A program made the position numbers and the translations under genes. This document shows positions 1 through 64,000 of a stretch of 64,000 nucleotides of DNA, in pieces. Position 1 is the first letter of the stretch. Each line of letters starts with the position of its first letter. This DNA is from Heptranchias perlo. Its lineage: Eukaryota. Where the stretch lies: assembly GCF_035084215.1 (NCBI RefSeq), contig NC_090340.1, positions 2,728,001 through 2,792,000 of the forward strand. The letters are read 5' to 3'. The notes under the pieces are model-generated. The model ran no database searches. It worked only from the letters and a program-made list of their open reading frames with translations, and was not told the DNA's origin.

Positions 1-727
1 CATGGATTCTTATTTGAAAATTATTCTCATAAACGCTGAAAGAACAGAGATATTTTAATCAATCTTTGCTCTTTTATCTTCTTCTTCGCGAAAGTATAGA
101 TTCTTTTCTCTCAGATCTAATTTTTATCCTGGCTTCTTCTTGATGATATGATTGTGACTGAAAGTGAATTTTGTACAGTAACTAATAGATGTTGCTAAAA
201 TTACAGTTTGCAGCAGATTGTGAGCACGGTTTGTGGAATGCAGGAGACGGCGGTTGTGCTCCAAACAGTAAGGCACGAGTTACTGCCCGTTACTGCTCCA
301 AGGGCCACTTCCACACCTGAGCCGTGACTCCAGGAGGTACGGTGCAATGGGGCAGGAGACCCCGAACAGCAATCGCAGAGTTCTTGGAACCTGATTAAAA
401 GTGAATAATTGTAGCCAGTAGTCTTACACTTTGACGGATTTAAAACCCGGTGAAAGAACCGGAGTAGAACAACTGATGAGAAAGTACAATTTGCCCAACC
501 CGAAGAGAGTCGTAGCAAAGGGTTCTATCGCGCGATAACTGAGATCTGCTATCTTATCTTTAGGGTAGGTGATGATGTAAATGACCGAGGCTTTGGAGCA
601 GAACACCTGGCATAAATCCACGGTTAATGGTATTTGAGTTAAACACATGGTGGGGTCAGGGCCAGGGTGGGGGAGCGATCACAGTAATCGGTTCTATTTG
701 CAGGATAACTGAGATCTGCTATCTTAC

Positions 728-1033
728 CTATGGGATAGGTGACAATGTGAGTGGCCGTGGCTGGAATTTGGAATGTAACGTGAGACACCAGGCAGGTATA
801 AACAGTCCCGGTTGGAACAGGCGTATCATCCAAACGGCTGGAAGCTTCATATAGTCCATCGGTGATGAGTTGTATAACGTTACTTATCTCTGTTGTAGTT
901 TTGGTGCCATCTTTATACCAAGTGAAGGTGATATTCTCCGGGTAAAACGGAGATGTCGCGCACACAACTGTAAGAGACGCAGATGAATCCTTTTCATGTT
1001 CTTGAGAGGTAATTTTCAGCGGAGTTGGCGGAA
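728..1033 (-). CDS. Gene A exon 3: Ig C1-set domain
   Basis: Acceptor CTTTTCTAG|, donor AG|GTAAGAT; 306 nt; [31 protein letters not shown] is the C1 signature. Confidence 0.93.
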
Positions 1034-1957
1034 CTAGAAAAGTTGAGGAAAGCAACGTTACTCGGGCATCAGTCAAGGTCATCAACAGTCGCTTTGTTTC
1101 GTCCTAATCCGGACAGCACGATGAGGGGAGCTATTCACTCTGCGCTATCGGTAGCGACATCGTAAACGGCATTTTCGTAAACGTGCACTTTATTTCGGAG
1201 TAATTTTAACTTTTATCCCCGGGCGATAAACGGGTGACGGCTGATGGGAAAGAAAATCACCAGGGTGTAAATCGGACGGCCGATTCACTATCGCCTGTTT
1301 TGCGGTACCGCTGCCGATCAATTCCACCCCTTTAAGTATAGCAACTGATGATAAAGTACAATTTTCCCAAACGCGAGGGACTTTGACACAAAGTTTCTGG
1401 ATAATATCTTATTTACTGGAGACTAAAAAGATGATGAAAATATGGGGTACGTGGCTCAAGTTACTGAGTGTGGACTTTAACTGTTAGTCACACCCGGCTT
1501 TCAACGCTCTTAACATATAGACCATTAAATTACAAATGGGTGAATCTGAATTCCAATTGAAACAGTCAGCCCTCCGAACCAGTGCACACAAAATCAACCA
1601 TCAAACAGGATCACATTTTGCTTACGGTGGCAGAAAGCGTTCGTATCCAATACAATAAAACAAACACAAGTCTTTAACGGATATTGTAATTTTAACTTCA
1701 CATACTTTTTGCATACACGCTGACTGTGTATTTTTGGGGTAAAATTACTAAAAGACAATGCTCTTGTTGATTAATATTGCTGAAATATTGTAATACCCAT
1801 TAGCATGTAACGTGTATCAGCCTACAATGCAATTTGAATTTATTCGTATAAAACGATTGGAATTTAAGTTATAATGTGAATCCTTCAAAGCACACCCGAG
1901 AAATGATTCGAATATTACAGTCACAGAGATCGCATTCGTCGCTATTTTCATACTTAC

Positions 1958-2278
1958 CCCATACTGTTAAATGTGATCCCGTTCCGTTTCCAGCTATTCT
2001 CCCTTGATGGGCGACAGTGCAATAATACAATCCCGAGTCCTTTACAGTCACATTGATTAACCGTAGGAAGCCGCTGAATTTAGTTTTGAAGCCAGCTACT
2101 TTTCTGTCATCAGGTCCTGTGCTGAGATATTTATTATCACCCTGTTTCCACCAATGTACGTTCACACGTGGGCCGTCTTGAAAGAAGGGAATCGAGCAAT
2201 GAAAGGAGACGCTTGTACCCAAGATTGCGCTCGCGTTTCCCGGGAGTTGAGTCACTTTGACCGAAGTATCGCCGGAGT
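1958..2278 (-). CDS. Gene A exon 2: Ig V domain, germline VJ-joined type
   Basis: Acceptor TTTTCCGATAG|, donor G|GTAAGTA; 321 nt, phase 1-1; VTQ..FHC..HWWK..DSGLYYC..GNGTGSHLTV (B-Cys, C-Trp, DxGxYYC, J-like GxG). Confidence 0.93.
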
Positions 2279-2450
2279 CTATCGGAAAAGAAAATTAAAA
2301 ATGAATTAGTGAGATTGTATTACAGGAGAAAAAGCGGGAGGTTAAGGGAGTCAGGCAAAGCGTCCAAACGACAGTGATACATTTTATGTGAAAGTAAAGT
2401 ATTTACTTGCGCGTTTTAGCTATAACGCGGGTTGTAGAAGAAACAGGTAC

Positions 2451-2505
2451 CTATGGAAATGATTCCCAGAACAGAGATGCAATGAAGTACAACGCTCCCC
2501 AACAT
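2451..2505 (-). CDS. Gene A exon 1: signal peptide (MLGSVVLHCISVLGIISI)
   Basis: ATG plus 18 hydrophobic codons, then phase-1 donor ATAG|GTACC; joins the V exon in frame (I-D-SGDTSVKVTQ); conserved in the duplicate at 60019-60073. Confidence 0.8.
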
Positions 2506-3889
2506 TCTGAGCCAATTAATCACTCGGAGCGACAGACCGTGAACTGGCTGATGGTTTGTAAGAACACTGAGGGGCCGGAGTATGAAATACGTCACAATGA
2601 AGCATGATACTGTCAATGGATTCAGAAAATGCCCTTTTTTGTCTGTTTGGTGAGTTTTGCTGAAACAATTGTATATTCGCCAGAAGAGGGCGCAGCTCGG
2701 AATTTGAAGTTTGTGCAGCTGGACGGGCCCAGCCACGGGACCTTCCAACCGAAGGAAAACTGTGAAGAAAATATCATGCATTCCTTCGAGAATTCGAGAT
2801 TACAGTGCACTGTGCCTGGTATTTCCACGGGTGACGGGAGACCAGCGGAATCCCAGTGAAGACTGGCATCCTGGTGTAGAATTTCCTTTGAATGTATTCG
2901 CGGAACCCGCTAAACCTGTACTGCGGGGAATAAAACAGGGCGGGGACCGGACGTCCTGAAACACTGGTCCTTGTGCGTCACTGTGTTTATCGCTGGAAGG
3001 GGAGGCGATCACAATAATTACCGGCACTCCTATTGGCGGAGGTAAGGAAATGGCGGTTGTTACAGGATGACATCACCCATCCCAAATCCGTCATTGATGC
3101 CCGGATTGCCCCGTCTGACGCTGGAGTCGATACCTGCAGCAGGGCATCGAGGTGGAAGTAACTTTTTAAAGGACGACTTTGGTTCTATAAGAACTGCCAA
3201 GAAGTTGGCAATTTATGAATTGCAGCCAACCTGCAATCTATCTCTGTATGGTCTTTGGCGCAGACGGAACATCTTTTCCTTCAATCGTACACAAGCTTCA
3301 CTATGGGCTTCCCAATGGGGGTTGTTCTCTACAGTATCTTAACCGGAATGGAATAAGAGCGGGGAGTGAATGCTTCATTAGGCATCACAGGCGGAGGATC
3401 AGGCCAATCCTCCGTCCAAGAAATCACTCGAGAGATATATCTGGTGAGGCTTCATTGACTAAAGAATCTCTGGATGAGAAGCCAGACTTGAAAGCAGCTT
3501 CCACCTCTGGCACATCACTTAGTCTCGGCGGGGTCATTATCCACGGGACCAGGACAGTTGGCTCCACCACCCAGGTTGACATGATGTTCTTCCCCCAAAA
3601 AGATCAGTTACCTCGACAGGAGAAGCTCCCAATCCCTCAATGTACAGATTGTGTCTGACAACATGCACAGGATCCTACGTTTCAATGTAAGATTTGCTAG
3701 AAGTTGTCACGATGATTCATCCATTAAAATTCGACTGTCCCTGACCTCCTCTGGGAGTAAAATTACGTCAACGGATGGTTTGTAGATGACAAAACCTACC
3801 TCCTGTTCTAATTGAAAACGATCCCATGAAGCGTGGCTTGAACAACAGCAGAGGAGCGCTACAATGAGACACTTACCACTACAGGATTT

Positions 3890-4098
3890 ATGTAAACAGT
3901 TTTACAACAGCAAGTTATAGTCCAACAATTTTATTTGAAATTCACAAGCTTTCGGAATGTTGTAGAACATTCACCTGAGGAAGGAGGAAGCCTCCGAAAG
4001 CTTGTGAATTTCAAATAAAATTGTTGGACTATAACTTGGTGTTGTAAAATTGTTTACAATTGTCAACCCCAGTCCATCACTGGCATCTCCACATCATG
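3890..4098 (+). mobile_element. Penelope-like element terminal fragment with inverted segment
   Basis: ~66-bp inverted arms at 3891-3956 and 3993-4058; 12-bp TSD ACTACAGGATTT at 3878-3889 and 4099-4110; hammerhead motif inside. Confidence 0.8.
3969..4009 (+). ncRNA. Minimal type-I hammerhead ribozyme
   Basis: ATTCAC-CTGAGGA-A-GGAGG(AAG)CCTCC-GAAA-GC-TT-GTGAAT: 6-bp stem I, both core boxes, 5-bp stem II, palindromic AGCT stem III. Confidence 0.8.
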
Positions 4099-4119
4099 AC
4101 TACAGGATTTGTCATTGAA

Positions 4120-4885
4120 AGGTCTACACTGCAGCTACAGTACGTCGGTAGTGGATGGAGTGGACTTTTAAGATGGTGGTTGGGTTGCTGATCAAGTGGC
4201 CTGTTTTGCCCTGGATGGTGCATAAGTTCTTGAGTGTTGCTGCAGCTGCACCCATCCAGGCAAGTGGAGAGCATTCCATTACACTCCTACTTATGCCTTC
4301 TTGGTGGTGCAGACTCTTTGGGGAGTCAGGAGGTGAGACATTCGCCGCAGAATACAGTCTCTGACCTGCTCTGGTACCCACGGCTTTTATGTGGCTGGTC
4401 CAGTTGAGTTTCTGGTCTATGGCGAAACCGATGATGTTTATAATGGGGGCTACGGGTATGGAAATGCCATTGAATGTCAAGGACAGGCGGTTAGGCTCGC
4501 TCTTGCTGGAGATGGACATTGACTAGCATTTGTTTGGTGTAAATGTTGCTTTCCACTTAAGAGCTGAAGTCTGGAGGTCTTACTGCATGCTGGCGAGGAT
4601 TGTAACATCAGCTGAGGAATTGTGAATTGGGCTGAGCACTGCACAATCATCAGCCCCACTTTTGAGCTTATGATGGAGGAAATGTCATTGGTGTAGCAGA
4701 TAAAGGTAGTTGGGCCTAGGACCTTGCCCCGAGGAACTCCTGCAGTGATGTCCTGGGGACGAGATGATTCTCCTCCAAAAATCACAGCCATCTTTCTTTG
4801 TGTCAATTATGGCTCCAACCACTGGAGGGGGTTCCCCCTGATCCCCATTGATTTCAGTTTTACGTGGGGTCCTTGGTGCCACAGC
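4120..4885 (-). mobile_element. Second LINE family fragment
   Basis: AGVPRGKVLGP; RSVMECSPLAWM. Confidence 0.85.
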
Positions 4886-4899
4886 CAGTCAAGGTGACT

Positions 4900-7500
4900 A
4901 CTATCTGCCACTCTATTAATTGGCTGCGTGCCTGCTGGAGGGGTGGCAAATATGGTTTCACTGACGCCACTTAAAGGCAGCCAACTCCTCTTAAAGGAGA
5001 GGTGCACTCTTGCTGCAGACAGCAGGTAACGTTTATGAAGAAATAAATGGCTGCAAGACCAATTAATCGGGACCCCAGGTTCTCTTATGCAGTTTTCGAG
5101 ACCCTGGTCCAAGTGGTAGACAGTGGGAGGGAGATCCCGTTCCTCCCATGGGGCAGAAGCCCTACAGGAAACACCTCCTTCGCCAGTGGGAAGAGGTTGC
5201 AGAGGAGGCTAATACAATGAGTTTAGCCCCCAGGATATGGCTGCAATGCAGGAAGAAGTTCAATGACTTCACCAGCATTGTTAAGGTAAGAGTACTGCTT
5301 TCTCACTCTCTGCTCACACCTCCACAACATGCAGCCTCGCTACTCACATTACTCTCCTCCCCTACTTCCCTCCACTCTCAAACAAACATTGAACAACATA
5401 TCACTCAAATTCCTTCTCCCCCTAGTCACACACACTGCATCTCCCACTCTCATCACTATTGTAACCCTCACTCCCTGATACCTCACAACTTACAAACAAC
5501 ATAAGAGTTATTCGATCATAACTGGCAAATTTCTAAATACTTCAGAAGGATCTCTCTAACCCACTCCCTTTTTTTCTTGCAGGAGAAGAATGCCTATAAT
5601 ATGCAGCAGGAGGGTGTGACCAGGGGGCGTTGAGTCCTCCTGCAATTCGCCTTTTCTGCAGAAGAATGTGTGCTGGCCATCATGGGCAAGGGGAGAGTCA
5701 TGGCCGTGGTGCGTGCAACGCTGTAGGGCTTCTACACAGCTCATCCTCCTTTTTGATTCTTAATTATACCTCACCCTACACACTCTGCATGACAAACTGC
5801 GGCTCCTTTCACCAGCCATTCACCTCTCCTTGCTTTCCCATCTAACTAAGAGCTAACCCTTGGCCCTCTTTCTCATTTCAGTTGATGAAAATGTGGAAAC
5901 CCCTGTACCACTTCAGGAAGAGGGGGCCAGCCTCCCTGAAGATTCAGCGTCACTCGATCTGACGCTAGCAAGCAGCAGCACAGAAACTGGTACAATGGGT
6001 AATTGAGAGAGATGCCTAGAGCAGAGGTCTTCATGTACTGAATCGCTGGCAACAAGTGTGCAGGAGCTAAGGCATGGGGATAGGATGCCAAAGGTGCCAG
6101 CTAGCCAGAGGGCGAGATCACGCACTCGCTCTGCTGCAGAGGGCTCAGATGCAGACTTCGAGGCCCAAGCCTGCTGAAGAAGGGCATACACCAGGAAGTG
6201 CTAGGTGCATTGGGCATCTGCCAACGGGCTTGCGTGCAAAGGCTCAAAACAAGGACGAGTCCAGCTCCAACTTGTGTCAAGGCTTGACGCAGAGCATGGA
6301 GATCATACTATCCAACATGGACTGAGTGGTGAGCTCCATTAAGGAGATAGTGGCACCCACTATGATGAAGCCATTGCTGACAGCTCTGACAGTTTCCATG
6401 GCAGCTCCCACTGCTGCTATGGGAACTCTTACGGTGCCATCTTGGCTGTGGGGGCCAGTGTTGTCAGGGGCTTCAAGAATGTCACATTAGTCCTGCACTC
6501 AGTTCTCACGCAGAGCCATGGGAATGCTAAGGCACAGTCCCAGGAGATTGGACTTGGCTCCATTGGTATTTTGGGGATGAGAGGGATGGGTCAAGCATTG
6601 CTGTCCTCTCTCAGAATGACAGCATACCCGCTCCTTCATCATCCGCTCCGCCAGTGCCCTTGGTAGTGCCACTCAGCCAGCTGGGCCAGACTGCACCAGT
6701 CCAGGCCGACATGCTGCAGTCTGCAGCCGGGGCCTCAAGGCCCAGAGCTGTGCGAGATCGCCCACCAGTGCGGCCTGAAAAATCTTCGATGGCAGCTCAG
6801 GAGACTTCCACCTCCCAAGGTGTAGCCACTGAGGAAACACCTTGTAGGAGCAATAGGACAGATACACTAGCACATGAGACAGGAACTAAGTGGTAGATAA
6901 GGGCGATTCTTAATTATTCTTGTTAATTATAGCGCACAGATGGAATTACGTTTCTGCATTTTTTTCTCTGGATTCGATTTCTGTGTTAATATTTGTAGTG
7001 AAGTGAGCGCAAGATCCATCAGGCTGGACTGAAGGAAAGTAATCGGATGATGGAAGCAAGGACGATGGTGATTAGGATTGTGGGTCTGTTGGTATTTTGG
7101 GGATGAGAGGGATGGTTCACGTGAAACGCTCTTGGATGAGCTGCTGTCTAAGAAATCTGGCATTTAGGGACGCTGGTGGTCGATGTTGCTCTGTTCCTCC
7201 TCTTCTTCATGCTGTTCATCGTCCGCCTCCTCCTGCTCCTGCTGAACCTTTTGCTGCCCAGGTGGTGGCAAGTGTTGGTCCCTCATTATAGTGAAGTTAT
7301 GGAGCATGCACCGCAGGCTCACAAATCTAGCTACCCGGTCAGGATTGTACTGCAAAGTTCCTCCCACCAGTCCAAGAAGTGGGAGCGTTGCTTGAGGTCG
7401 CCGACCGTCTGCTTGATGATATTTCTGGCAGTAGAATGGCTGTCACTATACGCCTGCTCTGTGGCTGTGCCCGGGTTCTTGACAGGCGTCACGAGCCATG
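4900..7500. mobile_element. Decayed Harbinger (Myb gene on +, transposase C-terminus on - at ~7110-7500)
   Basis: QWEEVAEE..RIWLQCRKKFNDFT; GGTLQYNPDRVARFVSLRCMLHNF..poly-E..LIQERFT*. Confidence 0.85.
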
Positions 7501-7504
7501 TCCT

Positions 7505-7845
7505 GTTGGAGGTGCCGTCTTTTGGATGAGGCGTTAAACCGAAGCCCCGACTGCCCTCTCAGGTGAACAAAGAAAGAGCCCAGGAACTATTGAAAAGAAA
7601 AGCAGTGGAGTTCTCCCCAGTGTCTTGGCTAATATTTATCCCACAACCAACATCACTAAAACAGATTATCTGGTCATTAATCTCATTGCTGTTTGTGGGA
7701 TCTTGCTGTGCGGAAATAAGCTGCCCAATTTCTTACATCTCAACAGTGAGTACACTTCAAGAGTACTTCATTGGCTGTAAACCGCTTTGAGACGACCTGA
7801 GGTTGTGAAAGGAGCTATAAAAATGCCAGTCTTTATTTTCTTTCT
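7505..7845 (+). mobile_element. DeuSINE (SacSINE1/AmnSINE1-like), 5'-truncated
   Basis: GGTGCCGTCTTTTGGATGAGGCGTTAAACCG Deu-core-like sequence; tail GTGAAAGG..TATAAAAATGC. Confidence 0.75.
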
Positions 7846-8518
7846 CAACTGGGAACCAGCCACCTCACGTCCTGTGAATCGGCTGGGGCCACATCCTCCC
7901 TAGCATTACCGAATTACTCCTAGGTTGCTCGATTTCACATTGATGCAGGCCTAATAGTGTAACTCCTGCTCCTTATCCATATTCTTTATAGAGCGAACAG
8001 ATCCAGACAGATTCTAATGGTCGTGATATATCCGACAGGTGTTTATTAGATAAAGACATTGAGTAGTACATGCGAGATATAAGTCTATATACACAGAAGT
8101 GGAATACCCATCGCGGTGCTCGAGCTTACACCTCACTAGGCAGTTCGCAGTCTTGAGTCTCCACTTGTTCTAAAACTCACTGATATTTATACTTCTGATG
8201 GACAATTCCTAAGCAGGGTCAGGTGATTTGGTTCGAACCTATTGGAGTAGATCTTGACTTTGTGCGATATGGAAATAAATACCGGGAGAGAAGTAAAACG
8301 GGCTGCCCACTCGCTATCACTCGTTTCACACTGTCCCTCGAAGACTTATGCGATCTTTGTGTGTCATATATTATTACATCACTAGGTGGCAATGTTGCAC
8401 CACATATATTTCATATTCAACGGAATGTGGAAGATACTTCAGCTGGGATGTAGGTAGCTTCAAACCAATCCGATTCCCACATTTCCCCAGAAAAGTAGCA
8501 ACTTAAACCAGATATATT

Positions 8519-9087
8519 GGCGTTACTTTTGACTTTGGATGATTGTGTAAAACGCGCGATATCGACTTGGCCACGCGTTAACGGAAGGCCGAGATGTCTA
8601 ACCGGTGGCAGAGGAGTTTAAGCGGTGGAAGAGGTGTTTAATGGATAGGAAATGTGTTTAAGGGGCGGGAGAGGTGTTTAACAGGTAGGAGAGGTACGTA
8701 ACGAATAGGAGAGATGTTTAACAGGCGGGAGAGTGCTTAGGCGGTGGAAGAGATGTGTAACGGGTGGGGGAGATGTTTAAAGGGTGGAAGAGGTACTTAA
8801 CGGGTGGGAGAAGTGGGCGAGGTGTCTAAAGGGATGGAGAGGTCTTTAAAGGGGGGAAGTGGTTTTTAACGGGTGGGATAGGCACTTAACGGGTGGGAGA
8901 GGTATTTAACAGGTTGGAGATGTGTTTTCCGGGTAAAAGAGGTGGTTAACCGGTTGGAGAGGTGTTTAACGTGTAGGAGAGTTGTTCAACGGGTGGGAGA
9001 GGTGTTTAAAAAGTGGGAGAGGTGTTTAATGCATGGGCCAGCCGATATCACACGTTTTCCACTATCGTCTAAAATTAAATTACCCCC
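8519..9087. mobile_element. MITE with ~50-bp imperfect TIRs enclosing a 20-bp minisatellite
   Basis: 8519-8572 is an inverted match to 9036-9087. Confidence 0.7.
8580..9030. repeat. Minisatellite, ~22 x 20 bp (AACGGGTGGGAGAGGTGTTT)
   Basis: Visible degenerate tandem periodicity. Confidence 0.92.
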
Positions 9088-10609
9088 GTAGTCTCCAAAC
9101 TAGGCCATAATTCTTTACACGATCTCTTTGATGCTTCTTACATTGCCTTAAACTGACAACTCATCATATTTGTTTCTATTTGCGTTGCAGAATCCCAACG
9201 TCCTAATCTAAACCACGTGTTAGCCTCTATCACACAGAATACATTCTCACAATATACAGATATTAATATTGACTTCTGTATTGTTAATCTTTTCTCATTA
9301 TTTCTCATCAGATGTTCTAAGCTTTATGCCGAATCACGCCCAAAGTATGCCTGTGGTTTCTACACATCCCCTTTAATGTAGCCCTCTGTGCTAACTGTGG
9401 ATTAAAATAGGGATTTGGTCATAGTGGCGGGAGTTGCTAGGAGATAAAATATATCGCGCTTTCAGTAGATACAAAATGGGTAGTGGTCAGTTAGTCTGCA
9501 ACTGTAGTTTGAAGTAGAAACTGTTAACATTTATTTGTTAGAAGGAGGACGAGCGAAGTATAGTGAAAGTTCGAGGGATGGAGAAAGAGTTGACCTATGA
9601 GGAAGTGAGACGGGGTGATGGGCAGGAGAGTAAATGCTAACCCACCGAGAGAAGGTAGAAATCCGAATCTTGAGCGAGATAAGAACTGGAGAAGTCTCGT
9701 CTAGACACAGAAAGGGAACCATCAGTCCTGAGAGCTAATGAATAATAATAATGAATGCATTCCTATACTAACTATAGTAACTATAAATATGAGTGGCACC
9801 TCAGGGGCTGAGATCCCTATTGCAGTTACGGATGTAGAAGTTCAAAGTGGAGCGGGGTTTCCATGTGCATTCGGAGCCCAGATAGGAATCCATTTTGTGA
9901 GTAGATGGTCCAGACATTCAAATGCGTGTTACTGAACTACAGAGAAAAGCTAACTGCTAATTAGTCCATTCTCAGTGTCTGAATCTTGTTTAGAGTTGCG
10001 CATTGAAACACTAGCTATCCCATGATATCGTTTATCCATTCCAATCTGTTAACCTGTTAAACTATACACTATCCTACATTTGCCTCCTTGGAACGCAGGA
10101 AAATACTTTTCCAGGATTGCACACTCAACTATCTCTCTCACTGTTTCCATCATAACCTACCTTAATTTCACTTGCTTGATGCTACGTCTAATCACTCACA
10201 ATTATAATTAATACTACTCAAATAATACCTTGGGCTACCACGAGCAACTCAGACGTAATCCGTGTCCATGGATGTTTTCCAACACTATACATTACTTACC
10301 ATCATTCATATATCTGACACAAGCCAAAATCTGGATTTCAAAGACCCCCCCAGTTCTCTTTTACCGTTATTCATAGTGCGGATAATTTTAATTTCACTTT
10401 TGGAGATCACCCAATTTGGGGTTTCCAATTCAATATCCTACTCTACTTTGAACCTCAATTACCCTGATGAAAAATCAATGTTTTAACACTATGCTGGCTG
10501 TATTATTAATTAATGTACAGAAGGTTGGTTTCTCTGTGGAGCGTGTACAGAGCTTTGAGTAAAAGGATGAAATTAGTAGTATTACGGTATATGAGGCTGA
10601 ACGTGTCCA

Positions 10610-11250
10610 TTTGCAACCTTGATCCTATTTGACTATTTGATCTTCAGACCACATATCTGCTCCATCACCAAGACCACGTAATTCCACCTCTGTAGCATGT
10701 CCCACCTCCACCCCTGCCTCAGCTCAACTGCTACTGAAACCCAAATCCATGATTTTGTTACTTCTAGACTCGACGATTCCAATGTTCTTCTGGTCGGCCT
10801 TCCATCTTCCACCCATACTTTAGCTCATCCAAAACTCTGCTGCCTTATGCTAACTGGCACCAAATCCCGTCCACCCATCACCCATGTGCTCACTGACCTA
10901 CATTGGCTCCTGGTCGGGCAATGCCTCAATTTTAACATTCTCATTCTTGTTTTCAAATCCCTCCACGGCCTAGCCCCTACCTCTCTCTGTAACCTCCTAC
11001 AGCCCTACAGCCCACCGAGGTCTCTGCACTCCTACAATTCTTGCCTCTTGCGCATCCCCGATTTTAATTGCTCCACCATTGGTGGAGGTGCCTTCGGCTG
11101 GCTAGGTCCTAAACTCTGGAATCCCCCCTAAATCTCTCCGCCTCTTTACCTCGCTCTCCTCATTTAAGGCGCTCCTTCCATCTACCTCCTTGACTAAGCT
11201 TTTGGTCACTTGTCCTAATATTTCCTTATGTGGCTCGGTGTCAAATTTGT
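10610..11250 (+). mobile_element. L2 LINE 3' fragment
   Basis: IHDFVTSRLD..ITHVLTDLHWL..FKSLHGLAP..LWN. Confidence 0.85.
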
Positions 11251-11269
11251 GCCACGGCCCGTGACTTCA

Positions 11270-12065
11270 ACTGGGCCTGGAAAGAGAGGCGAGTGACAAG
11301 GTTTCGCAGTTAGTGACGTGGTTAGCAGTTAGTGCAAAAAAAAGGGGGAGAGACTTAGTATGTGACCTCCTGAAAGGTTGTGAAAATGTGTGTGTCGAGG
11401 TAGAATTATGTGGATGATGCTTGAAAGATGCCACAGGTACGGGGAAGTGAGGGGAATAATTGTGAGGAGAGTAGCAGATGCAAATGGTGCACGAAGCAGC
11501 AGATGGTGGTTCAGTGACATGCGCTGCTGTGATTGGAGGAGAATGGTGGGAAGCATGAAGGGAAGGCTCATATGTGCTGGGCTCCAAGTGTTGCAGGACT
11601 GAACAGAGAGTAAGAGAGATGTGAGTAGGAGTCTTACCTTAGCACCTCTTGTCAGATCATTGAATTGTTTCCTACATTGCAGTCAGGTCCTGGGCTATAT
11701 GCACAATTTATTCAACAGCTCAGCCACTTCTGTGCAGTGTTTGTGGGCTATTTGCTTTGGCTCACTTCTCAAACAGCCAGAAACAGGACCTCGACCTCCT
11801 GCTGACCACCTCCACAAGGACATCCAGCAATGTCCGAAGCCATTGGGGCCATTGATGTGCTCATTCTGATTGTATTCGCCCCTTTCAAGCACAGAAACAT
11901 GCTGTACGGGCAAACTTCACCCACCCCTTCAAGAGGTACAGGCCTTGAAATGAGACCACTGTCGTACAATTTCCCATTCGCCTAATGACGAGCTGACAAT
12001 AACCAGCATAGCAGCACCGATAGTTCGTCCATCGTGGCCAATAGAGGCAACAAGCGAATTTGGGT
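11270..12065 (-). mobile_element. Decayed Harbinger Myb exon 1 and intron
   Basis: AGGACCTGACTGCAATGTAGGAAACAATTCAATGATCTGACAAGA reads as a degenerate RTWxQCRKQFNDLTR, followed by GTAAG. Confidence 0.65.
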
Positions 12066-14799
12066 CCTGTTTCTCGCAGCATTACTTCACGCCCCTTTTG
12101 GGCAGACGTTGAATATTTTTTTCTTCGTCCATGGGGCGTGGGTGTCGCTGGCAAGGCCATCGTTTATTGCCCATCCCTAATTGCCCTTGAGAAGTTGATG
12201 ATGAGCCGCCTTCTTGAACCGCTGCAGTCCATATCTCTCCCAACTCTCAATAACAAGACACCTCATTTGACCCCGCCCGGCCCCTCGTCCTCCATTCTGA
12301 TCTTCAGTGGAAATTTACCGACATGACCACATTGACTGTAAAGTCATTCATTAGCTGTGATTATTCTGAGCAATCTCGAAGACCTGGAAGCTGCGGAATA
12401 AATGCAAGTTCTTTCTTTTTAACTGCAAAAGTTCATGGAATATTTTTATCTCAAAGACGGAGACTACTGTCCCATCCACTTCACCCTCTTCCTCAAATAG
12501 GTGACATACCACGTCCTTCCCCACCCCAGTTCTGATTCCTTATCACCGTGTTCCGTGTTCCCATCTACCCCTCTAACCACAGGGTTCATCGTCTGTTCAA
12601 AACCGACCTCCAGCTCCCTCGATCTCTTTACTAACCAGCAGTAGGTGCAATAGTGAGTGTGTATACAAGTTATCATTAAAATTACAAAATAAACTAAATT
12701 ATGAGTATTTGGAAATAATGGGGTAGATTTGCAACTTGCCTCCCGAGCGCAAAACTTGTGTTGAAGTCAATGGGAATTAAACTCAGGCAGGTCCCCAATT
12801 GGAAGGTGATTTGCTCCGCTGAATGACTGCCTGGGCAGTTAATGTGAAAATTACCTCCATTCTGAACTAGTTTTCAGCAATAAGTTACAACTCACATTTG
12901 GTCCACTAGACGGGTTCAGCTAGTCTTTAAGGACACTTCATTCAAAGGGGTGATGAAGCTCCGTGTCTGATCTTCGTGGGATCCATGTACTCATGTGGGC
13001 AAAACATGTCTCCATGGCACCCATATTCCTTTAACAATATCTTCTCTCTCTGCAGAGAAAAGGCGGTAAACAAAAACCGACAGAGAACTGTGTCCGGCAA
13101 GATAAACGAGAAGGTTGAAAACCCGCAGTCGATACGAACAGTACGATCTGCAAATAATACGCAGTCATCCAGTAGAGGCTGTAGGAGATGACTGAAACAC
13201 GAGGAGGCTGGTTAATGCAGGGCAGGAGGGTTTTCACTGGATGTAATACTGAGCCATAGTGAGAATGAGGACCGGGGCTTGGAAAAGAGGTAGAGTGTAG
13301 TTCCTCCATGGAGGCTGAAGGATGGACAGCCGTGAGCTGAGGAGTCTAAGGACCCAAACTTAGAGCACGGTATTCAAGAGTTTTATGATTAGAGAGCATC
13401 GCTCTTAAGCGGAGCTCTTGGTCTGTCCTACATGTGACATCATATCCTATTCTTCGGGGTTGGGGGGGGGGGGGGTGGTTATGGTTATAAAAAGCAGACA
13501 ATAATGCATATGCTGCCCGTTACACACCCCACTTCATTTGGTTTTCATTGAATTCATTCGGGCGGTTAAATAACGTTCGGCCGATCCACTTCCGCCTGTT
13601 TTGTGCCCCATCGAAGTTGAATTTCACCCCCTTAAAAGAATTAAGGCAGCTATTGATGGGCCCACATTCCAAGAACAGAAATATTCATCGTGAAGATCCA
13701 CTTCAAGCATCTGCAACACATTGCAGGATATTTCCCAGGACAAGCAGAAGATCCAGAAGAGAGTGACAATCCAACACGCCGCCAGGTGGATGTACAGGAG
13801 AACAGTGATGACCTCCAGGGAGGCAGTTACCATAGCAGCCTGACAGCAACAGATTTGTTCCAACACCTGGTTGAGACGATTCTTAACGACACTGACTAGT
13901 AGCAGCTCTGCCCTTCATCGGTGTCTATTTCATTAAGACAAGAATCACTCAAGTTTCAAAGGCTGCAGAAGAACTAACCTAGCCATTCACCTCATCTGCC
14001 CGTAGTCTGCTCTGTGGCATGAACTTCATTAGGTCTACTGCCCCTTTGTCTGTGGAAGACTTAATGGCACCATGAGCCATAACTTCATGGAATCGCGCTG
14101 ATCATCAATTAGCAAACCCATCTCCCCAGTGCAAATCTGCATTTTCTGCAGAGTTTATTAAACAGAACAGTAAACGTTTCAATAGACGATCCAGAACACC
14201 AAACAACTCAAATCGACCTGTAGACAAATTAGAACATACCGTTAGCTACTTTGACCGAAACAGCTTAAAGTGGGATCTGCCTTACAGATGCCATTCTGTA
14301 GCTCATACCTTCAGTTTTCGGTTGGCTTGGAATTCGCGTGAATATTGTGAAAATGGAACGGGGACTGGCGACGTGTAAATGCAATGGGAGAACCAACTAG
14401 GACGCGTTAATGGGGACTGACAGGCTTTTAGTGGATCCCTTGGTTCAGTTGGTTAGTGGCAGATTTTGGGAAGGAGACAATCTTCTGAATTTTACTTCAT
14501 TTTATGCTCCAAAGCCATCCATAATGAATGGAAAATACAAACCTATATTCTGGTCTCATTTTACATAACGCTTTGATTTTATATTATCTTTTCTGTTAAA
14601 TATCTAAAGATAGGAAATTTGGGAAGCAGAAAGTAGAGTTCGTTGGCCTATAGAAGCTTCTTTCCCCAAAGGGTTAGGAGCTGTGAGATGTGACCTGAAT
14701 TCCCTCTGTGATGACTATAGAAGCTGAATTTCCTCTCTGTACATTCACGGGCGCAGTTTGGCTGTTGCTCCGGACTAATTACTTCTATATTATATTTTT

Positions 14800-17135
14800 C
14801 TCTTGGGACCTCAGCTGTTTCTCTCCTACCTCCTCTCCTTCCTCTCACCCAGTCATGGAACCTTTCCATTCTCATTTCTCGGGTACTTTGGCCACAAACC
14901 CCTACCCCACGCCATCACTACTCCTCCACTTTCCTAGCCTTGCCTCGGGCTTAATTCCACCATATATAAGACCCTGAATATCCTTTGTTTCTCGCTTGAC
15001 ATTCTCTGAAGGCCTCCCTACACAAGAAACAATCCCAACTGCCTCATCCTCCTCTCTTGCCAATCTTTCCATTTCGGCTGGAGGCTAATCTGATTCCCAT
15101 CCTGTTCATCTTACCCACCACTGTCCCTTCAGATTTTGCCAATGGAACAAACAATCACCTCTTGTCCCCGCATTTCCCCCTAGATTCTTCGTCACTCGCA
15201 AACAGGAGCCTTGCCATTCATGGCCTTATTGTTGACGATCGCATTCACATCCTGACTTTGACTGAAACTTGCCCCACGGGTGACAACTCATTATCTTTAC
15301 CGAGGCCTTCCTATCTAGCCATACATTCCTCACCGGCCCCAACCGAACTGCTATAGCGGTGGTGTTGCCCTTACCACCAAATCACATTTTGATCTCTCCC
15401 ACTGCTCATTGATATCTTCTCTTTCGAGAACCGCACTCTCGCCTCTCCTTTAACATTCTCGTTGTTGACTGCCCGCATAAGTCCCATCCCATAATTCCCA
15501 CCGAGTAATCTCCCTCCTTTTCTGCCCCGGCCTTTGCACTGTGACCACTCATCATCGGCAATTTAAATCGGCACCTCAGCTCCCCTTGCCTCTCTCCTAT
15601 GATTTCACTTCTCTGCTGTTTTCCCTAAACCTCTCGTTGAGGTTCTGTATATCTGCTACCGATATACACAACCAGCCCCTCGAATTTGTCTTCTCTCGTT
15701 GCCTCTCTACTCCAATTGTCTAAATCACAGATAAGGCCTCTGACCAATTCTTTGTATCCTCACCAGCTGCATCCCCTTAATCCCTTCTAACCCCATTTCC
15801 ACCTGCATCCGTCTCTGGAATAAAACGCTCTCCGAGATACTTACATGTGCACTTTCAAGCTGGCAACTGCCCAGCCTCTGGCCCTCCAGTTGCTACGATA
15901 CCTCTGCAGCTGTTGATCTCTTCAAGCAGTTCCGTACCTCTACCTTTGGTGCCGTTGTCCCCAGTAAAACCTTGACTGTCTCCCATGCTGATTGTTGCCT
16001 CTGGTATGGCCCCTATCTTCACTCACTCAAGTGCAAGGGTATTTAACCAGGGGGCATAGATTTAAAGTGATTGGTAGAAGGATTAGAGCGGAAATGAGGA
16101 ACATTTTTTCGACCCAGAAGGTGGTGGGGGTCTGGAACTCCCTGTCTGAAAGGGTGTTAGAGGCGGAAACCGTCACTCATTTAAAGAATACCTGGATGTG
16201 CACCTGAAGAGCTGTGACCTGCAGCGCTACAGACCAAATGCGGGAGAGTGGGATTAGGCTGGGCGGCTCGTTTCTCAGCCGACGCAGACACGATGGGTCG
16301 GATGGCCTCCTTCTGTGCCATAAATGTTCTATGATTCTATGATTCTATTTGGTGCAGAACTGGTTGAGCCATTCAACGCCAGATCTGGATCAACTGCATT
16401 TTGGGGGAAAGGGCTTCACTCTCTTCTGCCAAAGCTATCGCCTAACGATCATCTTAGAGACCAAACATATTCCATCGACTGTGTCTACCGATGTACTCAA
16501 CCACACACTCACCTCCACCTTTGATGCCCTTGTCCCCATTAAAGCCATTACTCTCTCTCACCCTGGTCGTTCCCTCTGATACAGCCGGCATCTCCTCTAC
16601 CTTAAGTCCAAGAGACACAGACTTAAACGTTTATGGTGGGCGCCTGGATTAGCCATTCATCTCCAGACCTCGCTGGACCACATAAAGCACTATCGGGTCC
16701 TGATCTCCTCTGCCAAAGTGGTTCACTATTCCAGGATAATGGAATAGTGAACCGCTTTGCAAAGAAAAGTCCCGGCTTCTCTTTTCCATTATAAACCATC
16801 TTATTAAACCCTGCCTTAAACCCTGCCTTGAACTGAGCTGAGCCCTGTGCTCGCATCTTTCTCTAGTACCTCTCCTATCTCCCTTCATGTCATCCCCGAG
16901 CTCATCTTGACCATGGGACACACCCCCTGCTCCCTCGACTCTATTCCTACTAAACTGCTGACCACCCAACTTCCCTTCCTGCCCCCCATGTAAGCTGATA
17001 TTGTAAACGGTTCCCACTCGTTAGGTACTGTCCCCATCCCCTTAAAATCTGCTGTCATCACCCACCTCCTCAAAAAAACACCCTTGACCCCCACTGTCTA
17101 TGCAAACTACTACCCCATCTCCAACCTCCCTTTCC
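14800..17135 (+). mobile_element. Decayed L2 ORF2 remnants (at least two overlapping copies)
   Basis: SLANRSLAI..ILTLTET; CSLDSIPT; KKTPLTP..NYYPISNLPF; C/T-rich; 15905-16038 resembles 16485-16620. Confidence 0.75.
16035..16347 (+). mobile_element. CR1 3' fragment nested in L2 sequence
   Basis: TRGHRFKVIG; (ATTCTATG)n tail. Confidence 0.85.
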
Positions 17136-18471
17136 ACACGCCCTGACCTTTGTCATGAATCTCTCATGTGGCACCTTATCGAAGACCTTCTGAAAGTCCA
17201 TGTATACCACATTGCCCTTGTCTACTGTTTCTGTTACTTCATCAAAGAAATGAATAAAGTTGGTTAAACATGATATCTTCCCAATAGAAATCCTTTTTTA
17301 TTATGTTCTCCGTCTCTGGCTGTTTTGTTATCCCATACTTTTGCAAATATTCTTGCAACTTCCCTATATCTGACATTAAGATATCACATTGTTCACAACA
17401 TTTAGTTTCAGCCATTTATTTCAAAGTAAGACAGCGTGCTACCGTGTAGCGACGAGTAAACTGTAACTTGCCATTGACAGCTTTAGGTAAATATACAAGT
17501 GTAATCGTTTTATGCATTGGGACAGTGCACGGCCCCTTTACCTCTAGATTGAGACTGAAGCTATACCGACTGATCCTGAACGCCTTTCCAGTCTGCCTGT
17601 TGTGCGGTTCTTGGACAGCATGTTATTTTACTGAGTTCCCAGCAAGTGTCGGCCCACACTATGAAATTGACATTGAATTGGTAAACTAGTTGAAAGGGCA
17701 CACGAATGGAGGGTGCAGGAATTGCCAATGTCACAGTTATGCCTGGTGATTTAGCGAGGCATATTTTGAGATAGAATAGAGGGAGCACTACTCTGCCACC
17801 TATATCTGCCCCGGTAAGGCATGAATCCAACATGGATGGCATAAATAGAGACATTATTTGTATTGCCCAGCAATTATATGCTTACATTGAAAAACATAAG
17901 TTTTATTTGTGGAACGCTAAATGTTTTTAAAAATTAATTCACGCAAGACTAAACTAAAAATTATTAGCAAGGAACAACATATTGACTTTGACATTAACTG
18001 GAGATCTCTAAAATAAGACAGTGCCGCTTGCTAACATTGCATTTTATATTTTAATAGTTTTGTCCCTTGACCGGAAGTCAAGAAAGCACGTCAATAATGT
18101 TAATATAAACACATCGGAACATTACAATTAACGAGAAATAAACAGTAGATCAGCATTTGATAAACAAACTAGGTTGAAGCCTGTGATGGAACGCCTCATG
18201 GGGAGCATTGATGTCAGATGCTATTGTGGTTTTCTACCATATTCTATTTTAATTTGAGATTGACAGAACTGTCGGATTGGTCTTTTTTCTATATATTTAA
18301 TAGGGATAGAGACGGCCCGTACGGTCCAGTAAAATGTTGCGTGCACGATTAACCTTATTTCGCTCTTTGTTCTGTTAGATGACCCACGGTTCGTTCCTTA
18401 TTGATTCACTTATGCATTTCATTCTCTTTAGGTTTCCGTCTGTGGTTACAACCAATGCCATCTACAGCAGT

Positions 18472-18492
18472 CTATTTGCATTCTTCCATGGT
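18472..18492 (-). CDS. Gene B candidate terminal coding exon (TMEECK*)
   Basis: Acceptor context GATTTTACAG|ACCATGGAA resembles GATTTCACAG|ACCAAGCAA of the terminal exon at 40639; early TAG; AATAAA downstream at ~17905 and ~17418. Confidence 0.4.
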   Translation of the reverse strand, partial: TMEECK

Positions 18493-18710
18493 CTGTAAAA
18501 TCGAAGCATTTTCCGGTTAGTTCATGATCTGGAATAGTCAGCAGAGGAACAGAACGCGGTCGGCTGTAACTAAATTAAAGTTTCATCAAATATGTTACTT
18601 GAATAAAGGATATATAAATATCGGTATATTATTATTCAAATTGCGCAATTTTTAGTTCTGGCCGTATCCTGCACAGTATTTTCCGCCTGTTCAGAGCGCC
18701 TTACAATCAC

Positions 18711-18766
18711 CGAGATGTGTAATAAAATCTCATTACAATCCTTCGAATTGAAATAATTCTTAGACA
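18711..18766 (-). CDS. Gene B candidate cytoplasmic exon (VSKNYFNSKDCNEILLHIS)
   Basis: Strong acceptor TTCTGTTTTTCAG|, weaker donor TCG|GTGATT; 56 nt, phase 1->0, open. Confidence 0.45.
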
Positions 18767-19224
18767 CTGAAAAACAGAATAATTTTCTTCTACTCTCAGT
18801 GAGCAACTGCCTTGTGCCCAGAATTTGTTCCTCAGACACGGGTTCAATGACACACAAAGAGGTGTCCTTTCGATATTGAGAACACAAGAACTAGATGGCG
18901 CAGTGAACTCGTGCTTTAGGACCTGAGGTTTGAGTGCAGTCAGGATTGGAGATGACTTTCCATTTCTTGGACCTTCTCGATCGAACTGGTCGTGTTGTGG
19001 TTTACAGCATCAAAGTTACAATGGATTAAACATCGACAAAGAAGAATTATTGACTTCACTCAGAGAAGCCAGTGATGAGTTGGCCTGAGAGTGGGGATAA
19101 TACGCACGGTCCAATTGTCGTGCTTTTCATCAGGTGGAGCTTCAGCCATATTATTGAAGCAGAATAATGGAATGTCTAACACTATTGCACTACACCTCGG
19201 GGTGTGAAATGGGGCAGCGTCGAG

Positions 19225-19445
19225 GAAGGTCTACTCTCTATCTAACCCGTGCCCAGGGAGTGTTTGATGCGACAGTGTAGAGGGAGATTTACTCTGTATC
19301 TAACCTGTGCTGTACCTGTCCTGTGAATGTTTGATGGGACAGCGCAGAGAGAGATTTACTCTGTATCTAAAACGTGATGTAGCTGCTCTGGGAATATTTG
19401 ATGGAAAAGCAGAGATACGTTAGCATCCACCCGTGCTGTACTCGA
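19225..19445. repeat. ~67-bp tandem repeat, ~3.5 copies (TTTACTCTGTATCTAACC..TTTGATGGGACAG..GAGAG)
   Basis: TTTACTCTGTATC at 19288 and 19355. Confidence 0.85.
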
Positions 19446-20164
19446 TTGGGAACGATTAAAGCCAGTACTGGGAATGATAAGGATATGTTGATTTTGCTCA
19501 GCGGCCCCTCGTGCACATGAACATAAACATAAACATTTAGCAACAATCGAAATGCACAAAATACGGGGTAATCGTATAAGGCACAGATATGAAACATGCT
19601 CAGTTTTGGATCACATTCTTTTTACACATCGAGCATTTTCGAAAATGTACGAGAGAAACGCACCCGTTCTTCGAATTGTTGAGATCCCTCTTCGTCTCTG
19701 CGTGCGCCTAATGAAATACAACATTTAATTTTGACCATGAATCAGGAAGTGAACCACTGAGAGCAGGCAAATCCGAATTAGTCTCAGCCAATAACGTCTC
19801 AAGGATTACAGGTCATGAAAAGTTTTGAAAATTTCATCGCAACTCCTCCCCTTCGTTGGACAATTTTGAATTAAAGTTCCGGAAATGCATTCGGCCCATA
19901 ACACAGGGAATTACTGAATTGTAACTAGGAAACACCACCGAAAAATGAAAATATCGGTCTCGTTAATCATTTATTTTAAGTTAATTTGAATGCCTCTTGT
20001 ACAAATCATCTATTTCATATCATGGAACCAGTTAAAGCGGTTCAACATATCAACAGAATTCGATTCCTGTTGCAGCTTTAACGCGCCTTCCTCTGCCCGG
20101 CGTCATATTGTTCCCTTTTTTATTACAAATGTATTACAATGAAACTGCAGATTTGGCTCCTTAC

Positions 20165-20278
20165 CTTTACAGTTACTGAGTTGGTAACTCTTCCCAATGA
20201 CGGTGACGAGGGCTAGAAATATCAGTGCACCCCCTGTACATCCAGAAATCAGTAGGTAATGGGGGATGTGTTCATTGT
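20165..20278 (-). CDS. Gene B exon 4: transmembrane exon (DNEHIPHYLLISGCTGGALIFLALVTVIGKSYQLSNCK)
   Basis: Acceptor TTATTGTAG|, donor AAAG|GTAAGG; 114 nt, phase 1-1; ~22-aa uncharged hydrophobic segment; absent from the ORF track. Confidence 0.85.
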
Positions 20279-20849
20279 CTACAATAATAATAAAAATAAT
20301 AATGTGTTAGTTGCATGATGTATATATTCAGTGCCTCCACGGCAGAGCATGAGGACTGAGACTGTTAACTTGGGCAAGCTGCTTTACTTCTATGTATAAA
20401 ACAGAGTTGTATTGATTATTGTTTTCCCTTCAGCTGAATCCGGCATGTAAATTGTCTGCATTACAGGGGCAAAATGTAATTTTTCGATTTTCGTTGACAC
20501 GACAATGGTGAACTTTGAAGCTAAGAAGACTGTGGCGCAAATTGCAGCCGCATTATTCATCCTTGGGTGATGCCTCACGGAGAGCGCTGACACAGGGACT
20601 GACCTCGATCGGCAGGGTATTAATAAAGGGAAATGCGTAAATTAATTAGAAAAAGGCATTCCATGTATTTTGTCTCTATTAAATAACGAGGAATTGAATC
20701 GGATGAAGATTAGTTTAATTCAGTTTATCATTATAATCTCTACCGATTACACTCCATTCCTCTGATGGGAGACGTTTAACTTATTTATGCGTTTTACAAA
20801 TCTGCAAATAGAAACAACCTTTAAATGAAAACTCATTAAATTAATTGTA

Positions 20850-21895
20850 TTTTTTTATTCGTTCATGGGATGTGGGCGTCGCTGGCAAGGCCAACATTTA
20901 TTGCCCATCCCTAATTGCCCTTGAGAAGATGGTGATGATTCGCCTTCTTGAACCGCTGCAGTCCGTGTGGTGAATGTTCTCCCACAGTGCTTTAGGTAGG
21001 GAGTTCCAGTATTTTAACCCAGCCACGATGAAGGAACGGCGATATATTCCCAAGTCAGGATGGTGTGTGACTTGGAAGGGAACGTGCAGGTGGTGTTGTT
21101 CCCATGCGCCTGCTGCCCTTGTCCTTTTAGGTGGTAGAGGTCGCGGGCTTGGGAGATGCTGTCGAAGAAGCCTTGGCGAGTTGCTGCAGTGCGGTGGTTG
21201 GTACACACTGCAGCCACGGTGCAACGGTGGTGAAGGGAGTGAATGTTTAGGGTAGTGGATGGGGTGCCATTTAAGCGGGCTGCTTTGTCCTGGATGGTGT
21301 CGAGCTTCTTTAGTGTTGTTTGAGCTACACTCATCCAGGCAAGTGGAGAGTATTCCATCACACTCCTGACTTGTGCCTTGTAGATGGTGGAAAGGCTTTG
21401 GGGAGTCAAGAGGTGAGTTATTCGCTGCAGAATACCCAGCCTCTGACCTGCTTTTGTAGCCATAGAATTTATGTGGCTGGTCCAGTTAAGTTTCTAGTCA
21501 ACGGTGACCCCCAGGATGCTGATGGTGCGGGATTCAGCGATGGTAATGCCTTTGAATGTCAAGGGAAGGTGGTTAAACTCTATCTTTTTGGAGATGGCGA
21601 TTGCCTGACACTTGTCTGGCGCGAATGTTACTTGCCACTTATCAGCCCAAGCCTGGATGTTGTCCAGGTCTTGCTGCATGCCGGCACGGAATGCTTCATT
21701 ATCTGAGGGATTGCGAATGGAACGGAACACTGTGCAATCGTCAGCGAACATCCCCATTTCTGACCTTATGATGGAGGGAAGGTCATTGATGAAGCAGCTG
21801 AAGATGGTTGGGCCTAGGACACTGCCCTGAGGAACTCCTGCAGCAATGTCTTGGGGCTGAGATGATTGGCATCCAACAACCACTATCATCTTCCT
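20850..21895 (-). mobile_element. Second LINE family (CR1/L2-group RT), 5'-truncated, in the gene B C1-TM intron
   Basis: AGVPQGSVLGP, MFADD, YKAQVRSVMEYSP; tail GGCAATAAATG..CACATCCCATGAACGAATAAAAAA. Confidence 0.9.
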
Positions 21896-21987
21896 TGCAT
21901 GTCAGAAACACAAATGATTGAGAGTAAATAAAGCAGATTTAAATTGAATTATGGCTGCCAATATCTGTAAAAATATTAGCATCTTAC

Positions 21988-22296
21988 CTGGGTTAGATGA
22001 GGAATCAAAGTAAACAGCCACGGCTGGACTCTGCAGTGTGGGGTGAGACACCACACAGGTATACACAACTCCGCTCTGGGCTGGCTCTGTCGCTTTCAAA
22101 ATGCTGGAAGCTTCATACATTCCCTCAAAATTCAGCTTTTTAATGGTGGTGATTCCAATCACAATGTTGGTGTCATTTTTATACCAAATGAAGGTGAGAG
22201 ACTCCGGGTAGAACTCAGCCGTTGCACACACAAGAGTCAGAGCAGATGAGTTGGTTCCGGACACTTTGCGGGACAGTCTCATGGGTTTTGGGGAAG
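21988..22296 (-). CDS. Gene B exon 3: Ig C1-set domain
   Basis: Acceptor TTGTTCCACAG|, donor CAG|GTAAGA; 309 nt; LVCATAEFYPESLTFIWYK..YEASS..YTCVVSH. Confidence 0.93.
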
Positions 22297-23454
22297 CTGT
22301 GGAACAAGACAGAAAATACACTGATTGTCTGGACTCTGCTGATTTAGTCAGGTTTGGCGCTCAGTCTTCTTGAATATAACGGCGTGACTCTCGGTCACAG
22401 GTGCAGAGATAACCACTGACAGGAAATTTCCTGGGTCAGCAAGGTCGCCATTTGCTTGTTGGATGATAAGATGATTCCAATTCACACTTTGATTACTGAA
22501 CAATTCGAAGTAAGATTCTTCCCATAACTTTCTAGACTAAAATGCAAATGATTCACAACCGCCAACCGCGTTGCAGTAACAGGAGAATGTATTTCAGTGC
22601 TAGTAGACATTGAGGCCGTCGCTGCATTGTGCTTAGTCACAGAAAGAATAAGGTTTAGATTTCAATTCAGCCGCTTTTTGCTCTGTTTTATTATTGGGCA
22701 AGCTTTTGTAAATAGGCAAAACTTATTCAGGTAATATCAATTTAAACTCTTCGCGTTAAGAATTGCAAATTTGGAACAAAGCGGCAACATTATTACCGCC
22801 CAGACAATTGTTACTTTGATCACGGGATTATTGTCGGGGCAGGAAAAATCATTTCACCCAAAATTGTAAAGAGGAAAAAAAAACAACTTGCTGGAAATCT
22901 GGATTTGAAGAATTGGCTAGAAGTGAGATTTGAGAGGATCAACCAAGGAGCTGATTGAGGAAAGTGGCTGAAAGTCCAGTCACATAGCAAGGCTAACATC
23001 AGGCTGGAAATATATTATCACTGTAACGAGAACTGCACCCCCACCCCCCGACGTTCGTATTTGTTAAAGTTACAATTTAAATCGGGAGTCACAGTCTGAT
23101 CTCAGTCCACCGAGCAGTGCGTGAGGTCCCTCGGCGAAGTCGGATGCTCACTGATTGGTTTCGGCACTCATGCTGTGTAACTCCGGGCTAGTATCAAATT
23201 TAATTTTCAAAACTGATCACAGGTTCCCTTGGATCACACTGTAAACTTACCTGGAGTTAGTTCAAATGTGCATAGATTATAGGCCCTCCATCTCTGCTCT
23301 CTAAACATTTAACCATGTATGTACAGGGCAGGGGAATTGTACATCACACCTTGCAGTATTTTGATTCATTATTGTTAGTTACAGCTCAGTCTTGTAGTCA
23401 GTGATAAGACGCCGACGGATTTTACATGCAGATCAGTTTGTGTAATTGGACTAT

Positions 23455-24120
23455 TATAAATCTTTAAATGTAGCAGGACGAATATACGGTATCCTTGGCT
23501 TTATAAATAGAGTCACAGAGTACAAAAGCAAGGAAGTTACGCTGAACATTTATAAATCATTAATTATGCCTCAGCTGGAATATTGCGTCCAATTTTGGGC
23601 ATCACACTTTACGAAGGATTTCAAGGCCTTGGAGAGGGCGCAGAGAAGATTTACCAGAATTATACCAGGCATGAGGGAATTCAGTTTTATGGAGAGATTG
23701 GAGAAGCTGAGTTTTCCTTGGAGCAGAGAAGGTTAAGGGGAGATTTAATTGATATGTGCAAAATGATGAGAGGTTTTGCTAGAGTAAATAAGGAGCAACT
23801 GTTTCCTCTGACAGGAGGGTCGGTAAACAAAGCACATAGATTGAAGATAATTGGCAAAAGAACTAAAGCAAACAAGTGGAGATTTCTTTTTCAGAGCGAG
23901 TTGCTATGATCTGGAATGCCCTGACTGAACCTGTGTTGGAAGCAGATCAAATAGTAACTTTCAAAAGGGAACTGGATATAGACATGAAAGGAAAATTTTG
24001 CAGGGCTATGGGAGAAGTTCTGAGGAGTGTGATTAATGGGATAGCACTTTCAAACAGCCGGCACATGCACGATGGGCGGAAGGGCCGTTTTGTCTGCTGC
24101 AAGATTCTATGATTCTATGA
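23455..24120 (+). mobile_element. CR1 3' fragment in the gene B V-C1 intron
   Basis: QLEYCVQFW, RRLRGDLI; ATTCTATG tail. Confidence 0.88.
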
Positions 24121-25035
24121 AATTAGAGGCAGGTGCTTTCGTTGTGACAAGAGTTTTTAAACACACAGGAACACGTACATTAAATAGGAAGGATCCGAAA
24201 ATATTCTTCAGTCCAGTTGTCTATTCCCTAAATTCTAATACCTCTGAATCGTGTACTCCATCAAATTTCGATCCAATTCTCCCGTAAAATGTTCCACAAT
24301 ATCTACGGTCACCAGACAGTCCGTTTCACATATTCACCACCTTCTGTGTAAAGTAATTAAATCTAAAGTCAACCTTTCCTTTGAAAAGTTACAACCATTG
24401 ACCACTGGTTGCCGTCTTTGTGGCAATTTAGAGCTAACTACCTATTCTCAAAATAATCTTGAATACTTGAATAAAATGTCCAATGCGCCTTCTGTGCTAC
24501 AACGTAAACAAGCCCAGGCTCCTCAACGGTTGGTGATATAATTGTACACCGTATTCAAGGAGTGGCCGTACCAGTATCTTATACAAACTAATTTGTTCTC
24601 TTTCCTTGTAGACAGTCACCCAAGGTCATGTCTTGCTACCGCTTACCGCGATTTTGGCTTCAGATCCATCTATAGTGTCCTGGAGCCCAGAGATAATTAA
24701 CCAAAAATAATAAAACATCATAATGTGTGATAATCGCGGTACGGCCTTAGGGCTGATTTTAAATAATGTTCCCTGATCAACTTACAAAACTAACACCATG
24801 GATAAATTCGCTAAATGATTAAAAAAACTGATGATACGATATACTTAATGCAAGATACTCAAAGCACTTCAATTATACCTGGTCTGTAAATATCCAAACA
24901 TAAAAGTACCAGGGATTCGACTATTAGAAATGTTTGAAAAAGAAGCCTCGTAACGTGGCCCTCCGCCTCCTTTCGTTATTTTGCAATGACCGTGGTGTAA
25001 TAGCAAAGGCCCCATCTCTCTGCAAGGCCGCTTAC

Positions 25036-25347
25036 CGTGCACAACGAGCGTCGATCCATTTCCATTTACCATTGCGTATCCTGCGTATCTCACTCCGCAG
25101 TAATAGAATCCGGAGTCGGGGACACGCACACTCAGGATCTGGAAAGAAGCCTCTCCGTTTTTCAAATGAAAGAAACGTTTTCTGCCGTCAGAACCTGGTT
25201 TTAAGAAGTTATTGTCGCCAAGTTTCCACCAATAAACAGTCACATCTGAATTATCCTGGTCAGAGCTCGTCAGGCATTGGAAAGTAATGTCTGCACCTGC
25301 CATCACACTGGTGCTTTCAGGGGTTTGGAAAACTTCAGCGGGAGCAA
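25036..25347 (-). CDS. Gene B exon 2: VJ-type Ig V domain
   Basis: Acceptor GTTTTATAG|, donor CG|GTAAGC; 312 nt; VFQTP..FQC..YWWK..DSGFYYC..NGNGSTLVVH. Confidence 0.93.
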
Positions 25348-25399
25348 CTATAAAACAGTCAAAAACATTAATTACAAAATAGGGATAAAAGATAGTTAT

Positions 25400-25515
25400 G
25401 CATGGATAGATCGATTGATCGCTAGATAAATAGATAGATGGATAAATCGATAGGGATAGATAAATGTATAGATGGAAGAAAAAAAGAAAGTAAGAAAGAC
25501 AGAAAGAAGATAAGA
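25400..25515. repeat. Degenerate (GATA)n/(GAAA)n microsatellite in gene B intron 1
   Basis: Direct reading. Confidence 0.8.
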
Positions 25516-25539
25516 ATGGTCAAGTGTAACGGAGAATAC

Positions 25540-25585
25540 CTTTGTAAATAATCCCCAGGACCCAGATGTACTGACACACAAACAT
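25540..25585 (-). CDS. Gene B exon 1: signal peptide (MFVCQYIWVLGIIYK)
   Basis: ATG plus 15 codons, then phase-1 donor AAAG|GTATT; shares VLGII with the gene A leader; in frame with the V exon. Confidence 0.78.
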
Positions 25586-25745
25586 TGTACAATGGATATT
25601 GTTCAGCCAATGAACCGCGGCTCTGACGGTAAACTATTTTAAGAGGCGAGATGTGAATGCAAAAGTTATTTAATGTACAAGAGCACCTCACCTGATCAGG
25701 AACTGTAATCTGAAGTTAAACCAACGCCCCACTGCTCGAACTTTA

Positions 25746-25778
25746 TGCGGTTTATCTCAGTGACATCATCAAGGAAGT
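25746..25778. promoter_or_regulatory. RUNX / CRE-like decamer / ETS motif cluster upstream of gene B
   Basis: TGCGGTT (25746-25752), AGTGACATCA (25759-25768), AGGAAGT (25772-25778), 160-190 bp upstream of the ATG. Confidence 0.45.
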
Positions 25779-25949
25779 AACAGGTTCACAACACGTTGAT
25801 GAAACCCACTGCCTTGACAGAAACAGTCTATTTTATACAGAAGATATAGAAAGGAAGAGATGTAGGAGGGTCCGATTGCCAGTAAGCGAAGGTCGGGATG
25901 CTTGAGAAAGAGGATATTTTACGCTGAATCTGGTCCAAGTGACTCCGCC

Positions 25950-26500
25950 CCTAGACCGTCAATATTTCCTCCCGCGGTCTATATTATCTATGCGGGACGT
26001 GTTCGGAGCGGTAAAACAGTGATGCTGTAGATTTCCAAAGGCTGCTGCCAAGTAAAGGGACACATCAGGGAATGGATTCTCCTCTTCGGGTCGCAGTTCC
26101 CTCAGGATGGTATTTCCACCTGTCCGTCCGAATCCAACCCGATCCTGATCCATTTTTTTTCTGGTCGCGTTTCATCTGATGCGCGCGGCGACTCTCGGCA
26201 TGCACCAGTGGAGATATTGCTGGCTCAAGTAAAAGCGAGAAGGAATCGACTGTTAAGCTTTGACGGTGGCAAGCCCCAAAGGAGGGTTGTTCAGGCTGTT
26301 TTCAAGGAGGCTGCTGAGGATGTCTGTGCAACGTCACCACCCAAGTACTGCAGGAAGAGTTTGAATGTACTACTGAAACTTCACTCATCGTCTTGCCTCA
26401 AACTCTTTCTCTTAGGTGACCTGAGTGTTAGGACAAGCCACGTATGCATAGACAAACCTCTTCAAGTACTCCAGCACCAACTGAATTGAGAATCGCTCTG
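25950..26500 (+). mobile_element. Decayed Harbinger Myb fragment
   Basis: EILLAQVKARRNRLL..FKEAAEDVCATS..YCRKSLNVL resembles the SANT motif. Confidence 0.55.
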
Positions 26501-27559
26501 TGAACTCACATAGCCTGTCGCAAAGGGGTCTGCGTGTCTTCAGGGACATTTCCTTTAAATACCTAATTCCCCTGCACCTCTCATTATCATGTGATGCTCC
26601 CACTCACATTGGAGAAAACAAGGTCCCTATCATTGACCTTTTAACATTACCTTCTCCTCCCACAAAGGAAAATGGAAGCACACAAATCCCAAGGGGATAT
26701 TCGGTCTGTCATGACACGGACCCTTACATGAGATATTGTGTCATATAATAGGTTAACAAAAGGCCATCACGGGTAAATGCTATGACGGGCTGCAGTGAGA
26801 GAGAAAGAGTGAGAGAGGGAAGGGGGCGGGGCGGGGGGGCGTCCAGCATGTGCTGAGATGCATCTCTGCAAAACAGAGAGCTTGAGCAAGATAAAGTATA
26901 ATCAGAGAAATAAATGTAACTGGTGTAGAAGTAATGAACAGTCTTGCTGTGAAACTGGGCTTAGACACAGAATCTTAGATGAACCTTATATCACAAGACT
27001 TTAGGAGTGTAACAGTTAAAGTAGTTAAGCCTATGTGTGTGTGTGGGGGGGGGGGGCGTTGGGGGTTTGGGGGATGGTGGGGTTACCATGGAACAGTTAA
27101 GTTTAAGTATAGTGGAAAATTAACAGGAGAAACAAGAAACACAAGATCAAATAACGCTGAGCAAGAGATAAGAGATGGGGCCTTATGTATAACCATTTCA
27201 CGCTGAGACTAAACAAGTGATACACTGCCGAGCTGGGCAAATCAGGTTTCAGTCAGTTTTCAGACAAATAGATAACAATTGGTGCTAGCGTTAGATCATA
27301 TCTTATGACCAAATGTCGGTGTGCTATGGTTAAAATCTAAATGTAGAACGCAATTTACCTTCGTGGTGGGGTCGGGGCGGAGGTGTAGGGTGGGGGGTGG
27401 GGGCTGGGAGGTGGAGGGGATTTCTGATCAAGAACAGTCTGGTAAGATAAATACATAGTTGCTTGCTTTTAATCACCTGCATGTTCAAGAAAACTTGAAA
27501 GATAAGTTGTCTCTAGAATCAGAGCCTTTCTTGGGACTGGAGTGGAAGTCCTATAAGGT

Positions 27560-28670
27560 ATCATTCACTTCCATCCTTACAATTAGAAAAGGCTGACTTT
27601 GAGGGTTGAGGAAGAAATTGACCACAGTAAACTGGGCGGACCTGTTAAAATCACAGATGAACTGTGGGAGGTATTCAAAGAAGTCTTTGGCACAAAACAA
27701 GACCTCTACATACCCCTAAAGACCAAGAACTCTACTTATGAAATTAAATAACCTCGGTCAATAAGGGAATAGAGACATATTTCTAAGTTTACTGATGCCT
27801 CTAAGTGAGGCGGCACAGTAAATAGTGTATACAGGAGCAGAAAGTTAAAAGTCACATTGATAGATTAAGTGAGTGGGCAAAACTGTGGCAGAATGATTTC
27901 AGTGTGGGGATGTGTGAGGTCATCCACTTTGGACTCAAGAAAGATAGATCAGATTATTTTATAAATGGTGAGAAGCTAGGAACTGTGGAGGAACAGAGAG
28001 ATTTATCGGTCCAAGTACAGGAATCACGAAAAGCAGGTGGACCAGGTAGAAACCATAATTTAAAAGGCTAATGGAATGTTGGCTTTTAACTCAAGGTAGT
28101 TGAAATATAAAGTTATACGACAGTTGGATAAAGCTGTGGTTAGACTTCTTCTGGAGTACTGCATTCAGTCCTGGGCACCGCACCTCAGGAAAGGTACTTT
28201 GGCCTTGGTGGGGATGTAGCGCAGATTCACCAGAATGATACCGGGGTCAAGGGGTTAAATTATGAGGACAGGTTGTATTCGCTTGAATATAGAAGGTTAA
28301 GGAGTGATTTAATTGAGATGTTTAAGATGATTAAATTATTTGATAAGGTAGATAGAGAGAAACGATTTCATCTGGTGGGGGAGTCAAGAACAAGGGGGCA
28401 TAACCTTAAAATTAAATCTGGACCGTTCAGAGGTGATGTCAGGAAGCATTTCTGCACACAGAGGGAAGTGGAAATCTTGAACTCTCTCTTGAAGCTAGGT
28501 CAACTGAAAATTTCAAAACTGAGAGGTATAGATTTTTGTTAGGTAAGGGTATTAAGATAGCTGGAACTAAGGAGGGTAAATGGATTTAAGATACAGATCA
28601 GCCATGATCTAATTGAAAGGCGGATCTGTCTCGATGAGCTAAATGACCCACAGCTGTTCCTATTTTTCAC
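27560..28670 (+). mobile_element. Decayed CR1 fragments
   Basis: YSLEYRRLRSDLIE..TRGHNLK. Confidence 0.8.
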
Positions 28671-29969
28671 CCCATTTCCATGAGTCATAATTGGTTGCTT
28701 GGCAAAAATCATAATCAAGCGGTCGAACGAAGGTGCAGTTTGTGCTCCTTATATATATATATAGTATATGTATATGTGCCTGTATCAAGGTTTCCCCGAA
28801 GTTAGCTCTTAGTAACAGTACAGCCTGTGGGTTATTTATTTACGAATTACGGGCCCCAGAAATTGCCACTTTTCTCTGGAGTAGCTCCTACAATAAACTC
28901 TCCAGGCTCTCTACACTGAAGAGAACAGTTTCCGGAGCTCTTCCAGTCATTATTGGTCTCTTAAATCAACCTGCAACATAAAATGATGCCTCGCTAGGTT
29001 TTACTAGATAAAACCAGTACAGCACAACCGTCCGCTTCTCGTTGCTTACCCGGCCAGGATCGCTCTACCCATTCGGATTTTGACTCACAGACTTATCTGG
29101 AGTTGAATGGGAAAGTTACCACCTCCGAGCAACAACCTTATTGATGCAGATCCCATCAGTGAGGCAGGCTAGTTATTCAACCTGGAGCAATGCGTTGGAT
29201 TACGTCTGGGTACTTGACTCATGTGTTGCATTACCCAGTCGTCCATGAAGGTTTAACTTGGTTCTTAACATCCGCCACCTACTTTGTTTCCTTGGAGTCA
29301 TCTTGATTTTCAAGAGACCCCGGTGGCTTCCCCAAAATACAATGATGATGAGCTCCCGTCGAAGTGCTTCGCCTGAAATTTCCTTGCACTCTAAACCCTG
29401 TCTGTGCAGTTTCTCTGAAGTTTGCTCCGATCTACCACTGAAGTTACGGTGACAAATCGAGAGAACTCTGGAGGAAATTCCCGGAGGGAGATACAAACTC
29501 TGCAGTTGGATGCATGCCAGGAGGATTCCTTCACCCTCTCTATACAACATGATAATTATATTAGTAAACACTAATTGTAATTAGGCCCAAAAACGGTGGT
29601 GTAGTCCCTCTTCTGGCGATGTTACTTTCATGGAACAGGAGCGGCACTGAGGAAATTCTCAGACTTACCCTGTTACATGTTAAAAATCCTGATTGTTACC
29701 TAACTGAACTACATAATTGCAATGAACAAAAAGCCTTTTCTAGCATAATTATATTGATTTCTATTTTGAGATCATTGTTGCTTATGGAAATTCGGCAAAA
29801 CCCCTAAACCCACGACCTCCAATATTTAGAAGGACAAGGCCAACAGTTTCATGGGAACGCCATCACCTCACACATAAGATCCAGAGAGGTGTTGCTGAGG
29901 TAGAATTGATTGTCATCAGAGTATATGGAGAACCTGACCTAATGTCTTTGGATTATGTGAACGATAATT

Positions 29970-32480
29970 GTGGGTGCAACTGTAATCATGGGTGACTTTA
30001 ATCTACATATAGATTGGTCAAACCAAATGAGCAATAATGCTGTGGGGGAGGAATTCCCGGAGTGTGTATGTAATGGTTTTCCAGACCAATACGTTGAAGA
30101 ACCAACTAGAGAACAGGCGATCCGAGTATTGTGTGATGAGAAAGGATTAATTAACAATCTTGTTGTGCGGGGTCCCTTAGGGAAGAGCGAACATAACATG
30201 ATATAATTCCTTATTAAGGTGGAGAGTGAAGTATTAGAATCCGAAACTAGGGTCATGAAACTAAATAAAGGACATTACGAAAGTATGAGATGCGAGTTGG
30301 CTATGATAGATTGGGGAACTTTACTAAAAGGGATGATGGTGGATAGGCAATGGCTAATATTTAAAGAACGTGTACAGAAATTACAAAAAACTATTTATTC
30401 CTGTCTGGAGCAAAAATAAAACAAGAAAGGTGGCTCAACCGTGGCTTACAAAATAAATTAGGGGTAGTATTAGATCTAAAGAGGAAACATATACAATTGC
30501 CAGAAAAAGCGGCAAGCCTGAGGATTGGGAGTAGTTCAGAATTCAGCAAAGGAGGACAAAGAGATTGATTAAGAAGGGGAAATAGAGTATGAGAGTAAAC
30601 TAGCAGTGAACATGAAAACTGACTGTAAAAGCTTCTATAAATATGTCAAGAGAAAAATATTAGTGAAGACAAATGTAGATCCCTTACAGTCAGAAATAGG
30701 GGACATTAAAATGGGGAACAAGGAAATGGCAGAACAATTGAACACATACTTTGGTTCTGTCTTCACAAAGGAGGACACAAATAACCTCCCAGAAATGTTA
30801 GGGAACCAAGGGTCCAGTGTGAGGGAGGAACTGAAGGAAACCAGTATTAGTAAAAAAATAATGCTAGGGAAATTAATGGGGCTAAAGGCTGACAAATACC
30901 CAAGGCCTGATAATCTACATCCCAGAGTAGTAAAGGAAGTGGCCCTGGAAATAGTGGATGCATTGGTGATCATCTTCCAAAATTCTATAGACTGTGGAAC
31001 AGTTTCTACAGATTGGAGGGTGGCAAATGTAACCCCACTGTTTAAAAAACAGGAGGGAGACAAAAAAAAAACAAGGAATTACAGACCAGTTAGTCTAACA
31101 TCAGTAGTGGGGATAATGCTAGAGTCTATTATAAAATATGTGATTACAGAACACTTGGAGGGCATTAACAGGATTGGACAAAGTCCGCATGGGTTTATGA
31201 AAGGGAAATCATGCTTAACAAATCTACTGGAGTTTTTTGAGGATGTAACTAGTAGAATAGATGGGGGAGAACAAGTGGATGTGGTGTATTTGGATTTTCA
31301 GAAGGCTTTTAATAAGGTGCCACACAAGAGGTTAGTGTGCAAAATTAAAGTACATGGGATTGGGGGAATATACTGGCATGGATTGAGAATTGGTTGACAG
31401 ACAGGAAACAGAGAGTAGGAATAAACGGCTCTTTTTCTGGGTGGCAGGCAGTGATTAGTGGGGTACCACAGGGATCAATGCTTGGGCCCCAGCTATTCAC
31501 AATACATAACAATAATTTGGATGAGGGAACTAAATGTAACATTTCCAAGTTTGTAGACGACACAAAGCTGGGCTGGAATGTGTGCTGTGAGGAGGATGCA
31601 ATGATGCTCCAATGTGACTTAGACAAGTTGAGTGAGCGGGCAAGAACTTGGCAGATGCAGTATAACGTGGATAAATGTGAGGTTATCCACTTTGGTTGTA
31701 AAAAGAGAAAAGCACATTATTATCTGAATGGTGATTGATTGTGAAAAGGGGAGGTGCAACGAGACCTGGGCGACATTGTACACCAGTCGCTGAAAGCGAG
31801 CATTCAGGTGCAGCAAGTAGTTAGGAAGGCGAATGGTATGTTGGCCTTCATTGCAAGAGGATTTGAGTACAGAAGCAGAGATGTCTTACTACAGTTATAC
31901 AGGGCCTTGGTGAGACCACATCTGGATTATTGTGTGTAGTTTTGGTCTCCTTATCTGAGGAAGGATGTCCTTGCCATGGACGGAGTGCAACGAGGGTTTA
32001 CCAGACTGATTCCTGGGAATTCAGGACTGACGCATGGGTAGAGATTGGGTCGATTAGGCCTGTTTTACGAGAGCTTAGAAGAATGAGAGGTGATCTCATC
32101 GAAACATATAAAATTCTAACAGGACTAGACAGACTAGATGCAGGAAGGATGTTCCCGATGGCTGGGGAGTCCAGAACCAGGAGTCACAGTTTCAGGATAC
32201 GGCGTATGTCATTTAGAATCGAGATGAGGAGAAACATCTTCATTCAGAGGGTGGTGATGCTGTGAAATTCTCTACCACCTAAGGCAGTGGAGGCCAAGTC
32301 ATTAGATGTATTCAAGAAGGAGATAGATATATTTCTTAATGCTAAAGGGATCAAGGGATATGGGGGAAAAAGCGGGAACAGGGTACTGAGTTAGACGATC
32401 AGCCGTGATCATTTTGAAAGGTGGAGCAGGCCCGAAGGGCCGAATGTCCTACTCTTGCTCCTATTTTCTATGTTTCTATG
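29970..32480 (+). mobile_element. 5'-truncated decayed CR1 LINE
   Basis: IMGDFN, YLDFQKAF, GVPQGSMLGP, FVDD in broken frames; TTTCTATG tail. Confidence 0.92.
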
Positions 32481-33334
32481 TCACTAATGGGCAGCATGTA
32501 GATGAGATATGGTGGGGGGTGGGGAGGGGGGCGGAGGGTAGAACATTGGGGGATTCCAGAAGTAACAATGTGGTGGAGGGGAAAGAAGGCATATCAGAAG
32601 ATTATCCAGCTACTACTGGAATCATGGGAAGGCATTTCTACCCAGCTGGACAAAGGAGGAAAGGCATTGGACTATAATCCACAGCTGGATGCTGCCTTCA
32701 TGTACAGCTCCAATATATCACAAAACTCGGTAAATGAAGATATGTGTCTTCCAACATGTCCAAGTAGTTGCATCTCGGTAATATAACATAATTCCTGGAC
32801 TGCCTACGGATAGGAGCAAGTGGTATTCATACTAGTATACTTGTCTCTCCTTCCGCCTCAGTAATTCATCTTCTTCCCCGAAGTTCAACACCCCTATAGC
32901 CCGAATGCAAATATCAGTAGTATGTCAAAAATACGCCAGAAATGTCCTCAGGGCTTCTCCTGCCCCGTCATCGTAAGTTCTGCGCGAGTTCAGCCCCTTT
33001 TATGTGTGTAAAAAGGATGTGCACCGAACCTCCTCCAAAGTTACGGTTGCAGAGCGAGAGGCGCCTGGAGGAAATTTCAAGTTATTGTTTTAACTTATTG
33101 AGTTCCTGGCGGTATAGGTTTAGCTCACCCCCCCCCCCCCCGCCAATTGAAGCAGCTACTTGTCCAATCAAGAGCTGCACGGCAAAAAAGGAGTTAGGTA
33201 CATGGTTCCTTTCAGCCCAGAGATTGTTGATGCTTTTATTGCAAAATCCTGCAGAAGTTGCTCTTAATTTTCTAGCCATCCACTCTAATCTGCAGTGGAG
33301 AAGAAATTCCAAATATATTTGATAAATTTATCAG

Positions 33335-34228
33335 GTGAAATGTCCCCATCGATCTCCGATCTCCCGCTCTAACATCAGCGGAAGATCGGTGGTAAAGCTA
33401 AAGAAACGCCGTGGGTGTGAAGTTTAACTGTTGGAGGGGGTGTAGCGGGGGCGGGGGGGGAGGTTGGGGGTTCAAAACGGGTGATAGCGGGTTGGCCGCC
33501 CATTGTATACACCGTCTACTTTTCTTTTCCATTGAATTCAAAGTTATGAGTGCCTGATAAGATCGTTTCAGTTTTCCGCAGGGAGGGTCAAGTTAAAATT
33601 ACCCCGGACTGTTTCTCGAACATTCCGCTGATCATCCGCCGAAATTACGACAGACAATCGGGAAAACTCCAGCAGAAAAAGTAAATCTAGTGCAACTATT
33701 AGTTTGCCCTCCTAATCCTGACGCCTGTCTTCCCAATTCCAGGGTCATGCCCTTTTGCGGGAAAGGAGAACTGTCACAATCTCTCAAACGTGGAATCGGT
33801 CCTCCAGCGATCGGAGTCCCGTATCATTGTGAAAGTGAACAGAAGCAGGGCGCAAAATACCTGTAAGGCATCATTGCTATGGCAGGAAATTTAATCCTTG
33901 GGCAATAGTGTAAAATGGGCGCTATCCAATTGGCCGCTCATTATACACCTGGTCTATTCTCCCTCTACTGACTTGAATGGAAAGGAAAATCCGACACAAT
34001 AATGGACGGCTGATTCGATATCCCCATTTTACACTATCTTTCATTGGGTAAGTTTAACTTCGGCCATAGTGTAAAGTGGGCGATAGCGAATAGAAAGCGC
34101 ATTTTAAATTTTTCCCGAATTTTATTTTCATTGGCTGCAATAGAAATAAAAATCAGGAGAGATGTAAAACGGCTGCCGATTCGCTATCAGTTATTTTATA
34201 CGATCACACAAAGTCAAAATTAACCCCA
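33335..34228. mobile_element. Cluster of short palindromic MITEs; related copies at ~1198-1330, 12720-12858, 13490-13630 and 58783-58916
   Basis: Shared ends GGGGT(A)AATTTT..AAAATTACCCC; internal GGGCGATAGCGAAT/ATTCGCTATC and CATTGAA-T-TCAATG palindromes. Confidence 0.65.
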
Positions 34229-35759
34229 GTAGATTGACAATTATAGGGCATTTGAAGTTTAGAGAAATCCTGTAGTGAAATAGCCACACAGGCCTCGTCG
34301 GTATTCTCTCTCCTTCCTCCCAATTCAAATCTGCCAGAAGCAGGCCCAGTTCCTGTGCGGAGTCGCAGCCATTGATATGACACGTTTGAAGATGGGAAGA
34401 ATTAACCTTCTCCCGATATATGAACATAGATCAGTTGTTAAAATGATATTGAAAGGTGATGTCTAATAGTTACAGTTGTTAACTTAATAACCTGTTTCCA
34501 TTATGTTGCAATAAACTCAGCGCTTGAAATACTGATGCACTGAGAGGTACGAAGAACCGCTTCTTCACTTACACGTAAATAGCGATATTCGGAAAAATGT
34601 TGGGCAATGGTTTTCAGTACAACATAAACCGCATCACAGTTTTGGTAAAAGGTCAGATTGAGTCATACCTAACTGTATACGCTAGCAGTAGAATACTGAC
34701 TCGTTAACCACTTCACTGACGTGGATAACATACATCTTCTGTATTTCTATTTCATCGAGTCCATCGTGATAACATTTTAAAGAAGTGACATTTCTTTTGT
34801 TGCTATCTGCAGCCCGCGAGTTACACTGCAGGTATATGCACCATCTTGAATAAGTCGTTTAGGTATTAATATGTACCAACCTATTTAGGAACGCACACAA
34901 TCATCCTTCCAGAGCCACAACGAGCCCTCTCATCCCGTCTACACCTACCTGAGAGTCAATCTCTTCAAAAAGAGTCAAGCTATTACGGAATGTGCCTCGG
35001 GACATTTATCGATAATCTCGATCATGTTGCTTCGAGAGGCCGGGAAATATATCCCAGATAAATGCAAGTACACGTGAAAACAACATTTACTGAGAGAGGA
35101 TGAAATGCTTATCTCTGGATTGAGCTGGTGGAGGTGGTTTTGTGGGATGTAGGTCAATATTTTAGAAAAGTCTCAACGATATGAGGCGATTATAAATAAT
35201 ACAATTCTTCAGTAAATTTGCAACAAAAAATCGAGGTCTAAGACTTTATTCGAATAATGAAGGTTTTATTACAATTTAAAACCGTTTTGTTTCGGAACCA
35301 TGTTATAGGATTGTGTACCCTGTCGCCTTAGTAACCGCTAATGTCAAAATAACTTAATATGTCGGTTTCTCTTTCTCTGGTGCACCATGGATATTTACTC
35401 TGCCCTGCACTTCACCACTACTGCTTTAGTCATCCCATTTTCTGCCGTACTCGTTCTGTTACATTGTCAGAGGTGCCGTCTTTCGGGTAAGAAGTTAGAC
35501 CCAGACCCTGTAGCCCTCTGCCGTTCAAATGGTCGCGCAAGATCCCATGATAGGATTGTAAGAAAAATAAGACGTTCCCTGGGTAGCTTGGGCGGCAACT
35601 CAACCAACCCCAGCAAAAACAGAATAATAGATAATTTATCTAATTGATTCTTCAAAATTGGCTGCCTACATGATAACAGCCATTACATTTCAAGAAGAAC
35701 TTCCTTTTATGTAAAAGAGGTTTGGGATGTGATGACGATGTAATATGTCGTTATACATG

Positions 35760-36215
35760 TTAGCCTAGGCTCAGTGGCAGAACGCTCGCCTCTGAATCAG
35801 ATGGTTGTGGTTTCACAGTTCCACTCCACAGACTTGAGCAGAAAGTCTATGCTGACACTTCAGTGCCGTACTGAAGGAGTGCTGCACTGTCGGAGTTGCG
35901 GTCTTGCCGATGGGACATTAAGTCTGTCCTCTTCGGTGGACGTTATAAATATCCCATGGCACTATTGAAAGAAGGACAGGGGAGTTTTCTCTACTGTCCT
36001 GGTCAAATTTTGCCCCTCAGCCAACCTTACTAAGTAAACAGATTATCTGATCATTATCTGCTTGCTGTTTGGGGATCTTGCTGTGTGAACATTGGCTGCC
36101 AGTTTACTACGTTACAGCAGTAAAACTACAAAATTACTTCCTTGGTTGTAAAGTGCTTTAGGGGGTCCTGAGGTCGTGAAAGACTCTGAATAAATACAAG
36201 TTCTTTCTTTCTTTC
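35760..36215 (+). mobile_element. DeuSINE, near full-length with tRNA-like head
   Basis: GGCTCAGTGG A-box; homologous to 7505-7845; (TTTC)n tail; a second decayed copy at ~35460-35760. Confidence 0.75.
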
Positions 36216-36984
36216 TGGTATTTCTCTATATATTTTTCAACCTGAGTGTGTTCATCTCAGAGCCTGGCACTTCATCTCGTTTTCTTAATTGTATTCGCTT
36301 CCCTTGCTGGTTTTCCTTATAAACCACGAACAAGGTGCGTTAGCAATTATCAATTGTTCCCCTTCTTCGTATTACGATCTACTTACCCTTTTCTGAAACT
36401 ATGTAATTACACCTACACAACAAATTCATTTTGTGCAGAGAAGAGCTACGACCATAATTAAGGCCCAACACCGCATCCTCGCGCCGAAACGCAAATAAAG
36501 CTTGATTCGTCCTGTCGGGCAATCCCGAGGCCGAAGTGTGCCCTCAGGGACGGCTGACCAGGAAAGTCGCGGGCACATGATGCCCGATCTTCCGAACTTC
36601 AACGTAACTAGGCAGAAAAACAAGTACAGCGGAAAAAAGAATTTCCTGCCCAATGTTTCCTGCAAGCGCCTTTCCACTGCCGGTGTGTCGCACCTCTGCA
36701 TCAGCACTTTTAGTGTTCAAATATTGCACGCTTTTTTTTAAGTGAAACTCACAAAGCAACATCTTGCAACATGTGATGCATCTCACACGCGTTTAATGGT
36801 ACTATCTCTCCCCTAAAGAGATTTCAGGTGTTGGTGGGGATTCATGGTATATGCACAAGTCTTTTTATGTTTCTGATTGTTTTCATGATATGTATCAATA
36901 ATGTAACCAGATGCCATTATCTCAGCAATCGGGGCATTTCCGCTAGTCACAGTTTTGATGAATCGAGACCTTGTTTTGAGCATG

Positions 36985-38010
36985 AGAACATAAAACATAG
37001 GAGCAGGAGTAGGCCATACGGCCCCTCGAACCTGCTCGGCCATTCAATAAGATCATGGCTGATTTTCGACCGCAACTCCACTTCTCCGCCCAATCCCCAC
37101 AGAGTCCAAAATTCTATCTATCTCAGCCTTGAATATAATCAACGACTGAGCACCCATAGCCCTCTTGGGTAGAGAATTACAAAGATTAACCACCCTCTGA
37201 GTGAAAAAATTCCGCCTCATACCAGTCCTAAATGGCCGACTCCTTATCCTGAGAATATGCGCCCCAGTTGTAGACTCTCCAGCCACGGGTAACATCCCTT
37301 CAGCATCTACCCTGTCATGCCCTCTAACAATTCTATATGTTTGAATGAGATCACCTCTCATTCTTCGAAACTCCAGAGAATATAAGCCTATTTTACTCAA
37401 TCTCTCCTCATTGGCCAACCATTGCACCTCATCTAAGGCAAGTATATCCTTCCTTAGGTAAGGAGACCAAAATTGTACACAGTACTCCAGGTGTGGTCTC
37501 AGCAAAGCCCTGTACAATTGTAGCAGAACTTCATTGCGCTTATACTCCAACCCATTTGCAATAAAGACCGACATACCATTTGCCCGCCGGATTGCTTGCT
37601 GTACCTGTATGTTAACTTCACGTGTTTCGTGTATAAGGACACCCACATCTTTTTGAACACCAACATTTAATAGTTTCTCACTGTTTAAAAATACTCAGTT
37701 TTGCTCTTCTGTCTGCCTAAGTGAATAACTTCACATTTCCCCACATTATACTTCATCTGCCACCTTATTGCCTACTCACTAACCTGCCTATATTCCTTTG
37801 CAGACTCTTTGTGTCCTCCTCACAGCTTATTTTCCCACCTAGCTTTGTATCATCAGCAAACTTGGATACATTACACTCGGTCCCTTCATTTCAGTCATTA
37901 ATATAGATTGTAAATAGCTGAGGCCCAAGCACCGATCCTTGCGGCACCCCACTAGTTACAGCCTGCAAACCTGTAAATGACCCATTCATTCCTAATCTCT
38001 GTTTTCTGTC
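36985..38010 (-). mobile_element. CR1 3' RT fragment
   Basis: GVPQGSVLGPQLF; RPHLEYCVQFWSPY. Confidence 0.9.
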
Positions 38011-38059
38011 CTGGAGAGAAGGGAAATTTATCCCAGTTGTTGGAAAAAGAGACCAAGTT

Positions 38060-38728
38060 GGATTCTGCAGGTGGCACGGAAACTTATCTGGACCAGCCAC
38101 ATAAATACTGTGGTTACAAGGGCAGGTCAGAGGCTGGGTATTCTGCTGCAAGTGACTCACCTCCTGACTACCCAAAGCCTTTCCACCATCTCCAAGGCAC
38201 AAGTCAAGAGTGTGATGGAATACTCTCCACTTACTTGGATGAGTGCAGCTCCAACAACATTCAAGAAGCTTGACACCATCCAGGACAAAGCAGCCCGCTT
38301 GATTGGCACCTCATCCACCACCCTAAATATTCACTCCCTTCACCACCGGCACACCGTGGCTGCAGTGTGTACCATCTACAAGATGCACTGCATTAACTCG
38401 CCAAGGCTTCTTCAAAAGCATCTCCCAAACCCGGGACCCCTACCACCTAGAAGGACAAGGGCAGCAGGCACATGGGAACAACATCACCTGCACGTTCCCG
38501 GACAAGTCACGCACCATCCCGACTTGGAAATATATTCCCGTTCCTTCATCGTCGCTGGGTCAAAATCCTGGAACTCCCTACCTAACAGCACTGTGGAAGA
38601 ACCTTAACCACACGGACGGCAGCAGTTCAAGAAGGCGGCACACCACCACCTTCTCAAGGTCAATTAGGGATGGGCAATAAATGCTGGCCTTGCCAGAGAC
38701 GCTCACATCCCATGAACGAAAAAAAATA
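38060..38728 (+). mobile_element. Second LINE family 3' fragment
   Basis: KAQVKSVMEYSPL; same 3' tail. Confidence 0.9.
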
Positions 38729-40481
38729 TTCTGGTTGATTGGGAGGCTTTGCTCGAGAGAAATAAAAAAAATAAAAATAAAAGCTGAACTCCGATTTTTT
38801 TCTTCTTAAATAATAATTTTTACCATTTACCGTGCATGTAATGGAGTGATGTTTATGACATTTTCTTTTCTGTGTGTAGTCCAACTTACTTTATGGTGCT
38901 AGGGTTGACGAATGATCAAATTATAGATTCAACATCACAGACAACCCTAGTTGTTCCCAGGGTTGGTAAGGCATCTGATGCTAATCTTCGAACTTGTTTT
39001 TCCTATTTATGCAACCAAATATATATTACAGAGCCGTGATGGCCTGAAACTTCGGTGCACAAAACTCAGCTTTGTGTATGTTTATGTTCATAAAACATCT
39101 GTACAACTTTCAAAATTGACAGTCCCTGTGAGACATGAGGAGCTTGGGGATCTCATCACCGAATCTTTCCATTGATGTCCTTGATCGCCTGCAGATAGTG
39201 TTGAACGACCATCATTACCTAGTATAATGAGTTTCTCACTTTATTATTTTTCATCAGAATTATGGTTTTTTAATTGAAATTGTTCGGTAAAAGTAAAGGA
39301 CACTTGATTGTTTGAAAAGAGAGATAGAGAAAACGAGATGAATCAAAAAGCACCGATTAGATGATGCCCCAGTACCCCAACTCTCCCATGATACCATCCA
39401 TTCACATTTTCAATGAACGTAATAGTGTTGGTTCTGCAGCCCCTGCCCGAGAAGGATTACAGCTTCTGAGTAAAAAAAAACTTCCTGATGCCTCTTTTAA
39501 AAAATATTTCTTATAACCTGCTTATGACCTTGCATTTGGTGTAGTCATGTAACGCATTTTTTGATTAAAGACTTAAGAGGATTGGGGATATCCCCTGAGC
39601 GCTATGTGCAACAAAATAGTTTCATTGTGCAACGTGAAGAGGTGACAGGAAGGCATTTAATATATTTTTATTTTACCAGAACACAATCTTACAAGTAGAT
39701 TTATTACACAACAAAAATCAATAAAATAAGATAAGGCAAGAAATTTTCCCCATATTCTATGGTATTAATGCTCTTTCCTCTGGACATTCTGTTAACACTC
39801 GAAAAACAGCTACAAGGATAATAAGAAAATGAGAAAAGTCAAGGACCAGTAAAGACCGGTAGACCGACTGAAGCTCATCGCCCTCGTACCCCAGCTCTCT
39901 CATTAGAATACTCAGACACATTTACAACGCATCTAACAGTCTTGGTTCTGTAGCTCCTTTTAAAAAATATTCCAGTCTCTGGGTAAAAATGAAACTATAT
40001 CTTATTTGGTTCGTTATGTTTTGTCGTCTGATACTACTTCCGTGCTTTACTTTGAAATTCTGCATTCACCTTATCTGTGCTAGTTAACGTTTTATAAATC
40101 CCAGTAAGTTCCTAAATCAACTGCTTTCTTCCCAGCCTCTAACGCTTGACCTCATCTAGCAGTGCCCGCCTTGGCTCAGTAGTCACACCCTCCTCTCTGA
40201 GTTGGAAGGATAATGCTTCAATCCCCACTCAAAGACTTGAGCATATTTGTGCCCCATAAAGATTAAATCCGCGTTCTAAAATAAGGCCAAGGGGACAGTC
40301 AAACAGGAGCGCCGCTTCCAAATCCACTCTGGCCGTTAATTATTAACTATTATAAACTGCTATTCTCCACATTCTCCTTAGACTGGTTATTATTATTTTG
40401 CCTGTTATTGATGTCAGGTTAATGGGCCTGTAGTTGGATGCACACACACAAATAAAACGGGTTCGCCATTTGTCACGAATA

Positions 40482-40639
40482 TTACTTGGCTTTCCGTTCC
40501 GCGTAATTAACGTCGGATCTTTGCTTTTTCATCCGTAGCTGAGCGTACTCCGTGCTCTTTTCATTATATTTAGGCTTTGCTGTCTTCTTGGAGCCAGTCA
40601 AGCATAGGTCAGCTTGTTCTCGGGTGTCCTTTGCTTGGT
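40482..40639 (-). pseudogene. Frameshifted terminal cytoplasmic exon (TKQRTPENKLTYA* / LTGSKKTAKPKYNEKSTEYAQL...)
   Basis: Acceptor CCTTGATTTCACAG|; internal similarity to the preceding exon; TGA at 40598-40600, with TEYAQL in the shifted frame. Confidence 0.65.
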
Positions 40640-40840
40640 CTGTGAAATCAAGGGTTGGGCATCTCATTAGTTCGATAATTTACCTGTATGTAGGTTAGTG
40701 TTAATCATTAGAATAGCCGGAATCTCGCAGAATCAGCGTTAAATAGAACAGATTACCAAAGATCTATTAAGGCTATTCCTTGCTCTATCCAGCATGTCCG
40801 CAGGTAATCTGTGTCTCTTTGTACTGCTCCTCAGACCGAC

Positions 40841-40939
40841 CTGGGCATACACTGTCCTCTCTTGATGCTTTGGTCTTAGAGCTTTCCGCGAATTGGTTAT
40901 GTCTAGTGCAGCATAAGGCGCCATCACATCGTCCGATAT
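40841..40939 (-). pseudogene. Cytoplasmic tyrosine-motif exon (ISDDVMAPYAALDITNSRKALRPKHQERTVYAQ), probably of gene C
   Basis: Acceptor TTCATTCCATGCAG|, donor CAG|GTCGGT; 99 nt, phase 0-0; YAAL and TVYAQ motifs. Confidence 0.7.
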
Positions 40940-41717
40940 CTGCATGGAATGAAAGGCAAAAATATATCTTGTTATGTTATAGGTCAGATGCCGCTTTTAG
41001 GAGCTCCCTTTGCAGAACAATGCGAGCGGACACGAAAATCACGGGTCCAGAGTCCATGCATTAAATGAATGGAGGGAAATTCAGTCCCAGCCACACTCAA
41101 CTTCCCGGCTGGCGCTCCACGCCAGCGACGTCAGTGCCCAACAGGCGGAACCAGTCCTAATAACACAAATAGTCAAACAGCCTTGGAGAGGGTGAAGGGA
41201 GGTTTTCGTCTTTACCGTCTGGACTTTACGCATCGACAGGACTAAGCGTAGAAAAGAAAATGTAGCGGAGCCGATGCTGGCAAGGGAACCCGAAACATTT
41301 CCCTACCATTGAAATTAATGCAAAAAAATCTATCTCACCAGATTTCCCTTCCTGCGCTACGCCCAAGCGATGCTTAGGCAGGAAAAACGAAGATTTACCC
41401 CCAAAATTCCGCGGAATTACCGCTTGTCTCCCGCCCTCATTTTGCTGGGTGAACACCAGGGGCTCGAATTTAGCAGGCCTGCGGGTTCCCAGCGGGTGGT
41501 CCTCCGGGAGCGTCGAAAACGCGAACGGCGAAATTAGTGGGTTGCCCACGCGATCGCGGGATAATTGGACCCATTAAGCCCTGCTTCCGGGTTCTGCGCT
41601 CCCCAGCTGCGAGCCGGCCGGCTGCGCATGCGCAGTACCGTCGACGCGATGTAGGAGCTCCAGTTAAAGGGGCAGTCTCCCAAAGCCCCTCCTGCTGCAA
41701 GCAAGAGGTCTGGGAGA

Positions 41718-43489
41718 ATGGCTCAACAAAGGGGAAAGGCTGCGCCCCGTTTTTCAGATCTGGCACTGCAGCTGATGCTGGAGGGCGTGAGGAGGAGGAG
41801 GGAAACACTCTTCCCAGAAGATGGGCGCAAGTTCCCTGCCGCCGCAACCAGGAAGGCATGGGCAGAGGTGGCGGCGGAGGTGAGCAGCAGGGGCAACACC
41901 CCAAGGACTTGGGAGCAGTGCCGCAAGCGCTTCAATGACCTGACTAGGTCTGGCAAGGTGAGTACACCAACGCACCCTCCCACATCCCGTCCCCACCATC
42001 ACGCCAAGCAGATCACAACCCCCTCCTGCACAGCAACCACTGCGCTCCATCAGCAATCCTCACAGCCACTCATTCACCATCCTCGCCGTGCACGCAAGTA
42101 CCCACCGTCCCTGACCCCACCCGAACACTACCACACACCCCAATCCCCATGCAATGGGATGGCCATGTGGCCCACGCTTCCCCCCATCAGTTCCGCGCCA
42201 CGCTCAACCCAACCACACCGATGCTCGATGCGTCTCACGATGCAAGACGCACCCACTCACACATCTGTGTTTTGCCTTCACAGGAGAAGAGAAGCAAGAA
42301 AAATAGGGAAAGGGCACGCACCGGAGGTGGGCCGCCGCAAGTGGTGGAGCTGACCGACGCAGAGGTGGAGGCGCTCGACCTCGCCCGCACGCAACATTGC
42401 CTGTCGGTGGCCGATGGCGAGTGTGTCGCTGCCGAAACGGCCGGTCACCTGCCATCAGGCGCACTGTCAAGTTGGTCCACATGCTTCAAAGTGCCCTCTG
42501 TTCTCTTGCAGGTCCGTCTTTGGGTCAAGCGAGCGTGGAGGGCGATTCCTCAGAGGACATGGCGGTCTCTGAGGGTGCATTGTCACATCAGAGCCAACCA
42601 TCCACCAGCGCAGAGACACGCACCTCGGTGGGTCCCCCTCGCCATCTAGTTGGGGTAGCACTTGGTGAGTCACTGCGCACGAGTGAGCATGAGCAGACCC
42701 TGGTGGCAGGGGCAGCCGCGGAGGGTCCGCGATGGAGGGAGCACTCATCTCCAGGCTCTGCTCAGCCGGACCCAGATGCTGAACCCAGGGGGCCACCAGT
42801 GAAAAGGAGAGTCGTCGAGGGCCACCAGCTAATTGCTGAGGTACTGGCAGAGGTGCCGCGCGCATTGTCCACAATAGCGCAGGCGATGGAGGAGTCCACC
42901 TCCTGCATGTGGGCATTGGTGGCGCAGGCACAGGAGGGTACCGGCGACACAGTGTCGCGGGTAGGTGCGGGACTGTCTGCGGTGGAGGACAGGCTGGCCT
43001 CCCTCGAGCGTCACGCACAGCTCCACTTCGAGTCCTTGCAGGCCCTGACAACGTCTGTACGGATTCAGGGTGAGCAACATTCCGACGCCACCAACAGGCT
43101 GAGGGATACACTAGGGGTGGCCTTGCAAGGCCTCACACATGCCATGCAAACTGCCGTCCAGCAGGGTGGAAGGGGTGATGTGGGCCGAGGCCAAGAGAGG
43201 GATGATGGTGACCGGGGACATGGAAGCCCCCACGTCCCACCCGTCGCCCACCTCTCAACCAGTACCCGCAATGGTGCCTCCTCTCCAGGTGGCCGAGTCT
43301 GCCCCTGCCCCGGTGCAGGAGGAGCAGTCTGTGGAGGTGCCCTCACGGGCACCGAAACCCAGGGGCCGTCCGCCAAAAGCATCTACCCGGTCAAGGCAAG
43401 AAGACGAGCAACCTGCCACTACCTCTGCTGGAGCCACAGGGGTAGCACCACGTAGGGGTTCCCGGAGAAGAATTGCAAAGGCCTTATAA
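41718..43489 (+). CDS. Harbinger Myb/SANT-like DNA-binding protein (exons ~41718-41957, 42284-42443, 42512-43489; probable frameshift near 43225)
   Basis: APRFS..AWAEVA..RTWEQCRKRFNDL trihelix; donor AAG|GTGAGT; exon 2 EKRSKKNRERARTGGGPP; basic C-terminus PRRGSRRRIAKAL in a different frame. Confidence 0.82.
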
Positions 43490-43714
43490 TCACAAAGGGA
43501 ATACACCAGGGTGTTTATTATTTTGTACTTTGTTTCTTAAATGATGTCACATTCCAGATATTAAATAGTCTCTTCTCACCACTCCTGCCACCTCTCGTCC
43601 ATTCTTCCGCGGCTTGTGCAATAGTTGCGTTCCGTGGAGGCCATCATGACGGCGAACACCTGCTGCCACCCATTGGGCACACTGCTGTGGGTGCAGGATT
43701 ACTGGCAGCACTCT

Positions 43715-45043
43715 TCAGTGGAGGGGGCTGGTATGGCCGCTCGCATGTGCAGGTGAGGAGATGCGAGCGCCTCGCAGTGTCTGACTCTCGGAGAACCGTT
43801 GACGTATGAGTGCGTCCCTGGCCTGGCGACCATCCCGGTGAGTCGCGGCTCGGCGCATGGGTCGTCCAACATCCTCTGGCGCGTCCTCCTCCACCGCCTC
43901 CTCCTCCTCCGCCTCCTCCTCCTCCTCCTCCTCCTCGCCCTCGCCTTCCTCAATGTGGGTGGCGGGTGAGGATGGGGCCTCCTCCAGCGGCACCCCTCTC
44001 TGTTGGGCCATGTTGTGCAGGGCACAGCAGACAACTATGATTCGTCCCACTCTGAATGGTGTGTATTGGAGCGCTCCCCCAGAACGATCAAGGCACCTGA
44101 AGCGCATCTTGAGAAGCCCTATGGTCTGCTCAATTGTAGACCTGGTAGCAGTGTGGCTGTCATTGTACCGACGCTCCGGCTCGGTGATGGGGTTCCTCAG
44201 AGGTGTCATGAGCCACGTGTGGAGGGGATACCCCTTGTCGCCGAGGAGCCAGCCGTTGCCGGCGTTGGGTGCCTGCAGGATGGGCGGGACGGCGGACTCC
44301 CTGAGGATGAAGGCATCGTGGCAGCTGCCGGGGTATCTGGCGCACACGTGTAGGAATCTCTGGCGGTGGTCACAGATGAGCTGGGCGTTCATGGAGTGAT
44401 ACCCCTTCCTGTTGATGAACAGCCCTGGCTCATGCGGAGGTGCCCGTATTGCGATGTGGGTGCAGTCGATTACACCCTGCACCCGTGGGAAGCCGGCCAT
44501 GGCATGGAATCCAACCGCCCTCTCCATCTGGCTGCGCTCGTCCATGGCGAAGTTGATGTAGTGGGAGGCCCTGCGGAACAACCCATCGGTGACCTGCCTT
44601 ATGCACTTGTGTGCAGAGGACTGACAGACCCCGGTGATGTCCCCGGTGGCACCCTGGAAGGAACCGGATGCGAAGAAGTTGAGGGCAGTGGTGACTTTGA
44701 CGGCGACAGGTAAGAAGATGCTGCTTGGTCCATCACGGAGCAGCTCGTCGTTAAGGAGGCTGCAGATGTCGGCGACTACCTGGCGATTGACTCTGAGCCT
44801 CCGTATGCACTGCTCCTCGGAGAGGTCCATGAAGCTGAGCCTCGCTCTGTACACCCTGTGCGGAGGGTAGTGCCTCCTGCGACGCATCTCTCTCTGCGGT
44901 TGCCCTCCCTCCTGCTGTGCAGGTGGGTGTGCCGCAGCACCGTGTTGGGGGGCCCCACCTCTCCGAGGCGGACGGCGTGGACTGCGAGGCTGCTGGGGCT
45001 GGTCATCCTGTTCGTCCTCCAACGATGTCAACGCACCACCCAT
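43715..45043 (-). CDS. Harbinger DDE transposase (HARBI1-family nuclease)
   Basis: Open frame from MGGAL; motifs GVIDCTH, NRKGYHSMN, GSCHD, LLGDKGYP, TIEQTIGLLKMRF; acidic poly-E C-terminal tract. Confidence 0.92.
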   Translation of the reverse strand: MGGALTSLEDEQDDQPQQPRSPRRPPRRGGAPQHGAAAHPPAQQEGGQPQREMRRRRHYPPHRVYRARLSFMDLSEEQCIRRLRVNRQVVADICSLLNDELLRDGPSSIFLPVAVKVTTALNFFASGSFQGATGDITGVCQSSAHKCIRQVTDGLFRRASHYINFAMDERSQMERAVGFHAMAGFPRVQGVIDCTHIAIRAPPHEPGLFINRKGYHSMNAQLICDHRQRFLHVCARYPGSCHDAFILRESAVPPILQAPNAGNGWLLGDKGYPLHTWLMTPLRNPITEPERRYNDSHTATRSTIEQTIGLLKMRFRCLDRSGGALQYTPFRVGRIIVVCCALHNMAQQRGVPLEEAPSSPATHIEEGEGEEEEEEEEAEEEEAVEEDAPEDVGRPMRRAATHRDGRQARDALIRQRFSESQTLRGARISSPAHASGHTSPLH

Positions 45044-46244
45044 CTGGCAGGTGTTGGTGTGAGGGGTTGTGCAGGTTAGGTGGGTGGGTCCTCGGACTGG
45101 GGATGCGGTTTCGTGTCGGTCTGTCCTCTGGCTTGGCGGGGGTTGGTGGAGGGCAGGGGTTGCCCTATGTGACGCGGTGGCCTCCTGCGTGGGTGAGGGC
45201 TCTCCCCCGTGGAGCGCACCTTGGCACCTGCCACAGGCTGCTGGCTGCAACACGTCTGGTTTGAAAGGTACTGTTTCCCCCAGTGTGGGAGACTGACTGC
45301 GTTGAACCTAAAATCCCACACTTCCTCTTTTGACAGCTGCTTCAGCTCATTAACTGACCACAACGAGCAAGTTAAGTGCTCTCAAGTGGAACCCCGCTGG
45401 CTTTAATTGCCTGCGGGATTCCCACCAGCGGGGCTTGCGCGCGCAGGCCCGCACGTCAGCGCGGTACCCGGAAGTGGCCGGGATTTCGTCCGAATCCGGT
45501 CACGTGACCGGAGATCGGGATTTTCGGGCCCCCCCCCCCCCCCCCGCTGGAAACCCGCAGGTAACCCGACCGTAAAATCGAGCCCCAGAAGTCCAGGAGA
45601 AAGCGTGTAATAAGCTGAAAATTTTAATTCCGTTCTCTGGCAGTTCCATGGATATCCCGCCGAAGTGACGGAAATTTCTACGTTATAAAAATAAACAAAA
45701 ATAAGGGATCAAAGTTCATTCCTATAGCCATTTGATATGAATAGTCTGGTTGAAATTTCGTTGCAGCAAAAACTAGCAAAACTATTTAGATCGTTCATGA
45801 AATTGAGCTTTATACTGCAGTGGAAAATGTGTTTAATTATTATACAAAGAATATTATTTAATTAGCACAGGGGGACTTAAATAGGGCTTCAGGGCAATTT
45901 TCAGTAGTCAGGTCACTTTCAATATCTAAACAAATAAACAGCGAACATAATTCTGGAATCAATAATCAGAACATGGAATTCAGGAGGTTACATTAAAGCT
46001 TCAAAGTGAACTTCTGGACTACACTTAGAATCCTACTTTCGGATTTCAATTCATCCACAATGCCACATGCCTACATGTATGTCTATATTTACTATATTTA
46101 TATCTATTGATATATATATCTATTTATATATGTATATTTATGTATTTTTCTCTCTATATCTACAATAATACTTCTCTTTCTCTGTAAGGTCGACCCCGAT
46201 CACTCAAAGACGGAGATGAAGTAGGACCAGGGAATCAAATGAAG

Positions 46245-46640
46245 AACAAAGAATTACAACGAATGTACAGCACAGAAACTAGCCATTCGGCCCAACAGGT
46301 CTATGCTCGTGTTTATGCTCCATGTGAGCTTTTTTCCCGCCATTCTTCACCTAATTCTAGCAATATATTCTTCCATTCCCTTCTCCCTCATATGTTTATC
46401 TAGTCTTCCTCTTAAATGCATCTATGCTAATTACCTCAACCACTCCTTGTGGTAGCGAGTTCCACATTCCTACCACTCTCTGGGTGAAGAGGTTTCTCGT
46501 GAATGCCCTATTGGATTAGTTGGTGACTATCATATTGATGGCCCCTGGTTCTGGTCTCCCCGCAAGTGGAAACATCTTCTGTATGTTTACCCCGTCAAAC
46601 GCTTTCATAATCTTAAATACCTCTACCAGATAACCCCTCA
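46245..46640 (-). mobile_element. CR1 3' fragment
   Basis: 3' end similar to the other CR1 copies (GTACAGCACAGAAAC..GCCATTCGGCCCA). Confidence 0.75.
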
Positions 46641-48870
46641 GGGTAGGTGTGAGGGGCGTGTTGGCTAAGATATATCGGGAAATTAGATTAAAGGATATAA
46701 CGGTGGATAAGCAATCGCGAACATTTAAAGATATAATTCATAATTATCAACGAATATACATTCGCTTGAGAAATAAAAACTCCACGGGAAAAATGATCCA
46801 ACCATGTTTAACTAAAGAAGTTAACAACAGTAAAAGAAGAAGCTTATAACGTTGCTAAAAAGAATAGTAGGCCTGAGGATTGGGAGGGATTTAGAAATCA
46901 ACCAAGGGTGACCAAGAAATTGATAAAGAGGGATAAAATTGAAAATGAGAGTAAATTGAATATGAGAGAAAATTGAATATGAGAGTAAACTGGCAAGAAA
47001 TATGAAAACAGATTGAAAGAACTTCTACAAGTCTGTAAAAAGAAGGGGATTAGCGAAAGTAAACGTGGTCCCATAGAGGCAGAGGCGGGAGAATTTATAA
47101 TGGGGAAGAAGGAAATGGCAGAGACATTAAACAAATATATTATATCTGTCTTAACAGCAGAAAACACAAACAACTAAACAAAAAATGCTTGGCAACCAAG
47201 GGTCTAATGGGAGTGAGGAACTCAAAGAAAATAAAATTAGTAAAAAAGTACTGGAGAAATTAATTGGTCTAAAAGCCGACAAATCCCCTGGATCTGATGG
47301 CCTACATCCTAAGGTTTTAGAAGAGGTGACTCTATCCACCAAGTAATAGTGGATGCATTGGTTTTGATCTTCCCGAATTCCCTTGATTCTAGAACGGCCC
47401 TCGTGGATTGGAAGGTGGCACACGTAATCCTGCTATCCAAGAAAGGTGGGAGAGAGAAAACAGGGAACTACAGGCCAGTTAGCCTGGCATCCGCGGTAGT
47501 GAAAATGCTGGAATCTGTTATTAAGGACATAGTAAGAGGGCACATACAAAATCAGAATATGATTAGACAATGTCAACACGGTTTTTTGAAAAGGAAATCG
47601 TGTATGACAAATTTATTAGAGTATTTAAGGGATGTAACTAACAGGGTAGACAAGGGTATACCAGTGGATGTAGTATTTTTGGGTTTTCAAAATATTCGAT
47701 AAGGTACCACATAAGGAATTGTTATACAACATTAGGGCTCATGGGATTGGGGCATTATATTAGCATGGATTGAGGATTGGTTAATGGAGAGGAAACAGAA
47801 AGTAGGAATAAATTGGTTATTTTCAGCTCGGCAGGTTGTAACTAGTGGGGTGCTGCAAGGAGCAGTGCTTGGGCCTCAACTGTTTACAATTTATATTAAT
47901 GACTTAGAAGAGGGACCAAGCGTAATGCATCCAAATTTGCTGATGATACAAAGGTGGGAAAGTAAGCTGTGAGGTGGACAAAAGAAGTTGCAAAGGGATA
48001 TAGAAAGATTAAGTGGGTGGGTGAGAAGGTGGCAAATGGAGTATAATGTGGGGAAATGTGAAATTATCCACTTTGGTAGGAAGAATAGAAAAGCAGAATA
48101 TTTTTAAAAGGGTGAGAGACTAAGAAATGTTGGTAGTCAACGGGATTTTGGAGTTCTTGTACATGAATCACAAAAAGTTAGCGTGCAGGTATAGCAAGCA
48201 ATTAGGAAGGAAAATTGTATATCAGTCTTTAGTGCAAGGTGATTGGAGTATACGAGTAAGGAGATCTTGCTGCAATTAAATAGGGCTCTTGTGAGAACAC
48301 ACCCGGAGTACTGTGTACAGTTTTGGTCTCCTTACTTAAGGAATGATATACTTGCCTTAGATGGGGTGCAACAAAGGTTCACTAGATTGATTCCAGGGAT
48401 GAGAGGGTTGTCCTATGAGTTGAGATTGAGTAGAATGCGCTTATATTCTCTGGTGTTTAGAAGTGAGAGGTGATCTCCTGAAACATATAAAATTCTTAAA
48501 GGGCTGAAGAGGGTAAATGTTGTGAAGCTGTTTCCCCTGGCTGGACGGACTAGAAATAGTGGTCATAATCTCAAGATAAGGGGTCTGCCATTTAGGACCG
48601 ATATGAGCAAAAAATTCTTCTTCACTGAAGAAATGTGAATTTCTAGAATTCCCTACCCCAGAGGGCAGTGGATGCTCATGAGTATATTCAAGACTTAGGT
48701 GGATGGATATTTGGATACTAAGGGAATGAAGGGCTATGGGGATATGGTGGGAAAGTGGAGTTGAGATCGAAGATCATCCATGATCGTGTAGAATGGCGGA
48801 GCAGCTTCGAGGGGCCGTATGGCCTACTCCTGCTCCTATTATGTTCTTATTTTGTAATGTTCTTATGTTC
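46641..48870 (+). mobile_element. Decayed CR1 LINE
   Basis: DWKVAHV..GNYRPVSL, CQHGF, GVLQGAVLGP, EYCVQFWSP; ATGTTCTT tail. Confidence 0.9.
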
Positions 48871-49947
48871 TCAGTCTTCGCTTTTCTAGGGAAAAGAGCT
48901 CCAGCCTATTCAATCTTTCCTGATAGGTATAAGCTCTCACTTCTGGCATCATCCTAATAAATCTTTATTGCACCTTCGCCAGTGGCTCTATATCATTTTA
49001 TAAGTGTGTTGGCCAGAACTGTTCGCTGTACTACAAGTGTGGTCTAACCAAGGTTCCATACAAGTTTACTATAACTTTTCTGCTTTTCAATTTTATCCCT
49101 GTAGAAATTTACCACAATGCTTGGCGTGAGTTTTTATGGTCTTATTAACCTGCATCGTTACTTTTAGTGATTTGTGCATCAGTACTCTTAAATCCCTCTG
49201 CTCCTCCATCACGTTTAGATTCCTTTTCTTCAAGGAGTATGTGGCCTCCTTATCATTCCTAGCAAAACATACCACCTCACACTTATCTATATTGAAATTC
49301 ATTTGCCAATTACATGCCCATTACGCAAGTTTATTAATGTCTTCCTGTATTTTGCCACAGTCCTCCTCAATGTTGTCATCATTCACAAATTTTGAAATTG
49401 TACTTCTGCTTCCTGAGTCCAAATCATATATGTGTATGGTGAACAACAAAGTTCTCAGCACCGATCCTTGTGGACAATCACGTCCCACCCTTTACTAGTT
49501 TGAGTAACTAACTTTAACTCCGACTCTCCGTTTACACTTTGTGGCCAGCCTGTCAGCCATTCTGCTACTTATCCCTTGATTCCACATGCTCTGACCTTAG
49601 ACATGATTCTAATATGTGGTACCTTATCGAAGGCCTTTTGAGAATCCCAATATATTACATCTACTACATTGCTCTTGTCTACACTTTCTGTTACTTATTC
49701 AAAGAATTCAAAGACATTGGTCAAGTGTGACCTTCCCTTTTGAAATTCGGGATTTTTATTACCTTTTTGGTTTCTAGATGTTTCTCTATTTCATTTATGA
49801 GTATGGATATCATTATCTTTCCTAACACTGAAGTTAAGCTAATTGGCCTATAGTTCCCTGGACTTGTTCTATCTCCATTTTAAAATATAGGAATCACATT
49901 AGCAGTCTGTCAATCCTCTGGCAATATTCCCTTTTCTAATGAATTTT

Positions 49948-49980
<33 letters not shown>

Positions 49981-51530
49981 ATGTAACAGTGCCTCTGTTA
50001 GCTCTTCCCTAACTTCTTTTACCATGCGCAAATGCAAACCATCTGGACTTGGGGTTTTATCCTCTCTAATTTTGATTAGTTTATCAATTATCTCCCCCTT
50101 CCCATCTTAAATGTCTTTACATCTTATATGATCTCTTCTTCTAATGTCATACCCACCACATTAGTATCCCTGGTAAATACTGAAGCAAAGTATGTATTTA
50201 ATATTTCTACCATTTTGCTATCATTGTCTGTGAGTTTACCGTGTGTAACCCTTAGTGGTCCCATTCCTATCCTGATTTTTCTTCTGTTATTTATGTGTCT
50301 GTAGAATACTTTACTAATTTTTAGATATTCATTGATAAATTAATTTCATGGTTTCTTTTTGCTTTTCGATTTTCTTTTACTCCCTTCCTAACCTTTGCGT
50401 ATTCCCTTTTGCCATCTTTTCCTTTGTGGTCTATGTACTCACAGTATGCCTTTTTTTTTAGTTCCAATTTTGCCCTTATGTCTTTATTCATCTATGGTGC
50501 ATCATTACTGGCTAGTTTTTTGTTCCTTTTTAGTGGGGTATATTTCTCCTGCACTCTATTAATCACCGTTTTAAATGTTTCCTCTTGCTATTCTATTTCT
50601 TTGTTTGTCAGTAATGTTTATCAGTTTATTTTTCCTCGCTCAATTCTCATCCCCTCAAAAACAGTCCCCCCCCCCCGCCCCCAATTTATTACTTTGGTCC
50701 TTGTCTTACTTATGTCCTTCTCAATCTTTATCGTAAAACTTATTTTGATGTGCGTGCTTTTGCCTAAATGTTCCCCTATGCTTCATTCTCTTAACTGTTC
50801 TGCTCCATTTCCCATTACTAGTTCCAGCAGTGCTTCCTCTCTTGTTGGGCTTTTTACAACCTGGGTGAGAAATAAGTCCTGCACACATTGTAAATGTGCC
50901 ATTCCCTGTGCCCCTTTATCTGCCTCTTCTTGCCAATTTATTTGCGGTAGTTAAAATCTCCCATAATTATCATTCTATGCCCTTTACTCATTTCACATAT
51001 TTGCTTAGATATTTCTTCCTCTATCTCTTTTCCACTATTAGATGATCTGCAGTACCGCTATTAGCGTGATTGATTCCTTGTTATCCTTTGTTTCAATCCA
51101 CATGGATTCTGTTGCTATCTGTCTGTTACATCTGCCATTATATTATCCCTAATTAGCACAGTTATGCCACCCCCTTCATCCTTCCCTATCCTCCCTGATT
51201 AAGTTATAACCTGCAATATTTGGTTGCCAGTCCTTTTCTTTACGTAGCCACATTTCAATTATTTCTACTACATCTGGTTCCTCACTTTGGATTATTGCCC
51301 CTAGTTTCCTCATTTTATTTAGGCATAGTGTACATTGCTCTACTGGCAGTTTAAATCGTCTTTAGTAGTTGTTCCTTTTACTTTTACACTTTTTACCTTA
51401 TAATTGTTCTTATTTATCACTCCCGTTGTGTTTATTCCAGTTATTTTATTGTTTCCCAGACCTGGAGTATTTATGGCTTCTACAACATTGGCCTGGACTT
51501 CACTCTGGTCCCTTTTTCTTACACTGGTTT
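48871..51530 (-). mobile_element. Older decayed CR1 (APE-RT remnant)
   Basis: MNFNIDKCEVVCF; reverse-strand IMGDFNY at ~50950; NYRPISLT at ~49840. Confidence 0.8.
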
Positions 51531-51534
51531 TCAT

Positions 51535-52140
51535 AGAACGATAGACTCATAGAAAATGTGCAGCACAGAAGGAGGCCATTCGGCCCATCGTGTCCGCACA
51601 GGCCGGAAATGAGCCACCCGGCTTAATCCCACTTTCCAGCACTTGGTCCGTAGCCTTGTAGGTCACTGCACTTCAGATGCACTTCCAGGTTCTTTTTAAA
51701 TGAGTTGAGGGTTTCTGCCTCTACTCTCAGGCAGTGAGGTCCAGACCCCTACCAACCTCTATGTTAAAAAATGTTTTCCACAGTTCCCCTCTAATCCTTG
51801 TACCAATCACTTTAACTCAATGCCCCCTGGTTATTAATCTCTCTGATAAAGGAAATAGGTCATTTCTATCCATTCTATCTAGGCCCCTCATAATTTTGTA
51901 CACCTCAATTAAATCACCCATCAGCCTTCTCTGTTCCTAAGAGAAAAACCTCACCTATCCAATCTTTCCTCATAGCTAACATTCTTCAGTCCTGGCAAAA
52001 TCCTCGTAAATCTCCTCTGTACCCTCTCCAGTGCAATGACATCAAGCTGTGTCCTAACCAGTGTTTTATACAGTTCCAGCATAACTTCCCTGCTCTTATA
52101 TTCTATGCCTTGGCTAATAAAGGAAAGTATTACATATGCC
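51535..52140 (-). mobile_element. CR1 3' fragment
   Basis: CATAGAA tail; similar to 53725-54110 and 16035-16347. Confidence 0.8.
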
Positions 52141-52159
52141 TACCACACCCCCCCCCCCG

Positions 52160-53090
52160 ACCCCACCCGCAGCATGAGTGAACCTCCCTGCGAGGACATT
52201 GGTCCCAGCTCCGTTGAGGTGCAACCCATCCAGCCTGTACAGGTCCCACCTCCCCCAGAAGCGGTCCCAATGCCCCAGGAATCTAAAGCCCACCCTCCTG
52301 CACCAGCTCTCCAGCCACACATTCATCTGCTGTATCCTCCTATTTCTATACTCACTACCACATGGCACCCGGAGTAATCCAGTGATTACTACCTTTGAGG
52401 TCTTACTTCTTACCGTCTTTCCTATCTCCTTAAAATCTTCCTGCATGACCTCATCCCCCTTTCTACCTATGTCGTTGGTACCGAATTGGATCGCGACCTC
52501 TGGTTGTTCACACTGCCCATCCAGAATGTTCTGCAGCCGCTCAGTGACATCCTTGACCCTAGCACCAGGGAAGCAAAATACTATCCTGGAATCATGTCTG
52601 CGGCCGCAGAAACGACTGTCTGCTCCCCTAACTATAGAATCCACTATCACTATTGCTCTCCTGACCTTTCTACCCACCCGCCCCCCCCCCCCCCCCCCCC
52701 CCACACACATACTTTACAGCTGGGCCGCCCTTGGTGTTGTGGACTTGGCTCTGTCTGTATTCCGTAGAGGAATCCTCTCCCTCACCGTTATTCAGAACTA
52801 CTTGCCTGGTCCTTGTCTGTCTGGCGGTCACCTAATCCCTCTCTGACTCCACTCTCTTAAGCTGTGGGTGACCACCTCCTGAAACGTGCTATCCACGTAG
52901 CTCTCAGCCTCACGGATGCACAGTAGTGATGGCAGCCACTGCTCAAGCTCCGAAACTCGGAGCTCGAGATCCTCCAGTTGACGACACTTCCTGCACATGT
53001 GGCCATTCAGGACATGGGAAGCGTCCTGGAGTTCCCACAAGGCTCCGGATATGCATTCGACGGGTCTGAGCTGCCCTGCCATGCCGCGAC
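52160..53090 (-). mobile_element. CR1 ORF1 remnant (Cys-rich zinc finger / leucine zipper plus SGNH esterase)
   Basis: HMCRKC..LELRVSELE; IVIVDSIVR, FPGARV, GTNDIG, DGLHLN. Confidence 0.85.
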
Positions 53091-53239
53091 TTATTAGATT
53101 ACCATCGAAACTTAATAGAAATAAACTAAAGACTTAAAAGGAAATTCACCAGCAACCCACGAAGATACTAATATCTTGGCCTGACCTCCCGCCCACTTTA
53201 TCAGTTAAAACCTAATTAACCACCTATTTATCCTTTCCG

Positions 53240-53610
53240 CTTGGACCTTCGTCCCAGCCTGGTTCGGGTGCAGCCTACCCAACTGTACAGCTCCTTCCTG
53301 TGCCAATACCGGTGCCACTGTCATATGAAAAGGGACCCCTCTTTTCGTTACCAATCCTTCTGCCACGTGTTTATTTTTGTACAATTCATACTTGACTCAG
53401 GTAATCCTAAGATTATTACACTGGAGGTCCTGCTTTTCAATTTAGTTCCTAACTCCTGATATTCCCTTAGGATGACCTCCTCCTTATTCTTTCCTATGTT
53501 GTTGGTTCCGACGTGGAGGAGGACAACTGGACTCTCCCCATTCCTTTCCAGATTCTTTCCCAGCCGTTTCGCGATGTCCCTTATCCTGGCAACAGGTAGG
53601 CAACATTGTA
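53240..53610 (-). mobile_element. Second CR1 ORF1 esterase remnant
   Basis: Nucleotide similarity to 52230-52570 (HVGTN region). Confidence 0.65.
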
Positions 53611-53724
53611 GAACGAATGTAGAACAGATATCAGGAAAAACATCTTTACTGAAAGAATCAGTTAGGTTTGGAAAAACTTTCTATTCGGGCTGAAATTTTC
53701 TGGGATGCTTGCCTGGATCGGAAA

Positions 53725-54110
53725 TCACATAGATTCATAGAAAATTTACTGCACAGAAGGAGGCCATTCGGCCCATCATGTCCGCGCCGGCTGAAAATGA
53801 TCCACCCAGCCTAATCCCACTATCCAGCACTTGGTCAGTAGCCTTATAGGTGACGGCTCTTCAGGTGCACATCTAGATACTTTTTTTAAATGAATTGAGG
53901 GTTTCTGCCTCTACCATCCTTTCAGGCAGTGAGTTCCAGACACCCACCACCCTCTGGGTGATTTTTTTCCTCAGTTCCTTTCTAATCCTTCCACCAATCA
54001 CTTTAAATCTATGCCCCCTGGTTATTGACCTCTCTGCTGAGAGAAATAGGTCATTCCTACCCACTCTATCTAGGCTCCTCAGAATTTTATACCCTCAATT
54101 AAATCACCCC
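53725..54110 (-). mobile_element. CR1 3' fragment
   Basis: TRGHRFKVIG..QRVVGVWNSLPE; CATAGA tail. Confidence 0.85.
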
Positions 54111-56011
54111 ATGCACCCACATGCAGCAGACTATATTGGAAAACTAGTTATTGCACATCACATTTCGTTCCATTGATTTCAATCGATGGGAAATGGCAGA
54201 CAAATAATCCACAATTTTCCGATAAGCTTCTCCGTTCTTGCTCGGTTTCCCGGCCTGTGAGGCCAAGCAGCAAATTCTGCCTATGGCGTGGGAGGCAAAG
54301 GCGTTGGGGTTGTTTCAAATTCAGTTCGATGCCATGATGGGAGAATGCGGCGACTGAACGGAATGCTGATTTCTCGCAACTTGTTTCCTCGTGTTCTTAA
54401 CACTGCAGCAAATTTACCCACTGCACAATAAAAAAAAAATCGTGTCTGTGTTCTGGGCGCACGCGGGAAGCACAAATCGCTAAACTAACACTGTCAGTCC
54501 TTGGCTTGCTGCCGTTTTCGTCAAGTCGTTCTCGATATGCAGGCATCGCTGCCAAGTCTGGCATTTATTGCCTTTCCCTGGTTTCCATGAGAAGGTGGTG
54601 GTGGGCTTGCTTCTGAGGGCAGTTAGAGTCAACTACACTGGTGTGGGACTGGAGTCATATATTGGTCAGGCCAGGTGAGGACGGAAGGTTTCGTTCCCTA
54701 AAGGACATTAGTGGACTAGTTCTGAACAATACAATTATGATGATGATGAAATTAGCCAGTATTACAGCATTAATCAATTTTCAGCCTCAACCAGTCCAAC
54801 AAAATGCTTGAGTTAGGAATCCTTAAAGTTGCATGACCCCACAACGTTCTGAAAATTAACAGCGCTCATCAAAATAGTAAGCTCTTGTAAAAGGGACTTT
54901 TAATTCATCTAACGTGTGCAATTGAAACAAAGTTTACACATTTAAAGCAAGGGATTTAAGACAATCCAACAGGTTCATGCTCACTCTTACTAATACCATC
55001 TTTTATATACAGATTTATGAAAACTGAATTCAAAATCTCAAACTGCCACGGTAGGATTTAAATTCGCATTTTTCGGGTTTCGATGGACACAAAATCATGG
55101 ACTGCGTTTGTACGATTGCGCAACATGCTGTCCGCTGTGTTCAGGATGCAACAGCAGATTTTTTTTCCATTCACTACAGCTGATGATAACCTTTGAGCAA
55201 TATATTGTTTTACAATCTACAGGTGACAGCTCAAAGTCGGCTGCCTTTGACTTATTGACAAAGATATGAACAAATCTAATGTTTCGAATTGTGTTTGTTG
55301 CATAATTACTGGTATCACTCTGCACTATTTTTGTATGAATCTTTACAGCGAAAGAATAACGCGGGCAAAAACATTTCAATGCTAGTTTTACGTTCGGACA
55401 CTTATCTATATATTTACATTAGAAATATATTAGGATGGATTCTGGAAACATACCGGCTGTTCGCGATGGTCTGATCTTTCGCCAACATTCTGCGCTCCTG
55501 GTAATGAATGAAGTTCAAGACTTTAAAATGAAGCGTTACATTAGCTTTAAAGACACTTGATATCACATTTTAAGGAATTGCTTGGATGCTGACCTATGTT
55601 TGACAACAGGGACGGCATTTATCAGGTACCTGCGATGCCTTGCAGCAGCGGCAGGATGATTGGAAAATTGCGGGGTAACTGCCCACAATTCTATGTCCAT
55701 TGTCCTGAATGGACGGAAAATCCCAGGCGATGAAATGTGATGTTCCAATGAGTGCTAGTCTCAGCCGATGGCTTGGGGCGGGGGTGGGCTCTTAGGAAAT
55801 TCCGCTCCACTTTGCATAGCGTCTTAGAAATCGAAATGTACCTCTACACCAGTAGTAAAGCAAATCATATTCGAAGCGTTAATTATTTCAATTTGTATAA
55901 ATGAAAAATGCTGTGGTGAATGTGAAGGGTCCCTTATAGTTTTCAACCTAAGGTAAATCGATAATCACCAATCATTCCAGTTTCTCCAAGAGCACTTTGA
56001 CCTTTCACTTA

Positions 56012-57100
56012 CAATCATGGGAATCAGGGGGAAAACTCTCCAGTGGCTGCAGTCATACCCAGCAAAAAGAAAGATGGCAGTGGTTGTTGGAGGCCAATTG
56101 TCTCAGCCACAAGACATTGCTGCAGGAGCTCCTCAGGGCAGTGTCCGAGGCCCAATCGTCCTCAGCTGCTTCATCAATACCTTCCCTCCATCATAAGGTC
56201 AGAAATGGGGATGTTCGCTGATGATTGCACAGTGTTCAGTTGCATTCGCAACCCCTCAGATAATGAAGCAGTCCGTGCCCGCATGCAGCAAGACCTGGAC
56301 AACATCCAGGCTTGGGCTGATAAGTGGCAAGTAACATTCGCGCCAGACAAGGGCCAGGCAATGACTAACTCCAACAAGAGAGAGTCTAACTACCTCCACT
56401 TGACATTCAACGGCATGACCCTCACCGAATCCATCACCATTAACATTCTGGGGGTCGACCAGAGAATTAACTTGTCCAGCCACACAAATGCTGTAGCTAC
56501 AAGAGCAGGTCGGAGGCTGGATATTCTGCGGCGATTAACTCACCTCCTTACTGCCCAAAGCTTTTCCACCATCTCAAGGCACAAGTCAGGAGTGTGATGG
56601 AATACTCTCCACTTGCCTGGATGAGTGCAGCTCCAACAACATTCAAGAAGCTCGACACCATCCAGGACAAAGCAGCCTACTTGATTGGCAGCCCGTCTAC
56701 CACCCTAAACATTCACTCCCTTCACCACCGATGCACCGTAGCTGCAGTGTGTACCATCTGTAGGATGCACTGCAGCAACTCGCCAAGGCTTTTTCGACAG
56801 CACCTCCCAAACCCATGACCTCTACCACCTAGAAGGACAAGGGCAGCAGGCACATGGGAACAACACCACCTGCACGTTCCCCTCCAAGTCACACACCATC
56901 ACGACTTGGAAATATATCGCCGTTCCTTCATCGTCAGGGTCAAAATCCTGGAACTCCCTTCCTAACAGCACTGTGGGAGAACCTTCACCAGCGGTTCAAG
57001 AAAGCAACTCACCACCACCTTCTCAAGGGCAATTAGGGATGGGCAATAAATACCGGCCTTGTCACCGACGCCCACATCCCAAAAAGGAATAAGAAAAAAA
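56012..57100 (+). mobile_element. Second LINE family 3' fragment
   Basis: MFADD, MEYSPLAWM; same 3' tail. Confidence 0.9.
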
Positions 57101-58273
57101 TCTTCCTACCTGTCGCTGTCAAAGTCATCACTGCCCTCCCGAACTTCTGCTCCACAGCCTTCCAGGCTGCAACCAGGGACATCCCCGATGTCTCTCAGTC
57201 GTCTGCGCAGAAGAGCCCTGCAAATACACCGACACCCACTCTGCAGTGACACACTGGGTGGAATCAGTGGTGGGTCCTCATAGGGATACCCAGGAGCGGG
57301 CATTATTCCACAAACCGGACAGGATTCGCGAAGACATGGCAGTATTGGTGCCAATATAATGTGTGATGTGAGTTGTTCTTTAAGTCAATAGATGTAAGAA
57401 CCATGACAAACCCTCGAACACCCTTGTGCATCCCCTTCATGCTCACGACACGTTTGTCTTACGCTGCCGACTGCACATATGTGATGCATGCCCTGTGGCT
57501 GCAGCACAGGTGGTGGCAGGTTGAGTGAGGCTCGCCATGAGAGAGATGCACGAGAGGGTGAGTATGGGATAGAGCCATGAGATTGTATGAGGATTGGGTT
57601 GCGTGGTCGTGGCGGGGTGAGTACTCGCGAGGTGAGTAGGTGCAGGTAAGATGAGGATGAGGTTTGAGTGGGTATGAGGGGTGATGTGACAGAGTAGTGT
57701 TGGCAGTGCTGAAGGAGATGTGGGATGGGGGCAGTGTTGTGGCAGACGGAGTGTAGGGGAATGAGTAAGTGTTCTCATTGTGGCTGACCTCCTGAGGTCA
57801 TTGGAGCGCCTCCTGCACTCTGTGCAGGTGGGCGATATGTTGGTGGTGCTGGTGACCTCCTCTGCCACCTCGAGCCAGGCCTTCTTGGTGGCAGAGGCAG
57901 GCCGCTTCCTCCCGCCCGTCGGGTGGAAGATCTCTGTCCTCCCCCTCCTCCTCACCACATCTAATGGTACCTGGGGTGAGGCATCATTAAACTGGGAACA
58001 GCCTTCCCCCTGGGCTGCTCCATGCTGTAATTTTTGCTGTTTTTGGCAGCATCTGTCAGTGGAGGACTGCCTCTTGAAAAAGAGCGCCTCCAGCTGACAG
58101 ATCTTACTGCGCATGCGCAGCCCGCCCGACGCGCAGTTCAGCATCGGGGAACCCGGAGGAGCAGGTAAGTGGTTCCAATTCCTGTGTTGCCTGCTACGAT
58201 CGCGCGGGAAACCCTATAAACGCGCCCGCTGGCCCACCCGCCCAGCACCCGCACCCCTGGTAAAATCGGGCCC
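57100..58273 (-). mobile_element. Truncated Harbinger (one TIR and Myb exon)
   Basis: TIR TAAAATCGGGCCC ending at 58273; ATKKAWLEVAEEVTS..CRRRSNDLRRS. Confidence 0.85.
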
Positions 58274-58313
58274 ACGGTTCTATTTGCAGGATAACTGAGA
58301 TCTGCTATCTTAC

Positions 58314-60073
58314 CTATAGGGGAGGTGACAATGTAAGTGGCCGTGGCTGGAATTTGGAATACACCGTGAGACACCAGGCAGGTATAAACAGTCCCGGTTC
58401 GAACTGGCGGCGAATCATCCAAACGGCTCGAAGCTTCATATAGTCCATCGGTGTTGAGTTGTATAACGTTACTTATCTCTGTTTTAGTTTTGGTCCCATC
58501 TTTATACCAAGTAAAGATGATATTCTCCGGGTAAAACGGAGATGTCGTGCACAAAATAGTCAGAGACGCAGATGAATCCTTTTCATGTTCCTGAGAGGTA
58601 ATTTTCAGTGGAGTTGGCGGAACTAGAAAAATTGAGGAAAGCAACGTTACTCGGGCATTAGTCAAGGTCATCAACAGTCGCTTTGTTTCGTCCTAATCCG
58701 GACAGCACGATGAGGGGAGCTATTCACTCTGCGCTGTCGGTAGCGACATCGTAAACGGCATCTTCGTAAATGTATTTATTTCGGAGTAATTTTAACTTTT
58801 ATCGCCGGGCGATAAACGGGTGACGGCTGATGGAAAGAAAATCGAGCGGGATGTAAATCGGGCGGCCGATTCACTATCGCCTGTTTTGCGGTACCGCTGC
58901 CGACCAATTCCACCCCTTTAAGTATAGCAACTGATGATAAAGTACAATTTTCCCAAACGCGAGGGACTTTGACACACAGTTTCTGGATAATATTTTATTT
59001 ACTGGCGGCTCAAAAGATAATGAAAATATGGGGTGCGTGGCACAAGTTACAGAGTGCGGACTTTAACTGCTGGTCACACCCGGCATATAGACCTGTAAAT
59101 TATAAATGTGCGAATCGGAATTCCAATAGAAACGGCCAGCCCTCCAGAACCTATACAGACAAAATAAACCATCAAACAGGACCAGATTTTGCTTAGTTTG
59201 GCAGATCCGCGTTAGTATCCAATGCTATCGAGATATACATATCCTTGACAGATACTGCAATTTTAACTTCACATGTTTATTGTATACACGCTATCGTTGT
59301 ATTTTTGAGTAAAATTACTAACAGATAATGTTCTTGTTGATTAATATTGCTGAAATATTATAATATCCATTAGCATGTAACGTGTAGCAGCCTACGATGC
59401 AATTTGACTTTATACATACAAAACGATTGGAATTTAAGTTGCAATGTGAATCCTTCAAAGCACAACCGAGAAATGATTCAAATATTACAGTCACAGAGAT
59501 CGCATTCGTCGTTATTTTCATACTTACCCCAGACAGTTAAGTGGGATCCCGTTCCGTTTCCAGCTATTCTCCCTTGATGGGCGAAGTGCAATTATACAAT
59601 CCCGAGTCCTTTACAGTCACATTGATTAGACGAAGGAAGCCGCTGAATTTAGTTTTGAAGCCAGTTACTTGTCTGTCATCAGGTCCTGTGCTGAGTTATT
59701 TATTATCACCCTGTTTCCACCAGTGTACGTTCACACGTGGGCCGTCTTGAAAGAAGGGAATCGAGCAATGAAAGTAGACGCTTGTACCTAAGATTGCGCT
59801 CGCGCTTCCAGGGAGTTGAGTCACTTTGACCGAAGTATCGCCGGAGCCTATCGGAAAAGAAAATCAAAAACGAATTAGTGAGATTGTGTTACAGGAGAAA
59901 AGCGCGAGGGTAAGGGAATCAGGCAAAGAGTCTAAGTGACAGTGGTACATTTTATGTGAAATTAAAGTATTTACTTGCGCGTTTTATCTATAACGCGGGT
60001 TATAGAAACCACAGGTACCTATGGAAATTATTCCCAGAATAGAGATGCACTGAAGTACAACGCTCGCCAACAT
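58314..60073 (-). pseudogene. Gene C: pseudogene paralog of gene A (leader 60019-60073, V 59528-59847, C1 58314-58622)
   Basis: Colinear high-identity copy of 689-2853; V exon has TAT->TAA at 59696-59698, YYC->YNC and a 1-bp deletion (320 vs 321 nt); C1 exon still open. Confidence 0.9.
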
Positions 60074-61039
60074 TTGGAGCCAATGAATCACTCGGAGCGA
60101 CAGACCGTGAACTGGCTGATGGTTTTTAAGAACACTGAGCGGCCGGAGTGTGAAAAACATCACAATGAAGCGTGACATCCTGTCTGTGGATTCAGAAAAT
60201 GTCTTTTTTGTCTATTTGGTGAGATTTGGTAAAACAATTGTATATTCGCCAGAAGAGGGTGCAGTTCGAAATTTCAAATTTGCACATATACCAGCTTGAC
60301 CCGCTTAACCTCGGGACCCTCTCACCTGAGGAAAATTGTGGTGAAAAGGTCATGCGGGAATTCGAGATTTCACTGCACTCCGCCTAGAATTTCCACGGGA
60401 GTTCTATGACGGGAGACCGGCGGAGTCCCCGGAAATGGGCGAGAATGGTAACCCTGGCCGTTTACACCGTTTGTTCAGTGTTTCCGCTGCTCCTCCGCCA
60501 AAGTTACGGCGGGTGATTATGAGAACCCGGCGAAAGTTTTCCCATTGGTTTCCTACATTATCTCGGATGAAACAGGAGAGTTGTTTAGGAAGGTGATATA
60601 AGAAATTTTGAAACACTTAAACCACTATTTTCCTGAAATTCGGTGGGAGATCATCTCCTGCTTTAGCTTCGGAGACTAGTGGAAACCACACAGAAAGGAC
60701 TTGAAGCGCAGCATGCAGCCATTTATGCCGTTTCATTGTGTTACTGTTTTGACTTGATGATTGGCAAAAGTTGCTAGGATGAGTAGGAGTAACTTTCCGA
60801 TTATTGGTCTGTGGTTCTGCTATCAAAACCTCGTCAGCAATAACGATTTTTTTCATATTTCATCTTTATTCTGAAGCGGCTTTGTTGTTATTCAATGACC
60901 CAAGACGATAAAGCTTTCTTGGAAGAAGCGGACTTGCTTGCTGCAGAATTTCAAGGCTTGCAGAAGTTTAAAATGGCAGGGGCACAGACATACAATAGAT
61001 TTGTGTAAAAGCCCAACGTTCAGCAGATAAATAGGGAAA

Positions 61040-61415
61040 GAAAAAAGAACTTGTATTTATATAGTGCCTTTCAAATCCTCCCTCCCGGCGTCATAAAGCG
61101 CTATACAGCCAACTAATTACTTTTGAAATGTAGTCACTGTTGTCTTGTAGGAAAAAAAGACAACCTATGCATCCACAGCAAGGTCAGACAAGCAGCAATG
61201 AGATAATGACCAGATAAAATGCTTTTACAGTGACATCACATCGTGATAAATATTGGCCAGGACACCGGGGAGAAAACCCTGCTCCTCTTCCAGTGGTGCG
61301 GTAGGATCTTTAACATCCACTTGAGAGGGAAGACGGTCCTCAGTTCAACATCTCATCCGAAAGATGGCACCTCCGATTGCGCAATGCTCCCTCAGTACTG
61401 CATTGAAGTGTCATC
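61040..61415 (-). mobile_element. DeuSINE interrupted or truncated by the CR1
   Basis: Reverse complement of the core: CATCTCATCCGAAAGATGGCACC. Confidence 0.75.
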
Positions 61416-61418
61416 TTA

Positions 61419-64000
61419 TAGAATCATAGAATCATAGAAGTTACAACATGGAAACAGGCCCTTCGGCCCAACATGTCCATGTCGCCCAGTTTATACCACT
61501 AAGCTAGTCCCAATTGCCTGCACTTGGCCCATATCCCTCGATACCCATCTTCCCCATGTAACTGTCCAAATGCTTTTTAAAAGACAAAATTGTACCCGCC
61601 TCTACTACTGCCTCTGGCAGCTCGTTCCAGACACTCACCACCCTTTGAGTGAAAAAATTGCCCCTCTGGATCCTTTTGTATCTCTCCCCTCTCACCTTAA
61701 ATCTGTGCCCCCTCGTTATAGACTCCCCTACCTTTGGGAAAAGATTTTGACTATCGACCTTATCTATGCCCCTCATTATTTTATAGACTTCTATAAGATC
61801 ACCCCTTAACCTCCTACTCTCCAGGGAATAAAGTCCCAGTCTGTCTAACCTCTCCCTGTAAGTCAAACCATCAAGTCCCGGTAGCATCCTAGTAAATCTT
61901 TTCTGCACTCTTTCTAGTTTAATAATATCCTTTCTATAATAGGGTGACCAGAACTGTACACAGTACACCAAGTGTGGCCTCACCAATGCCCTGTACAACT
62001 TCAACAAGACATCCCAACTCCTGCATTCAATGTTCTGACCAATGAAACCAAGCATGCTGAATGCCTTCTTCACCACCCTATCCACCTGTGACTCCACTTT
62101 CAAGGAGCTATGAATCTGTACTCCGAGATCTCTTTGTTCTATAACTCTCCCCAACGCCCTACCATTAACGGAGTAGGTCCTGGCCCGATTCGATCTACCA
62201 AAATGCATCACCTCACATTTATCTAAATTAAACTCCATCTGCCATTCATCGGCCCACTGGCCCAATTTATCAAGATCCCGCTGCAATCCCAGATAACCCT
62301 CCTCACTGTCCACAATGCCACCAATCTTGGTGTCATCCGCAAACTTACTAACCATGCCTCCTAAATTCTCATCCAAATCATTAATATAAATAACAAATAA
62401 CAGCGGACCCAGCACCGATCCCTGAGGCACACCGCTGGAAACAGGCATCCAGTTTGAAAAACAACCCTCGACAACCACCCTCTGTCTTCTGTCGTCAAGC
62501 CAATTTTGTATCCAATTGGCTACCTCACCTTGGATCCCATGAGATTTAACCTTATGTAACAACCTACCATGCGGTACCTTGTCAAATGCTTTGCTGAAGT
62601 CCATGTAGACCACGTCTACTGCACAGCCCTCATCTATCTTCTTGGTTACCCCTTCAAAAAACTCAATCAAATTCGTGAGACATGATTTTCCTCTCACAAA
62701 ACCATGCTGACTGTTCCTAATTAGTCCCTGCCTCTCCAAATGCCTGTAGATTCTATCCCTCAGAATACCCTCTAACAACTTACCCACTACAGATGTCAGG
62801 CTCACTGGTCTGTAGTTCCCAGGCTTTTCCCTGCCGCCCTTCTTAAACAAAGGCACAACATTTGCTACCCTCCAATCTTCAGGCACCTCACCTGTAGCGG
62901 TGGATGATTCAAATATCTCTGCTAGGGGACCCGCAATTTCCTCCCTAACCTCCCATAACGTCCTGGGATACATTTCATCAGGTCCCGGAGATTTATCTAC
63001 CTTGATGCGCGTTAAGACTTCCAGCACCTCCCTCTCTGTAATATGTACACTCCTCAAGACATCACTATTTATTTCCCCAAGTTCCCTAACATCCATGCCT
63101 TTCTCAACCGTAAATACCGATGTGAAATATTCATTCAGGATCTCACCCATCTCTTGTGGTTCCGCACATAGATGACCTTGTTGATCCTTAAGAGGCCCTA
63201 CTCTCTCCCTAGTTACCCTTTTGCCCTTTATGTATTTGTAGAATCTCTTTGGATTCACCTTTGCCTGATCTGCCAAAGCAATCTCATATCCCCTTTTTGC
63301 CCTCCTGATTTCTCTCTTAACTCTACTCCGGCAATCTCTATACTCTTCAAGGGATCCACTTGATCCCAGCTGCCTATGCATGTCATATGCCTCCTTCTTA
63401 TTTTTGACTAGTGCCTCAATCTCCCGAGTCATCCAAGGTTCCCTACTTCTACCAGCCTTGCCCTTCACTTTATAAGGAATGTGCTTACACTGAACCCTGG
63501 TTAACACACTTTTGAAAGCCTCCCACTTACCAGACGTCCCTTTGCCTGCCAACAGACTCTCCCAATCAACTTCTGAAAGTTCCTGTCTAATAGCATCAAA
63601 ATTGGCCTTTCCCCAATTTAGAATTTTAACTTTTGGGCCAGACCTATCCTTCTCCATAGCTATCTTAAAACTAATGGAATTATGATCACTGGTCCCAAAG
63701 TGATCCCTCACTAACACTTCTGTCACCTGCCCTTCCTTATTTCCCAAGAGGAGGTCAAGTTTTGCCCCCTCTCTAGTCGGGCCATCCACATACTGAATGA
63801 GAAATTCCTCCTGAATACACTCAACAAATTTCTCTCCATCCAAGCCCCTAATGCTATGGCTGTCCCAGTCAATGTTGGGAAAGTTAAAGTCCCCTACTAT
63901 TACCACCCTATTTTTCTTGCAGCTGTCTGTAATCTCCTTACATATTTGCTCCTCAATTTCCCGTTGACTATTTGGGGGTCTGTAGTACAATCCTATCAAA
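61419..64000 (-). mobile_element. CR1-clade LINE with long open ORF2, continuing beyond the window
   Basis: Uninterrupted 831-aa frame; short 3' UTR; (ATTCTATG)n tail at 61419-61438. Confidence 0.95.
61504..63999 (-). CDS. CR1 ORF2 (part of APE endonuclease plus reverse transcriptase), 5'-incomplete
   Basis: VGDFN, SDH, QHGF, YMDFSKAFD, GVPQGSVLGP, FADD. Confidence 0.93.
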   Translation of the reverse strand: MIGLYYRPPNSQREIEEQICKEITDSCKKNRVVIVGDFNFPNIDWDSHSIRGLDGEKFVECIQEEFLIQYVDGPTREGAKLDLLLGNKEGQVTEVLVRDHFGTSDHNSISFKIAMEKDRSGPKVKILNWGKANFDAIRQELSEVDWESLLAGKGTSGKWEAFKSVLTRVQCKHIPYKVKGKAGRSREPWMTREIEALVKNKKEAYDMHRQLGSSGSLEEYRDCRSRVKREIRRAKRGYEIALADQAKVNPKRFYKYIKGKRVTRERVGPLKDQQGHLCAEPQEMGEILNEYFTSVFTVEKGMDVRELGEINSDVLRSVHITEREVLEVLTRIKVDKSPGPDEMYPRTLWEVREEIAGPLAEIFESSTATGEVPEDWRVANVVPLFKKGGREKPGNYRPVSLTSVVGKLLEGILRDRIYRHLERQGLIRNSQHGFVRGKSCLTNLIEFFEGVTKKIDEGCAVDVVYMDFSKAFDKVPHGRLLHKVKSHGIQGEVANWIQNWLDDRRQRVVVEGCFSNWMPVSSGVPQGSVLGPLLFVIYINDLDENLGGMVSKFADDTKIGGIVDSEEGYLGLQRDLDKLGQWADEWQMEFNLDKCEVMHFGRSNRARTYSVNGRALGRVIEQRDLGVQIHSSLKVESQVDRVVKKAFSMLGFIGQNIECRSWDVLLKLYRALVRPHLVYCVQFWSPYYRKDIIKLERVQKRFTRMLPGLDGLTYRERLDRLGLYSLESRRLRGDLIEVYKIMRGIDKVDSQNLFPKVGESITRGHRFKVRGERYKRIQRGNFFTQRVVSVWNELPEAVVEAGTILSFKKHLDSYMGKMGIEGYGPSAGNWD

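Follow-up and report, generated by a model that had tools for sequence, protein, structure and literature searches.

The 64-kb stretch of Heptranchias perlo DNA analysed here (the window) probably overlaps a tandem cluster of immunoglobulin superfamily (IgSF) receptor genes joined in the germline; judging from gene structure and sequence comparison, these would belong to a cartilaginous-fish family homologous to SIRP.

Gene heads and tail exons in the window

Three gene heads with leader, VJ and C1 exons were read on the minus strand of the window, and a tblastn search of the window found three V exons, three C1 exons and no others. The exons of genes A, B and C are all minus-strand, phase-1 exons bordered by AG and GT, and the ectodomain junctions are phase 1 throughout. 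The mapped features are:

2505..2451, minus strand: gene A leader exon (55 nt, phase-1 donor, MLGSVVLHCISVLGIISI; sequence reading)
2278..1958, minus strand: gene A VJ exon (321 nt, phase 1-1, intact), ending in YYCTVAHQGRIAGNGTGSHLTVW and followed by a GTAAGT donor
1033..728, minus strand: gene A C1 exon (306 nt, phase 1-1, intact)
25585..25540, minus strand: gene B leader exon (MFVCQYIWVLGIIYK; sequence reading)
25347..25036, minus strand: gene B VJ exon (312 nt, phase 1-1, intact), ending in YYCGVRYAGYAMVNGNGSTLVVH, then GTAAGC
22296..21988, minus strand: gene B C1 exon (309 nt, phase 1-1, intact)
20278..20165, minus strand: gene B connecting-peptide/transmembrane (TM) exon (114 nt, phase 1-1, DNEHIPHYLLISGCTGGALIFLALVTVIGKSYQLSNCK; tblastn with P0001, E 2e-17)
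19707..19664, minus strand: gene B cytoplasmic exon (GARRDEEGSQQFEER), matching the P0001 tail GARRKEEESQHFEER
60073..60019, minus strand: gene C leader exon (ATG at 60073), sharing 92.7% identity with that of gene A
59847..59528, minus strand: gene C V exon (disabled), sharing 94.7% identity with its gene A counterpart
58622..58314, minus strand: gene C C1 exon (309 nt, frame still open)
40939..40841 (5′ border approximate), minus strand: tail exon T1 (ISDDVMAPYAALDITNSRKALRPKHQERTVYAQ), with tyrosines 1 and 2 of a SIRP-alpha-type tail
40639..40482, minus strand: tail exon T2 (TKQRTPENKLTYA, then a stop); in the shifted frame it gives LTGSKKTAKPKYNEKSTEYAQL
689..2854, minus strand: gene A copy of the A/C duplicated block, from the promoter side to 39 nt beyond the C1 donor
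58275..60429, minus strand: gene C copy of the block, where homology stops 39 nt past the C1 donor

The leader intron of gene A is 172 nt long, giving a split-leader layout. Its VJ exon encodes YYC, a short CDR3-like loop and the J-like strand GTGSHLTV; the corresponding strand of gene B is GNGSTLVV. Pfam assigned both V domains to the V-set (E 4.7e-9 for A and 1.3e-10 for B) and both C domains to the C1-set (E 8e-13 and 1.4e-10). The sequence-only reading had stated that the V exons run through the J-like strand into a splice donor without a recombination signal sequence (RSS). The GTAAGT and GTAAGC donors were read accordingly, neither heptamers nor nonamers of an RSS were found inside the V exons or next to them, and the whole 64-kb window contained no heptamer-spacer-nonamer composite. 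Exon maps, Pfam assignments and the lack of RSS thus bear out its description of non-rearranging VJ-C1 receptors.

The TM exon claimed for gene B was found. It encodes a membrane span without a charged residue, and the cytoplasmic exon that follows carries no tyrosine motif. The leader of gene B is 100% and its V domain 78% identical to those of P0001, a Heptranchias perlo protein, and three other sharks have apparent one-to-one orthologues of gene B whose TM is likewise neutral. Genes A and B both have open frames, canonical splice sites and all residues invariant in the family. The window contains the ectodomain head of gene A, whose TM and tail fall outside.

In a 913-nt transcript contig from run X1, 25347..25036 passes straight into 22296..21987, which is the predicted V-C1 junction; the contig also covers the gene B TM exon, with differences at 20204 and 20225. 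Its residues are those of P0001 and not those of the window's gene B, and no contig at least 99% identical on gene B exons was found in four runs. The splice pattern is therefore demonstrated in a homologue about 90% identical and not in the window's own gene.

All three heads stood with their borders and phase, but one of the three proposed genes is a pseudogene. The V exon of gene C carries an in-frame TAT>TAA change at 59698-59696 and a 1-nt deletion between 59585 and 59584, directly after a YYC>YNC change. Its C1 exon is 92.5% identical to that of gene A, with a 3-nt insertion, and a TM exon was looked for in the window and not found. The tyrosine-motif tail exons noticed earlier are present as T1 and T2 but are interrupted by an in-frame TGA at 40600-40598, within the LTYAxL motif of T2. 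The best match of T1 is P0014 (E 5e-13), which falls in gene A's lineage by its C1 domain; most likely T1 belongs to gene C. The TAA and deletion in the V exon and the tail-exon stop make gene C a pseudogene.

The two copies of the A/C block (689..2854 versus 58275..60429) are 88.5% identical over 2188 nt by blastn, with exons 92.5-94.7% and introns about 90-91% identical. A Harbinger Myb-like remnant adjoins the end of the homology on the gene C side. Since the duplication stops right after the C1 exon, ectodomain heads can join different tails. The region as a whole is dense in transposons.

Distribution and folds of the family

A phmmer search of 1.84 billion representatives retrieved 111 matches at E <= 1e-10. 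All named V-C1-type family proteins (22 of 22) come from sharks, rays, skates or chimaeras, as the sequence-only reading anticipated in calling the family lineage-expanded and chondrichthyan; as judged by these 22 proteins, the family is expanded and found only in Chondrichthyes. The same joined VJ-C1 structure is kept in chimaera, rays and sharks. Automatic names are inconsistent: the predicted SIRP-like and Ig light chain-like labels occur (SIRP-alpha-like, Ig lambda-like, with several relatives called 'immunoglobulin lambda-1 light chain-like' at NCBI), together with tapasin-related, MHC II beta-like and NCR3LG1-like, P0001 and P0043 being labelled 'NCR3 ligand 1-like'.

In the V tree, some 75 V domains of the family group together (SH-aLRT 88), leaving outside bovine SIRP-beta (the tree's one bovine SIRP V domain) and frog, reptile and coelacanth V domains. 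The clade that holds gene A comprises sharks and batoids (96), and the one that holds gene B comprises sharks (100). The family has many lineages of deep origin and has undergone large expansions in tandem. A census of TM and tail regions distinguished three kinds of member: those with long ITIM/ITSM tails, those whose TM contains an Arg and whose tail is short, and those in which a short tail follows a neutral TM. P0013, P0085 and P0131 are family members without a C1 exon; one skate model has the same C1 in two copies.

The J-like GxGS/TxLxV strand does not vary in the family, its G-x-G being the same in all of 16 V domains, and gene A retains the family invariants W42, D80, C86, G98 and G100. 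Its V domain was modelled by AF2 with pLDDT 89.7; Foldseek placed IgNAR V, TCR V and VL nearest, with SIRP-alpha V among the matches listed, and V domains of Ig, IgNAR and TCR with solved structures were 21-27% identical to it. The C1 model (pLDDT 89.2) was nearest to MHC II beta2 and CL. By these models the V domain is antigen-receptor-like and the C domain is of the C1-set. By sequence, the best PDB match of the gene A C1 was the UrIg2 C1 (60 bits), and gene B's C1 matched CD276 moderately (E 8e-13).

Relation to SIRP and to other receptors

Aligned by hhalign, 12 inhibitory shark members and 7 SIRP-alpha sequences matched with 99.6% probability (E 1.4e-23) over 334 columns spanning V to the C-terminus, pairing V with d1, the shark C1 with d3, TM with TM and Y1-Y4 one to one. 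Smith-Waterman comparison of eight tails with shuffles gave z of 4.2-11.6, at least 8 in six of them. A tail-only HMM scored 33-41 bits on SIRP-alpha and found no match in reptile ITIM receptors of the same set. The proposed SIRP relationship is upheld by these results, and full-length homology, as distinct from orthology, shifts the family towards one already characterised, which weakens the sequence-only reading on a point it had itself raised. The family V-C profile scored 72-73 bits on Ig light chains, 68 on SIRP-alpha d1-d2 and 59 on UrIg2; because it does slightly better on Ig light chains, SIRP homology rests largely on the tail and on collinearity. Tandem-SH2 spacing might, in principle, act as a constraint on the tail.

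In SIRPs (tetrapod SIRP-alpha/SHPS-1, -beta and -gamma), as in the shark family, a V domain that does not rearrange and has a J-like G strand precedes one or more C1-set domains, a TM and an inhibitory tail; in both, some members have a short tail and a basic residue in the TM, and others a neutral TM. The two differ in that SIRP has two C1 domains and the shark family one, the activating TM residue is Lys in SIRP-beta and Arg in the sharks, and the deep lineages and large expansions characterise the shark family. The shark V is no closer to SIRP V than to IgNAR, TCR or VL, and the SIRP domain that the shark C1 resembles most is d3.

An independent chondrichthyan VJ-C1 lineage nearer the antigen-receptor/UrIg stock, with a convergent or exon-shuffled SIRP-alpha-like tail, would fit the fold matches of V, the sequence matches of C1, the V-C profile scores, the position of bovine SIRP V outside the family clade and the ability of heads to swap tails. 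We consider it unlikely, since the whole protein and not the tail alone is collinear with SIRP-alpha, the tail-only HMM detects SIRP-alpha but not the other ITIM receptors, and identity to UrIg2, about 30% per domain, carries no orthology signal. UrIg and UrIg2 are already published non-rearranging shark VJ-C1 genes, UrIg being a secreted protein that has 3 C domains, against 9 in nurse shark UrIg2 (PMC12227049). They (UrIg2, PDB 9dmx) share with the window genes an elasmobranch origin, a split leader and a single germline VJ exon followed by C1-type domains, those of UrIg2 being the best solved-structure sequence matches of the window C1 exons, but the window family has one C1 plus ITIM or Arg-TM signalling parts. 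The profile scores do not show any particular closeness to the antigen-receptor ancestor.

It is very improbable that all three window copies are decaying relics of a functionless cluster. Gene C is clearly dead, gene B lacks a near-identical contig in the four runs and the region is packed with transposons; however, A and B are intact in frame, splice sites and invariant residues, gene B has its orthologue-like counterparts in three sharks, and A/C exons are more alike than A/C introns.

Still smaller is the chance that these are B7/butyrophilin (B7-H6-like) ligands built of a V, a C1-like domain and a TM, as the names of P0001 and P0043 and the CD276 match might suggest: the J-like G strand is invariant, gene B groups in one family with ITIM-bearing and Arg-TM receptors, and SIRP-alpha, Ig and UrIg2 matches outscore those to B7. 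B7-H6 does resemble the family in its V plus C1-like domain, and NKp30 (NCR3) in its non-rearranging VJ-type domain and in the V-TM layout of the C1-less members. Human NKp30 structures exist in the PDB. No NKp30 or B7-H6 structure occurred among the 60 matches listed per PDB sequence search or among the Foldseek matches listed, so the suggested NKp30 kinship was not supported.

Germline-joined Ig light-chain and TCR genes are known in sharks, but misreading such genes as a separate family, for which the lambda-like names and V(J)-C1 exon layout speak, is already contradicted and has next to no probability, given the TM exons, ITIM tails or Arg-TM forms, the 21-27% V identity, the lack of RSS relics and the joined structure common to chimaera, rays and sharks. 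IgL, TCR and IgNAR share with the window genes the V(J)-C1(-TM) order, split leader, phase-1 exons and G-strand GxG bulge, and IgNAR and TCR V are the nearest folds. In contrast to rearranging receptors, the window genes have neither RSS nor a separate J segment, the family is germline-fixed across more than one shark order, and its ITIM or charged-TM signalling is of the innate paired-receptor type. Overall, the earlier observation was partly confirmed and its interpretation partly supported.

Probable receptor types

Mammalian SIRPs are "don't-eat-me" receptors. The shark family looks like SIRP-like paired receptors with one C1 domain, for which paired function, like ligand, cell type and signalling partners, is inferred. 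In a complete gene, a split leader would be followed by one VJ and one C1-set exon, then by the connecting-peptide/TM exon and the cytoplasmic exons. In the putative inhibitory type, the four tail tyrosines line up with those of SIRP-alpha as ITIM, ITSM-like, ITIM and ITSM-like motifs, and this type may recruit SHP-1/SHP-2. The Arg-TM, short-tail type may pair with an ITAM adaptor, and the type that combines an uncharged TM with a short tail lacking motifs recalls SIRP-gamma. Gene C is a dead partial copy of A, most likely once joined to an inhibitory tail, gene A is an intact ectodomain head with its TM and tail beyond the window, and gene B is probably an intact, conserved member of the uncharged-TM, short-tail type.

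Gene heads in the window

The window is vertebrate DNA, rich in repeats and free of N runs. tblastn and direct reading over its whole length revealed three V-type and three C1-type exons, all on the minus strand; they belong to the leader / VJ / C1 heads of three genes, A, B and C. No non-family genes flank the cluster within the window.

Exons of genes A, B and C (positions relative to the window)
2505..2451, minus strand, gene A leader
2278..1958, minus strand, gene A VJ exon
1033..728, minus strand, gene A C1 exon
25585..25540, minus strand, gene B leader
25347..25036, minus strand, gene B VJ exon
22296..21988, minus strand, gene B C1 exon
20278..20165, minus strand, gene B connecting-peptide/TM exon
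19707..19664, minus strand, gene B short cytoplasmic exon
60073..60019, minus strand, gene C leader
59847..59528, minus strand, gene C V exon
58622..58314, minus strand, gene C C1 exon

The cluster ends set by the earlier, sequence-only reading are correct, position 728 being the final base of gene A's C1 exon and 60073 lying at the ATG of gene C. The TM exon it ascribed to gene B was located as listed; that of gene A falls outside the window. Every exon of the three genes has AG/GT borders. Leader, V and C1 exons are all phase 1, as are the TM exon junctions. Leader introns are ca. 170-190 nt long in A, B and C, which is a split-leader layout. As for the claim of three minus-strand genes, three V and three C1 exons do exist, but gene C, with a TAA codon and a 1-nt deletion, is a pseudogene. 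Since A and B share only 38% identity in their V domains, the two genes represent two old lineages located 20 kb apart.

Searches were made with single exons or database proteins, AlphaFold models were built per exon, and family alignments were used. Pfam recognizes V-set and C1-set domains in the A and B exons (C1-set PF07654, E 8e-13 and 1.4e-10). Both AlphaFold exon models are confident. The gene A V model (pLDDT 89.7) is closest to the solved folds of shark IgNAR V, TCR V-alpha / V-beta and lambda VL, with NCAM Ig1, SIRP-alpha V and CD79b standing lower among the Foldseek matches listed; it has a short C'-C'' region, like IgNAR V. The closest folds to the gene A C1 model (pLDDT 89.2) are MHC class II beta2 and light-chain constant domains, and the family C1 consensus, FYPE..TWYK and YTCxVSH, fits the FYP..W and YxCxVxH motifs.

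Across 16 aligned V domains of the family, i.e., the chondrichthyan relatives of genes A-C, the strand C Trp, the strand F D-x-G-x-Y-x-C motif and two J-like glycines are invariant or nearly so, and the consensus of the J-like strand is GNGTGSxLTV (G-x-G-S-x-L-x-V). The V reading frame runs uninterrupted from YYC via this strand to the splice donor. A scan for RSS detected neither a heptamer nor a nonamer within the V exons or close to them, and no heptamer-spacer-nonamer composite in the window. Because the frame is continuous into the donor and an RSS is absent, as had been suggested from the sequence alone, we consider these genes germline-joined and non-rearranging. They differ in this respect from rearranging Ig and TCR genes, in which V and J are separate and flanked by RSS.

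A chondrichthyan family and its relatives

A phmmer search with the gene A V exon against 1.84 billion representatives gave 111 matches at E <= 1e-10. All named proteins of V-C1 layout came from shark, ray, skate or the chimaera Callorhinchus, which bears out the proposal of a lineage-expanded chondrichthyan family. The gene B V exon matches P0001, a Heptranchias perlo protein of 286 aa (V domain 78% identical, leader identical, TM exon near-identical), as well as relatives in Heterodontus and Scyliorhinus. Within each species, the family members share a single chromosome-size contig. In the V-domain tree, ca. 75 family sequences stand apart from the V domains of bovine SIRP-beta, of frog SIRP-like proteins, of reptiles and of the coelacanth (SH-aLRT 88); gene A shares a clade with sequences of catshark, houndshark and batoids (96), and gene B shares one with the database proteins P0001-P0003 and P0078 (100). 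The expected automatic labels, SIRP-like and Ig light chain-like, were indeed seen ('tyrosine-protein phosphatase non-receptor type substrate 1-like', which refers to SIRP-alpha, and 'immunoglobulin lambda-1 light chain-like'), alongside 'tapasin-related', 'NCR3 ligand 1-like', 'class II histocompatibility antigen beta-like' and 'uncharacterized'. Automatic names of family genes are thus inconsistent and mostly wrong.

A census of the sequences that follow C1 separates four groups: members with long ITIM+ITSM tails (inhibitory), members with short tails and an Arg in the TM (Arg-TM), neutral members with short tails, and models without a TM. The Arg is located near the outer side of the membrane (e.g., LLISRCAWGG vs LLISGCTGG); examples are P0007, P0067, P0048 and P0049, where the residue is Arg and not Lys. 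An uncharged TM followed by a short, motif-less tail is the gene B type and is kept in gene B orthologues. A membrane-edge Cys (ISGC) is conserved. Two C1 domains occur only in the skate model P0009, whose ectodomain is 97% identical to that of P0008 while their tails are opposite; the two proteins come from two different skate species, so they are not a within-species pair. In P0013, P0085 and P0131 the VJ domain leads straight to a TM and ITIM tail with no C1 (an NKp30-like layout), and these members reflect either loss of the C1 exon or exon skipping within the family.

When the ectodomain alone is considered, kinship is ambiguous. The family profile, aligned over one contiguous V-C stretch, scores 72-73 bits on light chains, 68.4 bits on SIRP-alpha d1-d2 (plus 48.0 on d3) and 58.9 bits on UrIg2, and on these scores the ectodomain nests in none of the three. 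Single-sequence and profile searches of PDB with the V exons return mostly I-set proteins of several domains and yield no family assignment. The proteins retrieved by a word-indexed search with the tail region were all chondrichthyan, an outcome that is uninformative on distant kin.

The decisive link to SIRP is provided by comparison over the whole length. SIRPs have a V-C1-C1 architecture with two membrane-proximal C1-set domains, and have CD47 as ligand. When 12 inhibitory members from sharks were aligned by hhalign with 7 SIRP-alpha sequences of bovids and cervids, the match had 99.6% probability and E 1.4e-23 over 334 columns, pairing the shark V with d1, the single C1 with d3 (d2 skipped) and TM with TM. 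The four tail tyrosines are aligned in order: xVYAxLDL...KK with ITYADLNL..KGKK, RTVYAQT with HTEYASI, KLTYAALDL with TLTYADLDM, and NTEYAEIQ with YSEYASVQ. In Smith-Waterman comparisons of the SIRP-alpha tail with eight shark tails, scores were 4.2-11.6 SD above shuffles, reaching at least 8 SD in six of them; no shuffle attained the observed score for seven tails, and 4 of 500 did so for P0107. An HMM made from shark tails only scored 33-41 bits on SIRP-alpha over nearly the whole HMM length and did not match the reptile ITIM-bearing multi-V receptors of the same set. We therefore conclude, from sequence comparison and at the level of homology only, that the family and the SIRPs are homologous, in agreement with the SIRP relationship put forward earlier.

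The family and SIRPs have in common an N-terminal V-set domain with a J-like G strand in one germline exon, as judged by reading, Pfam and hhalign. The SIRP-alpha tail with its two ITIM-type and two ITSM-like tyrosines is collinear in family members, with predicted SHP-1/SHP-2 binding; in the window it is represented only by broken exons at 40939..40482. The family differs by its large expansions and by its single C1: each window gene has one C1 exon, aligned to d3, and SIRP d2 is without counterpart. Activating SIRPs have a short tail and use Lys as the basic TM residue, whereas the Arg-TM short-tail members of the family use Arg.

Among solved structures, the C1 exons match UrIg2 best (PDB 9dmx, ca. 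30% identity), followed by Ig constant domains, CD276, SIRP-alpha/gamma d3 and MHC II beta. UrIg and UrIg2 are non-rearranging elasmobranch VJ-C1 genes (PMC12227049; PMC10751288) whose orthologues are 50-80% identical between species (PMC12227049). They combine VJ with three or more C1-type domains, in contrast to the window genes, which have one C1 and only that ca. 30% identity to UrIg2 domains. PRARP genes are reportedly non-rearranging IgSF genes of chicken, described by Fu et al. in 2019. B7/butyrophilin proteins have an IgC and an IgV that lacks a J-type GxG strand; in the family the J-like motif is invariant, and CD276 is a mid-rank match. NKp30 (NCR3) consists of a single VJ-type domain with an Arg in the TM and no C domain. 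The suggested NKp30 relationship is not supported: the window genes carry a C1 exon, and NKp30 structures are absent from the PDB and Foldseek matches listed.

Gene C, tail exons and transcripts

Gene C is a pseudogene. Compared with gene A, its V exon carries TAT>TAA at 59698-59696, a 1-nt deletion between 59585 and 59584, and YYC>YNC. The two genes lie in a duplicated block (689-2854 vs 58275-60429, 88.5% identical), where exons are 92.5-94.7% and introns about 90-91% identical. Homology ends 39 nt beyond the C1 donor, adjoining a Harbinger Myb-like remnant, the ORF at 57443-58144 (minus strand; no Pfam match at E <= 0.001). Since this ORF abuts the end of homology at 58275, a transposon insertion or transposon-mediated rearrangement is suggested to mark the duplication border.

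Two tyrosine-motif tail exons, T1 and T2, are located ca. 17 kb downstream of gene C:

40939..40841, minus strand, tail exon T1, encodes ...APYAALDITNSRKALRPKHQERTVYAQ
40639..40482, minus strand, tail exon T2, encodes TKQRTPENKLTYA, then an in-frame TGA at 40600-40598

In a shifted frame of T2, LTGSKKTAKPKYNEKSTEYAQL is still readable. Tail exons were thus rightly placed within the cluster, but they are broken. Their best match is P0014, an inhibitory member from Heterodontus, and because the C1 of P0014 is of gene A type (68% identical), we assign T1 and T2 to gene C. No credible match to a gene C TM exon was found in 41-58 kb, the best having E 0.9 at 58203..58156. Gene C looks like a decayed inhibitory partner of gene A. 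A tblastn search with all family tails detected no TM/ITIM exons on the minus strand of the gene B V-C1 intron.

Between the gene C head and the tail exons there is a PIF/Harbinger-type DNA transposon (41200-45300, GC 55.6%) with both genes open: a transposase ORF at 43715..45253 (minus strand, 512 aa, DDE_Tnp_4 E 5.7e-37) and a Myb/SANT-like ORF at 41718..42353 (plus strand). This copy may be young or active. A LINE ORF2 with apurinic endonuclease and reverse transcriptase occupies 61504-63999 (minus strand, 831 aa open, RVT_1 E 2.8e-34) and runs past the window end. A 198-aa ORF at 52114-52710 (minus strand) has a GDSL lipase/esterase domain (E 4e-13); such domains occur in ORF1 of some CR1/L2-type LINEs.

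None of the RNA runs on record contains the window stretch. The runs found contain mostly transposon sequence. Contigs of four of them were compared with 19650-25640, and the single exon-covering contig came from a homologue ca. 90% identical. Letters 179-490 of this 913-nt contig of run X1 lie on 25347..25036 and letters 491-800 on 22296..21987, the 2.7-kb intron being removed precisely at the predicted borders; the contig also lies on the TM exon, with differences at 20204 and 20225. About 10% of positions differ from the window, and the differences turn window residues into those of P0001 in 12 of 12 listed amino-acid changes in C1 and in eight of nine in V. We therefore take the contig to be mRNA of a Heptranchias-type homologue (an orthologue in another species, or a paralogue) and not of gene B. 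A short contig from a second study (record 23) ends at the same C1 border. Since the X1 contig joins V to C1 at the predicted borders, the splice pattern is verified for the family. The expectation of spliced transcripts is borne out for this homologue and may hold for the window's own copies.

Retrotransposon fragments in gene B introns (20850-21900 and 23450-24050) had summed contig depths of 10^4-10^5 in each of the four runs; the repeat families concerned are abundant in both organisms and may be transcribed there. Contigs of runs X1 and X3 lead from 25508 back to 23713 via 11 letters of other sequence, probably through a repeat common to the low-complexity stretch near the leader and the element in the intron.

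Proposed working and meaning

We infer the following scheme from sequence motifs and established knowledge of paired receptors. The V domain would bind a ligand which, by analogy with SIRP, could be a self marker or a molecule by which a pathogen mimics such a marker. In inhibitory members, the four tyrosines, once phosphorylated, would recruit SHP-1/SHP-2, and Arg-TM members would signal via an ITAM adaptor whose TM carries an acidic residue. Gene B and other neutral short-tail members may be without intrinsic signalling, like SIRP-gamma, or act via a partner. The membrane-edge Cys could form a disulphide.

SIRPs have long been cited as the non-rearranging VJ-C1 relatives of antigen receptors. 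One can imagine that the family is surviving pre-RAG VJ-C1-TM stock, ancestral both to tetrapod SIRPs (after C1 duplication) and to rearranging antigen-receptor chains, and forming TCR-like dimers via the J-strand bulge, C1 faces and the ISGC Cys; we regard this as quite improbable. The bare idea of a shark non-rearranging VJ-C1 gene is not new, since UrIg and UrIg2 have been published (PMC12227049; PMC10751288). In the searchable library, our literature search found no paper describing the SIRP-like chondrichthyan family.

If the relationship proposed here is true, the occurrence of inhibitory, Arg-TM and neutral forms in chimaeras, rays and sharks would place the SIRP-type paired-receptor system at the base of jawed vertebrates. 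The family would also be a second non-rearranging VJ-C1 lineage beside UrIg/UrIg2 for rooting V and C1 trees, and it could serve to test ideas on the type of gene into which the RAG transposon inserted.

What the first reader, a model, noticed from the sequence alone, without database searches (positions are those of the whole stretch)
40482..40939. Inhibitory-type tail built from a duplicated tyrosine module, with the distal half lost to a frameshift
Seen: exon 40841-40939 encodes PYAALDITNSRKALRPKHQERTVYAQ. The next exon reads KLTYA then TGA, but the shifted frame continues LTGSKKTAKPKYNEKSTEYAQL. The halves align (YAALDIT..K..RPK....TVYAQ vs YA---LT..K..KPK....TEYAQ), implying a 3n+1 deletion (~10 nt, ALD) that destroyed an LTYxxL ITIM and uncoupled the ITSM-like TEYAQL. 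Inference: the ancestral tail had four tyrosines in two repeats, as in SIRP-alpha. Retaining the intron would instead give TVYAQV, a canonical TxYxxV ITSM.
Basis: partly seen in the sequence, partly recalled or inferred. Interest (0 to 1): 0.7.

Follow-up and report, generated by a model that had tools for sequence, protein, structure and literature searches.

The report
Dead copy of shark inhibitory receptor
The 10-base deletion in this shark immune-receptor tail is real, but in the assembly the same gene copy also has an early stop codon, a second frameshift and no membrane-anchor exon, so it is likely an ordinary dead copy in a large, fast-turning-over gene family and the shortened tail is likely never made.

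Summary
Observation confirmed. The last exon (40639-40482, minus strand) is 158 nt against 168 nt in five of its six closest paralogs (162 nt in the sixth). They use the same acceptor and read LTYASL/I...T(E/K)YAQL in one frame. Short-read contigs of the one sample listed carry the deleted form unbroken. The two-module tail is old: it recurs in a chimaera and other sharks. But the tail belongs to a leader-VJ-C1 gene at 60.1-55.5 kb that has a stop at codon 69, a V-exon frameshift and no transmembrane exon. It is therefore most likely a multi-hit pseudogene, and the frameshift has no signalling effect. The V-exon lesions were not covered by the reads laid. The last exon is broken in 6 of 20 tail loci examined. 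The intron-retention ITSM follows from any GT donor and has no RNA support here. The family (over 90 V-exon matches on one chromosome) is SIRP-like but has one C1 domain, not two; this scan noted it before on other DNA of this genome. One paralog, L013, looks intact except for a truncated tail.

The parts
60019..60073 (-). Leader exon (55 nt), ATG and donor intact
59528..59847 (-). Germline-joined VJ exon, 320 nt instead of 321: TAA at 59698-59696 (codon 69), 1-nt deletion at about 59584, YYC motif changed to YNC
   Evidence: no own-copy short-read contig covered it
58314..58622 (-). C1-set exon (309 nt), open
56016..58274 (.). Repeat-derived block standing where paralogs have about 780 bp holding the transmembrane exon; no transmembrane exon between 58.3 and 40.9 kb
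55454..55497 (-). First cytoplasmic exon (44 nt), intact splice sites
41460..45585 (.). PIF/Harbinger-type transposon in the intron above the tail exons (Myb/SANT and DDE_Tnp_4 frames, short inverted ends, CAG on both sides); not at this place in the paralogs compared
40841..40939 (-). Second cytoplasmic exon, tyrosine module 1 (PYAAL ... TVYAQ), 99 nt, phase 0-0
40640..40840 (-). Last intron (201 nt, GT..AG), conserved in paralogs
40482..40639 (-). Last exon, tyrosine module 2; 10-nt deletion after 40601, premature TGA 40600-40598, TEYAQL out of frame

Best explanation
The tail exons belong to a shark leader-VJ-C1 receptor gene that in this assembly carries a stop at codon 69, a V-exon frameshift, no transmembrane exon and a 10-base deletion in its last exon, so it is likely a dead copy in which the tail deletion changes no protein. 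Shown: the lesions in the assembly, the deletion in short-read contigs, and open 369-aa paralogs (leader, VJ, C1, TM, three cytoplasmic exons, four tail tyrosines). Inferred: intact paralogs are inhibitory receptors that recruit SHP-1/2-type phosphatases through LTYxxL/I and TEYxxL; this copy lost function and kept collecting damage; the deletion likely arose by slippage between two similar 7-mers 10 nt apart (5 of 7 alike in L002); any transcript would likely be removed by nonsense-mediated decay. The order of the lesions is not known.
For: Collinearity ties the tail to the V-C1 exons at 58-60 kb: window segments 40.3-41.1, 48.9-51.5, 54.3-56.0 and 58.3-60.4 kb map in order onto the intact gene at L004. 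V stop and frameshift. TM exon found in 6 of 6 close paralogs and not in the window's 40.9-58.3 kb by blastn, tblastx, tblastn or a hydropathy scan. Broken copies are common: last exon open in 14 of 20 loci; L003 and L005 have a V stop plus a lesion in the exon before last; L009 has a C1 frameshift. L002, L004 and L007 splice to 369-aa open frames. A horn-shark model (P0005) and chimaera models (P0018, P0020, P0031) have the same tail in frame.
Against: Private changes on this copy (25 nonsynonymous, 13 synonymous, omega about 0.58, p=0.12 against neutral) and pairwise omega (0.46-0.54, against 0.44 between intact L004 and L002) do not show clear relaxation, so death may be recent. All its remaining splice sites are still canonical.
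Confidence: 0.87

Rival explanations
1. The deletion came first, in a then working gene, and made a stable receptor with a disarmed tail (stop in the last exon, so no decay) that acted as a decoy or weak inhibitor; the gene died later.
For: L013 has intact leader, V, C1, TM and first two cytoplasmic exons with canonical splice sites and a 1-nt-short last exon, giving a 326-aa frame that keeps VHYVAL only. L017 shares that lesion, with later damage at the ITIM tyrosine in L013, L017, L019, L020. One-module tails occur in relatives (P0007, P0010, P0034, P0038, P0042).
Against: No way to order the lesions from one genome; no RNA; of the 6 loci with a broken last exon, 4 (L001, L016, L019, L020) show upstream damage too and L017 is unclear.
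Confidence: 0.08
2. The locus makes a soluble or alternatively spliced product (V-C1 joined to cytoplasmic exons, retained last intron giving TVYAQV, or an AG 11 nt into the last exon that puts TEYAQL back in frame).
For: C1 and first cytoplasmic exon are phase-compatible; an AG at +11 restores the TEYAQL frame; database isoforms in relatives end in what looks like the retained intron (P0001, P0013, P0023).
Against: The stop at codon 69 precedes all of this; a tyrosine motif without a membrane anchor cannot signal as an ITIM/ITSM; the +11 AG has no pyrimidine tract.
Confidence: 0.03
3. The frameshift is an assembly error.
For: None found.
Against: Three short-read runs give a gap-free 372-nt contig across the site; contigs that hold the 10 nt also differ at 18 other places and are paralogs.
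Confidence: 0.02

Closest known systems
SIRP family (SIRP-alpha/SHPS-1, SIRP-beta)
   Same: V plus C1 ectodomain type, tyrosine-based inhibitory tail with four sites, sister genes with a basic TM residue and short tail (PMC12975943 sections 2-3; PMC3533184 passages). SIRP-alpha is the second-best solved-structure match of P0005 (E 3e-14); many database relatives are auto-named SIRP-alpha-like.
   Different: One C1 domain instead of two; over 90 V-exon matches instead of a handful; CD47 binding and synteny not shown; this copy is broken.
Non-rearranging VJ-C1 genes (UrIg, PRARP)
   Same: Joined VJ exon followed by a C1 exon; UrIg2 is the best solved-structure match of P0005 (E 2e-20); class named in PMC10751288 (passages).
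   Different: The UrIg2 chain is titled V-C1-C2-C3; this family has one C1, a TM exon and a tyrosine tail. The primary papers were not held, so a direct comparison was not made.
Pseudogenes in paired-receptor clusters (e.g. LILRP1/LILRP2)
   Same: Dead copies among activating and inhibitory paralogs in one cluster (PMC3533184 passage).
   Different: Different Ig-domain type and lineage.

Membership tests
SIRP family | Ectodomain of one V and two C1 domains | tested here: not met
   Intact paralogs splice V-C1-TM, 369 aa; P0005 is the same. Definition from PMC12975943 section 3.
SIRP family | SIRP-alpha-type tail with four tyrosine sites including an ITIM | tested here: met
   Met in intact paralogs (LTYASL/I, TEYAQL plus two proximal tyrosines); not met in the window copy, where module 2 is frameshifted.
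SIRP family | Activating sister with a basic TM residue and short tail | tested here: met
   Neighbour gene (V exon near 1.95-2.27 kb of the window, continuing into L039) has Arg in the TM and a short tail; its V exon is 96% identical to L004. Adaptor binding not tested.
SIRP family | Binding to CD47 | not testable with these tools
   A CD47 family search of the genome found nothing but its control did not ring either.
SIRP family | Synteny with the mammalian SIRP locus (neighbours NSFL1C and PDYN, recalled, from no call) | tested here: inconclusive
   SEP-domain genes found on C22 and C3, none on C18, but which is NSFL1C was not determined; opioid-precursor search uninformative.
Functional inhibitory paired receptor (this copy) | Open frame through V, C1 and a transmembrane segment | tested here: not met
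   Stop at codon 69, V frameshift, TM exon absent; assembly evidence only.
ITSM-bearing receptor by intron retention | Transcript that retains the last intron in a membrane-anchored frame | tested here: inconclusive
   Retention would read TVYAQV then 32 more residues, but no RNA contig covered the exons and the copy has no TM exon.
Non-rearranging VJ-C1 genes | V and J-like segment in one exon followed by a C1 exon | tested here: met
   One 321-nt exon ending in a GxG strand, then a C1-set exon. Recombination signal sequences were not searched.

The most novel reading that the evidence does not exclude
Sharks tune this receptor family by cutting, skipping or duplicating exon-sized tyrosine modules: loss of the distal module by a last-exon frameshift yields working half-tailed receptors (L013 is the live candidate), and the window's deletion records such a step before the gene died.
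Probability: 0.12. Interest if true: 0.5.

Novelty: new member of a known kind. Interest (0 to 1): 0.17.

Why it matters
For this copy, little: it is one more broken member of a cluster in birth-and-death turnover. It does confirm that the family's tail is made of exon-sized, phase-0 tyrosine modules that predate the shark-chimaera split and come in one, two or three copies. If L013-type half-tailed genes are expressed, module loss would be a simple route from strong to weak inhibition, testable by phosphatase pull-down.

Tried and rejected
Assembly error: rejected. Different acceptor in paralogs: rejected; 14 of 20 loci read an open last exon from the homologous acceptor. Tail belonging to another gene: rejected by collinearity. 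RNA: no RNA holder listed; run X5 did not cover the tail exons; X5-X7 did not cover the V exon and X7 held one paralog-type C1 piece at depth 2.8; none of this is evidence on expression. Read check of V lesions: hole in own-copy cover, proves nothing. dN/dS test of decay: inconclusive; the script missed the L006 C1 and L003 TM exons and some private changes match the horn-shark state, so they are not all derived. CD47 and PDYN searches uninformative. No structure or complex prediction was run: no bearing on a dead copy. Census limits: 20 of 43 matches were fetched; for L016, L017, L019, L020 upstream DNA was fetched only in part.

Full report
What is in the sequence. On the minus strand, 40939-40841 is a 99-nt exon with AG/GT flanks that encodes the first tyrosine module (PYAAL ... 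TVYAQ). After a 201-nt intron the last exon (40639-40482, 158 nt) reads ...KLTYA and stops at TGA 40600-40598; a shifted frame continues LTGSKK...TEYAQL to the stop that paralogs use.

The deletion is real. A search of the own genome with this exon gave 43 matches, all on contig C18; the best 20 were fetched. Their alignment shows the same acceptor and a 10-nt gap only in the window copy (1 of 20). Five of the six closest paralogs have a 168-nt exon and one 162 nt; they read LTYASL or LTYASI followed by T(E/K)YAQL in one frame. A horn-shark model (P0005) has the same junction region and frame. Short-read contigs of runs X1, X2 and X4 cross the site in one 372-nt piece with 0, 0 and 1 differences and no gap; contigs that hold the 10 nt differ at 18 further places and are paralogs. 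All runs are one sample. In L002 the missing stretch lies between two 7-mers alike at 5 places and 10 nt apart, which suggests slippage (inference).

The duplicated module is real and old. The window's two halves align with score 48, reached by 0 of 5000 shuffles; in five relatives 0-2 of 5000. Chimaera models P0018, P0020 and P0031 have both modules; P0007, P0010, P0034, P0038 and P0042 have only the distal one; P0014 repeats the proximal one and P0022 adds a further distal one. P0015, P0019, P0028 and P0029 match own-genome loci at or near 100% in their exons and are not counted as independent.

The gene that owns the tail is broken upstream. Window segments from 40.3 to 60.4 kb map in order onto the intact gene at L004. 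That places the leader at 60073-60019, a joined VJ exon at 59847-59528, a C1 exon at 58622-58314 and a first cytoplasmic exon at 55497-55454. The V exon has TAA at codon 69 where paralogs have TAT, a 1-nt deletion near 59584, and YNC for YYC. About 780 bp that hold the transmembrane exon in L004 are missing; repeats fill 56016-58274, and no TM exon was found between 58.3 and 40.9 kb by four methods, whereas 6 of 6 close paralogs have one. A 4.1-kb Harbinger-type element sits in the intron above the tail. L002, L004 and L007 splice to open 369-aa frames. Against this reading: the upstream lesions rest on the assembly. In run X4 only paralog-type contigs covered the V and C1 exons, with own-copy contigs on either side; such a hole proves nothing. 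The substitution pattern does not show clear relaxation: 25 nonsynonymous and 13 synonymous private changes in 325 codons, omega about 0.58, p=0.12 against neutral, and pairwise values like those between intact genes.

Broken copies are common here. The V exon gave 95 matches (94 on C18) and the C1 exon 136 matches, mainly in two blocks of C18 at about 2.7-6.0 and 14.5-15.6 Mb; these are lower bounds and not gene counts. Of 20 tail loci, 14 have an open last exon and 6 do not (L001, L013, L016, L017, L019, L020). L003 and L005 have a V stop and a lesion in the exon before last, L009 a C1 frameshift, L018 a lost donor.

Mechanism. Intact members are predicted inhibitory receptors: phosphorylated LTYxxL/I and TEYxxL would bind SH2 phosphatases, as described for SIRP-alpha (PMC12975943, sections 2 and 3 read; PMC3533184, passages). 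This is inferred, not tested. In the window copy translation stops at codon 69, so the tail frameshift is likely silent. The intron-retention idea is weak: GT after a phase-0 exon always gives Val (18 of 20 loci), the copy has no TM exon, and no RNA was seen. Database isoforms of relatives that seem to end in the retained intron (P0001, P0013, P0023) leave it open for intact genes.

Comparison with known families. Relatives are auto-named SIRP-alpha-like, Ig-light-chain-like or tapasin-related, and all 50 hits are from cartilaginous fishes. The best solved-structure matches are UrIg2 and SIRP-alpha. The family works like SIRP (predicted) but fails the V-C1-C1 test; CD47 binding and synteny are untested or inconclusive. 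Eight full-text searches listed no paper describing this shark family; I saw listings only, plus passages of PMC10751288 and PMC11599192. Two likely relevant papers on VJ-C1 genes were not held, so absence from print is not established. No supplements were read. This scan noted the family before on other DNA of this genome, and nothing near this locus.

Most novel reading left. L013 has intact leader, V, C1, TM and two cytoplasmic exons with canonical splice sites, but a last exon 1 nt short, giving a 326-aa frame that keeps one ITIM. Whether it is expressed, and whether the window's deletion came before the gene died, cannot be told from one genome.

Verdict: observation confirmed, interpretation partly supported; most likely ordinary pseudogene decay (0.87); interest 0.17.

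Noticed in passing
window about 1-2505 (minus), continuing into L039: Neighbour gene with V exon 96% identical to inhibitory L004 but a different TM exon carrying Arg and a short tail; the same TM and tail type occurs in horn-shark P0006. Looks like the activating partner, possibly formed by a swap just after the C1 exon.
   Followed up: partly
L013 region (L042-L043), G000:C18:14652588-14660460 plus: All exons and splice sites intact except a 1-nt-short last exon and a Tyr-to-Asp change in its ITIM; 326-aa frame with one ITIM. L017 shares the lesion.
   Followed up: partly
window 41460-45585: PIF/Harbinger-type transposon with Myb/SANT and DDE_Tnp_4 frames, short inverted ends and CAG on both sides.
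   Followed up: partly
window 25585-19664 (minus): A third family gene: leader, VJ, C1, uncharged TM and first cytoplasmic exon look open; no tyrosine-module exon was found below it in the window.
   Followed up: no
L039 1-140 and end of L058 (G000:C18 about 2717960-2718140, minus): An inhibitory-type TM exon with no V or C1 exon of its own, about 10 kb below the Arg-TM exon of the neighbour gene.
   Followed up: no
window gene 60073-40482: Mosaic similarity: V and C1 exons are 93-95% like the L004 group and 83-84% like the L002 group, while the last exon is closer to L002/L005 (0.91) than to L004 (0.87), hinting at recombination.
   Followed up: no
L018 about 1240 on the minus reading; L006 C1 exon (L028): L018 has TT instead of GT at the module-1 donor and its database model P0028 skips that exon; L006 has Trp for the second C1 cysteine.
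   Followed up: no
G000:C18 3.48-4.02 Mb and 4.27-4.85 Mb: Many V and C1 matches come in near-identical pairs about 0.8 Mb apart, suggesting a recent segmental duplication or an assembly duplicate.
   Followed up: no
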